Shown: one piece after another, positions 1-64,000 of the stretch
How the letters are laid out: each line of letters starts with the position of its first letter
Position numbering within the stretch: the stretch's first letter is position 1
Source: a bacterium
GTDB taxonomy: Bacteria; UBA10199; 2-02-FULL-50-16; JAJFLM01
Reading direction: 5' to 3'
Assembly: GCA_965216315.1 (NCBI GenBank)
Contig: CBDCFN010000016.1
Span: forward strand, 1 to 64,000
DNA: 64,000 nucleotides
The notes under the pieces: generated by a model
Seen by the model: the letters and a program-made list of their open reading frames with translations, nothing else
Databases searched by the model: none
Told to the model about the DNA's origin: nothing
Made by a program: the position numbers and the translations under genes

Positions 1-268
1 GGATCTCTTCGATGAGCTTCTGTATCGGCGTGCTGTTTTTTACGCGTCCCTGCGGTGACGCGGCGCGGGCGATTTCGCGACCCAAGCGCATATGGGCTTT
101 GTCAAGACGACTGCGTAAGCGATGAACGTCCATTTCCATGCGGACGACGTTTGTCGTTGCATCCGTCATGTATGATGTTTCGGCTGCGAGTTCCTTGAGC
201 TCCTCAATGCCTCGCTCGAGCATCTTTTTAAGTTGCTGTTTGGATTTGTCCCAGTCCTTTTGCTTCAT
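1..268 (-). CDS. Hypothetical coiled-coil protein, 5' part only (runs off the window start)
   Basis: Manually read open frame MKQKDWDKSKQQLKKMLERGIEELKELAAETSYMTD...; ATG at 268-266 with an AGGAGG RBS at 275-280. Confidence 0.75.
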   Translation of the reverse strand, partial: MKQKDWDKSKQQLKKMLERGIEELKELAAETSYMTDATTNVVRMEMDVHRLRSRLDKAHMRLGREIARAASPQGRVKNSTPIQKLIEEI

Positions 269-340
269 AGCGAGCCTCCTGTTCAAGCTCTAATTATAGA
301 GAATTGGCCTCAAATCATCACCACAATAATAGGGAGCTCT

Positions 341-595
341 CTATTCGGGTGTATAGGTATTTCTATTGCGACGGGTATGATAGAAGGCGAGCAGGGCCAG
401 AATACCCCCTAATGCCATTGAAATAAGGATAACAACCAGTTTCGGGAGAGCGGGCAGGGACCAAAAAAGGATGTCGATTGAGGTCGGTTCGGCATTTTGC
501 ATCATAATCGTCACTAACAGGACAATGATAATCGTCCAAATGATGAACCGGGGCCGGCCCCAGAATGGTTTCTTGGCTTTTTGAGTGATGTCCAT
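341..595 (-). CDS. LapA/DUF1049-like small membrane protein
   Basis: Two hydrophobic segments around 'QNAEPTSIDILFW', the typical LapA QN...FW pattern. Confidence 0.75.
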   Translation of the reverse strand: MDITQKAKKPFWGRPRFIIWTIIIVLLVTIMMQNAEPTSIDILFWSLPALPKLVVILISMALGGILALLAFYHTRRNRNTYTPE

Positions 596-663
596 TGGAT
601 ATCAAGCTATCACAAATAAAGATGGCATACAATTCGTCAAACGCAAATCCTTAATTAATGAAC

Positions 664-754
664 GCGTGGGACCTATGGTCCCTAGCGAGCAAAGCGAGCG
701 AGAGGGGAAGGCTCCGGCGGCTTTGCCGACCGGAGGGGGCGACGCAAGCCCCTA
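664..754. repeat. Structured intergenic element with three hairpins, immediately after the queF stop
   Basis: Hairpins gggacc-tat-ggtccc, ctccggcggc-ttt-gccgaccggag and ggggc...gcccc, joined by a purine-rich gcgagcaaagcgagcgaga linker. Confidence 0.55.
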
Positions 755-1105
755 TTAAGGGTATGAAGCTTTTACCACCGTATGAATCCCCCCTCTTACA
801 TAAAAATCACCTTCAACCTGAAGTCGACGCGGCGCACAAACGGCGACGAGATCATCGAGTATCTGATTGGTGACCGCCTCATGAAAATGGCCTTCATCGC
901 GGAATGACCAGAGATAAAGTTTGAGTGATTTAAGCTCAATGCATTTTTTGTCTGGAACATATTCGATGCGCAGTGTCGCAAAGTCGGGTTGCCCGGTCTT
1001 AGGGCAGACACAGGTAAATTCTGGGCATTCAAATTGAATAATATAGTCGCGATCTGGTTTGGGATTAGGAAAAGTTTCGATCTCTTTTGCGGGTTGGGTT
1101 GTCAT
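755..1105 (-). CDS. queF: NADPH-dependent preQ0 (7-cyano-7-deazaguanine) reductase, type I
   Basis: [25 protein letters not shown] and RGGI motifs; start set at the ATG of MTTQPAK. Confidence 0.95.
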
Positions 1106-1119
1106 AGGACTTCCTTTTG

Positions 1120-2810
1120 TCAAGTTGCCGAAATGCGGCGCGCATTGAGAAGGACCATTAGCAATGCGGTTCCTGATAATAAAGCGCCAAGTGTCGGTGT
1201 CAGCGGCGCATAACCAAAGGGGACGAGGGCCCCTGCTGCCAATACAGTTGCAAAGCCGTGATAAATGTGCGCGAAAATTTTATTTTCCTGGGTAATGCGC
1301 GCCGCGTGTTTGCAGATGACAAAAAAACTGACAACGTGGTCCAATCGATCTTCTAATAGAATGACATCAGTCGGGGGTAGGTCGCGGCCTTCCCCTCGAG
1401 TCAGGGTGATGCCAAGCTCACTTTCATAAAACGAAGGGATGTCTTCAGGGTAACTGCCGACCATCGCTACATGAAATCCTTCCCGCCGCAGCTTGTTGAT
1501 TTCGCGTGCCTTATTTTCTGAAGAGAACCTCGGCGACCACTTGATCGATGTGCAGACGTTCGGCAAGGGCTTCGGACATCATGCGATCGTCGCCCGTCAT
1601 CATAATCGTTCGCAAGCCAAGGACCTCGTAAGCGTCTCGATCGCGGCCGCGGCATCGTCGCGTACTTCTTCCATGACACCAAGAATCCCCAGGTACTCGG
1701 TGCCGCGACAGCAAATAAATGGTGTCTTGCCTTCTTGCGCCAGGAGCTCCAAGCGATCGGCCAAATAAGCGGGGAGCGTTGATTTTTTAAAGAAAGCCGG
1801 TTTGCCGAGACGAACCGGTTGGCCATCAATGACACATTCGACACCGCCGTCCGGTCATTTCGATAAAACGTTCTGGAGGTTCAAGCGGGATTGATTGGGC
1901 ACGGGCTTCATCGACAATAGCCTGCCCAAAAGGGTGTCGTGAATCATGTTCGGCAGAAGCGGACCATAACAAGAGCTCTTCGTCGTCAATGCCCGTTGCG
2001 GGGGATGATGTCCGTCACGCGTGGGGAGCCTTTTGTCAAAGTTCCTCGCTTTCCAAAGACAACGGCATTTACGCGCGTTGCAATTTCAACAGCGGTTGCA
2101 TTTCCAATCAAGGCGGACTCGTAGGCGACGGCTCGTAAGGCGGCTGTAAATCCTGATGGTACGCCCTTGATCAGGATCCAAGGTGAAGCGGCCGCAATGA
2201 CAGTGGCAGCTTGGATGAGCCCAAAATCAATATCGCGCCGATAGTAGTACCAGATTAAAAAGCTCGCGAGTGCCATCAGGGCATTGGTGTAACAAAGAAC
2301 GGGAAGGCGGCGGAGCCCTTTTTCGACCATAGGGGGGCGACTCTTTTCGGCGGTTTTGAGCTTAGCGGCCATCGCGCGGGTGAGACTGAGTTTTTTTAGC
2401 GCTTGCAGACGTTGCCAGCGATTCGATGAATCCAGTAAAAATTCAGCCAGTAAAAAGAAGGAAATGAGAAAAGAGGCGTCATGTAGGTGTAGCTTGAAAT
2501 GGCTTGGTTGGCCTTGCTGAAAAGTATGTACAAAGTGAACCAGGCTGCTGAGGATGGTGAGAAGTATCGCCCAGCTGTTCATGAGGAGCGGGAGACCGGC
2601 CGTCCGGCGCGGGCTTTTAAAGAGGCCGGGGATGAATCGTTTACCCGGTCCCACTAGCTGGATCGCAAGGAGAACGGCGGCTCCATAACAACGCCACTGC
2701 AGTGGGATTAAATTGATGCCGGGAACAATAAATGGGCCGGCGAAGAGCCAAATGACAGTCGTCAGTGACCAAGTGATCCAGAGGCGTTTCTTTTTTGCCT
2801 GAGTCTCCAT
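1120..2810 (-). pseudogene. Degenerate P1B-type (heavy-metal) ATPase-like gene split by about 4 frameshifts
   Basis: Re-framing gives continuous similarity: TM helices, VVFGKRGTLT (DKTGT position), SRHPFGQAIV, MMTGDD, VAMVGSYPED (GDGxND position) and C-terminal TM pair. Breaks near 1993, 1847, 1625 and 1522. Confidence 0.75.
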
Positions 2811-2880
2811 ATCTGAATCGAGGTGCTAGCGTACTCCTTTAGGACTTGCAATGGAAGAAGTCTGCAGTATGCTGGCGGGC

Positions 2881-3978
2881 ATGGCACTCCAATGTGGGAT
2901 CGTGGGTCTCCCTAATGTCGGCAAATCAACTCTATTTAATGCCCTAACCGCGGCCGGTGCCGAGGCGCAAAACTATCCTTTTTGTACCATTGAGCCCAAT
3001 GTGGGTGTTGTCCCGTTGCGTGACCCGCGTCTCGACAAGATATGCGAGATTGTCAAGCCGGCGCAAGTGATTCCAACAGCGGTCGAATTTGTCGATATCG
3101 CGGGCCTCGTCAAAGGGGCCAGCCAGGGAGAGGGGCTTGGCAACCAGTTTCTCGGCAACATCCGCAATGTCGATGCGATTGTCCACGTGGTGCGCTGTTT
3201 TGAGGATCCGGATGTCGTCCATGTCCATGGTCAAGTGGATCCCATCAGTGATATTGAGGTGATTCATACCGAGCTCGCCCTAGCTGATTTGGATTCGATC
3301 CAAAAACGATTGAATAAACTTTCTAAACTAGTGAAGTCGGGTGACAAGGAGGCGGGAAAACAAGCGGCCTTGTTTGAAAAAGTGCGTGTGGTCCTCGATC
3401 AGGGCCGATTAGCTAGCTGCGCGGACCTGATTGCTGAGGAAAGGACTCTATTGCGACGTGAAGGGTTTCTGACGGCCAAGCCCATCCTCTATGTCGCCAA
3501 TGTGGCTGAAGAGGATGTGACCAATGAGCAACAACCTCAGGTTCTCAAATTGCGTGAACATGCGCAAAAAGAAGGTGCGGGATGCGTGGTTATTTCCGCC
3601 AAGATTGAGGCGGAGCTCTCTACTTTGGCAGAAGATGAGCAGGCTGAATATTTGAACGAGCTGGGCTTAAGCGAGCCCGGCATCGATCGTCTCGCGCATG
3701 CGGCTTATCGATTGCTCGGTTTGATCACCTATTTCACGGCCGGGGAAAAAGAGGTCCGGGCGTGGACCGTGAAGGCAGGGTCGCATGCCCCTCAGGCGGC
3801 CGCCGTCATCCATACGGACTTCGAGAAACATTTTATTCGCGCGGAGATCTACCATTACGACGACTTGATTCAATGGGGTGATGAGCACAAGGTGAAGGAG
3901 GCCGGCAAGCTGCGCGTTGAAGGAAAAGATTACATTGTACAGGATGGGGATATTATCTATTTTCGAACGAGCGCTTGA
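2881..3978 (+). CDS. ychF: Redox-regulated ATPase YchF (Obg family)
   Basis: [37 protein letters not shown] and C-terminal [11 protein letters not shown]. Confidence 0.97.
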
Positions 3979-4022
3979 TACGAAAATCGCACTCGAAAAT
4001 GGAGGGAACAGCTAGCACTGTT

Positions 4023-5195
4023 CTACCACGTATCCCCGAAATCAGAGACATCTTCATTAACAGCTTCTGCGGCGGTTTTCATGGCCACGACAAAGTTAAC
4101 GATATCACCGGCATGATTACGGACGGGTGACAGGCTAACCAGAACGGAGTGTTCTCTAACCGTTCCTTCACTCGTTTTGTGAGTAAAATTCCAGTGACGA
4201 TCCTCAAAGCGATCCTTGCGTTCGATTGCCTCATGAAAAAGAGTCTTTAGCTCGGCAGGAAGCGGCGAGTCATCAATGCTTACATGCAAGACGCGTTCGG
4301 AGGTTAATCCCAAAATTTCATACAGGGTGCGATTCATGTAAAGAATCTCGCCTTCGATGGATAAAACAATGACTCCTGCCTCAATCATGTTGGAGAGGGC
4401 ATCTAACTTACGCTTTTCAAAGGCTATTTTTTTGACTTTCATGTCATCAAAAACACGAATATCTTCAACCATCTTATTAAATTCATTTCCTAACTCGGCG
4501 ATTTCATCGTCACCGCCGATATGAACAGAAACATTAAAGTTTGCCGCTTGGACTTCGTGGATAGCGGCAACGAGTTTGCGGAACGGGATGACAACTTTAC
4601 TGGGTGCAAAAAACCCGATAGCCAGGCCTGCTAAAATTGTTGAGACAATCATCAGTATCATATTGCGATTTGAAGAATCCGAGAGGAGTTCAGCCCGTTT
4701 GCGGTGGGCTTCGAGATTGGCGTAGTGGCTTCGTGATATTTCGGATACAGCACTTCGTATATTTCGGGTTTTCTCATCGAGCAGGCGTGCCAAGGTTTGA
4801 GGGCTGAATGGGGAAACGGTGCCGCGGATGACGTTTTCGTATTCCTTGAGCCATTCCAGGATATCCTGATGGAGTTTTTTGGTTTCTTCGCGAAAACTCA
4901 GCTTTTCACCTTCTTCAAGGGCTGCTCTGAATTCATCAATTGCTTTTTGCATTGAATCGTGAAAATTCGGCGTTTCAGGGTTGAGAAGGTAGATACGTTC
5001 GGTTCGCCGCAATGAGAAGAGCGCTGTTTTGATTTTTTCACCCGAATGGGACAAGGCAATATCCTGGTCGACGATGAGTTGGACTTGGTCGTTCAACTGG
5101 CTGATATAATAAAAGGAAACCGCACCAATGGCCGCCACGAGTGTAATCGAGAGATAAAAAGAGAGCTGAATTCGCCGCTGCAGTGAAAGCTTCAC
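4023..5195 (-). CDS. Membrane sensor with periplasmic helical bundle, HAMP and PAS domains but no kinase/output domain
   Basis: Two TM segments, HAMP (DEIAELGNEFNKM), PAS ending SLSPVRNHAGDIVNFVV, then stop. Confidence 0.75.
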   Translation of the reverse strand: MKLSLQRRIQLSFYLSITLVAAIGAVSFYYISQLNDQVQLIVDQDIALSHSGEKIKTALFSLRRTERIYLLNPETPNFHDSMQKAIDEFRAALEEGEKLSFREETKKLHQDILEWLKEYENVIRGTVSPFSPQTLARLLDEKTRNIRSAVSEISRSHYANLEAHRKRAELLSDSSNRNMILMIVSTILAGLAIGFFAPSKVVIPFRKLVAAIHEVQAANFNVSVHIGGDDEIAELGNEFNKMVEDIRVFDDMKVKKIAFEKRKLDALSNMIEAGVIVLSIEGEILYMNRTLYEILGLTSERVLHVSIDDSPLPAELKTLFHEAIERKDRFEDRHWNFTHKTSEGTVREHSVLVSLSPVRNHAGDIVNFVVAMKTAAEAVNEDVSDFGDTW

Positions 5196-5881
5196 GTCGA
5201 TTCCTTGTCTAAAAAGTGATTAATCTTGTCGGTGCCGCCAACTAAGACCAAGATGTCATCATCCGCGATGATGTCATCCGGTCGAGGCTGTGTATTCGTT
5301 ACTTCTTTGAAAAAACTTTTGCCGTTTTCATCGACGGCCGGGATTCGTTTTTGGATGGCAACGATATTGATGCCGAAACGTTTTCTGAAATCCAATTCGA
5401 CTATGGTCTTATTGATATGCGCCTTGTTGACTTTCATCTCGACGAGGCTATAGCCGCCGGGAAAGGTCATATGTTGAAGGACATGAGGCGCCAACAGTTG
5501 TTTGACCAACTGTTCGGCCATTTGATGCTCGACATGAATAATACGACTCGCGCCCACTTCGTTAAGGACGCGTTCATGAATTTCCGATAGAGCTCGCGCG
5601 ATAATTTTGCTGACCCCAATGCGCCGCAAGATGACCGTTGCCATGATACTGGCATCCATATCGCCGACCGTTACGATAGCTGCGTCGACATCCGTGATGC
5701 CGAGAGAACGGAGGGAGCGCTCTTGAGTTGCGTCTGCAATGACAGCTTGTGCGACTTTATCTTTAAGTTGATCGACAATCGCTTCATCGGTATCGATCGC
5801 GACAACTTCGCCCCCTTGCTGGGCGAGGGTTTCCGCCACATGCGCGCCAAAATTTCCAAGTCCAATCACTGCAAATTGCAT
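5192..5881 (-). CDS. ktrA: Ktr/Trk potassium uptake RCK subunit
   Basis: N-terminal FAVIGLGNFG Rossmann motif and RCK-C domain; adjacent to the channel subunit. Confidence 0.92.
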   Translation of the reverse strand: MQFAVIGLGNFGAHVAETLAQQGGEVVAIDTDEAIVDQLKDKVAQAVIADATQERSLRSLGITDVDAAIVTVGDMDASIMATVILRRIGVSKIIARALSEIHERVLNEVGASRIIHVEHQMAEQLVKQLLAPHVLQHMTFPGGYSLVEMKVNKAHINKTIVELDFRKRFGINIVAIQKRIPAVDENGKSFFKEVTNTQPRPDDIIADDDILVLVGGTDKINHFLDKEST

Positions 5882-5885
5882 AGTT

Positions 5886-7580
5886 TTATCCTATGAGGAC
5901 TTCTCCCTTAGGGTAACGATAGCTAGCCGATTTCGTGCCCTCGCCGGCCATCAGAGCAACTGTCAAAGGGCCTAAGCGCCCGATAAACATGAGCAAAGTT
6001 ATAGAGAGTTTACCAAAAAGAGTCAATTTGGCGGTTAAACCAAGACTAAGGCCGACAGTGCCATAGGCTGAAATGACTTCAAAAAGAGTTTCCATGAATG
6101 TCGCGTCTTCAGTAATCAAAAGAGTTAAAACGCTTAGTGGAATAACAATGAGCGAAAGAATAAAGATTGAAATCGACTTGGTGATAACGACGGCAGGAAG
6201 CCGTCTTCCATGGAATTCAACATCAGAACGTTTGCGAATCATTGATTTTGCTGTTAACGCCAGAGTCGCTAGCGTTGTTGTCTTAATTCCGCCGCCCGTT
6301 GAACCTGGTGATGCTCCTATAAACATGAGCAAGGTAAAGAAGAAAAGCGAAGCTGTTGAAAAACTCGTTAGGTCGACCGTATTGAAACCGGCAGTACGAG
6401 CGGTTACCGAATGAAAGAAACTGGCCCATAATTTGCCCGAGAGATCAAGCTCAGCAAAGGCGTTGCCCGACTCGAGGAAAAAGAAGGCGAGGGTTCCGCC
6501 GAATAGGAGGAAGGCAGTCATGACTAAGACAAGTTGAGCGTGCATGCTGATGTGTTTCAGAGGGTTATTGCGATAGCGCAGCCAGAGCCTGACGAGACTG
6601 AAGAGGGGGCCGACGACGGTAAAGCCGATGCCGCCTAGAATGATGAGTATCGAAATTGTCGTGTTGACGACGGGGTCATCTGCAAACTGGATAAGACTGT
6701 CATTCCATAAGGCGAATCCTGCATTACAAAACGCACTGATCGAGTGAAAAATCCCGTAGTACACAGCTTCTAATAGACTATCGAAGCTTTCTCGGAAACG
6801 CAGTGCTAAGACAACGGCGCCGATGACCTCTGAGACCAAAGTAAAACGAATAATATGAAAGATAACTTTTTTGAGTTCTTCATAATCAGACTGCTCAAAC
6901 ATATTTTGCATGAAAACTTTTTGGCCGACGGCCATGCGCTTACCGAGTAAGGCCGCCGCGCTCGCGGACAGAGCCATGATACCAAGCCCTCCCAGTTGAA
7001 TAAGCAGGAGAATGATGAGCTCGCCGAATAGCGAAAATTGGCTTGCGGTATCGACGACTATAAGGCCGGTGACACAAGTAGCCGAGGTTGCAGTAAAAAG
7101 CGCATCAATCATTGTTATGTCCTGACCCGCTTCCATCGCAAAGGGAAGGGCCAATAGAATCGTACCGACGACGATCATAATAATGAATGAACCGGCGAGG
7201 AGACGGGCGGGGTAGCGTTGCAGCGTATCCAGATATTCTTGCACGCGTTGTTGCCGAACCATACGGTAGATAAGGAAGACGCCCTGACGAAAAATAATGA
7301 GTGAGGCGGACAGTTGAGGATCGCCACGCGTGATCGCGAGGGGAACCAGGATGGCCAGATCGAACAGGCGGCGCTCGATGAGTGCCGGATTTTTCGGAAG
7401 CTGGATGAGTTGAAGAATAATGTAAACTAGAAAGAACGCGACGAGCGCATAGACCATACCGTTGAAAATTAATTGACCCGTCGGATGAACGGGTTTGCCG
7501 GCCCAGATCAGAAAGAGCAGCAGTATTAAAAAAGCCAGTCCGCTTAAGATGGGATCAAGCCATTTGATCCATTTGCTCAT
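5886..7580 (-). CDS. ktrB: Ktr/Trk potassium uptake membrane subunit
   Basis: SATCVTGL, SAFCNAGF, RTAGFNT, GSTGGGIKTT and AYGTVGLS pore motifs. Confidence 0.93.
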   Translation of the reverse strand: MSKWIKWLDPILSGLAFLILLLFLIWAGKPVHPTGQLIFNGMVYALVAFFLVYIILQLIQLPKNPALIERRLFDLAILVPLAITRGDPQLSASLIIFRQGVFLIYRMVRQQRVQEYLDTLQRYPARLLAGSFIIMIVVGTILLALPFAMEAGQDITMIDALFTATSATCVTGLIVVDTASQFSLFGELIILLLIQLGGLGIMALSASAAALLGKRMAVGQKVFMQNMFEQSDYEELKKVIFHIIRFTLVSEVIGAVVLALRFRESFDSLLEAVYYGIFHSISAFCNAGFALWNDSLIQFADDPVVNTTISILIILGGIGFTVVGPLFSLVRLWLRYRNNPLKHISMHAQLVLVMTAFLLFGGTLAFFFLESGNAFAELDLSGKLWASFFHSVTARTAGFNTVDLTSFSTASLFFFTLLMFIGASPGSTGGGIKTTTLATLALTAKSMIRKRSDVEFHGRRLPAVVITKSISIFILSLIVIPLSVLTLLITEDATFMETLFEVISAYGTVGLSLGLTAKLTLFGKLSITLLMFIGRLGPLTVALMAGEGTKSASYRYPKGEVLIG

Positions 7581-7662
7581 GATTCACTCCCAACCTGATT
7601 AGGTCCTAGTTAGCATAAGCCCTTGATTTTCCCAAGAAATTAAATTTTCACGAGTGGGAGCC

Positions 7663-8184
7663 CTACTCGCTGTCTGGTAAGCGTTGAGCGATATACTTGA
7701 AGAGGTTTTGAACGGAAACCAAGCCCGCAACCTCACCGCCTTCGAGTATAGGGATATGACGGTATCCACCTAAGGACATTCGGTTCAATGCATAGGCCAG
7801 AGTATCTGTGCCGTGGAGGCATTCCGGTTCGCTCGTCATAATCGATCCGAGCGTAATTTCTTTTGGTCGCGATTCGACTGAGTTAAAGACCTTATAAAGT
7901 ATGTCTCGTTCGGAGACGATGCCCTTGAGTTTGCCGTTTTCCATGACGAGTATGCAGCCGATGCGGTGCCGGTTCATTTCTTGAGCGGCCTCAAAGATTG
8001 ACGTATCAGGACCCATGCAGATGGCGTCCGGAGGCGGTACCGAAGAGATCGGGTCTTCTAAGAGGGCACGCTCTAATTCCGACTGCGGTTCGATCTCAAT
8101 GTCGATTGACCTTAAATCACCGCCGCAACTCTCACAGCTATCTTCTCCCTCAATATTTTCAATACCGCAGTATGGACACTTCAT
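7663..8184 (-). CDS. Zinc-ribbon plus tandem CBS domain protein
   Basis: CPYC...CESC followed by a CBS pair (GIVSERD, GYRHIPI). Confidence 0.88.
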   Translation of the reverse strand: MKCPYCGIENIEGEDSCESCGGDLRSIDIEIEPQSELERALLEDPISSVPPPDAICMGPDTSIFEAAQEMNRHRIGCILVMENGKLKGIVSERDILYKVFNSVESRPKEITLGSIMTSEPECLHGTDTLAYALNRMSLGGYRHIPILEGGEVAGLVSVQNLFKYIAQRLPDSE

Positions 8185-8194
8185 TCCATCTTCC

Positions 8195-9232
8195 TCATTC
8201 CTTGACGTCCCACGCCTCAGATCCACTGATAAGTTTGTGGACATCCGTTTCCCCAGGGAGCTTTTTCGCTTGCTCGATCTGTTCTGCCATTAAGTCACCG
8301 TAGGTGGGGCGATCGATATGTCGAAAAACGCCGATAGGCGTCGGAAAATCCGGTGGAGCGAACAGGCTTAGGATGTTCGCGTACGTATTATCGCGCGCGC
8401 CGGGATCGTGGACCATCAGGTCCTTTTCGCTGACACCATTTTGTCCGAGCGTGACGACTTCAGGGTGCCATCCTTGCATCAAAATACCTTTGTCACGGTC
8501 TTTTCCAAAGATGAGGGGTTTGCCTTCCTCCATGACGAGGGCGGCATCGGCGCGTTTAGTGCGTTCGGATACGTCACCGAATCCCATATCATTGAAAATG
8601 ACGCAGTTTTGCAGGATCTCGATGAAAGTCGATCCTTTGTGGTTTGCGGCGGCGATGAGGACCTGTTCCAGATGTTTCATTTCCGTGTCGATACTGCGGG
8701 CTACGAATGTCGCTTCCGCTCCGAGCGCAATTTGAATCGGATTGATCGGATAATCGATCGATCCCAAGGGAGACGATTTGGTTTTTTTGCCGTGTTCGGA
8801 CGTCGGTGAATACTGGCCTTTGGTCAGACCATAGATGCGATTGTTAAAAAGGATGATATTTAGATCCACATTGCGGCGTAAGGCATGGATGAGGTGATTG
8901 CCTCCTATGCTCAGGGCATCTCCGTCTCCGGTAATGACCCAAACGGATAGGTCATTGTTGTAGGCCTTGATTCCGGTCGCTAAAGTGGGGGCACGTCCAT
9001 GAATCGAATGAAAACCATACGTGTTGACATAATAGGGGAAGCGTGAGGCGCACCCGATTCCCGAGACAAAGACGAACTTTTCGCGCGGGATGCCGAGCTG
9101 AGGGAGCACCTTTTGGATGTTCGAAAGAATTGCATAGTCACCACAACCTGGACACCAACGGACGTCCTGGTCGGAGACGAAGTCCTTACGGGTAAGCGTT
9201 ACGGTGCCGCTTTCTTGATTTGTATTTGCCAT
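8195..9232 (-). CDS. korB: 2-oxoacid:ferredoxin oxidoreductase beta subunit
   Basis: [25 protein letters not shown] and [11 protein letters not shown]. Confidence 0.93.
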
Positions 9233-11127
9233 GATTCAACGACCTCTGTTCCGTTCTGTAAAAGTTTTTCCGCCCCTTCGACGATCTCAGCAACTTTAAA
9301 TGGTTTGCCTTGAGTCTTGGAGAGACTCACTGCGTTGACGAGAAATTTACCCCGTAACAAAAATGCCAGTTGTCCCATATTCAGTTCGGGGACCAGGATG
9401 TTCTCATAATTTTTCAGAATCTCTCCTAAATTGCTTGGAAAGGGATTGAGATAACGTAAACGCATGCATGCGACGCTGTGGCCACTCTCCTGGAGATGCT
9501 CTGTCGCTGCGGAAACGGAGCCGCAGGCCGCACCCCATCCAATGATCAAAAGCTTGCCCTGTTCGGGCCCGCTGACAGTGGCTGCCGGGATGTCTTTGGC
9601 GATCCCTTCAATTTTTGCAGCCCTTAGATGTGTCATGTTTTCGTGGTTCACCGGATCGTAACTGACATTCCCTGAACCATCTTGTTTTTCGAGGCCACCA
9701 ATACGATGTTCAAGGCCGGGAGTGCCCGGGGGTGCCCAGGGCCGTGCCAGGGTTTCCGGGTCGCGCTGATAGGGCGCAAAAGACGCCGGGTCCGTCGCGT
9801 AATCGATTTTGATTTCGGGTAAAGAATCCATGGGAGGAATGATCCACGGTTCGGCACCGTTGGCGAGATAACCATCAGACAAGACCGTGACGGGTGTCAT
9901 ATATTTGATGGCAATACGAAAGGCTTCGATCGCCATATGAAAACAGTCACCCGGTGAATCCGGTGCTAGGATAGGCATGGGCGATTCGCCATTCCGGCCG
10001 AACAAAGCCTGGAGCAGGTCTGACTGTTCCACCTTGGTAGGGAGTCCCGTACTTGGGCCGCCGCGTTGCACATTGATGATGACCATGGGTAACTCGGTCA
10101 TGACGGCGAGGCCGAGGGTTTCGGCCTTGAGTGCGAGTCCGGGACCGCTGGTTCCGGTTAATCCCAATCCACCGGCAAAGGCGGCGCCGACGGCGACACC
10201 CGCGGCGGCGATTTCATCTTCAGCCTGGATCGTCATGACCCCAAAGCGTTTAAAGCGGGAAAGTTCATGGAGGATGTCCGAAGCCGGCGTGATGGGGTAA
10301 GTCGCGTAAAGTAGTGGTTTGTCGGCCAGCTGCGAAGCAACGAGACATCCCAGCGCGATGGCCTGATTCCCGGTGATGTTCCGATACTTGCCAGGTGGCA
10401 GCTTGGCCTTGGGGACCTTATAATGCGTTGGGAACATTTCAGCCGTTTCACCAAAATAGTAGCCGGATTTAAGCGCGAGCCGATTTGCCTCGACAATGTG
10501 AGGGGCTTTTTTGAATTTATTTTCGATCCATTGCAGCGTCAACTTCATGGGACGGTCGTAGAGCCAATACATAATGCCCAGGGCGAAAAAATTCTTGGCG
10601 CGTTCCGCCTCTTTGGCACTGAGACCGTCGACGTTTTCCAGGGCTTTAAGCGTCAGGCTTGTGATAGGAATTTTATAGAGCTGATAATTTTTTAAGGCCT
10701 CGCTGTCGTCGAGCGGGTTGGCTTCGTATCCGGCCTTTTTCAAGTTTTGCGGTGTGAAAGCATCTTGATTGGTGACAAGGAGGCCGCCATGATCCAAATC
10801 GGCCAGGTTGGCCTTAAGAGCTGCGGGATTCATGGCGACGAGAACGGAAAGGCCGTCACCCGGAGTTCGGATATCTTGACTGGAAAAGTGAATCTGAAAG
10901 CCACTCACTCCGGCGAGCGTGCCGGCCGGCGCTCTTATCTCAGCAGGATACTCGGGGAGCGTGGCGACATCGTTGCCGAAAAATGCCGTTGTGTTGGTAA
11001 ACTGACTTCCGGTGAGCTGCATCCCGTCACCGGAATCACCGGCAAAACGAATGACGACGTTATCACGCTCTTCGATCGTTTTGGCCGTTGGCAATTCGGT
11101 AGAATCTTTTGAGTCGTTGGATGACAT
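9199..11127 (-). CDS. korA: 2-oxoacid:ferredoxin oxidoreductase alpha subunit (gamma-alpha fusion)
   Basis: [24 protein letters not shown] and [12 protein letters not shown]. Confidence 0.93.
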
Positions 11128-11138
11128 AGCTGTTCCGC

Positions 11139-11624
11139 CTAGGCGCCCTCGCGATCCGTTTGAACCTGATTCGGTTCGGGCGGCAGGTTGTAAACTTCTT
11201 CTGGGAAGTTAGAGCCGAAATAAGTCACTAGGTCCCGGGCCGATAATGTTTTGATCACGTTTCCCGTGTTCGGGTCGGTGATTGGGATGTTGCGATACCC
11301 GCCTTCGTCCATGACATGGACGGCCTGCGCAATGGTGCTGTCACCAGGCAGGGTCTGGGGATCAGGAGTCATGACTTCGGAAATAACGGTTTCCAGGGGG
11401 AGGTCGGCCTCAATGACACGGGTGAGGACGTCTCGCTCGGTGAAGATGCCCAATAATTTGTCTCCCTCGCGAACAAGCGCGCAGCCTGACTTCGCAGCCC
11501 GCATCATCTCGAAGACGGCAAATAGAGCCGTATTCGGAGCGACAAACAGCGAGTCTTTGAGTGGGAGTTGACTGAGGTGCTCTCGTTCGAGATTTTTTCC
11601 TAAATTTTGGGTCCCTCGATGCAA
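11139..11624 (-). CDS. CBS domain protein
   Basis: GIFTERD and GYRNIPI CBS pair. Confidence 0.88.
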
Positions 11625-11796
11625 ATTTTCCTCCGATTTGTCAGCGCAGCCGCATTGTAGGCCTGTCGCCTCAGGAAATCACGAGAATTCTCTACAGCGG
11701 CAGATGATTGCCTGTCAATGCTTGAGCACGCAATGATCCGTATCACATCCGCAATGATTGCTTTGCCTTTCAAGGCTTTTGTTATATTGGGGCGCT

Positions 11797-12792
11797 ATGC
11801 ATCGAATTACCTTGATACGAGGCGACGGGATTGGCCCGGAGATCTGTGATGCCACCCTGGCCGTCCTGGAGAGCTGTCGGGTCAAGATTGACTGGGATGA
11901 GCAATTAGCGGGGCAGGGGGCCGTAAAGGCGCTGGGCGCGCCGCTGCCGGATCAGACCGTCCGATCCATCAAAAGAAATCATGTCGCTCTCAAGGGCCCC
12001 CTGACGACTCAGGTGGGGAAAGGCTTTGCCAGCGTCAATGTCATGCTTCGCAAGCAGCTCAAGCTTTATGCCAACGTGCGTCCGGTACGGAGTATGGGTC
12101 AACTCAGCGCTCATTATCGGGATATCGATATGGTCATCATGCGTGAAAATACCGAGGACCTGTATTCCGGCATTGAGCATGAGATTGCGCCTGGCGTCGT
12201 TGAATCGATCAAGGTGATCACGCGGAAGGCCTCAGAGCGGATCGCGCGTTATGCCTTTGAATATGCCAAGCGCCATAAGCGCAAGAAGGTGACTGCGATT
12301 CATAAAGCCAATATTATGAAATTGTCGGATGGACTTTTTTTGGATTGTGCACGACGCGTGGCCAAAAAATATCCGCGCATCGAGTTCGATGACAAGATCG
12401 TCGACAATGCCTGTATGCAGTTGGTCACGCGACCCCAACAGTTTGATATCCTGCTGCTCGAAAATCTTTATGGAGATATTGTTTCCGATCTGGCGGCCGG
12501 TTTGGTCGGTGGGCTTGGTGTGACGCCGGGTTCCAATATTGGCGCCAAAGGAGCTGTCTTTGAGGCCGTTCATGGTTCGGCTCCCGATATTACGGGCCAA
12601 GGAATCGCGAATCCCACGGCCATGATTCTTTCATCGGCTTTGATGCTGGATTATCTCGGTGAAACGAAGGCGGCGGCCCGCATTCGTAAGGCCGTGAGTC
12701 AAACGCTGGCAAGTAAACGCAATTGGACCCCGGACTTAGGGGGTAAGTCGAATACCAAGAAAATTACATCTGCTATTATTAAGGCGCTCTAA
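11797..12792 (+). CDS. icd: Isocitrate/isopropylmalate dehydrogenase family, most like NAD-dependent isocitrate dehydrogenase
   Basis: [37 protein letters not shown] and [10 protein letters not shown]. Confidence 0.85.
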
Positions 12793-12798
12793 GTCTAT

Positions 12799-12910
12799 TA
12801 AATCCCCCTTAGCCTGCCTTGCCGGCAGGCAGGTCCCCCTTTACAAAGGGGGAGATAAAGATCACCGCTTGAAGTCCCTCCCTTTTGTAAAGGGAGGTTA
12901 GGAGGGATTT
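12799..12910. repeat. Composite inverted REP-like doublet with a nested 21-bp palindrome
   Basis: aaatcccccttag[cctgccttgccggcaggcagg]tccccctttacaaagggggaga, plus an inverted copy whose reverse complement is aaatccctcctaacctccctttacaaaagggaggga; lies between convergent genes. Confidence 0.8.
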
Positions 12911-12918
12911 AATTTATA

Positions 12919-13506
12919 TCAAGCCCAACCTAAAAGGCTGACCGCCAATGCCACCCCCAGCGGCACCGTGACATTATCGATATCCGGTGGCGGAAAGGAC
13001 TCGAGGAGCGTGCCGATTCCCGCGATCACCAAGGCCTGCCACCAGTTCAAGAAGAAGAGCGTCCCCACAAAAGCCGTGACAAAGAATGAGGTTGAGCCAG
13101 TCCAGCTCTTGCGGGTGGAATGGGGCAGTTTCCACGTGGCCGGGACGTAATAAGGGACAATGCTGGCGGCGGCATCGGCGATCGTCACGCTGATCAAGCC
13201 GACTTGCGCCGCTTTTAACGGAAGAAATAGAAAGGACATCCCGACACCGGCGGCGAGATAAAATGGGCCGGGGTCGATACGATTGACGCGTGCTTCCCGT
13301 TTGCAGCTGTTAATGAACTTTTGCACGACGGGCAGGGGTGACCCGGAAGCCGCCATGGCTTCAATACCCCAATAGACGACGCACATGATCAGCAATAACC
13401 AGGGGACCAGCGCGGCGTTCCAATAACTAATCGGCAACAGAATGAGGCCCGCGACATGCACGGATTTGCGAGTGATCTCCTGCCGTTTTCTGGATGGCGC
13501 CATCAA
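12919..13506 (-). CDS. Polyprenol/phytol/dolichol kinase-like membrane protein (CTP_transf_1 family)
   Basis: RKSVH, ADAAASIV, KSWTGS and DNVTVP motifs. Confidence 0.85.
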   Translation of the reverse strand: MMAPSRKRQEITRKSVHVAGLILLPISYWNAALVPWLLLIMCVVYWGIEAMAASGSPLPVVQKFINSCKREARVNRIDPGPFYLAAGVGMSFLFLPLKAAQVGLISVTIADAAASIVPYYVPATWKLPHSTRKSWTGSTSFFVTAFVGTLFFLNWWQALVIAGIGTLLESFPPPDIDNVTVPLGVALAVSLLGWA

Positions 13507-13509
13507 TTC

Positions 13510-14895
13510 TTAAGATAACACATGAGCGAGTCTTTTTTGGACCCTTTCTTTGCCGAGGATGGCGAGGGTTTCATAGATGCCCGGGCTGATCGTGTTGCCA
13601 CAGAGGGCGACCCGCAAGGGTTGAGCGACGGCCTTGAGCTTAAGATCTTTGTCCTCGAGAAATTGATCCACGGTGGCCTTGAGTGGTTCGGCTTCGAAAG
13701 GGCCCGTAGCCGTGAGGGCAACGCTGAGTTCTTTGAGGATCGCGAGGTGGTCAGCGGTTAGAAATTTGGCGACGGCTTTTTCATCAAAGTGAGGGAGTGA
13801 TCGAAAGTAGAAATCACTCCGCTGAACCAATTCCTTGAGCGTCTTGGCCTTATCTTTGACGGAGGCGATAGCGTTCTCTCCGTAGGCATCTATTTCGACT
13901 TCGATATCGACCTGCTCGAAGAAGGGCTTGGTGCGTTCCAATAGCTCGCGATGGCTGAGCAGCTTCATGTGCTCGAAGTTGGTCCAGAGTAGCTTTTCGG
14001 GGTTGAAGACCCCAGCTGACTTGCCGACGTTGTCCATGGAAAACTTTTGGATCAATTCCCCGACCGTAAAGATCTCTTGATCGCCATGGGACCAGCCAAG
14101 CCGGGCGAGAAAATTGAGGAGGGCTTCCGGCAAATAGCCTTCATCCCGGTAGGCGAGCACGGAAGTCGCGCCATGACGTTTGGAGAGCCGTTTTTTGTCG
14201 GTGCCCAAGATCATCGGCAAATGGGCGAATTTAGGAATAGGGTAATCGAAGGCCTCATAGAGTTGCACCTGCCGGGGCGTATTGTTGAGGTGGTCATCGC
14301 CGCGAATGACGTGGTTGATGTTCATCGTGACATCGTCAACGACAACGACCAGGTTGTAGGTTGGCGTTCCATCCGTCCGGCGGATGATGAGATCATCGAG
14401 TTCCTTATTTTCAAAAGTGACGCTACCGCGGACTTCATCGAAGATGGTTGTACGGCCCTCTTCGTGGGATAAAAAACGAATGCAGTGGGGCTTGTCCTGG
14501 GACTGATCGGCACTCCGGCAACGGCCGTCGTATTTAGGCTTGAGGCCTTGGGCTTGCATGGCTTCGCGGCGCTGGTCGAGTTCTTCCACCGTGCAGTAAC
14601 ATTTGTAGGCTTTGCCTGCCTTCATGAGTTGATCGATGTGTTCTTGGTACAGGTCCATGCGATCGATCTGGTGGTAGGGGCCTTCATCCCAGTCGAGGCC
14701 CAGCCATTCCATGCCGGCCATAATTGAGTCGACGTATTCCTGGGTCGAGCGTTCGCGATCCGTGTCTTCGATGCGGAGGACAAAGGTCTCCTTGTGCTGG
14801 CGGGCGAGCAACCAGTTAAAGAGGGCCGTACGTGCCCCGCCGATGTGGAGGTAGCCAGTGGGAGACGGGGCAAAGCGGAGGCGGAGTTCGGCCAT
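13510..14895 (-). CDS. gltX: Glutamate--tRNA ligase
   Basis: RFAPSPTGYLHIGGARTA and RLSKR. Confidence 0.97.
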   Translation of the reverse strand: MAELRLRFAPSPTGYLHIGGARTALFNWLLARQHKETFVLRIEDTDRERSTQEYVDSIMAGMEWLGLDWDEGPYHQIDRMDLYQEHIDQLMKAGKAYKCYCTVEELDQRREAMQAQGLKPKYDGRCRSADQSQDKPHCIRFLSHEEGRTTIFDEVRGSVTFENKELDDLIIRRTDGTPTYNLVVVVDDVTMNINHVIRGDDHLNNTPRQVQLYEAFDYPIPKFAHLPMILGTDKKRLSKRHGATSVLAYRDEGYLPEALLNFLARLGWSHGDQEIFTVGELIQKFSMDNVGKSAGVFNPEKLLWTNFEHMKLLSHRELLERTKPFFEQVDIEVEIDAYGENAIASVKDKAKTLKELVQRSDFYFRSLPHFDEKAVAKFLTADHLAILKELSVALTATGPFEAEPLKATVDQFLEDKDLKLKAVAQPLRVALCGNTISPGIYETLAILGKERVQKRLAHVLS

Positions 14896-16583
14896 TATTT
14901 TTCCCCGGCTTTCTGAAGTTTCGCCCATGTGTCTTTGAGCGTGACGATGCGGTTGAAAACGGGTTTTTCCCAGGCGGAGTCGACCGGGTCGACGAAGAAA
15001 TACCCCATGCGCTCGAATTGATACCGTTCTTCGGGCTGGGCCCCGTGGAGTGACGGCTCGAGCTTGGCGTGTTCAATTATTTGAAGGGACTTGGGATTGA
15101 GGTTGGCGTGGAAGTCGTCGCCCTCAAGTGGGTTTTCGCTTTTGAAGAGGCGGTCGAACACGCGCACCTCAGCATCAACGGCGTGTTGCGCGGAGACCCA
15201 GTGCATCGTGGCCTTGACCTTACGTCCGTCGGGGGCGTTGCCGCCCTTGGTTTCCGGATCGTAGGTACAACGGACTTCCGTAACTTCTCCCGTGGCGGGA
15301 TCTTTGATAACGTCGGTACATTTGATGAAGTAGGCGTAGCGCAGCCGGACCTCCCGTCCGGGGGTGAGTCGAAAGAACTTTTTCGGCGGATCTTCCATGA
15401 AGTCTTCTTGTTCGATGTAGAGGACTTTCGAAAAGGGAACCTTGCGAGTGCCGGCCGTGTCGTCATTTGGATTGTTGGTGGCATCCAATTCTTCCCCTTG
15501 GCCGTCCGGATAGTTTTCAATAACGACCTTTAACGGATTGAGGACAGCCATGCGTCGTGGGGCTGTTTGGTTTAATTCATCGCGAATGAAATATTCCAAG
15601 AGGCCGACGTCGACAGTACTATCGCGTTTGGAGACACCGATACGGTCGCAAAAATTGCGGATCGAGGACGGCGTGTAGCCCCTTCTTCTGTAGCCCGAGA
15701 TCGTCGGCATGCGCGGATCATCCCAGCCGGAGACACGGCCTTCGGTGACGAGTTGCAGCAGCAGCCGTTTGCTCATTACCGTGTAAGTCAGATTGAGTCG
15801 TGCAAATTCGATCTGTTGCGGATGACAGGGCGTACGCAACTCATCCAGATACCAGTCGTATAAGGGCCGATGGTCCTCGAACTCTAGGGTGCAAATGGAG
15901 TGCGTGATCTCTTCGATGGCGTCTTCGAGGCAGTGGGCAAAGTCGTACATCGGGTAGATATGCCATTTGTCACCCGTACGCGGATGCGGGGCGTGCTTAA
16001 TGCGATAGATCGCCGGATCCCGCATGTTGAAGTTGGGTGACGCCATATCGATCTTGGCGCGCAGCGTATAGCTTCCTTCTTTAAATTCCCCGGCCTTCAT
16101 GCGGCGGAAGAGATCCAGGTTCTCCTCCATCGGTCGGTCCCGGTCCGGGCTGTTAGTTCCCGGTTCCGTTAAGGTCCCGCGTGTTGCGCGCACTTCTTCG
16201 GCGCTCAGGCTGCAGACGAAGGCCTTGCCCTCCTGGATCAGCTGTTCGGCATAGGCATACATTTGATCGAAATAGTCCGAGGCGAAGTAGAGATGCTCGC
16301 CCCAATCAAAGCCCAACCACTTAACGTCCTCAATGATGCCCTTAATGTATTTTTCTTCTTCCTTTTCCGGGTTGGTGTCGTCGAAGCGGAGATGACAGCG
16401 TCGGCTCTTGTCTTCGAGGGCAATTCCAAAGTTAAGGCAGATGGACTTGGCATGGCCAATGTGGAGAAAACCATTGGGTTCGGGTGGGAAACGGGTGACG
16501 ACTTTGCCGTCGTGCTTGCCGGTCTTCAGGTCGTTCGCGATGATCGCGCGGATAAAATCGAGTCCTTCTTCAATTTCTGCCAT
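14895..16583 (-). CDS. glnS: Glutamine--tRNA ligase
   Basis: [23 protein letters not shown] and FERMGYF. Confidence 0.97.
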
Positions 16584-16616
16584 GAATGGGTCCTATTATG
16601 GTTTCACTAAATAAGT

Positions 16617-17378
16617 CTATGTTTTTACACGTTCCACTTTGACGAAGATGGCCGTATCGATCTCGCGATATGCCTTGGTGCCGAAGAAAATAAAGTAGCC
16701 TTTGTAGCGGCTATTCTTGGAAGTGCCCCCGATGGCAACCCACTGGCCGAGGGGTGCCGTGACGGTCGATTGGATCTGTTCGGTCCCGATCATGCCCAGG
16801 TGGCGGCCAGGGCTCTTTTGTGTCGTGCTGAGTTGCAAGCGGACTTTATTCCCGACCATCTGAGGTCGGACGAAAAAGCCGGTCGTGTTTTCCCTGTAGG
16901 TCGTGCCCTGTCCGACAAAGCCGTTGGTCGTATAATAGTAAGAGATAGTGGGAAATAGAGTGCCGATGTGAATCATTGCGCGCGAGCCATTGAGGACCTT
17001 GATGTTTTGTAGGGTTTCGCTCTTGTCGGAATCACTGGAATGGATAATCGGGAGCGGGCCGATCAATTCTGTTTGCCCCGCTTTGCTGACCGCCCCTTGA
17101 CGTACTTGGATCATCAATTGTTGGGTTGGGGTGTCCAACGATTTGACGAGCTTTTTTACTTCCAGGAGATTTTGTGACGTGGTCTTGACGATCAATTTTG
17201 ATTCGTAAGCGGAAATACTGCCGCCGGGGACAAGCGTGGGTTCAACGACCGGAGCGATTTCCGCTGCCGGACGGTGGTAGACGTTGATAATTTCAACGGT
17301 CATGGCTTCGGCATGAGAGTGCGGAGGAATAACGAGTCCGCACACGAACAAGATGGCCACGACGGCATAAGTTTTCAT
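16617..17378 (-). CDS. Short secretin-N-domain (NolW-like) exported protein
   Basis: Signal peptide; secretin N-type segment (LIVKTTSQNLLEVKKLVKSLD) followed by beta-rich segments. Confidence 0.65.
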   Translation of the reverse strand: MKTYAVVAILFVCGLVIPPHSHAEAMTVEIINVYHRPAAEIAPVVEPTLVPGGSISAYESKLIVKTTSQNLLEVKKLVKSLDTPTQQLMIQVRQGAVSKAGQTELIGPLPIIHSSDSDKSETLQNIKVLNGSRAMIHIGTLFPTISYYYTTNGFVGQGTTYRENTTGFFVRPQMVGNKVRLQLSTTQKSPGRHLGMIGTEQIQSTVTAPLGQWVAIGGTSKNSRYKGYFIFFGTKAYREIDTAIFVKVERVKT

Positions 17379-17398
17379 GTCGCTGCGATTACGCTCTC

Positions 17399-17713
17399 TT
17401 AAGGTTCATGCTTTGGCTCATTATCTTCGGACTCTGTTCCGCCTTCGCCTTCACCGGAGGTGGGTTCATCGCCCTTTTTCGGCCTTTTTTCTTTCTTGGC
17501 CTTTTTTTCGTGATCCAGGCCTTTTTTCTCGCCTTCACCGACCTCGGCAGCGCGCTCTTTGCCTTTGACTTGGGTCCCCGTGCTGGGGGCGTTACTCTTT
17601 TCGACCGATTGTCCCTTGCCGGGATGTCCCTCGCCCTTGTTTTTGGCGGACACCGGCAGGGTCAGGCCGCAGATCGCCAAGGCGACGACAAACGCTTTGA
17701 TAGAGAATTTCAT
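17399..17713 (-). CDS. Secreted Lys/Glu/Gly-rich low-complexity protein
   Basis: Signal peptide ending VSA; GAGGAGG RBS upstream. Confidence 0.7.
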   Translation of the reverse strand: MKFSIKAFVVALAICGLTLPVSAKNKGEGHPGKGQSVEKSNAPSTGTQVKGKERAAEVGEGEKKGLDHEKKAKKEKRPKKGDEPTSGEGEGGTESEDNEPKHEP

Positions 17714-17775
17714 TGGAGCACCTCCTCAAATAACAGTGAAATTGACTTGAGGGATTATAGCACCGGGGCTGCTAA

Positions 17776-18831
17776 TTATGAAACAGTCTGTTTAGTGCTC
17801 GGAAGGGTCTCTTTAATGGTCTCTTCTTGCTGCTGCGAGGTCCCCAGCCACGGCATCATTGAACGGAGCGACGTACCGACTTTTTCGATCAGACTCTTGG
17901 CCGTCTCTTCGCGCATTTTTTTTAGGGTGGGGCTGCCCGCTTCACAGTCCGCGACGTATTCCTTCGCGAACTCACCGCGTTGAATCTCGTCCAGAGCCTC
18001 TTTCATGCGCGCTTTAGCCCCGTCATCGACGATGCGCGGACCGCGCGTGTAATCTCCATACTCGGCTGTATTGGAGATGGAGTAGCGCATATTACCGAGG
18101 CCCCCTTTGTAGATGAGGTCGACGATGAGTTTGACCTCGTGCAGGCATTCGAAGTAGGCGACTTCCGGCTGATAGCCGGCCTCGACGAGGGTCTCAAAGC
18201 TTTTTTGGATCAGGCTGGTCAGGCCGCCACAGAGGACGACTTGTTCGCCGAAGAGGTCCGTTTCGCATTCTTCTTTAAACGTTGTTTCGATGACGCCGCC
18301 GCGGGTTCCACCGATCCCGCGGGCATAGGCGAGACCGATTTCTTTTGCCTTGCCGGAGGCATCCTGTTCGACCGCAATGAGACAGGGGACGCCGCCGCCT
18401 TCTTGGAATTGCGAACGGACCAGGTGGCCGGGTCCCTTCGGTGCGATGAGGATGCAATCGAGATCATCACGCGGCATGACGCGCTTAAAATGGATGTTAA
18501 AACCGTGGGCGAAGAAGAGGGCTGCGCCTTGTTTGAGGTTGTCTTTAAGATGTTCATCCCAAAGTTGTTTCTGGTTCTCATCGGGGATGAGGATCATGGC
18601 GACGTCGGCTTCTTTAGCGAGCGCATCGATATCGGTTCCGACCATCAGGCCGGCTTTTTGGGCTCGAGAGATGCTGCTGCTGCCTTCGCGCAGACAGACG
18701 GTGACATCGAGTCCGCTATCCTTGAGGTTGAGGGCGTGGGCATGGCCCTGAGAACCATATCCGTATATGACTATCTTTTTCCCCCGCAGGGACTCGAGGC
18801 TTGCATCATCATCGTAGTAAATCGTGGCCAT
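17776..18831 (-). CDS. ilvC: Ketol-acid reductoisomerase
   Basis: [28 protein letters not shown] and SNTAEYG. Confidence 0.96.
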
Positions 18832-18907
18832 GAAAATCTCTCCTTCAAAATAAACAATTAAAAGAACCCGCGAGTGCTAACAAATGAGGCACGTGAAGGC
18901 AAATAAT

Positions 18908-19300
18908 TCAATTAATCGCGAGGGGGGCATGCCCGCTTTTTTCCGCGATCGTGCGGATGCTGTTGTCTTCGGGGTCGACAAAGATAACATGGGGGTGGTG
19001 CTCGGCCAGTTTCTCCTCAGGGATCTGCGCGAAACTCGTAATGATAATCAGATCATCGGGGTCGGCATGATGGGCGGCCGCGCCATTGACCTGGATGGTG
19101 CCCGAGCCGCGTTCGCCTTCGAGGGCGTAGGTCTCAAAGCGGCTGCCGGAGGTGACATTCCAGACATGGACATGCTCGTGGGCGACGATATTGGCGGCCT
19201 CAAGGAGGATAGGATCCACCGTGATCGAGCCTTCATAATGAAGGTCCGCGCGCGTGACGCGGGCCCGGTGAATCTTGGATTTCATGATTTGACGCAGCAT
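18908..19300 (-). CDS. panD: Aspartate 1-decarboxylase
   Basis: KSKIHRA, YEGSITVD (Gly-Ser cleavage site) and NGAAA. Confidence 0.96.
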   Translation of the reverse strand: MLRQIMKSKIHRARVTRADLHYEGSITVDPILLEAANIVAHEHVHVWNVTSGSRFETYALEGERGSGTIQVNGAAAHHADPDDLIIITSFAQIPEEKLAEHHPHVIFVDPEDNSIRTIAEKSGHAPLAIN

Positions 19301-19466
19301 GTTATTCTCGAGTCTATGGGAGTATTATAATAGATGTCAAGCCGCCCGGAAACACCCTATTTATCGGTATTGAGGCGCTTATGTTGCGTCCCTTGCGTCG
19401 GTCTCATAGAGGGTGTAGGTTCACAGTCAGCGGAGTCTGTAGAAAAGGTCAAGCCTGAAGGAAAAC

Positions 19467-20012
19467 ATGAAAATCAGAGTTCAAGACATTCCCGATCTCG
19501 GCATGGAGGTCGTTGCCGATACCTCGACTGACCCCTGGTGGCGCGAGGCCGTCCATGAGGTCTTTGCGACCCGTTGGCAAGCAGACGATCCGGCCCAACT
19601 TGAGGCCCGTCTCGTCCGCAGCGAAGAAATGGTGTCGCTGAATGCGGATATTAATGCGTCGATTCACCCCCAGTGCGATCGCTGTCTGACGACCTTTGAG
19701 CGCCCCTATCATATCCATATCCAGCACTATCTGATCCCCGCGGGGTCGGAAGAAAAGCACGACAAGCGGGGCCGCGAGCGGGAGCTTGATGAAGAAGACC
19801 TCGAATTCGGGACCTATGAAGGCCAAACCATTCAGCTGGGGGAAATTTTGCGGGAGCAGATGGTCTTGGAATTGCCGTATCAGTTCCTCTGCCGCCCGGA
19901 CTGTCAAGGTCTTTGCCCCCATTGCGGGATCAATCGCAATGAGAGCCAATGTTCCTGCCACGAGGAAAGCCATTTGAGTCCGTTTGCCGTCCTCAAAAGC
20001 CTAAAAAGCTGA
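19467..20012 (+). CDS. yceD: DUF177/YceD 23S rRNA accumulation protein
   Basis: CDRCL and LCRPDCQGLCPHCG; upstream of rpmF. Confidence 0.92.
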   Translation: MKIRVQDIPDLGMEVVADTSTDPWWREAVHEVFATRWQADDPAQLEARLVRSEEMVSLNADINASIHPQCDRCLTTFERPYHIHIQHYLIPAGSEEKHDKRGRERELDEEDLEFGTYEGQTIQLGEILREQMVLELPYQFLCRPDCQGLCPHCGINRNESQCSCHEESHLSPFAVLKSLKS

Positions 20013-20106
20013 TTCTTGACAAGGTCCTACACCGCGTGTAAGCAGGGCCGGCGGAGTAAATGTGGCAAATTCGGAGGTTTGAAGGAGAATTTGCGGAGTA
20101 AAAACG

Positions 20107-20289
20107 ATGCCAGTACCTAAACGAAAAAAATCGCGGACGCGAAGCCGCCAAGGTCGCACTCATTATAATGTGAAGGGCCCAACACTCGTGGCCTGCCCGA
20201 AGTGCCGAGAAATGATTCCGCCTCATCAGGTGTGTAAGCATTGTGGCAACTATAAAGGTCAAGAGGTAGTGCGCCTCGAAACCAAATAA
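20107..20289 (+). CDS. rpmF: 50S ribosomal protein L32
   Basis: MPVPKRKKSR, CPKC...HQVCKHCGNY. Confidence 0.96.
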   Translation: MPVPKRKKSRTRSRQGRTHYNVKGPTLVACPKCREMIPPHQVCKHCGNYKGQEVVRLETK

Positions 20290-20295
20290 ATACCT

Positions 20296-20535
20296 ATGTC
20301 CCAGGATCTCGATCAACGCATTATCGAAATCATTGCCGAGCAATTGAGCATGGATGTGGATGAAGTGCAGGCCGATTCTACTTTCATTGAAGACCTCGGT
20401 GCTGACAGCCTTGATATCGTCGAGCTCATCATGGCGATCGAAGAGGAATTTGAAGTAGAGGTTCCCGATGAAGACGCCGAAAAACTTCTGACCGTTCAGC
20501 AAACCATCGATTACGTGGCAGGCAAGGTCGAGTGA
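20296..20535 (+). CDS. acpP: Acyl carrier protein
   Basis: [12 protein letters not shown] phosphopantetheine site. Confidence 0.96.
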
Positions 20536-20975
20536 AGATTGTCATCGGCTCGGATCACGGTGGCGTTGAACTAAAAGACAAGCTCAAGCGCGAACTTTCC
20601 CATAAACAAATCGAAGTCGAAGATCTCGGGACCAATAATTCCGAGTCCGTCGATTATCCTGATTTTGCCGCGCAGGTTTCCGACAAAATTTCCAAGGGGG
20701 AGGCCGATGCAGGGCTCCTCCTCTGTGGCACCGGGATTGGTATGTGTATTACGGCCAATAAATTTAAGAATGTGCGTGCCGCGGTTATCTATGATGAATT
20801 TACCGCCCAAATGGCAAAGGCGCATAACGATGCGAATGTGATCTGCCTGGGTGGCCGCACGACCGAGCCCGAAAAAGCCTGGCAGCTCGTGTCGATCTGG
20901 CTGGAGACGGAGTTTGAGGGGGAGCGGCACATGCGCCGCCTCGACAAGATAAAGGAGATAGAATCCAAATGGTAA
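20532..20975 (+). CDS. rpiB: Ribose 5-phosphate isomerase B
   Basis: GSDHGG, CGTGIG and HNDANV. Confidence 0.95.
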
Positions 20976-22210
20976 TGCCGAGTTTACGAGAGGTCGACCC
21001 TGAAGTCGCCGAAGCCATTCGTCAAGAGACCGAGCGCCAGGAATATAAGCTGGAGATGATTGCCTCGGAAAATTACGTGAGTCGCGCCGTGATGGAAGCG
21101 GCCGGCAGCATCATGACAAATAAGTATGCGGAGGGCTATCCGGCGAAGCGCTATTACGGCGGTTGTGATTATGTTGATGTTGCCGAACAGTTAGCGATCG
21201 ACCGTGCCAAACAAATATTCGGCGCCGATCATGCGAATGTCCAACCCCACTCGGGATCTCAGGCGAATATGGCCGTCTATCTCGCGGTGTGTGCGCCAGG
21301 CGACAAAGTGCTCGGGATGAGCCTGCCTGAGGGGGGTCATCTGACCCATGGATCCAAGGTCAACTTTTCAGGGTCGTTGTTTGATGTTGTTCCCTATGGA
21401 CTGACGAAAGATGAGGAACGGATTGACTATGACCAGGTTCGCGACCTGGCTAGGGAACATCGGCCCAAGTTGATCGTGGTTGGGGCATCCGCCTATCCGC
21501 GGGATATCGATTTCAAGACCTTTCGTGAGATTGCCGATGAAGTCGATGCCAAGATTATGGCGGACATTGCCCATCCGGCCGGACTGGTAGCGGCGGGCCT
21601 GCATTCCGACCCAGTTCCTCATTGCGAGTTTATTACGACGACGACTCACAAGACCCTGCGCGGTCCCCGCGGCGGGATGATCATGTGTCGCGAGGAGTTT
21701 GCGAAGAAGGTCAACTCAAAGATCTTTCCGGGGACTCAAGGCGGGCCGTTGATGCACATCATTGCGGCTAAAGCAGTCGCGTTTAAGGAGATACTTCAGG
21801 CCGATTTCAAGGCCTATGCCCAGCAGGTTATTAGCAATGCGCAGGCCTTGGCCGCCACGCTCGTCGAAAAAGGTTTTCGTTTGGTCTCAGGCGGGACCGA
21901 TAATCATCTTATGCTCGTTGATCTGACCAATAAGGACATCACCGGCAAGGCGGCTGAAGAGGCCTTGGGACGCGCGGGCATTACGGTGAATAAGAATACC
22001 GTTCCCAATGAGCAGCGCTCACCTTTTGTCACGAGTGGCGTGCGCATCGGCACGCCAGCGTTGACAACGCGGGGGATGAAAGAGGCCGAGATGCAGCAGA
22101 TCGGGGTCTGGATCGATCAAGTGATTGCTGACATCGAAAATGAAGAGTTACAGGCCAAGATCTTAGGCGAGGTCAACGATCTCTGCCGGCAGTTCCCGTT
22201 GTATTTATGA
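20975..22210 (+). CDS. glyA: Serine hydroxymethyltransferase
   Basis: [14 protein letters not shown] and [13 protein letters not shown]. Confidence 0.97.
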
Positions 22211-22662
22211 AATGCCCCGCTTGCTCCCATTCCGATACCCGCGTCGTCGATTCGCGCCTCGGTAAAGACGGCGAAATTATCCGGCGTCGCCGCGAATGCG
22301 AATCCTGTACCCATCGCTTCACGACCTTTGAACGGATTGAAGAATCCTTGCCCATGGTTGTCAAAAAGGACGACCGTCGCGAGACTTTTAACCGCGATAA
22401 GATCCTCTCAGGCCTGAAGCGTGCCTGCGAGAAGCGGCCAATCAGTATCGAGACCTTGGAAGAAGCCTTAAGCCGCATTGAGAAAACGGTTCAAGAGCGC
22501 GGCGACAAGGAAATCGATGCGACGATAATCGGTCAGTTGGTGATGGAAGAATTAAAAAAGCTCGACCAGGTCGCCTATGTGCGCTTTGCATCCGTCTACC
22601 GCGAGTTCAAAGACATCAACGAGTTCATGCATGAGCTCAAAGGACTCTTAGACAAAAAATAA
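22207..22662 (+). CDS. nrdR: Transcriptional repressor NrdR
   Basis: CPAC...[12 protein letters not shown]-cone and [10 protein letters not shown]. Confidence 0.96.
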
Positions 22663-23691
22663 TTGAGTGCGGAGAGCAAGGAAGCGGTATCTGAGTTTCT
22701 TTTGAAGCCGCATTTGAGCTTTCTTAATCGTGCTGGGGCTGACACTCAGCCGTCTTGCATATTTCGAGATAGAAAAATCTCCTTCGAGTAGCCCACGTAA
22801 GATCTCTTGTTCAATGTGTGTAAGGAACGGTTGATCGGAGAGCTGGCGTAAAGCCTCGAGGACGCGTCGGCAATCCAGCCTGCTATCTAATTTCAGCATG
22901 GTGGTGTCAACGGCTGTTTCAAGTGGTTCCATCCTGAGAGGATCGGTCATCGGGACGCGGCCATCACTAGCATGTTTGGGAGCCATGCGGTGCGGATGAT
23001 ATTCATAAAAGATAGTTTGTAAGGTTCTTTCAATGGCTTTGAATTGTGACCATTTGTTTGACCTTGTTGCGTCTGCAAATTTCTGTTCGGCTTGTTGCAG
23101 TAAAGGACTGAGAGCTGCCATCCCGAGGGCGCCTTCGCGAGCAGAATGGTCCCGGGCCTGTTCGCGAAGCGTTTCAAGTCTTCTCTCAAGCTCGCCATGT
23201 TTCAATTTATCTAGCGCCTTTTTTCTGATCCGACGAATCACGCTGGAACTTTCCTGAAAACTTTCGGCAAGCCAGTTGAGTGACTGTTCGACTTCTAATG
23301 GAGAAAGCCCACGGGCACCGAGGCCCAAGAGATATTCGATGGTATGGGCAATATTCCAGTAGCGACTGGCCGTTATTTTATTGGCTCCCTCAGTTCTTTC
23401 CCATTGATCAGCCATCGTGCAGATTTGATTTGCTCGCGTCAGCACGCTTTCCCATTGTTTTCCTGCTAGGCCTGGGTAGCTTTGCAGCCATCTATTTTGA
23501 CGTACAAGAAGATCACTAGCCGTAGAGTTTGTATCTTGTGCCGTGCTCGTTGTAAGAAAAGTACTCGGGCTTAGGGTGAATTGGCCAGGAAGCGGTGTCG
23601 TGCTATCACCATTGGGAATATGAGGGTCGCTGGAGGCGAGTAGGGCCATAGCGGTATTGATCGAAAGAGCATTGAGTGAACTCACAAACAT
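22648..23691 (-). CDS. Orphan protein with S/T/A/L-rich N-terminus and C-terminal sigma-region-4-like HTH
   Basis: 347-aa ORF; C-terminus [45 protein letters not shown]; upstream sigma28-like motif. Confidence 0.7.
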
Positions 23692-23700
23692 GATGCCCCT

Positions 23701-23727
23701 CTATCGGCATGACTATCCTGATGTTGC
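23701..23727 (-). promoter_or_regulatory. Sigma28-like promoter motif, copy 1
   Basis: GCAACATC-N11-GCCGATAG, 9 nt before the ATG at 23691. Confidence 0.7.
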
Positions 23728-23784
23728 GGGTTTACTAATCCTGTCAGTAGGTCTGTATTTGCTTGTTAAGGTCTTATCGCGCCC

Positions 23785-24693
23785 CTACCAGTTAATCAAA
23801 AACCAGCCCCGGTCGGGGTGATAGTAGAGGTTGGTGCTCCAGTAGGGTTCGCCGTAGACCCCACCGTTACCGAAGGAATCGATGACATTGTCACTAGGGA
23901 GCATGGCATTGCGAGGCGCAAGATATCCGAGACTGCGTGCGGACCAATTGAGAGTGTGGTCGTTGTTGGCCGTGCGAATTTGTTTCCGAATCCGATGTAG
24001 GCCTTCGAGTGCCGTGTCACCATATTCTTGGCGAACAGCTGCCTCGACGTGCTTCCAGTTATCCGCCATATACTGGTTTGCAATTTGATCCAGGCTCTGG
24101 GCGTTAGCGGGGATGCGTTCCCGGATGATCACGCCGGACTCGCGGGCCAGTTGCAGGGCCGTTGCATCTTGACGGAGACGAAGATGGGGAATGTCTAGGT
24201 GGTCCAAGACCGCTTCGATGTGGAGCTTGCGGACGGCCTTGATCGTTTGCACGTGGGCGAGCAGAACGTGATCCGGGCCGAGCTCATAGATTTCCGCGGT
24301 GGGCCAACGTTTATTCGCATCGAGGCGCCGACCGATGCGTTCGGGTGCAAGGCGCTTTGATCGAGCAATCTCCTGTACCACGCTTCCTTGAGTCGATGAG
24401 CCATTAAAGAAGTCGCGATTGGTGATCATCTCGCCCCCAAACGGATCCGGGATGTGTGTCTTGTCTGCAAGGACGAGGTCAAAGGAAGCCGGGGCCGTGA
24501 TTTGAGCGAGAGCCGGAGTCCGACCCAAGCGCAGGTCCGTTAAACTAGGTCTGGAAACGGGGATAAAGCGGCTGACCGTGCCAGTTCCGGTAGAAGCACA
24601 AAGCATGGGAGTTGTCAGGGAAGCCGTCAGGGTGGTCTGGCTCAGGGCCGTAATTGTGGAACCGATCATCGCATTTCCTCTCTTACGCCCCAA
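23785..24693 (-). CDS. Orphan protein with S/T/A/L-rich N-terminus, possible degenerate kinase-like fold
   Basis: 302-aa ORF (alternative ATG at 24669); segments LDHLDIPHL, VIIRERIP and NLYYHPDRGWFLINW. Confidence 0.65.
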   Translation of the reverse strand: MGRKRGNAMIGSTITALSQTTLTASLTTPMLCASTGTGTVSRFIPVSRPSLTDLRLGRTPALAQITAPASFDLVLADKTHIPDPFGGEMITNRDFFNGSSTQGSVVQEIARSKRLAPERIGRRLDANKRWPTAEIYELGPDHVLLAHVQTIKAVRKLHIEAVLDHLDIPHLRLRQDATALQLARESGVIIRERIPANAQSLDQIANQYMADNWKHVEAAVRQEYGDTALEGLHRIRKQIRTANNDHTLNWSARSLGYLAPRNAMLPSDNVIDSFGNGGVYGEPYWSTNLYYHPDRGWFLINW

Positions 24694-24705
24694 AACTCCT
24701 AAATA

Positions 24706-24732
24706 TTATCAGCGTAGAATTCGAAATGTTGT
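24706..24732 (-). promoter_or_regulatory. Sigma28-like promoter motif, copy 2
   Basis: ACAACATT-N11-GCTGATAA, followed by AGGAG and the TTG start. Confidence 0.7.
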
Positions 24733-24818
24733 GCGGCGAATTATGCGAATATTTGCAGTGGTGAGGTTAAGGTCATTTTCTTGACTGATGTCCCAAAAAT
24801 GATAACTGAAAGGGTCTG

Positions 24819-25916
24819 ATGACCGATCACGAAGCATACATGCAGCTGGCGTTAGATGCGGCGGCCAAAGGCTTGGGGCGAACGGCACCGAATCCACCGG
24901 TTGGGGCCGTGATCGTCAAGCGCGACAAGGTGGTCGCTACGGGGTATCATCGCAAGGCGGGCGGGCCCCACGCGGAAATCTTAGCGCTGCGCAAGGCCAA
25001 AGGCGCGGCCAAGGGTGCCACCTTGTATGTCAGCCTTGAACCCTGTTCGCACCAGGGCAAGACACCTCCCTGCGTCGAAGCGATTCTGGCGGCCGGTATC
25101 AAGCAAGTGGTCGTCGGCATTAAAGATCCGCACGCCCGCGTCAACGGGAGCGGGATCCGGGAGCTCCGGCGTGAAGGTGTGAAGATAATAGTTGGTGTTC
25201 TCAAAGAGGCCTGCGACATTTTCTATCGTCCTTACCGGGTCTTCATTAAAGAGAAGCGTCCTTTTGTGACCTTGAAGGCGGCGATGTCACTCGATGGAAT
25301 CGTGGCGACGACGAGCGGCGAGTCCCAGTGGTTGACGGGTCGGGAGGTCCGCGACCACGTTCATCAACTCCGCGATCAAGTCGATGCGATCATGGTCGGA
25401 CGTGGGACGGTGGACATTGATGATCCGCGCCTAACGACCCGGCTTCCCGGTAAGAAGAAGGGTCATGATCCGATTCGCATCATTCTCGATAGCCGCCTCC
25501 ATATCTCGCCGGCGGCACGCGTGCTGCGGCTTCGTTCCGAGGCGCCAACCTTATTAGTGGCCACTCACGAAGCGACGCGCATGCGGGAACGTATGTTGAC
25601 CGAGCATGGCGCGGAGGTCATGCGTTGTCGGGCGAATGCGCTGGGTCGCATTGATCTCAAAAGGCTGCTGCGCCAGTTGGCCAAGCGCGGCATCATGCAT
25701 CTATTGGTGGAAGGCGGACCCACCGTCCATTCCCGTTTCGTCCAGCGCGGCCTCGTCGATCGACTCTCCCTCTATATGGCTCCTATCCTCTTGGGAGGCC
25801 ATGGCGAACCGCTGTTAGCGGATCTGAAGATTGCGGGTCTGCGCAAGGCGGTAAAAATCAAGAATTCCTGTGTGCAGCAGCTTGGCAAGGACCTCTGGGT
25901 CGCTGGCGAGTTGTAA
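24819..25916 (+). CDS. ribD: Riboflavin biosynthesis deaminase/reductase
   Basis: PNPPVGAV, HAE, LEPCSH...PPC and LVEGG. Confidence 0.96.
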   Translation: MTDHEAYMQLALDAAAKGLGRTAPNPPVGAVIVKRDKVVATGYHRKAGGPHAEILALRKAKGAAKGATLYVSLEPCSHQGKTPPCVEAILAAGIKQVVVGIKDPHARVNGSGIRELRREGVKIIVGVLKEACDIFYRPYRVFIKEKRPFVTLKAAMSLDGIVATTSGESQWLTGREVRDHVHQLRDQVDAIMVGRGTVDIDDPRLTTRLPGKKKGHDPIRIILDSRLHISPAARVLRLRSEAPTLLVATHEATRMRERMLTEHGAEVMRCRANALGRIDLKRLLRQLAKRGIMHLLVEGGPTVHSRFVQRGLVDRLSLYMAPILLGGHGEPLLADLKIAGLRKAVKIKNSCVQQLGKDLWVAGEL

Positions 25917-26029
25917 GCCGCCTCCGTAATAAGGTCTTTTTTGCGCTTTTTTTGCCTGCCCGGCGAATATCTGGCATAATCAATAGATGACGCAACTCGT
26001 TGGCGTCGCAGCGACGATACATTATTAGT

Positions 26030-28690
26030 ATGAAGAGGTATGCCCTGAAAGTGCGCCGAATTCTTAATGTTTTTGCAATAGGCCTGTTGCTGGGCTTCAC
26101 CGCTTGCAGTGGTGGAGGCGGCAGTTCTGATTCCGGCACCATGGATCGCCTCGAGGGGCAGTGGATCAGTCAAAACGTCAATGCCAACGGCGAGAATACC
26201 CGTGTGACCTTTACGAAGGATGAAGCCTTCAAGGTGGAGGCCTACAAAGTTGCGGGGGGAGCCGTCCAAACCGCCTTGCTCGACCAAGGTTCCTTTAGGG
26301 CCCAGCCGGGGACGATCGACTTTCAATTCAATAATGGCACTCAGGTGACGAGTGTCCTGACCTTCGTGCATGATAACCAAATTATGATCGACGACATGAC
26401 CCTGCTGCGCGCGAACCCGGACGGGACGATTGCCGGCGGGACGATCTCCGGACAGATTCTTATCAATGACGGTTCCGACGAGAGTGCCAGTAGCACGGCC
26501 TCGATTGCAAGTTCGATGCAGGGACTTTCGATCAGCGAAGACCCGCCAGAGGAAGCGCCAGAGGAAGCGTCCGCTGCCAAGCAGGTGAAGAGAAAACCGC
26601 TGATCGTCAGGCGTGCGAAGATTCGTGACTATGCTACTATTCATGTCCTTTATAAAGACGGTCGAAGAGAGAGAATTCACCTGGAAAAAGCACCTGACTT
26701 GGTTGAAAGCGTAAACGCAGCGAAAAATGTTGAGCAACGTTTTCAGGCGCTGTCGACTGTGCGTAAAGATCTCGAAGAAAGAGCGGATGAAAAATTTGAG
26801 CTGTATAAGAATGATCCTAATGTGAAGCACGTTTACAAGTCTTCAAAGGATCTTAATCGCATGAAGGTCCAGAGCATTATGGTTCCCAATGACCCGTCTT
26901 ATGACCGGCAATGGGGCATGCGTTCGGTCAACGCCCCGGGGGCGTGGGCCATCTTGGACAATGTTACCCTGAGCGACGGGACCGTGGCTGTCATCGATAC
27001 CGGCAAGGGTCAAAATGATGATGATTTGCCGGCAACGATCTTTGCCGATGGTTGGGACTTTATCAGTAACAGCGGCACTGATGCGAATCTTTCCTTGGAT
27101 GGCAACAATGAAGACAGTGACGAAACCGATCCCGGCGACAATGCGGGCGGGCCCGGTGTGCATAGCTGGCACGGCACGCACGTAACGGGGATCATTGCAG
27201 CGGAGCGCAACAACGACAGCGGGATCGCCGGTGTCAATAAAAAGGCGAAGGTGATGCACGTTCGCGTGATGGGAAATCAGGGCTTCGGTGACTTTCCGGA
27301 CATCGCGAACGGGATTCGTTATGCCGCCGGCCTGATTGACAGCACAGGCGCGGTGGCGAACATTGATCCGCCGCCGGCGAAGGTGATTAACTTAAGTATC
27401 GGCTGCGTTATTTTAGATGATTCATTTACGGGTGATGTCCCGGAAGGAACCCCGACCTGTGAGGCGACGGCCCTCGAACCGGTCAAGACTGCGATCGAAG
27501 ATGCGATTGCCAAAGGCGTGATTGTCGTGGCGGCAGCCGGTAACTGCGTATTTTATCCGACCGGGTGTGACCTTCCATTTTATCCGGCAAATTATCCCGA
27601 TGTTATTTCGGTGGGTGGCTTAACGAGTCACGGCAGTTTTGCCGCGGATTTTTCGCATTATGGAGCCAACCAGTTTTTAACGGCGCCGTCCGGGAGTCTC
27701 GAACCTTCATCGACGGAGGACAATGCGTACTTGGGATCCGAGACGCAGGTCTATAGCACCGTGTATAACGGCTGGGCCCCGTTGGCGGGCACAAGTCAAG
27801 CCGCTCCTTTCGTGACCGGGGCGATCAGTGCGATGCTGTCGATTGATGGGACTTTAACCGCAGCCCAGATCAAAACAATTTTGGAAAATACGGCGCTCGA
27901 CATGGGAGAGACGGGCCAGGATGATAAGTATGGCCACGGTGTGCTCAATATCGGTGCCGCCGTGGAGCAAGTGGCGACGGATGCGGGCAAGGATTTAAGC
28001 GGCGTCGATGCGGCCGCGTTGATGGTCAGTCATAACAACCTCAACTATGGTCAGGTCAAAGATCAGAAGACCGTGTTCCTTCACAAGGTCGGGACCGGGG
28101 CCTTGACCGGACTTGATGCGACGAAATCCGCGCCTTGGATTTCCGAAGTCGATCTCAGTGATACCGCGGCACCGGCGACGTTGACGATCAAGGTAGATCG
28201 TTCCGGGTTGGAGCCGGGGAGCTATTCATCGACGGTGAGCGTGACTTCCTCGAATGGGAGTGAAGACATTGAAGTGTCCATTTCGGTGGCGGCGCCGGAT
28301 CCGGAATCCTCATCACTTCCCAGTGGTTCGTCCGGTGGGACCGAGGGAACGGATTCTTTTGATGAATGGCTCGAACAGGTTGACGATATTTTCGGCAAGG
28401 TCAATACCAAGGATACCGGCGAGCTGATTGTGCTCTTGATCAACGCGGATACGAATAAACCTTACACGGGAGTCCGTACCGATTTTGGCGCTGATTATCG
28501 CTTCTATTTCGGAGCGCTTCCGGATGGCAATTATTGGGTTCTGGTCGGCAAGCGGACACCCAGCGACCAGATCTGCGATATGGTCAACTACCCGGATTAC
28601 CCCTGTAGTTCCTATCCGACCTACGATAGTCCCCAGAAATATACCATTCAGGGCGCGACTGTTGTCGACAACGTCATTGTTGGGCTCTAA
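26030..28690 (+). CDS. Lipoprotein S8 subtilisin-like serine peptidase with a BACON-like beta-rich C-terminal region
   Basis: Lipobox FTAC; catalytic triad VAVIDTG / HGTHVTG / AGTSQAAP. Confidence 0.9.
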   Translation: MKRYALKVRRILNVFAIGLLLGFTACSGGGGSSDSGTMDRLEGQWISQNVNANGENTRVTFTKDEAFKVEAYKVAGGAVQTALLDQGSFRAQPGTIDFQFNNGTQVTSVLTFVHDNQIMIDDMTLLRANPDGTIAGGTISGQILINDGSDESASSTASIASSMQGLSISEDPPEEAPEEASAAKQVKRKPLIVRRAKIRDYATIHVLYKDGRRERIHLEKAPDLVESVNAAKNVEQRFQALSTVRKDLEERADEKFELYKNDPNVKHVYKSSKDLNRMKVQSIMVPNDPSYDRQWGMRSVNAPGAWAILDNVTLSDGTVAVIDTGKGQNDDDLPATIFADGWDFISNSGTDANLSLDGNNEDSDETDPGDNAGGPGVHSWHGTHVTGIIAAERNNDSGIAGVNKKAKVMHVRVMGNQGFGDFPDIANGIRYAAGLIDSTGAVANIDPPPAKVINLSIGCVILDDSFTGDVPEGTPTCEATALEPVKTAIEDAIAKGVIVVAAAGNCVFYPTGCDLPFYPANYPDVISVGGLTSHGSFAADFSHYGANQFLTAPSGSLEPSSTEDNAYLGSETQVYSTVYNGWAPLAGTSQAAPFVTGAISAMLSIDGTLTAAQIKTILENTALDMGETGQDDKYGHGVLNIGAAVEQVATDAGKDLSGVDAAALMVSHNNLNYGQVKDQKTVFLHKVGTGALTGLDATKSAPWISEVDLSDTAAPATLTIKVDRSGLEPGSYSSTVSVTSSNGSEDIEVSISVAAPDPESSSLPSGSSGGTEGTDSFDEWLEQVDDIFGKVNTKDTGELIVLLINADTNKPYTGVRTDFGADYRFYFGALPDGNYWVLVGKRTPSDQICDMVNYPDYPCSSYPTYDSPQKYTIQGATVVDNVIVGL

Positions 28691-28735
28691 TGACCCGATA
28701 TTGACGCCTTTCCTTTCATCCTCTACACATAGACT

Positions 28736-29359
28736 ATGTTTACAGGCATTGTCGCCGGGACCGGCCTCATTCAATCCATTGAGGAGCAGAATAGCTGTCA
28801 TCGCGTGACCCTCTCGACGGATCTCGACCTCAGTGACGGTTCGATCGGGGAGAGCATTGCGGTCAATGGGTGCTGTCTGACTGTCGTTGAATTTGTCGAG
28901 GCGGGTTTTAAGGTGGATGTCGCACAAGAGAGTCTCAATGTGACGACGCTGGGTCAGTTGCAGCCGGGCAGCGAGGTCAATTTGGAGCGGGCCATGCGCC
29001 TGACCGACCGCCTGGGAGGGCACTGGGTTCAGGGGCATGTCGATGGCATCGGGTCGTTGCTGAAACGGGAACCTGCCTCGCGGCAAGGCGGGCCGGCGGC
29101 TGAAGGCGAGCTCTGGGTGATTCGTTTTCCTGCCGAATTACGGCGTTATCTGGTGAAAAAGGGTTCGATTACGGTAGATGGTGTCAGTTTGACACTCAAT
29201 GAGGTAGCGGACGACACATTCGAAATATTCCTGATTCCGCATACCTTAGAAGTGACCAATCTCGGCGCTCGAAAGCCGGGAGACGCCCTGAATCTCGAAG
29301 TTGACATCCTCGGGAAGTATATAGAGACTTTGCTAACTAAAAGCACAGCTTCTAGTTAG
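28736..29359 (+). CDS. ribE: Riboflavin synthase
   Basis: MFTGIV, VNGCCLTV, VNLERA and GSITVDGVSLT. Confidence 0.96.
   Translation: MFTGIVAGTGLIQSIEEQNSCHRVTLSTDLDLSDGSIGESIAVNGCCLTVVEFVEAGFKVDVAQESLNVTTLGQLQPGSEVNLERAMRLTDRLGGHWVQGHVDGIGSLLKREPASRQGGPAAEGELWVIRFPAELRRYLVKKGSITVDGVSLTLNEVADDTFEIFLIPHTLEVTNLGARKPGDALNLEVDILGKYIETLLTKSTASS
29072..29092. repeat. 21-bp palindromic element inserted in frame in ribE (encodes PASRQGG)
   Basis: cctgcctcgcggcaaggcggg; its reverse complement matches the intergenic element at 12813-12833 at 18/21 positions. Confidence 0.75.
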
Positions 29360-29471
29360 CCATAGTCATGGGGAAGAAAAACTCTCTCCCCCCTGACAAC
29401 CCCCCATCGTGGGATTCCAGGCTGTAGCAACATTTGCTGTTTTAGACCGATCTGGGGTAAGGAGATGCAGT

Positions 29472-30698
29472 ATGCCTATTCTGGAAATTGATGAAGCGAT
29501 TCAGCGGGTCAAAAAAGCCATTGCCGAGGTCCAGGCGGGCCGCATGGTGGTGATGGTTGATGATGCGGATCGTGAGAATGAAGGCGACCTCGTCATGGTT
29601 GCCGAAAAAGTCACGCCGGAAGCGATCAATTTTATGGCCCGGTATGGACGCGGTTTGATATGCCTTTCACTCTCCGAAGACCTGTGTGATCGGCTTCACC
29701 TTCCCTTGATGACCCAGGACAATACAGCGAGTCACGGGACCAATTTTACTATTTCGATTGATGCGCGTGAGGGAACAAGTACGGGAATTTCCGCGAGTGA
29801 TCGCGCGACGACGATACTTAAGGCGATTGCCGATAATGCGCAGCCCACTGACTTTAGTCGGCCGGGGCATATCTTTCCGCTGAGGGCTCAGAGTGCCGGT
29901 GTGCTGGTACGCAGTGGGCACACCGAAGGTTCGATTGATCTCGCCCGTATGGCCGAGTTTAAATCGGCTGCGGTCATCTGTGAGATCATGAACGAAGATG
30001 GTTCGATGGCGCGTATGGGAGATCTGGAAAAGTTCGCGAAACAACACGACCTGATGATCGTTACGATTGCGGACCTGATTAAGTATCGTACCCGTTATGA
30101 AACTTTAATTAATCGTGCCGCCGAGGCAAAGCTACCTTCTTCTTATGGTGATGATTTCAGGATCATGGCTTATGAAAATGATGTTGATGACCGGACTCAT
30201 GTGGCTTTAGTGAAAGGCGAAGTGGATCCGGAGAAACCTGTCTTAGTTCGAGTCCATTCCGAGTGTTTGACCGGAGACGCCTTTGCATCTTTAAGATGTG
30301 ATTGTGGCACGCAATTGCACGGCGCTTTGGAAGCGATCGCGCAGGCGGAAAGCGGTGTCTTTCTTTATATTCGCCAAGAAGGTCGCGGGATTGGACTCCT
30401 CAATAAAATTAAGGCCTATGCGCTGCAAGATGAAGGCTATGATACGGTGGAGGCCAATGAAAAATTGGGTTTTGGTGCGGACCTGCGTCACTATGGGATT
30501 GGTGCCCAGATCCTCGTTGATCTCGGAGTTCGAAAGATACGGTTGCTGAGTAACAATCCTCGCAAGATAGTCGGCCTGGAGGGTTATGGTCTCGAGGTTG
30601 TTGAACGTGTTCCCATCGAGAGCCATCCGAATGAGGCCAATCGTGAGTACCTTCGCGTAAAGAGAGAGAAACTTGGTCACCTCCTCACCAAAATCTAA
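29472..30698 (+). CDS. ribBA: Bifunctional DHBP synthase / GTP cyclohydrolase II
   Basis: [25 protein letters not shown]...RCDCG and QEGRGIG. Confidence 0.96.
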
Positions 30699-31161
30699 AC
30701 AAAGCTTGCCTTCGGGCGCCGGTAAGAAAATTGCCGTCGTTGTCAGTCGGTTTAATGAGAGTATTTGTGAACAACTCTTGCAGGGCGCCCGTGAGGCCTT
30801 GAATGAGTGTGGCGTGGCTGCGGAAGATATTGAGGTCTATCGTGTTCCTGGTGCCTTTGAACTCCCTTTAGCCGTACAGGCGTTGGCCAATCGTGAAGAG
30901 TATGATGCGGCGGTAGCTTTGGGAGTGGTCATTCGTGGTGAAACCTCCCATTATGACTTTGTAGCCGGTGAGGCGTCGCGAGGGATTCAAGATGTCATTT
31001 TAAAGACGGGACTTCCGACGGGGTTTGGCTTGTTGACGACGGAAAATGTAGAGCAAGCCGAAGCGCGCGCTGGAGGGGTGCATGGTAACAAGGGTTATGA
31101 TGCGGCTGTCGTAGCCCTGGAGATGACCGCGCTGCTCGACGCTATTGAGAAGAAGGTATAA
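30673..31161 (+). CDS. ribH: 6,7-dimethyl-8-ribityllumazine synthase
   Basis: [13 protein letters not shown] and [12 protein letters not shown]. Confidence 0.95.
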
Positions 31162-31575
31162 ATGATGGGAAAGCGACGTCAGGCTCGGGAATGCGCCTTG
31201 CAGATTTTATTTCAACATGACTTTCGCGAGATTGAACCGCGCGCGGCAACGCAACTCTATTGGAAAGATCACGAGGCCTCTGAAGAAATCAAAGATTTTG
31301 CAGAGAAACTCGTTGAAGGTGTATGGCGGAATCGCTCTGAGATCGATGCCTTGTTGACAAAAAATTCAACGAATTGGCGCCTTGATAGAATGCCCGCAGT
31401 CGATCGGAATATATTGCGGATTGCGACCTACGAACTTCTATTTGAGCGGGATATCGCGGCGAGTGTTTCGCTCAATGAGGCGATTGAGATCGCTAAAGCT
31501 TATGGTTCGGAAGAATCAGGTTCTTTTGTCAATGGGGTCCTCGATCCCATCGCGCGTTCACTCGCAAAGGAATGA
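31162..31575 (+). CDS. nusB: Transcription antitermination factor NusB
   Basis: RRQARECALQ, DRNILR, NEAIEIAK and FVNGVLD. Confidence 0.96.
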   Translation: MMGKRRQARECALQILFQHDFREIEPRAATQLYWKDHEASEEIKDFAEKLVEGVWRNRSEIDALLTKNSTNWRLDRMPAVDRNILRIATYELLFERDIAASVSLNEAIEIAKAYGSEESGSFVNGVLDPIARSLAKE

Positions 31576-32114
31576 TGATGAAAGTGACTCTCTTGCATAA
31601 GGCCTTTGATTGTATCCCCAGTCCGTTAGCGACGTTGCCTTTCTTTGCCGATACGCGGCCCTTGCGGGAGGCCATGGGTGTTGTCGATTGGCGCCTGAAT
31701 GGCCGCCTTTCTCAGTTCATTGAGGAAGAGCGGGTGGAAGGAGAAATGGGTGAGGCGCTGTTTGTCCCGACTAACGGAAGAATTCGTGCGGATACCTTGA
31801 TTCTATATGGACTGGGTGAACGCGCGAAATGGGATCCAAAAAAAGCGGAGTCTAATTTTATTCCTTGGATTGAAAAGTTGGTACATCTCAATAAAGAACG
31901 TTGGTTAGTCTCGCTTTCGGGGCTGACGGATGATTTCCTCAGTTGGCGTCATGCCGTTCGTTCATTTGTCCATGTTGCGGTTGCCAGTGAAAAGCCCGCA
32001 TGCCGGCATCTATTTATGTCTGAACGCGATGACTGGGTTTTGGAGGCGAAGAAACGGCATATGGACTTCGGAAGCGAAGTGAAGTTGAACTTTGATTTAA
32101 GTCCAGTGACTTAG
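31572..32114 (+). CDS. Stand-alone M17 peptidase N-terminal-domain-like protein
   Basis: RPLREAMGVVDWRLNGRLS...GE..F......LILYGLG pattern. Confidence 0.65.
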   Translation: MMMKVTLLHKAFDCIPSPLATLPFFADTRPLREAMGVVDWRLNGRLSQFIEEERVEGEMGEALFVPTNGRIRADTLILYGLGERAKWDPKKAESNFIPWIEKLVHLNKERWLVSLSGLTDDFLSWRHAVRSFVHVAVASEKPACRHLFMSERDDWVLEAKKRHMDFGSEVKLNFDLSPVT

Positions 32115-32123
32115 GAGGCTATT

Positions 32124-32939
32124 TTGGGTTCGATTGCAAAAAATATTATTGCTGTTGGCAGCGGTAAGGGCGGCGTTGGTAAATCAACCGTCGCTGCCAA
32201 TTTGGCCTTGGCTCTGAAGGCGGAAGGCGCGAGCGTCGCATTCTTGGATGCGGATCTCTATGGCCCTTCGGCGCCGACGATGTTCGGTATTGTCGATGAA
32301 AAACCAAAAGTCGGCGCCGAACAGTCGATCGTTCCAATCGAAAAATACGGCATGAAACTGATGTCGATCGGTTTTTTAGTTCCCGATGAAGAGGCTGTGA
32401 TCTGGCGCGGGCCGATGTTGGGCAAAATGCTTCAGCAGTTTCTGCTGCAGGTCCAGTGGGGAGAGCCGGATTATCTGGTCATCGATTTGCCGCCGGGAAC
32501 GGGAGATATTCAATTATCGCTGGCCCAACTTATTCCGGTGAATGCAGCGATCGTCGTGACGACGCCGCAGGATGTCGCTTTAGCCGACGTGCGTCGCTCT
32601 ATCAAGATGTTCGAGAAAACGAATGTTCCCATTCTCGGTGTGATTGAGAATATGAGCTACTTTGAAGCCCCGGATACCAAGGCGCGCTACCACATTTTTG
32701 GTGGTGGTGCCGATAAGGAAAAGATTAAGGCCTTGGGAACCCAGATTATCGGTGAGTTGCCTTTGGAAATTGCGACGCGCGAGGCGGCCGATAGTGGAGA
32801 GCCGATTCTCGTCCGTGATCCCGATGGTGAGCAGGCGCAACGCTTCCGGGCCATTGCGGCCCGCATTATCAGTGAGCGTGCGAGTGGCGGCTCCGGTGGT
32901 GGCCTCGAGCTTCCTGATGTCAGTGACGCCTATAAATAA
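32124..32939 (+). CDS. apbC: Mrp/NBP35 (ApbC) Fe-S cluster carrier ATPase
   Basis: SGKGGVGKST, WRGPML, DLPPGTGD and ENMS. Confidence 0.92.
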   Translation: MGSIAKNIIAVGSGKGGVGKSTVAANLALALKAEGASVAFLDADLYGPSAPTMFGIVDEKPKVGAEQSIVPIEKYGMKLMSIGFLVPDEEAVIWRGPMLGKMLQQFLLQVQWGEPDYLVIDLPPGTGDIQLSLAQLIPVNAAIVVTTPQDVALADVRRSIKMFEKTNVPILGVIENMSYFEAPDTKARYHIFGGGADKEKIKALGTQIIGELPLEIATREAADSGEPILVRDPDGEQAQRFRAIAARIISERASGGSGGGLELPDVSDAYK

Positions 32940-32956
32940 GGGCGCAGCGCCCCTAC
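32938..32956 (-). repeat. Short GTAG-type REP-like palindrome overlapping the stop codons of two convergent genes
   Basis: Reverse complement gtaggggcgctgcgccctt; its TAG is the stop of the 32953 ORF. Confidence 0.55.
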
Positions 32957-34305
32957 AATTCTTCTATTGGTAAGGGGTTGGCGGCGAGAAATCTATCGCC
33001 CTCCCAACCACTGATTACGTCGATACTGATATCCAAATATTTATCGCGATACTCTTCTTCAGTGATCAGGCCGGCGTCGAGCTGATAGCGCCGCAACACT
33101 TTGGGAATGAAATTACTGATGAGGGTGGCACTTTTCGGCCAGGGTCCGCTTCTCTTAAGATAAAGCAGGCGGGCGATCGTAAATGCGAGCCCGACCTTTT
33201 GAATGCCTGTGGACCGCGATTGATCCGGTTTGAAATTCCCTTCGCCCCGTAGCGAAACATGTGAGGGAGAGCGCGAAATATTATTAGAGCTACTCGCAAC
33301 GACTTCTCCATCCAAGGTTCGCATAATGAGAATGAGGTTAGCGTCGGGATTATTGGACGTGCGGCTGATGATGTGTCTGACCTCAGCTCCTACCGGGCCG
33401 GCAAGTTCACGCTCGGCCTCTGCCGGTGAAAAACGTTCGATAATCACCGGACAATCGCGCCCCTGTCGTTGCAGCGTCATTTTGAGGGGTGGGAATTCGG
33501 GGTCGCGTCGGGGAGTAAACGATAGTTTTGTTACGATGGGAATGTCAGGAATGGGCTCGGGGCGCGCCCGTTCAGCCAATTCATCGGGAGTTAAGAGCTT
33601 TACATCGGTGAGTTTCGTTGCCGCGGAGGGCAGGGCGCTCGTTCCTTCAACGCGCCCCAGAATATAGGAGGATCCGTCGAGCAGGCCGCCTAAAGCGACT
33701 TCAAGTCCGTTGATAATCATGTAGTCAGCGCTGCGATGACTCTTGGTGAGCGTAATCGGTGCGATTGTTCCATGAATGACCGGTTCATGCTGCCAGCGGG
33801 AGACGTCAACGGCGGGAATATGGTCGACCTCGCTGAGCAAGTCCGCCAGCCGGAAATAGGCGCGGTAATTGCGGCGGCGCTGCGGTTGCTGACTGATCGT
33901 AATCAACGGGGATTGATGGGTAATCTCCGCTACATTTAAAAAAGCCGGGTTTGGAATGATGGCGGGTAAAGCCATCACGATGGTTCCATCGGCCTCCGTC
34001 TGGAGAAAGTCTTCGTAACGGGAATTTTCAATCACGTGTGCGACTAAGGCGGTCTTGGTGTCGCGTGCCCAACGCATACCGGTGAGTCCTCCGTGAGTTC
34101 GATTCATCATGTAGAGCCGATTCAAGTCGTCGATGGCTTCGAACTGGACAGGGAGCTCACCTCGTTCGAAACGATTCATGAATTGTTGTTCTTGTGCGCG
34201 GGCCCGCGGCGGAGCGCTTGCGGTCAAATGCTGAGTAGAACTCGCGGCCAGGAGGCCGGTCGCATAGAGCCCGGACAGCGTCGTTGCGGTGAGAAAAAGA
34301 GACAT
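32953..34305 (-). CDS. Orphan protein with S/T/A/L-rich N-terminus and possible C-terminal GNAT-like segment
   Basis: About 450 aa; start moved to MSLF because the upstream ATG overlaps the promoter motif; segment ILIMRTLDGEVVAS...KPDQSRSTGIQKVGL. Confidence 0.65.
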   Translation of the reverse strand: MSLFLTATTLSGLYATGLLAASSTQHLTASAPPRARAQEQQFMNRFERGELPVQFEAIDDLNRLYMMNRTHGGLTGMRWARDTKTALVAHVIENSRYEDFLQTEADGTIVMALPAIIPNPAFLNVAEITHQSPLITISQQPQRRRNYRAYFRLADLLSEVDHIPAVDVSRWQHEPVIHGTIAPITLTKSHRSADYMIINGLEVALGGLLDGSSYILGRVEGTSALPSAATKLTDVKLLTPDELAERARPEPIPDIPIVTKLSFTPRRDPEFPPLKMTLQRQGRDCPVIIERFSPAEAERELAGPVGAEVRHIISRTSNNPDANLILIMRTLDGEVVASSSNNISRSPSHVSLRGEGNFKPDQSRSTGIQKVGLAFTIARLLYLKRSGPWPKSATLISNFIPKVLRRYQLDAGLITEEEYRDKYLDISIDVISGWEGDRFLAANPLPIEEL

Positions 34306-34313
34306 CAATAGCA

Positions 34314-34340
34314 TTGTCGCGATGCAGACAAAAAAGTTGT
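34314..34340 (-). promoter_or_regulatory. Sigma28-like promoter motif, copy 3
   Basis: ACAACTTT-N11-CGCGACAA, 8 nt before the ATG at 34305. Confidence 0.6.
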
Positions 34341-34399
34341 CGGCCGCCGTGGCGGAAATATCTCTTCAAGTTATTGTTTTTTATGGGAAAATTTGCTTC

Positions 34400-34426
34400 G
34401 AAACTTTTCGCATAAGGACGCGATAA
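34400..34426 (+). promoter_or_regulatory. Sigma28-like promoter motif, copy 4
   Basis: GAAACTTT-N11-CGCGATAA, 9 nt before the ATG at 34436. Confidence 0.65.
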
Positions 34427-34435
34427 AGGCACGCT

Positions 34436-35857
34436 ATGGTCTTGAGTGCGTCTCTCGCAAATGTGCAGGGGCTCGTGCAGCAGGGTTCTTTGGCGCAAGC
34501 GGCGACGACCCTGGGGCACTATTCCCATGTTGTATCAGGTATCGATTGGTTGGCGACAACCGCCACCGTGATTGCAGGTCTCGATCACGAGGAATCCGTA
34601 CGGCAGCATGCCCTGTCCCAGTTGCTGGCGAGCGAACCGGTGACGCGCCTCTTTCATTCTGACGACAGAGCGGTTTTTTCGGCGTCGGTTCGGTCGATGA
34701 CTTTCGACCATTTGCGTTCCCATGAAGCGGCAGTAGCGCATTTAATCGGGAGCTTTCCTGATTGGGATGAGCGGGTCGTCCAGCTCAGTCTGGCGAGTGT
34801 GATTCAGGCCGGTGGCCTGGGGGACTTAGTCCTGCAACTGGAACGCCGTTACGGCGATTTTACTGCTGAACAGTCGGCCCAAGCGCGGGAAGAGTTGCAG
34901 AGAACACGGGTGAATTTTAGCTCGGAATTTAAGGAATTTCGTCATTTTTCCATTGCGGAGAAACAGGCGGCTGTACGGGGAAAATGTACGATTCCCTTGG
35001 AACACAAAGAAATCATCGATGATAAATGTCGCAGTGTTAATTTTGTTCATACCCTGCTCGATCTGGCTTTTATACGCGCCTATCTGGATCGGACCTATCC
35101 GATGCATGAGCTCTATGCGCAGGGCGATCGGCCCCGCCTATTCAGTAATTATTTGCGCAGCATTCAAGACAGCGATGATTACGGGAATGGGAGCTGCATG
35201 CCGGCGACGACTCTGGCGGCCGATTTAGGCCTGCGGGCCGGCTTCGATTTCAAGTTTCTTCACCACGTCGGTCACGTCAATCTCTATCACGCGCCATCCC
35301 ACGTCGTCTTTGAGCCGGCACCCGGCGTCAACGATACGATTAATTTATTGAGTCGCTTCCAGCGCGGTGGGGCCTACGGAAGAACACAAACACCGACCCC
35401 TTTGGCGGCGTTGCTGGTCGGAGTCGCCGGCAATGTTCTCGTCGCGGAACGGCGCGAAGCGGACCTCGACGGCGCGGAGCGACTCTTTGCCGGTTTGGAG
35501 AAATTAGGCGCGCCGTCCAGTGCGTTTTATCTCCAAAAGGTTGAAATCGCCCTGTTGAGGCAAGACCCGGTCGCTGCGGAGCAAGCAATGCGTAAAGGGC
35601 TGGCCGTGAATGCGACCGATTACCGGCTCGTCGCGAGAGGCTTCGATATCATGGCGTTACGTGATTCCGAGCAGGCCTTAAAACGTGGGGAGGCTATCTT
35701 GTGTCAGCTGACCGGGATGCGTCAGCGCATGCGGGCGACTTTCGGCGAAGGTCAGCTCACCCAAATTGATCGGTGGGCGCGTTCCCTGCGGCGCCGCATC
35801 GGGGACACCCGTGAGCGGATCCGCACTCAACAACGGGCCGGCGACCGCGAGGACTAG
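34436..35857 (+). CDS. Orphan protein with a transglutaminase-like (Cys-His-Glu) segment and TPR-like C-terminus
   Basis: GNGSCMPATTLAADLGLRAG...HHVGHVNLY...VVFEP, followed by helical repeats. Confidence 0.65.
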   Translation: MVLSASLANVQGLVQQGSLAQAATTLGHYSHVVSGIDWLATTATVIAGLDHEESVRQHALSQLLASEPVTRLFHSDDRAVFSASVRSMTFDHLRSHEAAVAHLIGSFPDWDERVVQLSLASVIQAGGLGDLVLQLERRYGDFTAEQSAQAREELQRTRVNFSSEFKEFRHFSIAEKQAAVRGKCTIPLEHKEIIDDKCRSVNFVHTLLDLAFIRAYLDRTYPMHELYAQGDRPRLFSNYLRSIQDSDDYGNGSCMPATTLAADLGLRAGFDFKFLHHVGHVNLYHAPSHVVFEPAPGVNDTINLLSRFQRGGAYGRTQTPTPLAALLVGVAGNVLVAERREADLDGAERLFAGLEKLGAPSSAFYLQKVEIALLRQDPVAAEQAMRKGLAVNATDYRLVARGFDIMALRDSEQALKRGEAILCQLTGMRQRMRATFGEGQLTQIDRWARSLRRRIGDTRERIRTQQRAGDRED

Positions 35858-36004
35858 CCGTTTACTATTTTATTGAAAATACTATCTCAATTCCCTCTAG
35901 CTTAAATAGGCATTTCAATATAAATTAAATAATATCAAATAGTTATATTAATATATTAATTGAAGCAGTGTATACTCTCGTCAACAAATTCTCCGTCAAA
36001 ACAC

Positions 36005-36031
36005 GCACCTAAAGCGGCCCCCCGCCGATAA
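36005..36031 (+). promoter_or_regulatory. Sigma28-like promoter motif, copy 5
   Basis: GCACCTAA-N11-GCCGATAA (perfect FliA -10 box) upstream of the tandem paralogs. Confidence 0.65.
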
Positions 36032-36114
36032 TACAATCAAATTCGGCAAGACCGGCTTATCCAGCCATGAGTCATTGCCTGGTGCAAAAAACTTTTTAAG
36101 TGGGAGACGGAAAC

Positions 36115-36798
36115 ATGACAGTATCAAATGTAGATCAAGGTTATATCAATCGTTATGTAAGCGCGGCCGTGAAATTAAATCCGAAGATGACGCGTGAGCA
36201 GATTGATTTTGCCTTGAGTCATACGATCGTCAGAGAGATGGGGGAAAAGGGCAAGGTCGTCAATCGCGAGGCCCTCCTGAAAGATATCCGGGCGAGTAAG
36301 GGTGTCGTTCCGCAACAGGCAACGGGAGCCCAGCTGCAAGGTGATCCTCCCAATGAATTGCCCAAGGTGAAAGACCCAGAACCAGTTGTTGAAAAGAAGG
36401 CACGCATTACGGAAGAAGTTATCTATACGGGTTACTTCCCGCCTTATCTCGGAGAAGGAAGTTCGCTGGGTGTCCACTTGAACAAGCTCTTGGGCGCACA
36501 AAATATTGCCGTGCAGGGAATTACGCTGGTCAGTGAGCCACGTGAATTACCCGCAAATAATAAGAATGTCGTCGGCATGTGGGTAGCAATTTCCGAAGAC
36601 GGAAGCGTTGGTGTGAACTACCGAGTTGTTCATGGCAAAGACTTGATTGAAGAGAATAAACTTGCGGTCGCGATGTTCAACTGGTTGGAGAAGGACAAAT
36701 TTCCGGAAGATGCACGTCCAGAAGGTTGGGTGTACGTTGAAGTTCAGCTGGCGCCGCCCGCTGAGAAGCAGGACGATAAGATAGCGCTAAATTTCTAA
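36115..36798 (+). CDS. Hypothetical protein, paralog A
   Basis: GGAG RBS; N-terminal block (AAVKLNP..QI.FALSHTI.REM.E.GKVV.R) shared with the next gene. Confidence 0.8.
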   Translation: MTVSNVDQGYINRYVSAAVKLNPKMTREQIDFALSHTIVREMGEKGKVVNREALLKDIRASKGVVPQQATGAQLQGDPPNELPKVKDPEPVVEKKARITEEVIYTGYFPPYLGEGSSLGVHLNKLLGAQNIAVQGITLVSEPRELPANNKNVVGMWVAISEDGSVGVNYRVVHGKDLIEENKLAVAMFNWLEKDKFPEDARPEGWVYVEVQLAPPAEKQDDKIALNF

Positions 36799-36900
36799 AC
36801 GAATCTATCGGGGGATAGTGTTATGTCAGGTGCGAATTTCCGGCAAATGCCTGTCCCTCAATACTAATCATTTGCAACAACAAAATTGGGAGACATTTAA

Positions 36901-37506
36901 ATGGCAGTAGGAAGTACACAATCAGGAGTCAGCCAAGCGTATTTTGATCAATACGTCGAGGCGGCTGTAAAGTTAAATCCGGGAATGGATCAGGACCAGA
37001 TCAAGTTTGCCTTGAGTCACACGATTGCCCGCGAGATGCGCGAGCAGGGCAAGGTTGTCGATCGTACTAAGCTTATGGCTGACATTGGGAAAACGAAGGG
37101 TCTGCAATTAGCGAAGGCTCCTTCCGCCGTACTCCACGGAAATCCGCCTAAGGTTGAGAAAGCCACTGTCAATACGAGTGCCTTTGTGGGGCATGTGGGC
37201 ACTTTAATTGCAGGAGCAGGTATTGACGAAGCCACTGTCAGCATCGTTCCAAAGCCGACCGATGAGACGCCAGAAAAACCAAATACGGTGATACTTGAAG
37301 TTCAGTTGCTTGACGGCGGAATGGTCCATAACGTTAAAGCTGTAAGAGGCGAAAAGCGTGTCGATCATAATAAATGGGTAGAAGCTATGAATCCGATGAC
37401 AAAGAATTTCCCGGCAGGCTCATTCCCTAAAGTTAACGAGCACGGTATTAGTACCGTCTACGTTCAAGTTGAGTTGCCGCCGCCGGCTGAAAAGCCTGGG
37501 GCCTAA
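36901..37506 (+). CDS. Hypothetical protein, paralog B
   Basis: GGAG RBS; shares the N-terminal block and the C-terminal VYV.V.L.PPAEK with paralog A. Confidence 0.8.
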   Translation: MAVGSTQSGVSQAYFDQYVEAAVKLNPGMDQDQIKFALSHTIAREMREQGKVVDRTKLMADIGKTKGLQLAKAPSAVLHGNPPKVEKATVNTSAFVGHVGTLIAGAGIDEATVSIVPKPTDETPEKPNTVILEVQLLDGGMVHNVKAVRGEKRVDHNKWVEAMNPMTKNFPAGSFPKVNEHGISTVYVQVELPPPAEKPGA

Positions 37507-37904
37507 ATTGCTTCGAGTAACGTCATTACACGTTTTCTAAGCTCATCGCGCACCGCACGAAAGTTCTCCAATGTCTCGCCGATGGGGTCGTGGACCGTCC
37601 AATCCACGTGCTCCTCGGCGGGGACATAGGGGCAACGATCCCCGCACAGACTAATCACATAATCAAAATTTTGCTTCGGCAGATCATCGACGGACTTCGA
37701 CCACTGTGCGGAGATGTCGATACCGGCTTCGAGCATCACGGCCTGGGTTTCGTCGGGAACGCTTCCCATCGGAGCGGAACCGGCACTAAAGACTTCGATG
37801 TCGTCGCGGTCCTGTTCGGCCGCGAAGTGACGGAGAAAGCCTTCCGCCATCTGCGAACGGCAGGCGTTGCCGATACACACGAATAGAACGGTTGTAGTAC
37901 TCAT
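37503..37904 (-). CDS. arsC: Arsenate reductase / low-molecular-weight phosphatase family
   Basis: VLFVCIGNACRSQMAEG, SAGS and W...DP. Confidence 0.85.
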   Translation of the reverse strand: MSTTTVLFVCIGNACRSQMAEGFLRHFAAEQDRDDIEVFSAGSAPMGSVPDETQAVMLEAGIDISAQWSKSVDDLPKQNFDYVISLCGDRCPYVPAEEHVDWTVHDPIGETLENFRAVRDELRKRVMTLLEAI

Positions 37905-37922
37905 GTTTCAGTAGCTGGTTAA

Positions 37923-38036
37923 GTAAACCTGTAGCTTTGCTAGCAGGTTTACGTGGGGGTATGGGGGATATCGGCAGTGAGGTCAAGTATAGAAAGACGC
38001 GAGTAGCAACGATAACGAGCTGCCGGGTCCCCCATT
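37923..38036. repeat. Structured intergenic element with two stem-loops
   Basis: gtaaacctgtagc-ttt-gctagcaggtttac, then atggggga..cggcag...ctgccg..tcccccat. Confidence 0.6.
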
Positions 38037-38037
38037 C

Positions 38038-39444
38038 TCATGCCGCTTTGCCGTGCGGAAGCAACTCCGGAATCTCTTCTTCGGTTGTGGGGGGGTGCTT
38101 GATGGGCACAAGCAGTGCGACGGGAGCGATCAGCAGTCCGAGCCCACTCATCGCAAAGAGACTGACGGTTCCCACTGCCATTCGCAGGACGCGCCGCCAG
38201 GCGGAGTGGTTGATCTTGTTGCGTGCCTGCGCCCGGTCCCATAGGGCTTGGCTGCGGTGGCTGGTAAAGGCTTTGAAGTGAGTGGCAAATAAACCAGTGA
38301 GCTCAGGTCGTTGTGAGACATGGGCGACGGTTTTGACCATGCGCCGTGCCATAAAGCCGTAAAAGAGGTTGAAGAGGCGATGATAGAGTCGATATTCCTC
38401 AATCCGGTTGGGATGCTGAATCAGGCTTTCCAAGAGGATGCATTCGTAAAAGATGCAATGAGAGCGTTTGTCTTCGATCAGAGAATGGAGGAGATTTTTC
38501 TCTTTGGGTCGGTGTTGGCTCAGCCAATAGGCAAACGTGCTCGAATAAAAACTCAGCCACTCTTCGAAGGCCGTCAGAGTATGGCACAGGATGGCATTTC
38601 GGCTCAGTCCACAAGTCCAGCGGATAACGCGCGTAAAGTAACGGTGCCAGAAACCGAGGCGCTTTTCGTCGCTCGTCGTTTCACCGGACAACTGATGGGC
38701 AATGCGGGTATGCCGGTATCCATTGCGGACGATATTAATCAGTTCGCGGCTTTCCCAAAAACTCTGGCTCCACGACAGTCTGCGGAGCTGAAGTCCGCAA
38801 TTGCCTAATTCGCACACGAGCAGATTGATAAAGCCCGGCAGCGCTAATGAGGCCTGCTTAGTTGCCATGCCGGGGATGACCGGATCAAAGGCGGGGTCTT
38901 CAAGGTGAGGGGGCTCCGATTCCGGGTGGCGCCATATCTCGGTGCCATGCGTGCGCTCGAGGCTGACGCCAATCTGCCGACTCCAATACCTTAAGGCCTC
39001 CATTTCTTGTTCACTAAAGTCGCCATCGATTTTGTTGACGAGTTGGATGATCGCGACGATGGGCTGCTGCTCGTCACCTTCACGGTAAACGGGAACCGTT
39101 AACATGGATTGGGTCTGAAATCCCTTCGGGTCTTTATTAAAGTAGTGACCGAACTCAGAGTTTGGAACGTCGTTTAAAAGCAGCGGTGTTTTCTCTTGAT
39201 AGACGCGTCCCGCGACCCCCACATCCCAGGGCAGTTCGATGTCCCAGGTAAAACTGCTGGCGGCGCGGCTGCGCAGCAATTGCTGCTCAGGGACCGCGAG
39301 GAATAAGTTAGTCCGTTCCACACTAAAGAGATCGCAGAGTAGGGTGACCAGACTATCCCACAAGAGATGGACTGCGGGGGGATCCATCAAGCACTCCCAT
39401 AAACGTCGCGCCTCCGCCGAACTCAGCAGGTAGATATGGTTCAT
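38038..39444 (-). CDS. GAF domain fused to a ferritin-like helical domain and a C-terminal TM segment
   Basis: GAF motifs GVAGRV, TQSMLTVP and QLVNKIDGDFSEQE; helical region with GYRH, AFEE and DKRSH. Confidence 0.7.
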   Translation of the reverse strand: MNHIYLLSSAEARRLWECLMDPPAVHLLWDSLVTLLCDLFSVERTNLFLAVPEQQLLRSRAASSFTWDIELPWDVGVAGRVYQEKTPLLLNDVPNSEFGHYFNKDPKGFQTQSMLTVPVYREGDEQQPIVAIIQLVNKIDGDFSEQEMEALRYWSRQIGVSLERTHGTEIWRHPESEPPHLEDPAFDPVIPGMATKQASLALPGFINLLVCELGNCGLQLRRLSWSQSFWESRELINIVRNGYRHTRIAHQLSGETTSDEKRLGFWHRYFTRVIRWTCGLSRNAILCHTLTAFEEWLSFYSSTFAYWLSQHRPKEKNLLHSLIEDKRSHCIFYECILLESLIQHPNRIEEYRLYHRLFNLFYGFMARRMVKTVAHVSQRPELTGLFATHFKAFTSHRSQALWDRAQARNKINHSAWRRVLRMAVGTVSLFAMSGLGLLIAPVALLVPIKHPPTTEEEIPELLPHGKAA

Positions 39445-39589
39445 CTAGTGCCATGGTACTAAAAAAATATTGAAATTTGGAGGCTAAAAAAGCTTTTATT
39501 ATGACGCAGTTAGGAAATTTTATGACTTAAAATTATCAATTTGAGAAACATCAGCAAGTCTGGTGCCTTAGCCATTTTAGGGCAAATAC

Positions 39590-39683
39590 GACGGGTGACC
39601 CGAGTGAGAGTTTTGCGAGCGAGACCGAGCTGGGAAAGCGAGGCGAGGGAGTCACAAACTCTCACGGGAGGGCAGGACCCGTC
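39590..39683. repeat. Structured intergenic element with nested inverted repeats, after the dcd stop
   Basis: gacgggt...acccgtc ends; gtgagagttt/aaactctcac inner stem; gcgagcgaga and aaagcgag in the loop. Confidence 0.6.
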
Positions 39684-39687
39684 ACAA

Positions 39688-40245
39688 TTATTCTACTTTA
39701 GCAGTCGTGATAGTTTTCTGACCCTGATACTTTCCGCCCTTGTCTTTGTACGAGGTCTCACAGACTTCGTCAGCGCTGACGAAGACGATCTGGGCGATGC
39801 CTTCATGGGCATAGAGGCGAACGGGTTGGGAACTGACGTTGAAGATCTTCATCGTCACGACTCCCTCCCATTCCGGTTCTAAGGGAGTGATATGAGGCAG
39901 CACGCCGCAACGTGCATAGGTGGATTTGCCGAAACACAAGACGAGCACATCGCGAGGGATACGAAAGTATTCTAGCGACCGCCCCAGCACCGAGCCACCT
40001 GCCGGAATGACAACGGAGTCTGCGCGTGCCGACTCATACTTGAGCGATGATTTCTTTTTGGGGTCGAGCACCTGGCCCTCATCAAGTTGGGGGAATTGAA
40101 ATTCATCGGCGAGACGCATGTCGTAGCCGTAAGCAGAGACCCCGTAGGAAATAACCCCTTTGCCGACGGCATTGGGTTCGAACGGCTCGATCATGCCGTG
40201 TTCCGTGGCCATGCGACGGATCCAGTGATCTGGCTTAACGGACAT
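39688..40245 (-). CDS. dcd: dCTP deaminase
   Basis: ISYGVSAYGYD, GKSTYARCG, TPLEPEWEG and GKYQGQ. Confidence 0.95.
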   Translation of the reverse strand: MSVKPDHWIRRMATEHGMIEPFEPNAVGKGVISYGVSAYGYDMRLADEFQFPQLDEGQVLDPKKKSSLKYESARADSVVIPAGGSVLGRSLEYFRIPRDVLVLCFGKSTYARCGVLPHITPLEPEWEGVVTMKIFNVSSQPVRLYAHEGIAQIVFVSADEVCETSYKDKGGKYQGQKTITTAKVE

Positions 40246-40246
40246 A

Positions 40247-40289
40247 AGAATGGGGGGCTGTGCTTCGCCCAATTCCCCCCATACCCCCT
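40247..40289 (-). repeat. Short hairpin element sharing termini with the 37955-38036 element
   Basis: Reverse complement gggggtatggggg...cccccattct. Confidence 0.5.
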
Positions 40290-40384
40290 TTCTGGTTCGC
40301 TCGAATGAAGTGAATTCATTCGAGCTTACACGCGGTTGAATAACTTAGAACGTTATTTCTCAGGTGGAGACAGGAGTCAAGGAA

Positions 40385-41764
40385 TCAACCGCTGACAAGT
40401 TCGCTTGCATGGGAGCGATCGAAAAGACTGGCGGGATCTTGGCCGACATGGAGATTGGCCTGGAGGTGGGCGGCTGTCTGTTTGAGTGCAAAGGCGAAGC
40501 CCGACGTCGGATCGGCTTCAATGGCCTCACGCACGAGTTGATTGACGTGAGCAGCGCTTTCGGGCGCACCGGCATCGGCAAGCGTACGCGCGAGTTTCGT
40601 CAACAGCATGGCGCGGTCGGAGGCATCACTTATTCTTGAGGCGATGTCTAATGAACTGGTCAGCCAGTTGAGATGCATGAGACGAAGATACCAGTTGAGG
40701 GTGGCCTCCGCGATGAAACTTAAAGTCGTATTGTGACTGGCCTCTGAGGGCTGCTGCGCGATTGCGTTGACCAATTCGTCGATTAGCTGGGGGCCCAGCG
40801 GGCCCAGTCCCGCTGGCGGGAGATTCGCTGCCAGCGTGCGCAGCCGGTGACTGCGGTGGACCGGATCGGTGTCGGCCTGGGCATGGGATAAGATGTGTCG
40901 AAATAATGAGGGGATCAGGGCATGGCGACCTCGTTTGCTGAGAAGGCTCATGGCTTGGCACAACGATGCGGTATCACCTGTCACGTGCAAATCGCTGATG
41001 AGCTGATCGCCCCACTCGTGAAGTCCATGTTGGTAAAATAAGGCAACGTGGCGGAGCAGGCAACGATGACGAGTGCCACTATCTTCAATGCGGCTGAGGG
41101 CGTTACGTGTTTCCGTGAGGAGTGTGAGCGGGCGCGCGATCGCCGGCTGTATCATATACGTTTCACTGATGAGAAATTGGAGTCGCGACTGAAACGAGGC
41201 ATCGGTCAAGCTGAGGCCATCCTGCTTCGCTCGTTCCAGCGCATGTCCTGCGAGCAAAGGCTCCTTATGTTCGGCGGCCTTGCGGGCAAAATAAACGAAA
41301 CTCTGTCCCCGGTATTCAGGCAGACCCATTTGTTCGACTTGCCGCAGTTCCGCTTCCAAGCTTGGATCCAGGTCGATGGACGCTAAACCGGGATGGCCCA
41401 GCTGAAGGGACCCCAAGATTTCGGTGCAATAGCTTTGAATTAAGTCGGGAGCGAGGAAAAAGGGGGTGAAGCCGGGTTGCTGCACGATGCGGGCGAGGCC
41501 TGCCGGGAGGGAGTGATCGGTGCCGAGCTCTCGTTGCAATAAAGTTTGAAAGCGCCAGACGGCCTGACTCAGATCACGGGAGCCGGCTTGAAGGGCCTGG
41601 AGTCCCCGTTCGGGTTGGGCAAAGGCCTGGGCCGCCGTGCGCAGGGCCTGCGGATCCCGCCGCGAAACGGCGCCTTGATCCTGCAGGACCGAGCAGACCA
41701 GGCTGCCAAAGGAGGTGGCCGCGAGAGCCGTGGGTGTTAGCAAGGTTGAGGTAAACATAGACAT
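40385..41764 (-). CDS. Orphan alpha-helical repeat protein with S/T/A/L-rich N-terminus
   Basis: 459 aa; TPR-like repeats such as LDIASRISDASDRAMLLTKLARTLADAG. Confidence 0.7.
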   Translation of the reverse strand: MSMFTSTLLTPTALAATSFGSLVCSVLQDQGAVSRRDPQALRTAAQAFAQPERGLQALQAGSRDLSQAVWRFQTLLQRELGTDHSLPAGLARIVQQPGFTPFFLAPDLIQSYCTEILGSLQLGHPGLASIDLDPSLEAELRQVEQMGLPEYRGQSFVYFARKAAEHKEPLLAGHALERAKQDGLSLTDASFQSRLQFLISETYMIQPAIARPLTLLTETRNALSRIEDSGTRHRCLLRHVALFYQHGLHEWGDQLISDLHVTGDTASLCQAMSLLSKRGRHALIPSLFRHILSHAQADTDPVHRSHRLRTLAANLPPAGLGPLGPQLIDELVNAIAQQPSEASHNTTLSFIAEATLNWYLRLMHLNWLTSSLDIASRISDASDRAMLLTKLARTLADAGAPESAAHVNQLVREAIEADPTSGFAFALKQTAAHLQANLHVGQDPASLFDRSHASELVSG

Positions 41765-41812
41765 TGCAAATACTTGTAAATATTAGTTTAAAGGCCCTCC
41801 TGGGGCCGTCCC

Positions 41813-41839
41813 TTATCGACGAAAATTGGGAAATGTTGC
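41813..41839 (-). promoter_or_regulatory. Sigma28-like promoter motif, copy 6
   Basis: GCAACATT-N11-GTCGATAA upstream of the 41764 gene. Confidence 0.7.
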
Positions 41840-41840
41840 T

Positions 41841-42755
41841 ATGTCTTTGATTCAGGCACAAGAGCTCGTGCATCGCTACGGTGACTATGTGGCCGTGGAT
41901 CATATTGATTTTACTATTAAGCAGGGGGAGTGCTTCGGCTTCTTAGGCCCCAATGGGGCCGGTAAGACGACGACGATGCGCATGCTTTACTGTCTGAGCC
42001 CCGTCCACGGCGGGGCGCTCCGCGTCTTAGATATGGACGTCATGGAACAGCCCCGGGAGATCAAGGCCCGCCTTGGGGTGGTCCCGCAAGAGGACAATCT
42101 GGATCCGGACCTGACAGTCTTGCAAAACTTACTCTTGTACGGACGTTTTTTTGGTTTGCCGCGCAGCCAAGCCATGAAGCGTGCTCAAGAATTATTAGGA
42201 TTTATGGGCTTGGCGGAAAAGAAAGACGCGCGGTTGCGTCAGTTGTCAGGTGGAATGCGGCGGCGTTTGTTGATTGCCCGCTCGCTGATTCATGGACCCG
42301 AAATCCTTATTCTAGACGAGCCGACCACCGGTCTCGATCCCCAAGCACGTTATTTGATTTGGCAACAGCTGACTCGTTTGAAAGACGAAGGTGTCACCTT
42401 GGTGTTGACCACGCATTATATGGAGGAGGCCGCCAAGTTATGCGACCGTTTGGTGATCATGGACCATGCGCGTATTTTAGTGGAAGGCGCACCGGCATCA
42501 CTTGTTCAAGAAACGGTGGGCCACGAAGTGATCGAAGTCCGCTCTTCTAATGGAAAGCTGGAGCCGCTCTCGCATCAAGTTCGGGACGGCGGTGGGGACG
42601 TGGAACACGTTGGGGATCATACTTTTTTCTTTTTTAAAGAGATGGGGCAGGCGGAGCCTTTGCTCGCGCAGCTGGCGGGTGAATTCTATGTGCATCGTCC
42701 CGCGACCTTGGAAGATGTTTTTATGAAATTAACGGGAAGGGAATTAAGGGAATGA
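41841..42755 (+). CDS. ABC-2 exporter ATP-binding subunit (NodI-like)
   Basis: GPNGAGKTT, VVPQEDNLDPD, LSGGM and LDEPTTGLDPQAR. Confidence 0.92.
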   Translation: MSLIQAQELVHRYGDYVAVDHIDFTIKQGECFGFLGPNGAGKTTTMRMLYCLSPVHGGALRVLDMDVMEQPREIKARLGVVPQEDNLDPDLTVLQNLLLYGRFFGLPRSQAMKRAQELLGFMGLAEKKDARLRQLSGGMRRRLLIARSLIHGPEILILDEPTTGLDPQARYLIWQQLTRLKDEGVTLVLTTHYMEEAAKLCDRLVIMDHARILVEGAPASLVQETVGHEVIEVRSSNGKLEPLSHQVRDGGGDVEHVGDHTFFFFKEMGQAEPLLAQLAGEFYVHRPATLEDVFMKLTGRELRE

Positions 42756-43516
42756 CCGCTTTATCCTACAGAGCGCTCTATGTGTGGTCACGCAATTTTA
42801 CGGTGTGGCAGCGCTATTGGTATACGACCTTTGTCGGTAGCCTGGGAGCACCCGCTCTCTACTTCGTCGCGATTGGGTATGGCTTGGGGAGTTTTATTCG
42901 CGAGGTCGAAGGCATGCCTTATGTCGCCTTCCTGGCGCCGGCCCTCGTCGTCACTTCGATTATGCAGGCCGCTAGTTTTGAGACCACGTATTCTTCTTAT
43001 ACGCGGATGGAAGTTCAACGGACTTACATGGCGATTGCAGTGACCCCCGTCAGTCTTCAAGAAGTCATCGCCGGGGAAATCCTATGGGCGGCAACCAAGG
43101 CAATGGTTCCGGGCGTGATCATGTTTGCGGTAACGATTGCCTTGGGTTTCGCTGAGTCGTGGACGGTCGTATGGGTCTTGCCGTTGATGCCTCTGGTCGG
43201 TTTTCTGTTTGCAACGATCGGCATGCTCATGACGAGTTTTGCCCGGGATTACGATTTTTTTACTTACTTCTTTACCCTGTTCATCGAACCCATGTTTCTT
43301 TTTTCCGGGACCTTCTTTCCGCTCAGTGCGATGCCGGTAGTGATCCAAAAGGCCGCCTGGGTCTTGCCGCTGACGCACCCGGTCTATCTCTGCCGAGCCT
43401 TCTATCGCGGAGTGACTCCGGAGGGCCTGTGGCTCCATGTGGGTTGGTTACTCCTTTTATCGACTGTCCTCTTTGTCTGGACGATTCGGCGGATGGTCAA
43501 TCGTTTGGTCGATTGA
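42752..43516 (+). CDS. ABC-2 exporter permease (NodJ-like)
   Basis: Six TM segments; FLAP, GEILWAATK and FSGTFFP. Confidence 0.9.
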   Translation: MTALSYRALYVWSRNFTVWQRYWYTTFVGSLGAPALYFVAIGYGLGSFIREVEGMPYVAFLAPALVVTSIMQAASFETTYSSYTRMEVQRTYMAIAVTPVSLQEVIAGEILWAATKAMVPGVIMFAVTIALGFAESWTVVWVLPLMPLVGFLFATIGMLMTSFARDYDFFTYFFTLFIEPMFLFSGTFFPLSAMPVVIQKAAWVLPLTHPVYLCRAFYRGVTPEGLWLHVGWLLLLSTVLFVWTIRRMVNRLVD

Positions 43517-43564
43517 TGCCTAACTGTCTATTATTGCTATCATTTTGATAAAATAAACACTTCT

Positions 43565-43581
43565 TGTAAAATTAATTAACA
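43565..43581. promoter_or_regulatory. TGT-N11-ACA candidate activator-binding box upstream of the kinase-bEBP gene
   Basis: tgtaaaattaattaaca. Confidence 0.4.
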
Positions 43582-43611
43582 ATTTCTGCCATAATCCCTA
43601 GTGAAATTGCT

Positions 43612-46600
43612 ATGTCTCCGCGCAGTGATAAGAATATAGACATTGCCAGCTGGCAGCGTCATCGCCGGATTGGCGCCGGGGCCTTCGGGGAAGTTTGGTT
43701 GGTTGAGGATCCACTGCGCAAGCAGCCGGTGGCCCTTAAGTTTCTCAAATTGGAGCACAGTACGCCGGAAGAACTTGAGCTCTTTAAGCGCGAATTTGCA
43801 CTGCTTTCGGAATTGCGGCACACGCATCTCGCCCAAGTCTACAACTTTGGTTACTCCGAAAAAGAAGAACAATATTATTTTACCTCGGAGTTCTGTCCGG
43901 GAAGCCCTTTATTGGAGGCCCTTGAGAATCAATCGGTCAGTTATTTTGAACAGGTGCTTGTTCAAATCCTGACGGCGCTTGATTATGTCCACGGCAACGG
44001 GACGATTCATTTCGATATTAAATCGGACAATATTTTGGTGGACGATCGTGAGGGAACGCCTGCCGTTAAGATTCTCGATTTTGGAGTGGCGGCCAAACTC
44101 AAGACACTTCCTCAGGGAATGACGGGGACGCCGGCTTATATGGCGCCGGAGGTCATTACCCAAAGTGATCAGATTGATCATCGGGTCGATCTCTATTCGT
44201 TGGGCATGTTGTGTTTTCGTGCGTTGACGAAATCGCTGCCGTTTAATGCCGCTGTGATGAATGATGCGATGCAGTGGCATTTGCGAGGCAAATTGACGGA
44301 TGAAGATTGGCGCGGACATGAGGTTCCCGATTATTTACGTGAATTGACCGAAAAACTCTTGGCCAAGAATCCGTCAGAGCGATTTTCGAGTGCGCGTGTT
44401 GTCTTGAATTTTATCAATATTGCGACGGGTCAAAAGTATCAGGATGCCGAGGCCGAGCTGGAATGGAAGTTACCCGCGACCGGTCCGCTCGTCGGCAGAG
44501 AGAGCGTGTTGGAGCAATTGGAACATCTCATGGCGGGTGCTACGGCCGATGGCCAATCCATTGCGGAGTCGGCCGTCTGCTTTCTGTCCGGAGAATCGGG
44601 AATCGGCAAGAGTCGCTTAATCGACGAAATGCGGCGTCGCATCGAGCTGCAGGAGATTCCTTTCTTCAGCATTGTTTGCGACTGGCAAATTCCGGAATGG
44701 CCGCAATTGGCTGATTGGCTTCAATTGGAGTCGTTGGCCGGTGACGAACTCAGTGAAGAGTGGCAGACCAAACGGCGCGTCGATGCGATCATCGACGAAG
44801 CCAAGCAGCGGCCGCTTTGTCTCTTGATCGATGACTTCCATAAGGCGGACCGTGACATGCGTTTGTTCGTTGAAAGCCTGGCGCAACGGAGTCGAAAAGA
44901 GCGTGAAGCGGGCCATGCCGTGCCCATCTTTGCCCTCGTTGCTGGTGATACCGAACGCGATGAGGGGATGCAGATTCAGCGTTTAAGCGAGGCTCACATT
45001 ACTCAGTACACCCAACTGGTGCTCGGAGATAGTGACCGCCTTGATGATGTTGCTAAGGTGTTGCAGCAATATTCAGGCGGGCTCCCCTTGTTGATGGTCG
45101 AGGGGCTCCGTTATATGGCGCCACACATCTACCGACAAGAACCCATCGAAAACCTGATGCCGCCCCCGCAGATAGGAGATCTCTATGCTGAGCGCATCCA
45201 ATCACTGAATGAAGCCGAACGGGAGTTTTTGCTGACGATTGCGCTTGTTTTTCGACCGACCAGCCAAGAGGAACTGACAAAAATATTGGGTAAACCGCTT
45301 GCTGAGGTTGCGCAGTTAGCTGTGGCGTGTCAGCGGCAAGGATTGACTAAAGAGACGACGGCGCTTCATGATGCCAAACATTACCAGGCGTCGAGTCAAG
45401 CGCTTGCGCTGGATCTCATCCGTATCATTGATGCAGAGCAGCGGCAACGCATTCATCTCCAGATTGCTCGAGGCCTTGAACAAATTGGTTCGAGTTCAAA
45501 AGAAGAACTGGGCTTTCATATGGCGAAGGGGGGGGAGACGGAAAAAGGACGCCAGTATTACACGGAGGCGGGAGAGGCCTTGAAGCTGGCCGGTCAGATC
45601 GCATCGGCCGCTCAGTATTTTGATAAGGCGATTGAGTTGGCAACGCCTCATTCAAAGGATTGGCAGCAACTCATTGAAAAGACGACGCGGCTACTCGTCC
45701 TCTCAGGGGCGTTCGCCGACGCTTCGGAGCATCTTGAGCGTCTCAAGGATGTTCCGTCGGCCACACGTGAGGAATTAAAGGGGTGGTTGGCCTTCAAGCA
45801 ACGTCAGTTTGCCCCGGCACGTGAAGCTTATCAGAAGGCGCTGCAACTTCTGGCGGGGACGCGTTCGGTGGATCGTATCATTATTGAGAATTCGCTTGGC
45901 AATGTGGATTTGCAGGATGGCCAATTCATAGCTGCTGAGTCGCGTTTTCAGGAGACGCTCAAAGAAGAGGAAAGCCTGCCGCCAAAAGAGCTGAAGCGGG
46001 TGAGTAATAACAATTTGGGCTTGGTGTTGGCCGTGCAGGGCAAGACCGATGAGGCGGTGGTTTTTTATCAGCAGCGGCTGGCGCGTCTGGCTCCGGATCA
46101 GATGACAGATAGGATTTCGTTATTGAATGGCCTGGGTTATGCGTTGATTCAGGCCTCTCGCTATGATGAAGCGATTGAGTATTTGGATCAGGCGCGCGAA
46201 CTTGCCGAAAAGTCGGGAGCCTTGCATGCGCTCTTTTCGATTATGGGAAATCTGATTACCTCACTGCTCAAGGAAGCACGCTATGCTGAGAGCCTTCCCC
46301 TCTTGAAAAAGATTATTGGTCACCAGGAACGGCTCGGCAACAGTCGCGATGTGGCGTTCAACTTGTTACGACAAGGGAGTACCTACCTGACTTTGGGTAT
46401 GGTTGAGGCGGCCGAGGAATGTTTCGAGAAAGGGCGTCGAGTGGCCCAGTCTACAAGTGCTCCTAGCGTTGCGGCCTGGTTTCTCTTGATGAGGGGTTAT
46501 CGGGAGCGTGAATACGGAACTATCAGTAAGGCGAATGAATTTTATCAGCAGACTCTAGCCGAGGCTGAGGCGATACCGGATCAGGCTTTGGCGGACTGGG

Positions 46601-48708
46601 CCTATTATTCACTGGGAGATGTGAGTTATGAGGCCGGGGATCTGAATCAGTGCGCGGAATACGTCGCTAAGATCCATTCTGATTCTCAGGATCAGGAGTT
46701 TGAAGCGAGGCGGCGCTTATTGGCACTCAAACTGGGGGTGGCGCGTGGCGACGAGATGGACATCGACAAAGAGTTCGAACAGTTGGTCCAGACCTGCGAT
46801 CAAGGAAAGTATCGCGAAGTCCTTTGGGAGGTTTATGATGGTTGGGGCCGCATTTATTTAAAGGCTGGTCAGCAGGAACGCGCGTGCCAATTATTCAAAC
46901 AGGCTATGGAGACGCTGGATAGAATTGTCAGCACGATTCCGGAAGAATACCGCGATCGCTACATGAAGCAAAATGCGCGGGCCCGTTTGCAGCGTGACCT
47001 GAAAAAACTTGAAGCGGCACCGGCCTCGATATCGGTATGGAACGCGCCGGTGAAAAAGACCTGGCCCCAAGTCTCTTCAACCTCCGATACGATTGCCCAG
47101 GGACAATCACATTCGCAGCTCAGTGCCTCCGAACTTGAACAGTCGCTCAATTACCTACTTGAGATCAACAAACGCATGGTTTCCGAACGAGACCCGCAAC
47201 GGCTGCTTGAAGAGATTATGGATACGGCTATTGAGATGGCAGGAACCGAAGAAGGTTTGTTGCTCATTCCCAATGCCGCTGATGAACTGGAGACGCGCAT
47301 TGCGCGCAACATTAACAAATCAGATATCGATCGTGTGCATTTTTCCGAGTCGGTTGCCCGTGAGGTTTTTGCAAGTGGTGAAGCAATTTTTTCGATTAAT
47401 GCGATGTCAGATACCAAGCTCAGTAGTTTTGAGAGCGTTGTGAGTCGTGGACTCATGACGGTTATTTGCCTTCCCCTCAAGATTCAAAACAAAGTGATCG
47501 GTGTTATTTACATGGGGACGAAGAAACATCTCATCGTACCAGATCAATTGCTACGTATCTTGCAGGCATTCGCCGACCTTTCGTCACTTGCCTTGCGCAA
47601 TGCGGAGATATTCCAGAATCAGGCCAGGGACAACGAGCGGCTCCAAGCGGATCTTTCGTTGACCCAGCAGGAATTAGAGGAAAAGGCCGAACAGCTTCAG
47701 GAGCTTGAGTCGCTTGCATCCGTTGCCCCGCGCAAGACAGTCTTTCCTTATGAAGAGATTATTGGAAAGTCCTCTCAGATGGAACAGGTTCTCCAGACCT
47801 TGGACAAGATCACGAATGCCAAGGTGCCGGTATTCTTGTTCGGCGAGACGGGGACGGGTAAAGAACTGCTGGCGCGAGCCCTGCACCAGAATAGTATTCG
47901 CGCCCGCCATGCCTTTGTTGCGATCAATTGTTCGGCTTTTACCGAGACCATTTTGGAAAGCGAGCTCTTTGGCTCAGTCAAGGGGGCCTTTACCGGAGCG
48001 GATCGGGACCGCAAGGGGCTGTTTGAACAGGCCCATCAAGGGACGCTCTTTTTAGATGAAGTGGCGGATATGAGCCTGAGCATGCAGGCGAAATTATTAC
48101 GGGTGATCCAAGAGCAGGAATTGATGCGTGTCGGTGGGCGAGAGCCGATCAAGGTCGATGTGCGCATCGTTGCAGCGGCCAATCGCGACCTGAAGAAAAT
48201 GGTCCATGACGGCGAATTTCGCGAGGATCTCTATTTTCGCCTCGCGGGAGTGACGATCAAGTTGCCTCCCTTGCGCGATCGGCGTGATGACATTCCATTG
48301 CTCGCCAAGCATCTCATCGATAAAATTCGCAACACTAATAACATCAAATCAGAATTAAGGCTTTCTAAAGAGGCTTTACGCATTCTTTTGCAGCATGGAT
48401 GGCCCGGTAATATTCGCGAGCTGGAGCAATGTCTCACCAATGCCTGCCTCTTTGCAGAGAGCGAGGTGATTGAGCCGGAACAGATCATTTTGGCAGGGAC
48501 GATGGTGACAGAGGCCAAACCGAGTCTATCGACCCCGGCCTCCCTCATCGAATTCAACCCCGAGCGCAGTCTCGAAGACTATGAGTGTGAGATTATCCGC
48601 CGGACCGTCGAGTTCTACGATGGCAACAAGAGCGAGGCCTCCCGTCGCCTGGGGCTCTCGCGACTGACCCTATATAAAAAATTGAAAGCTCCTTCATCAG
48701 TTCATTAA
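43612..48708 (+). CDS. Ser/Thr kinase - AAA ATPase - TPR - GAF - sigma54 activator - Fis HTH fusion
   Basis: Kinase IGAGAFGEV, VALK, HFDIKSDN, DFG, YMAPE; P-loop GESGIGKS; activator GETGTGKE, GAFTGA, FLDEV, WPGNIRELE; HTH NKSEASRRLGLSRLTLY. Confidence 0.93.
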   Translation: MSPRSDKNIDIASWQRHRRIGAGAFGEVWLVEDPLRKQPVALKFLKLEHSTPEELELFKREFALLSELRHTHLAQVYNFGYSEKEEQYYFTSEFCPGSPLLEALENQSVSYFEQVLVQILTALDYVHGNGTIHFDIKSDNILVDDREGTPAVKILDFGVAAKLKTLPQGMTGTPAYMAPEVITQSDQIDHRVDLYSLGMLCFRALTKSLPFNAAVMNDAMQWHLRGKLTDEDWRGHEVPDYLRELTEKLLAKNPSERFSSARVVLNFINIATGQKYQDAEAELEWKLPATGPLVGRESVLEQLEHLMAGATADGQSIAESAVCFLSGESGIGKSRLIDEMRRRIELQEIPFFSIVCDWQIPEWPQLADWLQLESLAGDELSEEWQTKRRVDAIIDEAKQRPLCLLIDDFHKADRDMRLFVESLAQRSRKEREAGHAVPIFALVAGDTERDEGMQIQRLSEAHITQYTQLVLGDSDRLDDVAKVLQQYSGGLPLLMVEGLRYMAPHIYRQEPIENLMPPPQIGDLYAERIQSLNEAEREFLLTIALVFRPTSQEELTKILGKPLAEVAQLAVACQRQGLTKETTALHDAKHYQASSQALALDLIRIIDAEQRQRIHLQIARGLEQIGSSSKEELGFHMAKGGETEKGRQYYTEAGEALKLAGQIASAAQYFDKAIELATPHSKDWQQLIEKTTRLLVLSGAFADASEHLERLKDVPSATREELKGWLAFKQRQFAPAREAYQKALQLLAGTRSVDRIIIENSLGNVDLQDGQFIAAESRFQETLKEEESLPPKELKRVSNNNLGLVLAVQGKTDEAVVFYQQRLARLAPDQMTDRISLLNGLGYALIQASRYDEAIEYLDQARELAEKSGALHALFSIMGNLITSLLKEARYAESLPLLKKIIGHQERLGNSRDVAFNLLRQGSTYLTLGMVEAAEECFEKGRRVAQSTSAPSVAAWFLLMRGYREREYGTISKANEFYQQTLAEAEAIPDQALADWAYYSLGDVSYEAGDLNQCAEYVAKIHSDSQDQEFEARRRLLALKLGVARGDEMDIDKEFEQLVQTCDQGKYREVLWEVYDGWGRIYLKAGQQERACQLFKQAMETLDRIVSTIPEEYRDRYMKQNARARLQRDLKKLEAAPASISVWNAPVKKTWPQVSSTSDTIAQGQSHSQLSASELEQSLNYLLEINKRMVSERDPQRLLEEIMDTAIEMAGTEEGLLLIPNAADELETRIARNINKSDIDRVHFSESVAREVFASGEAIFSINAMSDTKLSSFESVVSRGLMTVICLPLKIQNKVIGVIYMGTKKHLIVPDQLLRILQAFADLSSLALRNAEIFQNQARDNERLQADLSLTQQELEEKAEQLQELESLASVAPRKTVFPYEEIIGKSSQMEQVLQTLDKITNAKVPVFLFGETGTGKELLARALHQNSIRARHAFVAINCSAFTETILESELFGSVKGAFTGADRDRKGLFEQAHQGTLFLDEVADMSLSMQAKLLRVIQEQELMRVGGREPIKVDVRIVAAANRDLKKMVHDGEFREDLYFRLAGVTIKLPPLRDRRDDIPLLAKHLIDKIRNTNNIKSELRLSKEALRILLQHGWPGNIRELEQCLTNACLFAESEVIEPEQIILAGTMVTEAKPSLSTPASLIEFNPERSLEDYECEIIRRTVEFYDGNKSEASRRLGLSRLTLYKKLKAPSSVH

Positions 48709-48752
48709 TTATCCAATACCTGCTTAATTGCTGAACAACCTGTTAAACAAGC

Positions 48753-48769
48753 TGTCCAGAATCTAAACA
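48753..48769. promoter_or_regulatory. TGT-N11-ACA candidate upstream activator sequence
   Basis: tgtccagaatctaaaca, about 73 bp upstream of the sigma54 -24 element. Confidence 0.5.
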
Positions 48770-48841
48770 GTGTCAACTGGGACCTGCGCTCCCCACACAT
48801 GAGAACTTCCTGTAATTATTGAAGAATTTATTTCACCTGTC

Positions 48842-48857
48842 TGGCACGCAACGTGCA
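48842..48857 (+). promoter_or_regulatory. Sigma54 (-24/-12) promoter
   Basis: TGGCAC-gcaac-GTGCA directly downstream of a GAFTGA-type activator gene. Confidence 0.75.
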
Positions 48858-48893
48858 TTAACATTGGGTGGTTACTCGATAAGGAGATTAGAG

Positions 48894-48992
48894 ATGAGGG
48901 GTTCAATAATCACAAAATTGCTTGTCGGAACGGTAATGGTTGCCAGTCTGATGATCGGCTTCGGCCAATGGAATCTGAAGATTGGTAAGTAA
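48894..48992 (+). CDS. 32-aa hydrophobic small protein MRGSIITKLLVGTVMVASLMIGFGQWNLKIGK
   Basis: AAGGAG RBS at 48881-48886; first ORF after the sigma54 promoter; below the ORF-track length cutoff. Confidence 0.6.
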   Translation: MRGSIITKLLVGTVMVASLMIGFGQWNLKIGK

Positions 48993-49021
48993 GGACGAGC
49001 GGGGAATCAAGGAGAGCTATC

Positions 49022-49225
49022 ATGCACGTTACTCATCAATCACATCATCAAGGAGCGATTTGGTCGTTGATTTACTGGGTCGAAGATCATCTTCATTTTA
49101 AAAAGCATGCATCACGGCATGCGGCATCGCACCATATTCGCAAGGCTCATAACGAGTTTTTGGATGATGTCAGCTTTTTTAAAGATGACGAAGAGTTTGA
49201 TGCATACATGCAGGACTTGGGCTGA
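49022..49225 (+). CDS. 67-aa His-rich small protein with an acidic tail
   Basis: AAGGAG RBS; MHVTHQSHH...HLHFKKHASRHAASHH...DDEEFD. Confidence 0.7.
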   Translation: MHVTHQSHHQGAIWSLIYWVEDHLHFKKHASRHAASHHIRKAHNEFLDDVSFFKDDEEFDAYMQDLG

Positions 49226-49298
49226 CGCTACCCTTGATTGGGCCTAGGGGGCCCAAGTCCTCCTCCCCAGTCATAAAATGACAATGGAAAGGGTGATA

Positions 49299-49397
49299 AT
49301 GTTCCAGTGGTTTAAAGACGTCGCAATTGTCACCGTGATTATAACCGGCTCATTGATATTAAAATTATTGGTCCCCGCATCGAAAGAGGAAGAGTGA
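49299..49397 (+). CDS. 32-aa single-TM small protein MFQWFKDVAIVTVIITGSLILKLLVPASKEEE
   Basis: GAAAGGG upstream; in-frame alternative ATGs at 49278 and 49284. Confidence 0.5.
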   Translation: MFQWFKDVAIVTVIITGSLILKLLVPASKEEE

Positions 49398-49414
49398 TTT
49401 AAAGGAGTGTATCA

Positions 49415-50698
49415 CTAAGGGTTCATGCGGTGGAAGTTCACGCGGCGATTGCGTGCCCGGCCTTCTCGAGTGTCGTTGGAGGCCGCCGGTTCATCTTCGC
49501 CGACCCCGGTCGGCGTCAACGTGACGTTTGCCGGGATGCCGCGTTGATTGAGATAATCCGCGACTTTGCGGGCGCGCTTTTCAGAGAGGCGCTGGTTGTA
49601 GTCAGCCCGACCGCGACTGTCCGTATGCCCCCGGACCTCCAAGGGTCCGACGTGGGGCTTTTTATTTATTTTAGTGGAGAGGTCATCAAGTGTTTCTCTC
49701 GAGTCTTGGTCGAGACGCGAGCGATTGGAATTAAAGTAAACATTGGTTCCTACAATATCGCCGTAGTGTTCACGCGCGCGTTCACGTCTTTTTTGGAATT
49801 GATGCCGAAACGCGAGCCGCAGAAAACCACGGAACTTAGGGGCCTTGACTCCGCAGACGCCACAACTGCCGCCACCCGCGGCGAGACTAAAACCGGACTC
49901 GCCAATGTCCCACCGGACTCCGCCAAGAAACTCTACCGGGCTCTCTTCTTTTTCACTGAAAAAGGCTCGATAGGCTGTGTTGGCTTGTACTTCTGCGGAT
50001 AAAGTGACGTTGTTGACGGGGCGTAGTGAAAGGCCGAGGTTACTTAAAAAGCGGTGGTTCATGTTGACGTTGTTGATAATTACACGTTCTCGAAACTCCG
50101 AACCGACATTCAAGGCCAAGCGGACGTACTCATTGAATTTTACGTCACCAATCACCCGCATCCCACCCAAGATGCGTGATTCACCGAGATAGACTTCGTC
50201 CCCGTTGAAAGGAATGATAATGAAGGGTTCGAGGGCAAGCCCAAAGGTATGGACATCGGCGTTGACGAGGCGGATTTTCGTAGTGAACCGCAAATCCCCC
50301 ACTCGTCGACGGGTACTGAGGGGTGCCGCCGGGGCTACGGTCGGGTCGGAGACACGGGCATAGCTGAAGATGGGAATTGAGACGCCGATCTGCCAGTTAT
50401 CGAAAAAACCAAAGCCGAGTGAAAGTGTATGGGCCAGGTACTTGGCGACAACATCGGGGACAGCGGCACCGGTCGTTGTCGTTCCTTTAATAGGCCGGTG
50501 GGCGTAGGTGTTGTCGAGTTCGATAAAGAACTCGCGTTGTTTCAGTCCTTCGCTCGAAGACATGCTGAAGTAGTTGCGATCTCCGACGGAAGGCCACAAA
50601 TCGTAAGCGGAGAATCGCGTCGATGTCGCATGGCTCAATTGTGGAATGATACAGCTGAAAAGCAGCGCGATGCTGCCCGCTAAGAATCGCTTCGACAC
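49415..50698 (-). CDS. Outer-membrane beta-barrel plus OmpA-like peptidoglycan-binding domain protein
   Basis: Signal peptide; amphipathic beta strands; GHTDSRG, NQRLSEKRA and NRRV. Confidence 0.88.
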   Translation of the reverse strand: MSKRFLAGSIALLFSCIIPQLSHATSTRFSAYDLWPSVGDRNYFSMSSSEGLKQREFFIELDNTYAHRPIKGTTTTGAAVPDVVAKYLAHTLSLGFGFFDNWQIGVSIPIFSYARVSDPTVAPAAPLSTRRRVGDLRFTTKIRLVNADVHTFGLALEPFIIIPFNGDEVYLGESRILGGMRVIGDVKFNEYVRLALNVGSEFRERVIINNVNMNHRFLSNLGLSLRPVNNVTLSAEVQANTAYRAFFSEKEESPVEFLGGVRWDIGESGFSLAAGGGSCGVCGVKAPKFRGFLRLAFRHQFQKRRERAREHYGDIVGTNVYFNSNRSRLDQDSRETLDDLSTKINKKPHVGPLEVRGHTDSRGRADYNQRLSEKRARKVADYLNQRGIPANVTLTPTGVGEDEPAASNDTREGRARNRRVNFHRMNP

Positions 50699-50753
50699 CC
50701 CCGTCCCCCAATCTTGGGGCGCATCTTAGGGAAAAAGGGGGAGGGCGTCAACA

Positions 50754-51875
50754 TTAGAAGGTCGGGTCGGTGGGAAAATCAAAGAAGGTAACGTCATCCG
50801 CCGTCACGAAATCGAGAAACTCGACCCCTTCCGTATCAATGCCGAGATCGATGCAGTTGTTGCGGTTTGGAAGAACACTGCCAGTCGAGATTGCGGCGCA
50901 AATGTTATTGAAAGTTGGCAAGCTGTTTGAAAAATTACGGGTATCCAGGACGGAACCGCTCCAAAAGTTGCTGTCTTCGCGCCATTGCCCGATGTACTTC
51001 AGATCGCCGTTGCCCGGGCTGTTGTTCAGTTCGGGAAAACGTCCTTCCACCGCGACTTTGACGGCCTTGAAGGCCGTGGCCTCCGGTCCGACTTGTTCGA
51101 TAGAGGTGTGAATGTTGTCAAAAAGGGTGCCCTGAGACCCGCTTTCAACGTTGTTGGCAAGCAGGAAGAGTTCACTGCGTTTGGCTTCGAGGTCTTTATG
51201 GTCGTAATGAATGGCGATGGAGGTGTCGCTCGCCTCGTCGACGGCGGCTTTAATGCGGCCGGCGCCGGGAATGCTTTCCGTCGGAAACTGATCGACGATC
51301 ACTCCGGCCTGGAGGCGTATCGTTATCATACCTTGCTGCTGACTATTCCCTGTCGCCCAGATGCGATAACAGATCGGCAAGGCACCCGTGTGACCGGAAC
51401 AACCCTCCTTGGTGCCGTCACCATCAAAGTCAAAGTCAGCGAAATCAAGTTGGAGTTGCGTCGCTTGTTTACCAAAAAAGAGCGTTTCATCGACCTCGCC
51501 GGCAAAGGTGGTTGTCGTATTGCTGACCGGGATTTGCAGTGCGTTTAATCTCGCATTGGTGTCGCCGATGCTGAGATCAATCACGGTTCCCATCGCAGCG
51601 GCCAGGTCCGCGCCACCGCTGATCGCTTCGGAGATATCGTCTCCCGCAACGACTTGGGCGGACAGGCTGCCGCTCGCTGGGGAGCTACTGATCTTATCGA
51701 CGTTGATCGCCAATGATTCGGGGAAGACGAGGAACGACGGAACCTCGGTTGGGGGAGCCGGGGCCGCCGGGACCGATCCGTCACCATCGCCGCCGGGGCC
51801 AGTAGCGCCACAGCTAGCGATGAGGAGGCTGGCAAACAAGGCCAGCGCGCATTTTAACGGACTCCATCGACCCAC
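50754..51875 (-). CDS. Lipoprotein, paralog family member 1
   Basis: Lipobox IASC; PAAPAPP, DFADFDFDG, FWSGS and C-terminal PTF. Confidence 0.85.
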   Translation of the reverse strand: MGRWSPLKCALALFASLLIASCGATGPGGDGDGSVPAAPAPPTEVPSFLVFPESLAINVDKISSSPASGSLSAQVVAGDDISEAISGGADLAAAMGTVIDLSIGDTNARLNALQIPVSNTTTTFAGEVDETLFFGKQATQLQLDFADFDFDGDGTKEGCSGHTGALPICYRIWATGNSQQQGMITIRLQAGVIVDQFPTESIPGAGRIKAAVDEASDTSIAIHYDHKDLEAKRSELFLLANNVESGSQGTLFDNIHTSIEQVGPEATAFKAVKVAVEGRFPELNNSPGNGDLKYIGQWREDSNFWSGSVLDTRNFSNSLPTFNNICAAISTGSVLPNRNNCIDLGIDTEGVEFLDFVTADDVTFFDFPTDPTF

Positions 51876-51947
51876 ATTGATGAATTATACGCTTGGGGCG
51901 TGGGTAAAGGCAGCAATATTTAGAATCTATTGAAATCACTGATTTAA

Positions 51948-53219
51948 TTAAAAGGTTGGCTCTTCGGGAAAGGCGTTCGGATTTGGAAGTTGCACGTCCG
52001 AAGCCTGCGGCAGTGCCAGAAAACCTTCGTTGCCGACATTGATGCCGAGGTCGAGACAATTATTGCGGTCAGTCCCGTTGCCCGTATTGAGGAGGGCGCA
52101 GACGTCGCGATAAGAAAAGTCTGCGCCGATCGGTCCGAACTCACTTCCTTCAATTTCGGCCGAACCACTCCAAAAGATCGCATTTTCGCGCCACCGGCTC
52201 AGGTATTGGCCGAAGGCGGGTGGGTCGGCCGGATCGTTACTGAGAACTTCAAAACTAAATTGGAGTGTCTTTTCAACTTCATCCAGTGTTGTTGCAGTGG
52301 GCAGGCCGACCTGATCAACTTTTATGTGGGTGCTGTTGGAAATCGCCGTTTCCAGGGTTGTTGGATCGAATATCTCGAGGACCTGCGTATAATCCAAGCT
52401 TTCATTCAGCGGGGTGAGCGGTGATTGATGATCAAAGAGTAGCTTAAACGCGAGACGATGAGGTCCGGCGACAAGGTTCACAATGGGTTCGACGATAAGC
52501 TCGGCAGCGCCCGGATTTGTTTCGTCTGCAATCGTATTCGGATTATCTTCGATAGGCAAACGCGTGAAGTAGCCTGCCAGGGTGCGGACAAAATTACCGG
52601 TTCCGTCCTCGTCAACCCAGAGACGGAGACAGACCGGCTTGAGTTCATCGAGCAGTGCCTCCGTCGGACAGGTGCCGGTAGTTGTTTCGACCGGACAAGT
52701 ATTCCCGGTGCATCCCAGCGTTGAGCCGGTTCCCGCAAAATCAAAATCAGCGAAGTCGATTTTGACGTCGTTTCCTTTAAAGAAGCGGCCGTCTTCCGTG
52801 GCGGTGCCGGCAAAGGTTGTCACTGTCGGACTTACGGGGATCTCGAGACCGTTGAGTTCGGTCAACATCTCATCGAGTAGATCGTTAACGCCGAGAAACT
52901 TCTCGCCTAAGGTGATGGCGTCCGAAAATTCACCGTTTGGTGGCACTTGAGCCAACAAGGTTTGCGCTGGGCTGACGGTGCTGACATCGATACTGACATC
53001 CTTGGGAAAGCGGAAGAAGGAGGGGATTTCAGCAGGCGGTGCCGGGGCGGCCGGGATGGTTCCATCGCCACCCTCAACCCCATCGCCGGGTGCGTTCGGA
53101 GCCGGTCCGGTCCCTCCGGAACAGTGAGCCAGCAGCAGGAGGGCCACGAGGCCATAGCGGGACCAACTCCAAATCCGGGTGAGATATGAGGTATTAGAGG
53201 AGGACAATTTTAACACCAA
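51948..53219 (-). CDS. Lipoprotein, paralog family member 2
   Basis: LAHC; PAAPAPP, DFADFDF, FWSGS and C-terminal PTF. Confidence 0.85.
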   Translation of the reverse strand: MVLKLSSSNTSYLTRIWSWSRYGLVALLLLAHCSGGTGPAPNAPGDGVEGGDGTIPAAPAPPAEIPSFFRFPKDVSIDVSTVSPAQTLLAQVPPNGEFSDAITLGEKFLGVNDLLDEMLTELNGLEIPVSPTVTTFAGTATEDGRFFKGNDVKIDFADFDFAGTGSTLGCTGNTCPVETTTGTCPTEALLDELKPVCLRLWVDEDGTGNFVRTLAGYFTRLPIEDNPNTIADETNPGAAELIVEPIVNLVAGPHRLAFKLLFDHQSPLTPLNESLDYTQVLEIFDPTTLETAISNSTHIKVDQVGLPTATTLDEVEKTLQFSFEVLSNDPADPPAFGQYLSRWRENAIFWSGSAEIEGSEFGPIGADFSYRDVCALLNTGNGTDRNNCLDLGINVGNEGFLALPQASDVQLPNPNAFPEEPTF

Positions 53220-53405
53220 TTAGGGGTTATTTTACTCTTTTTAATGGGGGGTGTAAAACGTCGAAATTATTATCAAAATGATATATTTTAGATGTTTACA
53301 ATGAAGTGCTTTTCTAACTTATTAATTTAATGTAAATTTAGGCCTGAACTCTTGAGGGATAAATTGTGATCCACTCGTGGGAGTGAGTCTAACTGGGGGG
53401 AGCCC

Positions 53406-56400
53406 TTGTTCAGGAAGTCGGTTTTTTTGACGCTGTGTTGTCTGCTGGCGTGCCTCGCGTTCACCGCGTGCTCCACGGGAGTGAATTTTCAGTCCATTGA
53501 TTCCACCGAAAGCGAGGGCGACGATCCGCTTGATGAAGCGCTGGGTCTCAGTGAGGATTACAGCCAGTTAGTTGCGACGACCACCGGGACCGCCGCGCTG
53601 ACCGCCTTAGGTTTTGCTACGGGGGGACTCGAGAACCCGGGGTTGAATGCCCTCAAGGGAATCCAGCCGTTTAAAGCGCAAACGCCTCCCGATCAATGTA
53701 CTGACAATATTTTTTCCGCACAAAATTGTCCGGGCGGTGGCGTCGTAACCCTTACAGGTTCCTGCGAGTTGACCGAGTCTGCCGATTGTCTTTTGGCGCT
53801 GCAACTTCAGGTCAATTTTGACGCCTGTGTCATGGGGGATAACCCGCCGATGACGGGGTCCATCAATGCGATGTTGGAGGTCAACATTGCCGGCTGTGAT
53901 TATGCGAATGGAACCGTGACGGTCAACGTCAAGACCGAGGGCGTGGTGACCGTTGGCGAGGGCGATAGAGCCGTTAACGTCGAGGGCCTGAAAGCAATCG
54001 TGACCTTCATCTTTGATGCCGGCAAAGGACTCATTTCGGTTGAAGCGAGTCAAATTTCGGCCAAAGTTCATACCGGGGAGATCAGTTGTCTGGCTGAGGC
54101 CCCCGCCGGTTTCGAATGTTTCTTCGATGCGGATAGTGATTTTGTTCCCGATGGGGCGGACAATTGCCCGCTCTTTCCCAACCCCAGTCAGACGGATCTC
54201 GATGAGGATGGGGTCGGTGACATCTGTGACAATTGTCTTGCCGTGCCCAATCCGGATCAGTCGAATGCGGACGGGGATCTCTTCGGAGATGCCTGCGATC
54301 CCTGTCCGGACGATGCGACGGATTCGTGTCCCATCCTTCCCGATGGTGTCCTGGCGTTTTGTGATGATTTAGGTGGTCCTGGTGGACCGGATCCGATCCC
54401 GGTGACGCCGTGCGAGACGGACGATGATTGTCCGCCTGCGGTGGACGGGACGCAGGCGTTCTGCGGTAACACCAAGGTCTGTGTCATCGTCCGTGAGCCC
54501 ACGAGCTGCGACCTGAGTTTAACATGTCAGGGAGCCGGTGATTGTCCGCCGCCGTCATCGCCCAGCGAGATTGTTAACTGCATCGGAGGTCGTTGTTGTA
54601 TGACTCCGGAAGAAGAACCGGCCAATCCCTGTGAGGGTCCACCGCCGACCTGCGATTTTGGTGACCCGGGATCGGACACCATGTGCAATAGCATCGGCGA
54701 AAGCTGCGGCTTTGGCCCCGGCGGCGTCTGTTGCGAAGGCAACTTCTGCGGACATCCTGATACGGGAGGCTGTGACCCGCAACCCGAGCCGGTTCCGGTT
54801 ACTAAGCTGCAGGCCCAGGTTGTCGAGCCGATATGTATCACGTGCACGGACTTGGGACCGGTCACGGAGACCGGAGAAATCAATCCTGACTGCGACAAGC
54901 AATGGGGGCTGGATCGTTGGGTTTGTGTCGAGGAAGTGAATGGCGAGCGGGGTCAGCTGTGTTGCCAGCCCTTGGTAGAGCCGCCACCGACACGCGTCTG
55001 CGGGCCGACGGATGCTTGTGACGAGGATGCGGATTGTCCCAGCAATGGACACTGTGATCGAGAGCTTTGTCAGTGTGTGAAGGACGGCCCCAGTTTTACT
55101 CCCTGTGACGAGGATGCGGATTGCATCCCGGACGAGCAGGCCTGCATACTCGAGCGCTGCACGCCGGTAGGATCGTGTGAGAGCGATGCCGATTGTCCCG
55201 GAGGGCTCTGCAACATTTCGGAAGAAAGCCCAACCGGCAAGTGCGCACCGCGCTGTGATACGGGGGCGATGTGTCAAGGTGACGGCGATTGTGGGGGAGA
55301 CCCACTACTCGGTCACTGTGATACGAACAACAATGTATGTGTCTGTCGCGTTTTGGGTCCGTTGCCTCCCTGTGAGCCCAATCTGCAATGCTTTGAGGAT
55401 GCCGACTGCGGACCCGGTGGGATCTGTGATCCCAATACCAAGCCGACGGTGCCGGGCGGCAACGGCGGCTGTCTCTGTCCGGCTGGTTCCTTCTGTGGAG
55501 ATGGGCTCTTACAAGAGGGCGAGGGCTGCGAACTCAATACGAATAACCCCGAATGCCTCTGCCCCGATCCGCTGACCTGCAATCCGACGACCTGCCAGTG
55601 CGAGGAATTCATCGTCAATCCGGAGAAGTGTGAATCGAAGTTTAGTTGCAACAATTCGGCATCAAATGTCCCCGACGGACAGAGTTGTGCCGATGTTGTT
55701 GGCGACGGTTCGACGTGTGATGAAGGTTTCTGTTGCACGATTCCGCCGCAAAACTTCTGTCCGGAGGATTGTGAGACGATCGGTGGGACCTGTACCGATA
55801 CTATTCCAGGCAGTGGTGGCGAGCAGATTTTAAATGGAGATCTGCTCTGTCTGACGACCGACGAGGCCGTGTGTGCGAACTTGAATCTCGGACTGCCGGC
55901 GCCCTTTGCGATTTATGTCGGGGAGGGGGACCCCGCCGGCGGCTGTGCGACGCTGGAAGCGGAAGCGCAGTTCGGTTTTGCCGTCGATGAGAACGGCTGT
56001 TGCGATGTCAGTGGGGCCCAGGATTTCTGTACCGGTGCCTGTCCTCCCGAGAGTTGCTTTAACGCCGGTTCCATCGCTTTCTGTCTGGATGAGTGCCCAC
56101 CGCTCGGTGGGGAGATTCCGGTAGGCTGTGCCGTATACGGTCAAGACGTCTGTAACGCGATCGAGGATATTGGAGCGCCGCCGAGTACCTGTATAGATGG
56201 GTGTTGTGTTGATAGTGGAGCCAGCCTCGGTGCGTGTTGTGATGACTCGGCCAATTGTTTTGGACCGATGAGCGAAGCGGACTGCGGAACGGCCCCTTTT
56301 CCAACGTCGTGGGTCGAGGGCGGGACCTGTGAGCCGAATTCCTGCGGGGCTCCACCCCCACCGCCTCCACCGGCGGGGGCGTGTTGTGATGACTCGGCCA

Positions 56401-56759
56401 ATTGTTTTGGACCGATGAGCGAAGCGGACTGCGGAACGGCCCCTTTTCCAACGTCGTGGGTCGAGGGTGGGACCTGTGAGCCGAATTCCTGCGGGGCTCC
56501 ACCCCCACCGCCTCCACCGACGGGGGCGTGTTGTGATGACTCGGCCAATTGCTTTGGACCGATGAGCGAAGCGGACTGCGGAACGGCCCCTTTTCCAACG
56601 TCGTGGGTCGAGGGCGGGACCTGTGAGCCGAATTCCTGCGGGGCTCCACCCCCACCGCCGGCCGTTGAGGATTGTACGAATCGCATCGATGATGACGGTG
56701 ATGGTGCCGTGGATTGCGCCGATCGAGATTGCGCGCTCGATGCCGCTTGCGCACGTTAG
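53406..56759 (+). CDS. Giant Cys-rich lipoprotein with thrombospondin type-3-like repeats and GACC repeats
   Basis: Lipobox FTAC; DNCP..PNP.Q.D.D.DG.GD.CD repeats; many C..D.DC modules; terminal EDCTNRIDDDGDGAVDCADRDC. Confidence 0.88.
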   Translation: MFRKSVFLTLCCLLACLAFTACSTGVNFQSIDSTESEGDDPLDEALGLSEDYSQLVATTTGTAALTALGFATGGLENPGLNALKGIQPFKAQTPPDQCTDNIFSAQNCPGGGVVTLTGSCELTESADCLLALQLQVNFDACVMGDNPPMTGSINAMLEVNIAGCDYANGTVTVNVKTEGVVTVGEGDRAVNVEGLKAIVTFIFDAGKGLISVEASQISAKVHTGEISCLAEAPAGFECFFDADSDFVPDGADNCPLFPNPSQTDLDEDGVGDICDNCLAVPNPDQSNADGDLFGDACDPCPDDATDSCPILPDGVLAFCDDLGGPGGPDPIPVTPCETDDDCPPAVDGTQAFCGNTKVCVIVREPTSCDLSLTCQGAGDCPPPSSPSEIVNCIGGRCCMTPEEEPANPCEGPPPTCDFGDPGSDTMCNSIGESCGFGPGGVCCEGNFCGHPDTGGCDPQPEPVPVTKLQAQVVEPICITCTDLGPVTETGEINPDCDKQWGLDRWVCVEEVNGERGQLCCQPLVEPPPTRVCGPTDACDEDADCPSNGHCDRELCQCVKDGPSFTPCDEDADCIPDEQACILERCTPVGSCESDADCPGGLCNISEESPTGKCAPRCDTGAMCQGDGDCGGDPLLGHCDTNNNVCVCRVLGPLPPCEPNLQCFEDADCGPGGICDPNTKPTVPGGNGGCLCPAGSFCGDGLLQEGEGCELNTNNPECLCPDPLTCNPTTCQCEEFIVNPEKCESKFSCNNSASNVPDGQSCADVVGDGSTCDEGFCCTIPPQNFCPEDCETIGGTCTDTIPGSGGEQILNGDLLCLTTDEAVCANLNLGLPAPFAIYVGEGDPAGGCATLEAEAQFGFAVDENGCCDVSGAQDFCTGACPPESCFNAGSIAFCLDECPPLGGEIPVGCAVYGQDVCNAIEDIGAPPSTCIDGCCVDSGASLGACCDDSANCFGPMSEADCGTAPFPTSWVEGGTCEPNSCGAPPPPPPPAGACCDDSANCFGPMSEADCGTAPFPTSWVEGGTCEPNSCGAPPPPPPPTGACCDDSANCFGPMSEADCGTAPFPTSWVEGGTCEPNSCGAPPPPPAVEDCTNRIDDDGDGAVDCADRDCALDAACAR
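56229..56659 (+). repeat. Intragenic tandem repeat, about 2.9 copies of a 147-bp unit (49 aa)
   Basis: The gcgtgttgtgatgactcggcc unit start recurs at 56232, 56379 and 56526; copies are nearly identical. Confidence 0.95.
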
Positions 56760-56784
56760 CTTTCCACGCCAATGCACCGGATGA

Positions 56785-57909
56785 CTAAAAAGTCGGTGCC
56801 TCCGGAAAATCAAAAAAGGTGAAATCGCTCTCCTTGGCGAAGTCGATAAACTCGATGCCCTCGACGTCGATGTTGAGGTCCTGGCAGATCCCGCGGTTGA
56901 CCTCGTTACCCGTCGACAGTTGGGCACAGACATTACTGAAGTTGCTTTCGATGTCGGGGAAGAGATCGAGGAACTGATCGTTGCCCGCGAGAGACCCGCT
57001 CCAGAAGTCGCGGTCTTGGAGGTAGCTGCCGATATACTTGACGGTATCGGGCAGACCCGAGGGCCGTTGGAAGTCGAAAGATTCGCTGAGATTGATCGTC
57101 TTCTGTGCGAACCCTTCCGGGCCTTGTTGGGAGATAATCGCGCGGGTCAAGGTGAGCGCGAAGGCCTCCGGCGGGCTGAAGCGTGCGGCCTCCGTACGGA
57201 TGTCTTCGGGATCGGCATGGTTGTACACGGCGATGAAGCGCTCGTCGACCGGTGACAGCAAGGTCGTTGGCGTGCGGACCTTGAGCTGACCGATGCCGGG
57301 GTTGTCATCCGTAGGAATCTGCTCAAACACCGCCCCGAGAAGTGCTTCGCCATCGGCCCACATCCGGACGCAGATCGGCCGGATTTGATCGGCCGTCGTC
57401 TCGCTCGGACACGTCGCCGGATTGCCGGCGACCGGACAGGTCGTTCCACTGCAACCGTCGAGATTCCCATCGCCGTTAAAATCGAAGTCGGTGAAATCGA
57501 GTTTGAGCTCGGCGGTGACTCCCGGCCCGACCGGGAAATCCGCCATGGCCGTGAATTGGGTCAGCGTGCTATCGACCGGGATATTGATGGTCCGGATCGG
57601 ATCTAACACCGCGCCGAGGATGTCGTTGTAACCGGAGATGCGATTTTCCGCGATGTTAATTTCGGCGGAGAATTCGCCGCCGCTGCCGACAAAGGCGGAC
57701 AATGAAGGGCTCGGCTCGAGTGCAAGTTCATCGACGTTGATACGTGGATCGGGAAAGAGAAACGTGCTGGGTAGCTCAACCGGAGGAGCCGGCGGTGCGG
57801 CCGGAATCGTGCCGCCATCACCGGGGATGGAATTGCCGCCGGCGCAGGCAGCGATTGTTACCAACAGGAACGGGAGCGCGCATAGACGTACCCACCACCT
57901 AAAACCCAT
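56785..57909 (-). CDS. Lipoprotein, paralog family member 3
   Basis: Lipobox IAAC; PAAPPAPP, DFTDFDFNG, FWSGS and C-terminal PTF. Confidence 0.85.
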   Translation of the reverse strand: MGFRWWVRLCALPFLLVTIAACAGGNSIPGDGGTIPAAPPAPPVELPSTFLFPDPRINVDELALEPSPSLSAFVGSGGEFSAEINIAENRISGYNDILGAVLDPIRTINIPVDSTLTQFTAMADFPVGPGVTAELKLDFTDFDFNGDGNLDGCSGTTCPVAGNPATCPSETTADQIRPICVRMWADGEALLGAVFEQIPTDDNPGIGQLKVRTPTTLLSPVDERFIAVYNHADPEDIRTEAARFSPPEAFALTLTRAIISQQGPEGFAQKTINLSESFDFQRPSGLPDTVKYIGSYLQDRDFWSGSLAGNDQFLDLFPDIESNFSNVCAQLSTGNEVNRGICQDLNIDVEGIEFIDFAKESDFTFFDFPEAPTF

Positions 57910-57973
57910 TTTTGTATTGTAGCGCCTTGGCGGGGAAGAACCAAGCAGAAGCATTCGTACTAACTCATTGATA

Positions 57974-59470
57974 TTAAATGAGTTTTTGCTCGATTGCGCG
58001 CAGCTGTTGGAAGAAGGTTTCCTTGGCTTTTTCGATGACGAGGGGGACGATTTCCGGGTCGAGAAAAGCGGTATTCGCTAAGGGCCCTAAGGTGACCTGG
58101 GCGACCTCAACATTGTCTTTTTTGCGCAGATTGCGGATGTGCTCGTCGATGCGGGAGCGACGCACCAGGTCCGCGAGGCGCGTGATGACGTTGAGGTATT
58201 CGACCAGTGGCAATTTCTGTAACAATCCGGAAGAGAGAACCTTCCAGCCGGAGAGTTGCGGGAAGAGGTTGACGGTGAGGATGAACAATTTTTTCTTGTC
58301 TGTGCGCTTGGCCCGCCGATCATGCTTCCACTTTTCATAGACCGAAGGTAGTGGCAGCTCCTCGGAAATGCCACCGTCGATATATGTGACCTGGGTTTTG
58401 CCGCGCCGGATGATACGGGGAACGAAGAGGATGGGGATGGCGGTCGAGGCAAGGACAGCATCCATTGGAGAACAGCGTTTAATCAGCCCGTCATAATTTT
58501 TGCTGACAATTTTTTCCGAGGTCAGGACTTCATTCCGGTTGGAGCTGACATTGTAGGCAATCGCGAAAAAAGGAATTTCGGGGCGTTTGTAATGAGCGAT
58601 CTTCTTGAGTGATTCTTCCAGGGCGTGCTGAATGTCGACGAAGCCTTTCAGGCCGACACCCTGACCGGAGAAGGCCTTGGTAAAACTGTTAAACAGGGAA
58701 CGACTCAACGAAAAAGAGCGTTTGGGTTGGAAATTGAGGCCAAATTTTTCGTGGTAGATGCGATAGCCTTCCTGTTCGATGATCTCATGATCGGCTCCCA
58801 GTGCATAGGCCAAGCCGGCAATGGCGCCGCCACTACAGCCCCAGACTTCTTCGATGGCGTCTTTGGCCCCGAGTTCCTCGATCAATTTGAAAATGGAGGG
58901 ATGCGCAAAGAGACGCAGTCCACCGCCGCCTAATGAAATGACGAAACGGGTTTCAGGGTCAGTCATGCGTTGCAGGAGCTTCGGAAACAACTCTTTGAGC
59001 TGACGGGGCGGCCGCTTGCGTTTGCGTCGATCCCAGTGCCAGCGGTAATGGCGTTTGCCGCCCGGACGATCGAGGACAAAGGTGCCTGGGATCTCTTTAA
59101 GAGTGCGACCGTAATAGACGGGCGTCGGTACTTTGCCGTCTTTCTTGTGTGCGAGGGCATAGGCCATCACTTCAGTCTGAACGTCTTCCGGCGGAAGGCG
59201 ATGGAGCAGGCGATCGAGCGGATAGATAATGCGCATGCCCATCTCATGAGGGACAAGTTCTTTGATTATCTTGAGGTCGTATTGTTTGACGCGCAGATAT
59301 TTGAGACTGATTGCTGAGACGTAATAACTACGACTGGGTCCCTTATGGAGGCGACACTTGTCCTGCTGTTCGATGCGCCTCACGTCCTGCGCCCGGAGGC
59401 GAATCTGATAAACACGGCTTTTGACCGAAACTTCTTCTGAAAATTGAGTTGTTCGTACCATCAAACCCAC
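57974..59470 (-). CDS. Patatin-like phospholipase with an N-terminal extension
   Basis: SLGGGGLR, GCSGG (GxSxG), ASTAIP and DGG. Confidence 0.85.
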   Translation of the reverse strand: MGLMVRTTQFSEEVSVKSRVYQIRLRAQDVRRIEQQDKCRLHKGPSRSYYVSAISLKYLRVKQYDLKIIKELVPHEMGMRIIYPLDRLLHRLPPEDVQTEVMAYALAHKKDGKVPTPVYYGRTLKEIPGTFVLDRPGGKRHYRWHWDRRKRKRPPRQLKELFPKLLQRMTDPETRFVISLGGGGLRLFAHPSIFKLIEELGAKDAIEEVWGCSGGAIAGLAYALGADHEIIEQEGYRIYHEKFGLNFQPKRSFSLSRSLFNSFTKAFSGQGVGLKGFVDIQHALEESLKKIAHYKRPEIPFFAIAYNVSSNRNEVLTSEKIVSKNYDGLIKRCSPMDAVLASTAIPILFVPRIIRRGKTQVTYIDGGISEELPLPSVYEKWKHDRRAKRTDKKKLFILTVNLFPQLSGWKVLSSGLLQKLPLVEYLNVITRLADLVRRSRIDEHIRNLRKKDNVEVAQVTLGPLANTAFLDPEIVPLVIEKAKETFFQQLRAIEQKLI

Positions 59471-59534
59471 TTCTCGCCGCTACAATCCACTAAGCTACAC
59501 AACTAACTCAGAATCAGCTTACCACATTATCGTG

Positions 59535-60437
59535 CTAGAACCACTCTTTCGCTTTTTCCTCAATATCGTGTTGTTTACGGGAGTGGAGCACTTTGCCGCG
59601 GCGGAGGACCAATTGGTCATTGCAAAATAGTTGAACAGCGCGACAAAGGACCTTGGATTCCAGTTTTTGGCCCTTGCTAATAATATCGGGAATTTTGTCC
59701 TTGAGTTTATCGACGCTAAAGCTGCCTTGAGTGATGATCGGTCCTTGATCGAGATCCGTTGTGGCAAAGTGAGCCGTCACCCCCGCAATTTCGACGCCCT
59801 TGTTAAAGGCCTGGGCATAAGGCATGGCACCCGGAAAGGCGGGGAGTAAACTTGGATGAATGTTGATGATGCGGTCCTCGTAACGGAAGCAAAATTCGGG
59901 GGAAAGGATTTGCATGTAGCGCGCCAAGATAATGACGTCAGCCTGAATCTCTTGGATGTGGCGGATGAATTCGGCCTCATGTTTCTTCTTGTTGTCAGCA
60001 GGATAAAAATAAAAGGGGATGTCGAGTCGACGTGCGACCGGCGCTAAATCTTCTCGATTACTAAGGATGGCCTTGGGCCGGGCCTTGATCTTCCCGCTCC
60101 TCATCTCTTTTACGAGGGCGCGCAGGCAGTGCGGTTCTTTAGTGACGAGCAACGCGGCGTTTTTGATGCGGCGGGCCTTTTCGGCGACAAGTTCCGTTTC
60201 CATGCCGATTTTCTTGCCGGTCCGAGCGAGCGAAGCACGAAAACTATCGAGGCTTTGCTTGAGGCCGCTAACATCGACGACCATATTCATGACCAAGTAG
60301 CCTTCAAGGATGCGTTGGTCGATGTCTTCGATGTTGAGCTGATGCTTGAAGAGAAAAGTTGTGATGCGGGCGATGATCCCCTTTTGGTCGGGGCCCGAAA
60401 TACGGATGCGGGCAAGTTTCTTTCGACGGGCTGGCAT
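59535..60437 (-). CDS. purU: Formyltetrahydrofolate deformylase
   Basis: ACT domain (GPDQKGII), LARYMQILS, INIHPSLLPAFPGAMPY and LDQGPII. Confidence 0.93.
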   Translation of the reverse strand: MPARRKKLARIRISGPDQKGIIARITTFLFKHQLNIEDIDQRILEGYLVMNMVVDVSGLKQSLDSFRASLARTGKKIGMETELVAEKARRIKNAALLVTKEPHCLRALVKEMRSGKIKARPKAILSNREDLAPVARRLDIPFYFYPADNKKKHEAEFIRHIQEIQADVIILARYMQILSPEFCFRYEDRIINIHPSLLPAFPGAMPYAQAFNKGVEIAGVTAHFATTDLDQGPIITQGSFSVDKLKDKIPDIISKGQKLESKVLCRAVQLFCNDQLVLRRGKVLHSRKQHDIEEKAKEWF

Positions 60438-60500
60438 AGCAGTCTCGCCATTGTCTAAGCCCCTGCTATGATTGTCAAATCAGCATTTCACTCCCCAATG

Positions 60501-60517
60501 TGTTAAAAAAATATACA
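60501..60517. promoter_or_regulatory. TGT-N11-ACA candidate upstream activator sequence (distal)
   Basis: tgttaaaaaaatataca in the AT-rich intergenic region. Confidence 0.4.
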
Positions 60518-60631
60518 ATTGAGCACTAAATAAAGATACATATTGTTTATTTTAAAATAAACAAATAATATCAGCAATTTATCAGGTAAATCTCTTAATT
60601 TTAATTATAGAATTATATTATAATAAATTAA

Positions 60632-60648
60632 TGTAAAATATATATACA
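60632..60648. promoter_or_regulatory. TGT-N11-ACA candidate upstream activator sequence (proximal)
   Basis: tgtaaaatatatataca, about 75 bp upstream of the sigma54 -24 element. Confidence 0.5.
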
Positions 60649-60722
60649 TGTCACTTGCTTTTAGGTGTAAAATATAAATAACATCAATAAATTCAAATAG
60701 TTAAATTGATGGCGGCCGCTAT

Positions 60723-60738
60723 TGGCACGCTCTTTGCT
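60723..60738 (+). promoter_or_regulatory. Sigma54 (-24/-12) promoter
   Basis: TGGCAC-gctct-TTGCT, a perfect consensus match. Confidence 0.85.
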
Positions 60739-60786
60739 CTTAATCTGGGTATGGGGATCACAACTAACACCAGAGAGGGCAATAAA

Positions 60787-61140
60787 ATGAAGCTAAAGGC
60801 ATTAATTATTTTGGGACTTACCGTTATCGGTATCAGTCTGTCGGCCAAGGCGAATGCCATGGGCATGATCTACTTTGAGCAGAATATTTCGAATCGGGGC
60901 TTGGTAACCTTTCAGACCGGGACGCCAACGAGCCCCATCATGAAGGAATCCGGCACCCAACGGTCCACTGAATTGCAAGACGCGATTGCGGAAGCCGGTG
61001 CGGATCTGAACGCGGAGACGAGAAATCAACTGACTCAGGTCTTAGCGACAGCAGTGGCAGGCGACAAACAGACGACCTTGGACGTGCTCAAGGCCGCGGT
61101 TGACGTTCTCAGTGCGGCGGAAGAAGAAGCCGGCTACTAA
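60787..61140 (+). CDS. Small secreted hypothetical protein
   Basis: GAGAGGG RBS; signal peptide MKLKALIILG...AKANA. Confidence 0.8.
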   Translation: MKLKALIILGLTVIGISLSAKANAMGMIYFEQNISNRGLVTFQTGTPTSPIMKESGTQRSTELQDAIAEAGADLNAETRNQLTQVLATAVAGDKQTTLDVLKAAVDVLSAAEEEAGY

Positions 61141-61198
61141 CCACGATATCTTCGTCTTGCCAGTAATCCCCAAAAATTGAATCATCCCGTTAAGTTAG

Positions 61199-61238
61199 CG
61201 ACAGGACCCGCCCTGAGATCTCAGGGCGGGTCCTGTCG
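61199..61238 (+). terminator. Perfect 40-bp palindrome, probable terminator
   Basis: cgacaggacccgccctgaga|tctcagggcgggtcctgtcg followed by ttt. Confidence 0.65.
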
Positions 61239-61316
61239 TTTGAGGCTTGACAATATGTGGCCAATCACTAATGTCAGCGGGTTGGTTTTGGGTTTACACG
61301 ATTTAAGGAGTAGCAG

Positions 61317-61559
61317 TTGGCAACACGTATACGTTTAGCGCGCTACGGTTCGAAAAAGAATCCCTACTACCGCGTTGTGGTGGCGGATCAGCGCGTGGCC
61401 CGAGGTGGGCGTTTCATAGAAATCGTTGGTCATTATGATCCCAAACAGGGGATAGAAAAAGCGGATCTCAAAGAAGACCGTGTTCGGCATTGGCTTGCCT
61501 GTGGGGCTCAGCCGAGTGATACGGCGAAACAAATCATCCGCAAAAGACTCCCTAATTGA
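61317..61559 (+). CDS. rpsP: 30S ribosomal protein S16
   Basis: [21 protein letters not shown] and GAQPSDT. Confidence 0.96.
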
Positions 61560-61590
61560 GTCTCGACCGCTGAATTTGCAGGAGGTTGCT

Positions 61591-61821
61591 ATGAAGGAGC
61601 TGATCGATACTATCGCGAGGGCACTCGTCGATGATTCGGATGCCGTAGAGGTCAGTGAAGTGGTAGGAGAACAGACCACTGTTATCGAGCTGAAGGTTTC
61701 CAAGGAAGATATCGGCAAGGTGATTGGCAAGCAGGGGCGGACAGCTCGAGCGATGCGGACCATTCTTGGGGCGGCATCGACTAAAGTCGGTAAACGGACC
61801 GTCCTAGAAATCCTCGAGTAG
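61591..61821 (+). CDS. khpA: KH domain RNA-binding protein
   Basis: [26 protein letters not shown]. Confidence 0.93.
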
Positions 61822-61845
61822 GGGCCGAGCAAGCGCCGTCCCTAC
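61818..61845. repeat. GTAG-type REP-like element providing the khpA stop codon
   Basis: gtaggggccgagcaagcgccgtccctac with GTAGGG...CCCTAC ends. Confidence 0.7.
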
Positions 61846-61859
61846 GACGATTATCATTC

Positions 61860-62567
61860 ATGTTGCAATTTGATGTCCTCACGATTTTTCCGGAGATAAT
61901 TTCGCGGACAGTACAGACGAGTCTTCTCGGCAAGGCCTGTGATCAAGGTTTGGTGGCGGTGAATGCCCATGACATCCGCGATTATACCGATGACAAACAT
62001 CGGCGCGTCGATGATGTTCCCTACGGGGGCGGTCCCGGTATGGTGATGCAGGTTGAGCCATTGGTCCGCGGTCTTGAGGCCGTGGCGCAGTCGGCAGGGC
62101 GTGTGCGGCGCATCTTGCTGTCGCCCCGCGGACGAACCTTTTCTCAGTCAAAGGCAGCGTCGCTCCAGACGCAGGATCAAATTGTCCTGATTTGTGGCCG
62201 TTATGAAGGCGTGGATGAACGCGTGTTGGACTACGTTGATGAAGAGCTCTCTATTGGTGATTATATCCTCTCGGGAGGGGAATTTGCCGCTTTGGTCGTC
62301 ATTGATGCCGTTTCACGGCTGATTCCCGGCGTTGTGGGGGACCCGGCTTCACTCAATGAAGAAAGTTTTGTAGGGGCGATTCATGAATCGCCCCTACTGG
62401 AATATCCCCAATATACGCGACCCCGCGAATTCAGAGGGAAAATCGTGCCGGATGTCCTGCTGAGTGGGGACCATGCCAAAATCGAGATCTGGAGGAAAGA
62501 GCAGGCCAAGAGTCTGACCGAGGCTCGAAGGCCTGATTTACTGCTAGACAAGCCCAAACGTCTCTGA
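61860..62567 (+). CDS. trmD: tRNA (guanine-N1)-methyltransferase
   Basis: DDVPYGGGPGM, CGRYEGVDER, SIGDYILSGGE and LEYPQYTRP. Confidence 0.97.
   Translation: MLQFDVLTIFPEIISRTVQTSLLGKACDQGLVAVNAHDIRDYTDDKHRRVDDVPYGGGPGMVMQVEPLVRGLEAVAQSAGRVRRILLSPRGRTFSQSKAASLQTQDQIVLICGRYEGVDERVLDYVDEELSIGDYILSGGEFAALVVIDAVSRLIPGVVGDPASLNEESFVGAIHESPLLEYPQYTRPREFRGKIVPDVLLSGDHAKIEIWRKEQAKSLTEARRPDLLLDKPKRL
62370..62397. repeat. Perfect 28-bp GTAG REP palindrome inside trmD
   Basis: gtaggggcgattca|tgaatcgcccctac, read in frame as VGAIHESPL. Confidence 0.9.
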
Positions 62568-62599
62568 TACCAAAACCCCCTTAATTTAAGGGTATTATC

Positions 62600-63013
62600 A
62601 TGCATCGTCTCCAACACATAGAACGGGAATACGAGAAGAAGAAAATCCTGCCTTTCAAGGCCGGTGATAAGGTCCGCGTCCACACCCGCATCAAGGAAGG
62701 CAATCGGGAGCGGATCCAGGTCTATGAGGGGGTGGTGATACGTCTTCATGGTGCCGGGACGCGTCGGACGATGACCGTTCGTAAGGTTTCCTACGGTGTT
62801 GGGGTGGAGAGAATCTTTCCCGTCCATTCTCCCTCCATCGCTCAAGTCGAGTTTGTGTCACGTGGTAAGGTTCGTCGCAGTCGTATCTATTACATGCGTG
62901 AGCGCTTCGGTAAAAAGGCGCGGATGGAACGTGATATGCGCATTGCGATGGCGGATATGAGTTCAACGACCGAAGACGATGACAAGCCGGCAGAAGAACC
63001 AAAGAGCGAATAG
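62600..63013 (+). CDS. rplS: 50S ribosomal protein L19
   Basis: GDKVRVH, ERIQVYEGVVI, GVERIFP and GKVRRSRIYY. Confidence 0.96.
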   Translation: MHRLQHIEREYEKKKILPFKAGDKVRVHTRIKEGNRERIQVYEGVVIRLHGAGTRRTMTVRKVSYGVGVERIFPVHSPSIAQVEFVSRGKVRRSRIYYMRERFGKKARMERDMRIAMADMSSTTEDDDKPAEEPKSE

Positions 63014-63617
63014 CCTTTCTTCGCTCGAATCCTCGCTGATTGATTCAGGAATAAATAAACTCGCAGGCGTTGATGAAGTGGGACGTGGCTGTTTGGCCGG
63101 ACCGGTTGTCGCCGCTTGCGTCGTTTTACCCGATACGGGTGACCAGCCGGTCGCTGCTCCATGGGATCAAATTACCGATTCCAAATTACTCACCCCCAAA
63201 CGACGTGAAGAATTGTATGACGAGATCTGTAGTGGCTCTCTGTGGTCGGTCGCCGCTATCGAGCCTGCGGAGATCGACCAAATTAATATTCACTACGCTA
63301 GTCTTAAGGCGATGCGGCAGGCCGTTGAGCAGATTTCTCCTCAGCCCGACTATCTCTTAGTCGATGGACGTTTTCCTATCGAGATAGATCTTCCGCAACG
63401 AGCCGTCATTAAGGGAGATCGTGAATGTCGGGTGATTGGGGCCGCGAGTATCATCGCTAAAGTATGGCGGGATCGATTGATGGTGCGCTTCCAAGCGGAT
63501 TATCCGCACTTTGGGTTCGAGCAACATAAAGGTTACGGGACGGCACAGCACCGGAATGAGCTGAAACGCCATGGCCCGACAGAAATTCACCGCAAATCAT
63601 TTAAAGGGGTTACTTAA
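62979..63617 (+). CDS. rnhB: Ribonuclease HII
   Basis: AGVDEVGRGCLAGPV, DSK, LVDG, KGD, AASIIAKV and HKGYGT. Confidence 0.95.
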   Translation: MTSRQKNQRANSLSSLESSLIDSGINKLAGVDEVGRGCLAGPVVAACVVLPDTGDQPVAAPWDQITDSKLLTPKRREELYDEICSGSLWSVAAIEPAEIDQINIHYASLKAMRQAVEQISPQPDYLLVDGRFPIEIDLPQRAVIKGDRECRVIGAASIIAKVWRDRLMVRFQADYPHFGFEQHKGYGTAQHRNELKRHGPTEIHRKSFKGVT

Positions 63618-64000
63618 AGTTTCGCGTCTTGGACTCGCGCGCCCAGATAAAGTCAACCGCCTTCATCGCTCCTTGAAGTCGGCCCCCGAGGCCCAGCCAA
63701 CTCAATTGATCAGGGCCCAGTGTTAAGAGATTTTCATAAGGCGTCTTGAGTCCCGGAAAGCTAAACGAAGGTGGAAAACGCGGGGCGCGTTCCGCTTCTT
63801 CTAGGAAACGGGAGTAGTCCTGGCGTGGATCATCAAAGAGGTCCCCTTGATTGGTCGACGTGATCGGAAAGATCCGGCGAAGCCGGCCTTGAGCAAAAGG
63901 CATCAACGCGCGTAATTTCGTTTCGATCTCGTCGTGGCGGGTCTCAAATCCGTCGACAATGGCCGCTGTGTCATCGATGGTTTCATCCGCCGGTAAGAAA
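63610..64000 (-). CDS. Hypothetical protein, 3' part only (frame open to the window end)
   Basis: Frame stays open upstream of the tracked TTG: FLPADETIDDTAAIVDGFETRHDEIETKLRALMPFAQ... Confidence 0.6.
   Translation of the reverse strand, partial: FLPADETIDDTAAIVDGFETRHDEIETKLRALMPFAQGRLRRIFPITSTNQGDLFDDPRQDYSRFLEEAERAPRFPPSFSFPGLKTPYENLLTLGPDQLSWLGLGGRLQGAMKAVDFIWARESKTRNFK

Follow-up and report, generated by a model that had tools for sequence, protein, structure and literature searches.

A stretch of bacterial DNA of 64,000 nucleotides (hereafter, the window) contains six copies of a 27-bp motif, each facing a gene, and the locus raises the question of which factor reads this motif and what kind of genes it controls. 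A sequence-only reading had proposed that the copies are variant sigma-28-type promoters of a dispersed set of exported effectors. All six 27-mers lie where, and on the strands on which, that reading had placed them, with the 8+11+8 layout kept (Table 1); they are 8–83 nt upstream of an ATG and score 13.7–23.2 bits against a matrix retrained on sites outside the window. Each site faces a gene as proposed; the listed 36901 gene lacks one and is probably co-transcribed with the 36115 gene. Similarly, the uncharged N-terminus proposed for these products is found in five of the seven, and the 36115/36901 pair fails the rule. By eye, that reading had noticed no housekeeping gene faced by the motif; within the window, panD and ribBA each have an intergenic site.

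Table 1. Motif copies in the window and the genes that they face (positions counted from the first nucleotide of the window).
Feature	Position	Strand	Description
Promoter site	23701..23727	-	11-nt spacer, 20.1 bits, ATG 9 nt away, near-leaderless
347-aa orphan	22648..23691	-	Uncharged leader and C-terminal sigma-region-4-like HTH
Promoter site	24706..24732	-	13.7 bits, ATG 36 nt away
294-aa orphan	23785..24669	-	Uncharged leader; no Pfam match; no paralogue in the genome
Promoter site	34314..34340	-	17.1 bits, ATG 8 nt away; paired back to back with the site at 34400
450-aa leader protein	32953..34305	-	C-terminal domain of an unnamed family, predicted GNAT acetyltransferase-like fold
Promoter site	34400..34426	+	17.8 bits, ATG 9 nt away
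473-aa orphan	34436..35857	+	Uncharged leader; no Pfam match
Promoter site	36005..36031	+	14.3 bits, ATG 83 nt away
227-aa orphan	36115..36798	+	Sec-less; fails the uncharged rule; no Pfam match
201-aa tandem paralogue of 36115	36901..37506	+	35% identical; itself lacks a site
Promoter site	41813..41839	-	23.2 bits
459-aa orphan	40385..41764	-	Uncharged leader; no Pfam match
Additional site	19361..19387	-	20.6 bits, 60 nt 5' of panD (18908-19300; TIGR00223)
Additional site	29427..29453	+	15.5 bits, 18 nt 5' of ribBA (29472-30698)

A Pfam match is absent from six of the seven listed genes, the exception being the 22648 gene, whose product matches Sigma70_r4 under the cut-off (E 9e-5). A search among 5.8 billion proteins retrieved only this protein itself and no relatives, and its Atlas clusters, at 0.91, include Sigma70_r4 in some cases. 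The family of the 32953 domain comprises 43 matches, itself counted; it has no sequence match in PDB or Pfam and is represented in the Atlas by unnamed clusters and DUF2686 only. The AF2 model of the domain (pLDDT 95) gave a best Foldseek E of 2.8e-3, and in the structure matches (VIA Z 9.1, rmsd 4.1 over 146 residues) GNAT fills nearly all of the top rows. An alternative model of the 40385 gene starts two codons later, at 41758.

In the genome containing the window, the motif has the consensus RCAACTTT-N11-GCCGATAA, in which the -10 box GCCGATAA corresponds to matrix columns 20–27 and CGA is almost invariant. A matrix built from the six sites alone yielded 107 matches of at least 16 bits at spacer 11, 96 of them intergenic and no more than 200 nt from a start, compared with 10 at spacer 9 (none intergenic near a start) and 8 at spacer 10 (three such). 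With the retrained matrix, 222 intergenic sites of at least 13 bits were found, against 1–5 for eight column-shuffled matrices, and 224 of 231 sites face a gene. Chance or AT-richness as the source of the motif is ruled out by the column shuffles, the spacer shifts and the orientation, and a repeat or mobile element by the spacer sequence, which varies from site to site, and by GC3, which is 0.57 in regulon genes versus 0.56 in controls. Intergenic sites number 216 at spacer 11, 40 at 12, 25 at 13 and 10 at 14, with 1–4 at each remaining spacer between 7 and 17; spacer GC content shows no difference between spacer classes (p 0.2). ATGs peak 5–11 nt after the site (96 over the 222 sites). As the sequence-only reading held, the geometry and -10 box of FliA promoters are kept and the -35 box is altered, the consensus being RCAACTTT and not TAAA(GTTT). 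A TAAA-type -35 pattern at spacer 11 is not enriched in this genome, which rules out a canonical TAAA FliA promoter.

Five sigma70-family genes are present in this genome, one of them FliA-like and two ECF. The only sigma-28-like gene (G000:C16:350583-351410, G000 being the genome containing the window) lies within a cluster for non-flagellar type III secretion; its product is the anticipated sigma of the FliA family in which region 4.2 is altered. TIGR02479 is its best family (E 1e-38), but the score of 133 bits is below the curated cut-off of 189.6. In all 128 orthologues, KSWxxR replaces ESRxxQ in the region 4.2 helix through the -35-helix changes E218K, R220W and Q223R, and T69, R74, D81, R84 and R91 are retained; three -10 contacts are unlike those in E. 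coli (R94Y, R95A/S and R98K). E. coli FliA contacts the -35 element through K208 and R220 (bioRxiv 10.1101/2020.01.02.893370), positions that are E in 121 of 128 and W in 128 of 128 orthologues here. Two flagellar FliAs from flagellated members of the uncultured phylum UBA10199 have ESRxxQ, and the sigma branches apart from flagellar FliAs with an SH-aLRT of 97 in a quick tree with long branches. L055/G091 was rejected as an orthologue. None of 11 flagellin genes has an RCAAC site upstream, a natural experiment that is weak because a TAAA-type site occurs in only one of the 11 upstream regions. The KSWxxR helix would fit a -35 RCAAC in place of TAAA, and from sequence comparison the motif is very probably the promoter of this sigma.

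Among UBA10199 genomes, both the motif (3–93 strict copies each; 0–4 in the reversed control) and the sigma occur in 87 of 87, and flagellin was detected in 10 and undetected in 77. In an outgroup phylum, a W-type helix occurs in 20 genomes, 10 of which lack the strict site; the site is also present in none of five genomes whose top match is of the ESR type. Two high outgroup counts are doubtful, as the 18 sites of G093 represent two repeated sequences and the 36 of G133 include many near-identical copies. Four genomes of one comparison set were rejected as outgroups.

The cluster of the sigma holds SctV/D/J/L/N/Q/R/S/T, and SctU is encoded elsewhere; type III export genes, whose presence had been predicted, are thus represented by SctRSTUV, N, L, Q, J and D. 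SctV passes TIGR01399 (806 vs 692) and fails FlhA; several other Sct components are best family matches, yet score below the cut-off. The genome lacks flagellin. Sigma loci contain an SctK-like gene in 44 of 46 cases and SctN in 39 of 46. At 22 of 24 loci the motif, with a 13-nt spacer, is found 5' of a needle-like gene, and it precedes none of the core genes SctD (0/22), SctJ (0/32), SctK-like (0/44), SctR (0/30) and SctT (0/30); the counts for SctN (4/39) and SctO (3/33) are similar to those given by control spacers 14–16. At spacers 11–12 the needle-gene promoter test gave only 1 of 25, and spacer 13 was added after sight of the sequences and then tested at control spacers; a check on 30 genomes returned 138 matches at spacer 13 versus 14 at spacer 15.

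The needle-like gene is present in 84 of 87 genomes and, in G000, precedes a CdsG-like TPR gene. It has no Pfam needle match; a profile search against PDB gave a best row at E 3.6e-4, and 10 of 12 rows are PrgI/MxiH, at E 0.08–0.8 only. Modelled docking of its product with the adjacent TPR chaperone scored 0.58 compared with 0.00 for the best control, a weak support, on a scale whose mark 116 of 157 solved pairs attained, as did 2 of 215 mismatched ones; contacts agreed by at least 94% between runs, with a partner pLDDT of at least 61. This score possibly derives from likeness to solved needle–chaperone complexes. The AF2 model of the needle C-terminus is a single, uninformative helix, and the chaperone profile has generic TPR among the matches listed. 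On profile and model evidence we lean towards regarding the gene as that of the SctF needle subunit. Coiled-coil-type, translocator-like paralogues without any family match lie beside two SycD/LcrH-like genes (below cut-off). A dedicated secretin SctC above cut-off was found in none of 51 genomes; the one full-length secretin of G000 belongs to a type II operon, and its gene calls contain no GspE/GspF paralogue (PilB/PilT/TadA) at E<=1e-5.

Genes downstream of the motif are enriched in orphans, as the sequence-only reading proposed: 109 of 144 lack a Pfam match, compared with 48 of 144 controls (p 5e-13). The Sec-less, low-charge N-termini that it described are enriched as well, with an uncharged leader in 111 of 205 regulon proteins of G000 versus 97 of 1202 controls and Sec-like N-termini in 17 of 205 versus 277 of 1202. 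Among the proteins with the leader are duplicates of GDH, RtcB, a class-V aminotransferase, an amidase, a carboxylase-like protein and kinases, and the N-termini of their paralogues outside the regulon look ordinary by eye. Only two of eight presumed structural substrates pass the uncharged rule. In three distant families it is passed by 5 of 25, 11 of 29 and 2 of 22 downstream ORFs, and a LAS-like word occurs in 1 of 76, all raw counts without genome background; in its strict form the leader is lineage-specific. Also in the regulon are housekeeping genes (panD, ribBA, BioB, a DEAD helicase), regulators, and Sec and lipoprotein surface proteins. Therefore, it is a broader programme than the "set of exported effectors" first suggested, a description that fits about half of it, the effector-like genes. 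Of the outcomes named beforehand as refuting the sequence-only reading, none that can be computed from sequence was observed.

These observations are probably best explained by a FliA-derived sigma that drives a secretion-linked regulon of orphan leader genes, as far as genome sequences allow one to judge. The sigma, encoded mid-operon among non-flagellar type III genes, would recognise the motif through -10-reading residues that are largely those of FliA and a changed -35-reading helix. It would activate those late components of the system that are exported, namely the needle-like subunit and the translocator-like operon, to the exclusion of the core apparatus, as FliA does with flagellin, and in addition some 260 scattered genes. 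About half of the genes with an 11-nt spacer would encode fast-turnover orphans, or duplicates of enzymes and regulators, that bear the Ser/Thr/Ala-rich uncharged leader of about 25 residues. The leader proteins are likely to be exported as type III substrates, and, if they are, the composition of the regulon tips the balance slightly towards a bacterial target cell.

It is very improbable that an ECF sigma or a DNA-binding regulator, and not the FliA-derived sigma, reads the motif, with the sigma-28 link a coincidence. The two ECF sigmas of G000, the outgroup genomes with W-type sigmas and no strict sites, and the occurrence of both features in all UBA10199 genomes, which leaves no absence control within the phylum, would accommodate this; however, the motif has FliA's -10 box and its 11-nt geometry, the sigma is present in all 87 genomes with invariant recognition residues, the needle gene of its own operon bears a site, and the five outgroup genomes with an ESR-type top match have no strict site. 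A more serious rival accepts the sigma but holds that it runs a life-cycle stage such as attack, dispersal or dormancy, with the needle as one output, most orphan products staying intracellular and the leader having some other function, for instance as a signal for degradation, localisation or the translation of near-leaderless mRNAs. The housekeeping, regulatory and Sec genes, the weakness of the leader in distant families and the absence of SctC agree with this proposal, and so does the leader's greater frequency on near-leaderless genes (49 of 60) than on genes with long 5' leaders (62 of 145). The latter fraction, however, still exceeds the 8% background; the duplicated enzymes have the leader and their housekeeping paralogues do not; and throughout the phylum the sigma gene lies within the secretion operon. 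The low-charge zone, moreover, ends near residue 26, which corresponds to the usual length of type III signals. There is a precedent in Bdellovibrio, where the FliA motif is found at 92 of 140 attack-phase promoters (PMC3627812); overall, we consider the life-cycle proposal unlikely.

If the leader proteins are type III effectors, their target might instead be a eukaryote, for example a protist host, given that canonical injectisomes aim at eukaryotes (PMC3459982), that the genome has the needle-like gene and, next to translocator-like paralogues, two SycD/LcrH-like chaperones, and that the regulon includes LamG, Ig and CAP domains and a weak kinase domain. Against this stand the absence of ankyrin from G000 and of LRR, F-box and U-box among 144 regulon proteins, an MGxxxS/T start that is unenriched (1/205 vs 12/1202), and peptidoglycan hydrolases and bacterial signalling domains in the regulon (lysozyme, SLT, LysM; RelA/SpoT, response-regulator, GGDEF). 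Because of this domain content, a bacterial target is preferred and a eukaryotic one appears improbable.

Several known systems resemble the secretion-linked regulon in part. HrpL of the plant pathogen Pseudomonas syringae is an ECF sigma that drives the whole apparatus; as here, a dedicated sigma serves type III structural genes, scattered effectors (here candidates) and non-effectors, and the HrpL box can be used for finding effectors (PMC3879358). In contrast, the present sigma is FliA-derived, its box is RCAACTTT/GCCGATAA and not the hrp box, the core apparatus genes lack the box, SctC is absent, and the regulon amounts to about 10% of called genes. FliA of Bdellovibrio bacteriovorus likewise represents a sigma-28 widened beyond flagella to many uncharacterised genes, and its regulon shares the CCGATA -10 box with the motif; Bdellovibrio, however, is flagellated, uses its flagellar FliA and keeps TTAAG at -35 (PMC3627812, PMC5430801), whereas here the -35 and region 4.2 are altered and the sigma lies in a non-flagellar secretion operon. 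The class-3 promoters of E. coli FliA share the CGATAA -10 core, the 8+11+8 geometry and an exported filament subunit as output (bioRxiv 10.1101/2020.01.02.893370), and the strict motif in E. coli is at background level (2 vs 2). Chlamydia also combines a sigma-28 with a type III system and no flagella, but that sigma bound only two promoters (hctB and tsp), neither of a secretion gene (PMC12282069). The T3SS* of Myxococcus xanthus has, as here, SctDJILNQRSTUV, LcrH-like chaperones and no secretin. Its cluster presumably also holds a FliA-like gene, and the excerpted texts on this system do not mention 'FliA'. It is used against bacterial prey with effectors unknown, and is described as lacking needle and translocon and as working with a Tad pilus (PMC3459982, PMC10433427, PMC10849154), unlike the present system with its nearly universal needle-like gene and no PilB/PilT/TadA paralogue of GspE in G000.

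The finding provides a lifestyle hypothesis and a candidate effector list for a phylum known from genomes alone; the titles and abstract openings of the papers found to name UBA10199 mention neither secretion nor this regulon. The sigma and its promoter constitute a natural specificity variant of FliA. The results also bear on what secretin-less type III systems export, the Myxococcus effectors being stated as unknown (PMC10433427), and on the ancestral non-flagellar system with a needle and without a secretin proposed in PMC3459982. As a tentative possibility, UBA10199 may be built around such a secretin-less, needle-bearing system, an extant intermediate between flagellum and injectisome that keeps sigma-28 logic, in which needle and surface lipoproteins are expressed by the rewired sigma from promoters with 13-nt spacers, and more than 100 effectors per genome from promoters with 11-nt spacers, often leaderless. 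These effectors, among them metabolic enzymes put to new use, mimics of sigma region 4 and GNAT enzymes, would be injected into prey or host bacteria. If this is true, the motif would give access to the effector repertoire of each UBA10199 genome.

Regarding the promoter-like motif, all six 27-nt copies noted in the window by the sequence-only reading were present, and the motif is real. The source genome (G000; 2.96 Mb, 98% complete) has 2481 genes called by a self-trained script, and its gene starts are therefore approximate. The proposed genome-wide scatter was borne out by the six-site matrix, which gave 107 matches of at least 16 bits at spacer 11, including 96 in intergenic DNA with a gene start no more than 200 nt away, versus 10 at spacer 9 and 8 at spacer 10. 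Retraining on intergenic sites outside the window, in which site orientation played no part, yielded (C/A)RCAACTTT-N11-GCCGATAA. The retrained matrix detected 222 intergenic sites of at least 13 bits versus 1–5 for eight column-shuffled matrices, a count that is partly circular because of the training on intergenic sites. A same-strand gene lies downstream of 224/231 sites versus 922/1500 random intergenic positions. The strict motif (RCAACTTT type, 11-nt spacer) occurs in all 87 genomes of the phylum UBA10199 (3–93 copies versus 0–4 for the reversed pattern) and only at background count in E. coli. A search of the openly accessible literature turned up no account of such a promoter or its regulon.

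Five sigma70-family genes are encoded in G000, including one FliA-like gene (TIGR02479, E 1e-38, under the cut-off). This sigma lies amid type III secretion genes, with SctJ on one side and SctL/SctN on the other, and the cluster also contains SctV, FHA-SctD and SctQ, R, S and T; SctU is solitary, and flagellin was not found in G000. The orthologue is present in 87/87 phylum genomes (all at least 80% complete), with an SctK-like gene at 44 of 46 sigma loci. Flagellin occurs in only 10/87, and a separate FliA is present in both flagellar loci where a sigma was found. Relative to E. coli FliA, the predicted alteration of region 4.2 is seen as E218K, R220W and Q223R in 128/128 orthologues; K208E occurs in 121/128, T69, R74, D81, R84 and R91 are conserved in all 128, and R94, R95 and R98 are altered. 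The -35 contacts in the E. coli structure include K208 and R220 (bioRxiv 2020.01.02.893370). In a quick tree, tentative because of long branches, a branch with SH-aLRT 97 sets off eight ESR-type (ESRxxQ) FliAs, and the phylum orthologues group together (94). One family carries a second, stand-alone KSW-type paralogue with altered -10-reading residues (loci L108 and L109 of genomes G080 and G078). Autoregulation of the sigma is possible, judging from the 13-nt-spacer sites upstream of its gene in three genomes.

The W-type helix also occurs in an outgroup phylum, in 20 of the top 25 sigma matches from 101 genomes. The strict motif has at least one copy in 27/101, mostly 1–5, and is found in 10/20 W-type and 0/5 ESR-type genomes. 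One W-type sigma adjoins SctJ and SctN. Three loci have rod-like genes next to the sigma, and in outgroup genome G133 a gene of this rod-like kind has a site ahead of it. Because of these W-type sigmas and sites, sequence comparison indicates that the sigma predates the phylum, as perhaps does its promoter; the large regulon is peculiar to the phylum.

The predicted regulon comprises 260 of the 2481 G000 genes (site of at least 14 bits, spacer 11–13, within 200 nt). The orphan enrichment held in a Pfam comparison over the first 500 residues of 144 of the 205 11-nt-site genes, those in 40 density-chosen loci, and 144 first-of-unit genes picked at random in these loci: 109/144 regulon versus 48/144 control genes lack a family (p 5e-13). 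Scanning 31 long tails, all of them from regulon proteins, gave matches for two more genes. Among the domains identified are RelA/SpoT, RtcB, GDH, kinases, receivers, GGDEF, lysozyme, SLT and LysM. The DUF4423/TIGR02147 regulator family is tied to the regulon because its genes repeatedly bear a site (11-nt spacer for three of the 144 scanned, with further cases at 12 nt; loci L058 and L060). The supposed avoidance of housekeeping genes is contradicted by two further window sites preceding panD and ribBA, and the orphan gene at 36901 lacks a site. Housekeeping genes thus belong to the regulon too, which counts against a pure effector set. By sequence, the product of 22648 is a genuine orphan whose end resembles sigma region 4; that of 32953 has a GNAT-like domain (predicted fold) common to a small family, most members of which have similar leaders.

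The uncharged N-terminal leader stood in G000, where the first 20 residues are uncharged in 111/205 regulon versus 97/1202 control genes, but was weak in three distant families (5/25, 11/29 and 2/22; LAS word in 1/76). An ORF lies downstream of 76/87 sites in these families, and only 5/76 ORFs match the G000 proteome. In G000, LAS-type words are enriched in regulon leaders and the low-charge zone stops near residue 26. Conversely, a weak site precedes 10/97 non-regulon leader genes versus 10/500. Second copies of enzymes and regulators occur among leader proteins, their non-regulon paralogues having ordinary N-termini by eye. Sixty regulon genes start at most 11 nt from the -10 box, 46 of them without a Shine-Dalgarno word. 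Uncharged leaders occur in 110/204 genes at 11 nt and 0/21 at 13 nt, and Sec-like N-termini in 18/204 and 13/21, respectively; only 2/8 presumed structural substrates meet the uncharged rule.

At the machine genes of G000, the needle-like gene has a 12-nt-spacer site (18.1 bits) and the translocator-like operon an 11-nt-spacer site (23.8 bits). A site of at least 12 bits precedes the needle gene in 22/24 orthologous loci, 21 with spacer 13, and in 0/24 at control spacers; 3/27 loci were left out (in two the gene lay at the edge of the locus, and in one its start was uncertain), and spacer 13 was included only after a first test at spacers 11–12 failed. Spacer 13 is independently enriched in 30 genomes (138 matches versus 14 at spacer 15). 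SctD, G, J, sigma, K, R and T gave 0 sites in 22–44 loci per gene, and SctN (4/39) and SctO (3/33) are near their control counts.

The needle-like gene is present in 84/87 phylum genomes, and its position between its neighbours matches the D-E-F-G-J gene order known from injectisomes. Its C-terminal profile (27 loci) matched 12 PDB sequences, ten of which are PrgI/MxiH needles (E 0.08–0.8); the best match (E 3.6e-4) is a 43-residue chain in an EscG-family chaperone complex, apparently a needle peptide, and one further match is an unrelated protein. Complex prediction for the needle-like and TPR proteins scored 0.58 versus 0.00 for the best control (contact agreement at least 94%, partner pLDDT at least 61), a mark reached by 116/157 solved and 2/215 mismatched pairs. 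This prediction lends weak support to the pairing, and the score may owe to likeness with solved complexes. Immediately following the sigma is a gene with a match to the rod protein MxiI (E 0.012), and there is also a FliK/HpaP-like ruler. The SctC cut-off was passed by 0/51 genomes, and the sole full secretin of G000 belongs to a type II operon; the only secretin-like gene besides GspD, at 16617, is a candidate for the putative missing outer-membrane part.

Coordinates of genes, clusters and sites (C16, the G000 contig that includes the window)
Location	Strand	Feature
G000:C16:16617-17378	-	253-aa exported protein; Secretin_N and partial Secretin domain (E about 2e-6)
G000:C16:26000-28690	+	Subtilase lipoprotein gene inserted between ribD and riboflavin synthase gene
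G000:C16:43612-48708	+	1698-aa Ser/Thr kinase-AAA-TPR-GAF-sigma54 activator fusion
G000:C16:50754-57909		Lipoprotein-like orphan cluster; 1117-aa Cys-rich protein, three near-identical C-terminal repeats, weak TSP_3 match
G000:C16:91474-94470	-	998-aa leader protein; helicase-like N-half (by eye), RpoD region 4 copy (54% identity)
G000:C16:347385		Needle-like gene, flanked by small gene and CdsG-like TPR gene
G000:C16:362938-371710		Four paralogues with common C-terminal coiled-coil-like domain, translocator-like candidates (loci L007, L076); fifth gene after them with faint needle match (E 0.047), flanked by two SycD/LcrH-like chaperones
G000:C16:805005-806090		SctU, adjoining kinase-FHA pair, 450 kb from secretion cluster
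G000:C16:2161605-2201515		~40-kb array (loci L057, L059), at least 15 same-strand orphans, one near-consensus site each (up to 26 bits); Cys-containing N-terminus common to several paralogues
G002:C27:39005; G012:C3:7674; G072:C29:25258		13-nt-spacer sites ~1-3 kb upstream of sigma gene, past needle gene

HrpL and Bdellovibrio FliA work similarly, but the sigma here is neither an ECF nor a TAAA-reading FliA and belongs to neither class. By analogy with flagellar FliA, which likewise turns on late genes, it would activate the needle and substrates. Most likely, other promoters would first supply the core apparatus, and the sigma would then switch on the needle, translocator-like proteins and surface lipoproteins, together with a large, fast-changing set of putatively exported substrates.

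Follow-up and report, generated by a model that had tools for sequence, protein, structure and literature searches.

A single gene in the analysed window (the whole stretch of DNA, 64,000 nucleotides in length) encodes a 1698-aa enhancer-binding protein and is followed by a sigma-54-type promoter sequence and three very small open reading frames, which raises the question of whether so large a regulator controls an output made up of small proteins only. We consider it on balance probable that the locus is a cis-wired sigma-54 cassette, in which the activator would switch on the adjacent promoter at 48842-48857 for ORF1, ORF2 and possibly ORF3. The features on which this reading is built are the following.

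43612..48708, + strand: gene of the 1698-aa enhancer-binding protein (ORF list, translation and Pfam)
47758-48486, + strand: sigma-54 AAA+ domain with its lid (Pfam)
48752..48770, no strand assigned: inverted repeat CTGTCCAG-AAT-CTAAACAG (CTGT-N11-ACAG), lying 72-90 nt 5' of the promoter
48813..48839, no strand assigned: AT-rich tract immediately 5' of the -24 element, with a weak IHF-like match only
48842..48857, + strand: sigma-54-type promoter TGGCACGCAACGTGCA by sequence match (GG at 48843-48844, GC at 48855-48856)
48894..48992, + strand: ORF1, putative 32-aa hydrophobic single-pass microprotein (Shine-Dalgarno sequence, SD, AAGGAG at 48881-48886)
49022..49225, + strand: ORF2, predicted 67-aa soluble protein (SD AAGGAG at 49009-49014)
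49238..49256, + strand: GC-rich hairpin, 7-bp GC-rich stem without a T tract
49299..49397, + strand: ORF3, hydrophobic frame of 32 aa preceded by a weaker SD (AAGGGTG), the least supported part of the locus
49415-50698, - strand: convergent OmpA-family gene, whose stop codon begins 18 nt past the end of ORF3

Pfam searches resolved the 1698-aa protein into a Pkinase domain (residues 15-263, 5e-49; 43654-44400), an AAA_16/STAND P-loop (residues 292-427, 1.1e-18; 44485-44892) with an nSTAND6 match of 1.8e-7, TPR/TPR_MalT repeats (residues about 660-1130; about 45589-47001), of which the TPR_MalT match of 2.1e-9 is under its own 45-bit cut-off, a GAF_2 domain (residues 1192-1328; 47185-47595), the sigma-54 module Sigma54_activat PF00158 (residues 1383-1549, 3.8e-72) with AAA_lid_14 also matched, and a C-terminal DNA-binding helix-turn-helix, HTH_8 (residues 1653-1693, 9e-10; 48568-48690). 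An earlier sequence-only reading of this DNA had described intact kinase (VALK, HFD..DN, DFG), P-loop and GAFTGA motifs, and every one of them is present in the translation. The kinase carries GAGAFGEV, VALK, HFDIKSDN (a non-RD catalytic loop), DFG and MAPE, the STAND P-loop reads GESGIGKS, and the sigma-54 AAA+ module holds GETGTGKE (Walker A), LFLDEV (Walker B) and GAFTGA. A check for an in-frame internal SD and start codon where the TPR repeats meet the GAF domain found none in this gene. On its catalytic motifs the protein can be predicted to be a Hanks-type Ser/Thr kinase, on its AAA_16/nSTAND P-loop followed by a repeat sensor array a STAND NTPase, and on its Sigma54_activat-type domain with Walker A/B and GAFTGA a sigma-54 activator. 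The same domain search bears out the earlier proposal of a one-component STAND-like sensor, the protein being a kinase/STAND/TPR/GAF enhancer-binding protein. The C-terminal third is closest to NifA, both by TIGR01817 (389.2 bits, residues 1177-1652) and by solved structure (PDB 9qq6, 5.6e-75); designation as a NifA equivalog was rejected, since the curated TIGR01817 cut-off is 528.85 bits.

The genome encodes rpoN (Sigma54_DBD 9.2e-62, C16:834420-834899) and contains 56 canonical TGGCAC-N5-TTGCW sites against about 3 by chance (our estimate), mostly 20-70 nt ahead of an SD and ORF. The TGGCAC-N5-GTGCA element that had been noticed about 130 bp downstream of the activator is indeed found at 48842-48857, where TGGCACGCAACGTGCA begins 133 nt after the activator stop codon and ends 36 nt before the ORF1 ATG. 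It agrees with the consensus at 11 of 12 positions, the sole mismatch being G for T before GC, and scores 14.4 bits with a genome-trained matrix, ranking about 99th among 228 candidates. GTGC variants number three in the genome and TGGCACGCAACGTGCA is the only intergenic one, falling in the non-coding 8% of the genome; in 15 sites the base before GC is other than T, against about 8 by chance (again our estimate). The 36 nt preceding TGGCAC are 72% A+T, in line with the mean of 67% for the same tract at 71 sigma-54 sites; across the genome the median is 50% and the 99th percentile 72%. Its intergenic position, the short distance to an SD and ORF, and the AT tract and palindrome upstream are those of a sigma-54 promoter, and transcription would be predicted to start at about 48867-48869. 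Sequence scans returned no sigma-70-like promoter on the + strand ahead of ORF1 and no terminator-like site between the activator gene and TGGCACGCAACGTGCA, so read-through from the activator gene could also express the small ORFs.

The palindrome at 48752-48770 is a candidate activator-binding site (UAS). CTGT-N11-ACAG occurs 20 times in the genome, and three copies are followed 62-90 nt downstream by a sigma-54 core site where about 0.3 would be expected; the other two such sites, C2:2083 and C16:1295027, have a similar spacing between palindrome and promoter, and the three palindromes are unlike one another in their inner sequences.

What ties the activator to the neighbouring promoter is a pattern across the genome. 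Among its 17 sigma-54 activators, eight share the Pkinase/TPR/GAF/Sigma54/HTH_8 build (AAA_16 being reported in 6 of the 8), and each of the eight is flanked within 1 kb, at a distance of 63-921 nt, by an outward-pointing sigma-54-like site, when sites above a matrix score of 12 bits are counted. In the background set, 64 of 764 ORFs no shorter than 400 aa (8.4%) have one, giving P about 2e-9. Because this adjacency rule holds genome-wide, control of the adjacent promoter is likely; the earlier claim that the activator acts on its neighbouring sigma-54 promoter thus gains indirect support, and when 20 giant activators were sampled in other genera, 12 likewise had an outward-pointing site within 1 kb. 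The companion claim, that the output is small peptides only, would apply to the copy at 43612-48708 alone, because its sister cassettes mostly drive lipoproteins of 97-750 aa.

The arrangement was compared with the four closest full-length homologues of the 1698-aa protein (29-47% identity), none of which has a sigma-54-like site within 1 kb. G003 and G017 are without one in 1.5 kb upstream or 3 kb downstream of the homologue; in G031 a site lies 1478 nt upstream, and in G020 about 1076 nt downstream. Conservation of the small ORFs next to orthologous activators, which the sequence-only reading had proposed as a check, was not borne out, as none of the four carries them, and 20 relatives searched at the DNA level for 48709-49414 gave chance-level matches only. 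The ABC transporter pair, the OmpA-family gene and the 459-aa ORF likewise show no synteny beside the closest homologues, and because of this a role of the upstream ABC-2 exporter in handling the peptides was discarded. The kinase-fused architecture itself is widespread in metagenomes, with hundreds of copies, and is common in uncultured 'Deltaproteobacteria'-like lineages, Planctomycetes and Acidobacteriota. No studied representative of kinase-plus-STAND sigma-54 activators was found in the literature; the work of Perez et al. from 2008 on the myxobacterial kinome may describe kinase-activator fusions.

Both 32-aa frames, the 67-aa frame and the hairpin were confirmed as originally described, including the AAGGAG signals of ORF1 and ORF2, each followed by 7 nt and the start codon. 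AAGGAG-N5-9-ATG occurs 263 times in 5.9 Mb (both strands), and two such signals within 130 nt are not expected because the motif is so rare. The codon usage of ORF1, ORF2 and ORF3 places each in the top 5-10% of same-size spurious ORFs. The best 17-aa Kyte-Doolittle windows are 2.15 for ORF1, 2.42 for ORF3 and 0.25 for ORF2, and ORF1 and ORF3 have a hydrophobic stretch predicted to be long enough to span a membrane, as in small membrane proteins. A single contig from a relative (151 nt, 87% identical, depth 2.1) covers the ORF1 region; of its 17 differences overall, 10 are near the contig ends outside the visible alignment, while those at 48905, 48911, 48929, 48935 and 48941 are all synonymous third-position changes in ORF1 (5/5), and the SD and ATG of ORF1 are unchanged. 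From this evidence ORF1 and ORF2 look like real genes. A decayed lipoprotein gene was rejected as an explanation, as ORF2 matches similarly sized proteins over the full length and the ORF1 changes are synonymous only. ORF3, with neither homologue nor paralogue found, draws its support from codon usage and hydrophobicity.

None of the three ORFs has a paralogue in its own genome, a Pfam family at E 0.01 (PspA included) or a Pfam/NCBIfam match above cut-off, and Rfam gave no match over 48600-49500. The hairpin at 49238-49256 is without a T tract and is therefore not a canonical terminator; its folding energy over 86 nt, -31.4 kcal/mol (z -1.8), is nothing out of the ordinary, and no terminator-like site was found by scanning 3' of ORF3. 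The suggestion that standard annotation misses the small ORFs is correct for ORF1 and ORF3, which are absent from the NCBI/ENA protein collection, and incorrect for ORF2, which is present there. In 3 of the 4 sequencing runs that contain this stretch, all from one study, the spacer between ORF1 and ORF2 takes a 5-G form that puts the two in one frame with a TAA between them.

ORF2 gave the clearest protein-level relatives. An exhaustive HMMER search of 1.84 billion representatives recovered two remote full-length homologues (43% identity, E 1.4e-8; 35% identity, E 1e-4), and the three-member alignment, which spans the proteins from end to end, has 17 invariant columns. ORF2 founds a three-member family with a conserved C-terminal motif, FFKD-x5-[LF]DAYMQD. 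A profile search added nothing beyond these two, a word search of 5.8 billion proteins returned ORF2 itself only, the ESM Atlas offered no usable match, GTDB genome contigs scanned using the alignment of ORF2 yielded 90 pattern matches with none confirmed, and in 60 relatives the best E was 0.013, with weak matches inside unrelated long frames. ORF2 itself has 11 His among its 67 residues and an acidic tail, which had suggested a metal-binding peptide; this was rejected as a family trait, as the His-richness is not kept in the two homologues and only H8 and H25 are invariant. Its predicted structure is a three-helix fold of low confidence (pLDDT 64, pTM 0.28). The last 26 residues match positions 89-114 of the 116 in the DUF2852 profile (PF11014), and KDREEFDAYMQ is common to ORF2 and a true DUF2852 protein, L053; membership was nevertheless rejected, given that the score of 12.5 bits falls short of the 22.5-bit cut-off (E 0.16), and given the absence from ORF2 of the N-terminal membrane segment of DUF2852.

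With reference to these results, the preferred mechanism can be set out as follows. The 1698-aa protein would be a cytoplasmic one-component sensor, whose Hanks-type kinase, STAND P-loop NTPase, TPR array and GAF domain would keep the NifA-like AAA+ module switched off as long as no signal is present. On a signal the activator would assemble on DNA through HTH_8, probably at CTGT-N11-ACAG, and ATP hydrolysis by the AAA+ module would open the sigma-54 holoenzyme complex at the promoter. The resulting transcript, roughly 0.5 kb and starting near 48868, would encode ORF1 as a membrane microprotein, ORF2 as a cytoplasmic three-helix protein from a new, very small family, and possibly ORF3 as a second membrane microprotein. 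Since the sigma-54 targets of this genome are overwhelmingly envelope proteins, the inner membrane is the most likely place, or object, of action of the small proteins.

Three other explanations were weighed against this circuit. TGGCACGCAACGTGCA could be a chance or non-functional match, with real small ORFs expressed by read-through or from an unrecognised promoter and not as the output of the activator. The GTGC variant does depart from the genome consensus, non-T variants as a class are barely enriched (15 against about 8), the other two GTGC sites are inside coding sequence, and nothing terminator-like separates the activator gene from the small ORFs. Against these points, the site lies in the small non-coding share of the genome at a typical 36 nt from the ORF1 ATG, it is preceded by an AT-rich tract as at genuine sites, and a sigma-54-like site stands beside all seven of the sister activators; we regard this explanation as unlikely. 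Alternatively, the promoter may be real and served by another of the 17 activators, the targets of the 1698-aa protein being elsewhere, for example at the other CTGT-N11-ACAG promoters. Palindromes at similar distance at C2:2083 and C16:1295027 and the missing adjacent site beside the closest homologues in other genomes are in keeping with this, but adjacency in 8 of 8 cases here (P about 2e-9) and the differing inner sequences of the three palindromes speak against it, and it is judged quite improbable.

The transcript might instead act mainly as an RNA, running antisense into the OmpA-family gene (49415-50698, - strand), with ORF3 and perhaps the others incidental. The convergent orientation of that gene, the missing terminator-like site after ORF3 and the hairpin behind ORF2 without a T tract would allow it. 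This is very improbable in view of the exclusively synonymous changes in ORF1, the end-to-end alignment of ORF2 with its protein-level homologues, the two perfect AAGGAG-N7-ATG signals and the lack of an Rfam match in 48600-49500.

Sigma-54 activators are textbook switches, and the wiring of the cis-wired cassette favoured here is of that ordinary kind, only the tiny proteins being new. Overall, we describe an ordinary sigma-54 circuit whose sensor belongs to an unstudied class and whose output, unusually, would consist of small proteins alone. A wider reading, which we put forward as speculation and think doubtful, is that kinase/STAND/TPR/GAF activators, eight of them in this 3-Mb genome, form a large unstudied sensor class, each hard-wired to a neighbouring sigma-54 promoter, that the output here is wholly a microprotein operon, and that the C-terminal motif of ORF2 is a portable signalling or adaptor peptide switched on by different sensory systems. 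The motif FFK-x6-LD-x-YMQ ends the ORF2 family as well as DUF2852 membrane proteins, and in another lineage it recurs in a 36-aa ORF that follows a c-di-GMP-I-GGC riboswitch. In a bolder variant, the 5-G spacer with TAA read-through would yield a membrane-anchored, DUF2852-like ORF1-ORF2 protein. With each such activator strictly paired with a promoter beside it, the genome offers eight ready-made sensor-promoter pairs testable in a heterologous host; the copy at 43612-48708 is the simplest of the eight, with about 0.5 kb of output and two or three microproteins, two of them (ORF1 and ORF3) missing from public annotation, and lends itself to asking what role small membrane proteins play when a signal tightly controls them.

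Comparison with known systems places the parts of this locus in familiar company. The C-terminal third, with GAF, a sigma-54 AAA+ domain (GAFTGA) and a Fis-type HTH, resembles NifA, NorR and FhlA. The NifA site is TGT-N10-ACA, which the candidate TGT-N11-ACA site resembles. Unlike NifA, the present protein has about 1150 extra N-terminal residues comprising kinase, STAND NTPase and TPRs, no nif genes are near it, and its output is small ORFs. M. tuberculosis PknK is a STAND-type kinase and E. coli MalT a STAND-type regulator; the N-terminal two thirds (Pkinase, AAA_16 P-loop and MalT-like TPR) resemble both, and some homologues are named 'serine/threonine-protein kinase PknK' in one source. 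Here, in contrast, the output domain is a sigma-54 AAA+ activator in the same chain, in place of a LuxR-type HTH or of an output by phosphorylating a separate regulator.

In E. coli, the PspF gene adjoins the sigma-54 promoter of pspABCDE, which encodes a small helical cytoplasmic or peripheral protein together with small single-pass membrane proteins, and the same layout is seen here, with an activator gene beside a sigma-54 promoter that would drive small helical and single-pass membrane proteins. The PspF AAA+ domain is a strong sequence relative of the activator (2vii, 1.5e-55); to our knowledge PspF is without any sensor domains, whereas the 1698-aa protein has four, and ORF2 is only 67 aa, with no PspA match in Pfam for any of the three ORFs. 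Within the same genome, the paralogous cassette at C16:2025647-2030368 has the same Pkinase/AAA_16/TPR/GAF/Sigma54/HTH_8 build and adjoining sigma-54 sites that appear to drive small genes of unknown function. The products of the two cassettes have no sequence similarity, and the paralogue has two flanking modules with products of 98-136 aa, whereas in the locus described here there is a single module, downstream, with ORFs of 32, 67 and 32 aa.

The activator, a giant kinase/STAND/TPR/GAF enhancer-binding protein, probably controls a tiny operon of two or three small ORFs lying 3' of its gene (ORF1-3), as judged from sequence in a genome of 2.96 Mb (51% G+C, 16 contigs). The features of the locus are as follows.

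41826-43516, +: ABC ATPase and ABC-2 permease, upstream neighbours
43612-48708, +: activator ORF, 1698 aa
48842-48857: sigma-54-like site TGGCACGCAACGTGCA, 36 nt 5' of ORF1
48894-48992: ORF1, 32 aa, Shine-Dalgarno (SD) AAGGAG + 7 nt
49022-49225: ORF2, 67 aa, SD AAGGAG + 7 nt
49238-49256: hairpin, 7-bp GC stem without a T tract
49299-49397: ORF3, 32 aa, SD weaker than those of ORF1 and ORF2
49415-50698, -: OmpA-family gene, convergent downstream neighbour

Within the activator, the following Pfam domains were assigned, together with AAA_lid_14.

Residues 15-263: Pkinase (5e-49)
Residues 292-427: AAA_16
About residues 660-1130: TPR and MalT-like TPR
Residues 1192-1328: GAF_2
Residues 1383-1549: Sigma54_activat (3.8e-72)
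Residues 1653-1693: HTH_8

The observation made in the sequence-only reading is confirmed, since the motifs it had named (VALK, HFDIKSDN, DFG, GESGIGKS, GETGTGKE and GAFTGA) were all found in the translation, and the sigma-54-like site, ORF1-3 and the hairpin were all located as claimed in the 706-nt intergenic interval (48709-49414). ORF1 and ORF3 have hydrophobic windows of membrane grade; ORF2 carries 11 His and 11 acidic residues. The activator gene shows no internal in-frame SD and ATG at its TPR/GAF junction.

Sigma-54 is encoded by the genome, and TGGCAC-N5-TTGCW occurs at 56 sites versus about 3 estimated by chance; allowing a non-T base before the GC adds 15 sites versus about 8. The canonical sites lie mostly between genes, 20-70 nt 5' of an SD and ORF, and the products behind them are mostly lipoproteins or secreted proteins, which agrees with the common link of sigma-54 to cell-envelope function stated in an excerpt of PMC4551910. 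The site at 48842 is the sole intergenic one of three GTGC variants. With a matrix built from the 56 canonical sites it reaches 14.4 bits and comes about 99th among 228 candidates. The 36 nt 5' of it are 72% A+T, similar to the mean of 67% at genuine sites and above the genome median of 50%, and a palindrome, CTGTCCAG-AAT-CTAAACAG, is situated 72-90 nt 5' of the site. The genome contains only 20 copies of CTGT-N11-ACAG, three of which sit 62-90 nt upstream of sigma-54 core sites versus about 0.3 expected. The other two such palindromes, at C2:2145 and C16:1294948, precede their sigma-54 sites by 62 and 79 nt, with no activator gene at the C16:1295027 site or on the 2.2-kb contig C2. A search of the + strand 5' of ORF1 revealed no sigma-70-like promoter, and no terminator was seen 3' of the activator gene. 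Elsewhere in the window, a 117-aa ORF whose start resembles a signal peptide is preceded, at a distance of 48 nt, by a canonical sigma-54 promoter (60723-60738, +; TGGCACGCTCTTTGCT, 25.8 bits), which has an IHF-like TTCAAATAGTTA on its upstream side.

Among the 17 clear activators of the genome, all eight giant ones contain Pkinase, TPR, GAF, Sigma54 and HTH_8 (AAA_16 being reported in six). Each of the eight is flanked, 63-921 nt away, by a site that points outward and scores above 12 bits with the 56-site matrix; six of these sites are divergent upstream and two co-directional downstream. The background is 64/764 ORFs of at least 400 aa (8.4%; P about 2e-9). Twenty giant activators were sampled from other genera, their flanks not known beforehand; the open frame had to reach 1630 aa, and the kinase was judged only by a DFG motif within the first 300 residues. 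Twelve of them have an outward-pointing site within 1 kb that agrees with the consensus at 10/12 positions or more. Within this genome adjacency is therefore strongly the rule; in the class it is frequent, though not universal, because the four full-length homologues nearest to the activator (45%, 44%, 47% and 29% identity) all lack a sigma-54 site within 1 kb: no site was found near the G003 and G017 genes, and one lies at 1478 nt in G031 and one at about 1076 nt in G020.

Exact GAFTGA is kept in only 6 of the 20 sampled activators (L061-L080), so the remaining ones must have loop variants. Just outside the window (C16:68765-73006), three activator genes of normal length (468, 480 and 472 aa) stand in tandem, with no sigma-54-like site within 4 kb. 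Small ORFs of 71 and 77 aa, alike by eye (unaligned) and bearing no relation to ORF1-3, were seen 3' of the 44%-identical homologue (L038; G031:C32:35800-38900, reverse strand), followed by genes resembling rplU, rpmA, obg and proB.

The proposal that the output consists solely of small proteins would fit the copy with ORF1-3 but not the class: the other seven cassettes of this genome drive larger products, of 97-500 aa and mostly lipoproteins, so that such an output is peculiar to this copy. In other genera, the most frequent target is a 450-750-aa lipoprotein with a common N-terminal motif. Targets of this kind, driven from sigma-54 promoters next to many of the kinase-fused activators (450-600 aa; C16:1010763, C16:2041876, L077, L078, L079 and L080), share SAPP..LPAP.T..ITV across several genera and may represent a conserved target family. 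At C16:1012455, a sigma-54 site precedes a hydrophobic ORF of 35 aa (SD AAGGAGG), possibly a second membrane microprotein under sigma-54 control, with a 341-aa lipoprotein next in line.

ORF1 and ORF2 are very probably real genes, a reading to which substitution pattern, ribosome-binding sites and homology all speak. A 151-nt contig (depth 2.1) from sequencing run X3 covers 48841-48975 with 17 differences, and is reported in full only for 48876-48941, ten of the differences lying outside that part. Within it, the leader is changed at 48876 and 48878, the SD and ATG are the same, and the five changes in ORF1 (TCA>TCG, ATC>ATA, GGA>GGC, GTA>GTG and GTT>GTC) are all synonymous and at third codon positions, for which chance by position alone is (1/3)^5, about 0.004. 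With 263 occurrences of AAGGAG-N5-9-ATG genome-wide, two copies 128 nt apart are improbable by chance. Ranked by codon usage against spurious ORFs of equal length, ORF1, ORF2 and ORF3 each come in the top 5-10%. For ORF3, neither homologues nor paralogues were found in the searches made, and its likeness to ORF1 (7/10 identity, GS[IL]I.KLLV) is weak evidence.

The small ORFs had been expected largely to escape standard annotation; ORF2 is in fact already a singleton in the NCBI/ENA collection. A word-based search matched ORF2 itself solely, and exhaustive HMMER over 1.84 billion representatives yielded two homologues, one of 75 aa (43% identity, E 1.4e-8) and one of 70 aa (35% identity, E 1e-4). 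The three can be aligned over their whole length, and 17 columns are invariant; these include the C-terminal FFK and D-YMQD and only 2 of the 11 His. The AlphaFold model has three helices at low confidence. A 36-aa ORF of genome G079 bears the ORF2-type C-terminal motif (FFK...YMQEL; E 7.6e-5) 138 nt 3' of a c-di-GMP-I-GGC riboswitch (67.5 bits). Its locus (L051; G079:C111:16038-19130, minus strand) holds two such aptamers (RF03167; 68.8 and 67.5 bits), the other of which overlaps a 273-aa ORF at its start, when that ORF is read at its longest, and is thus probably the leader of that gene. A metagenomic member of DUF2852 also has the C-terminal motif; ORF2 was rejected as a member, falling below the cut-off (12.5 versus 22.5 bits). 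Contigs of three of four runs have one additional G in the ORF1-ORF2 spacer (G-run at 49000-49004). In the 5-G form, the two ORFs share a frame, parted only by TAA (48990-48992) and 10 codons; their hypothetical fusion would join a membrane segment to a DUF2852-like tail.

Overall, the locus is probably a sigma-54 circuit of ordinary kind with an unstudied class of sensor. The activator architecture is widespread, with 872 proteins at or below E 1e-50 in Deltaproteobacteria, Planctomycetes, Acidobacteriota and others, many with Pkinase, AAA_16, TPR, GAF, Sigma54 and HTH_8, named at source 'sigma 54-interacting transcriptional regulator', 'Nif-specific regulatory protein' or 'PknK'. No paper on kinase-fused sigma-54 activators was found in a literature represented mostly by abstract openings, and excerpts of PMC8538405 and PMC8436480 do not treat the fusion. 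The C-terminal third of the activator is NifA-like, at 389 bits below the NifA equivalog cut-off of 528.85, and the nearest solved chains are those of NifA, ZraR and NtrC1.
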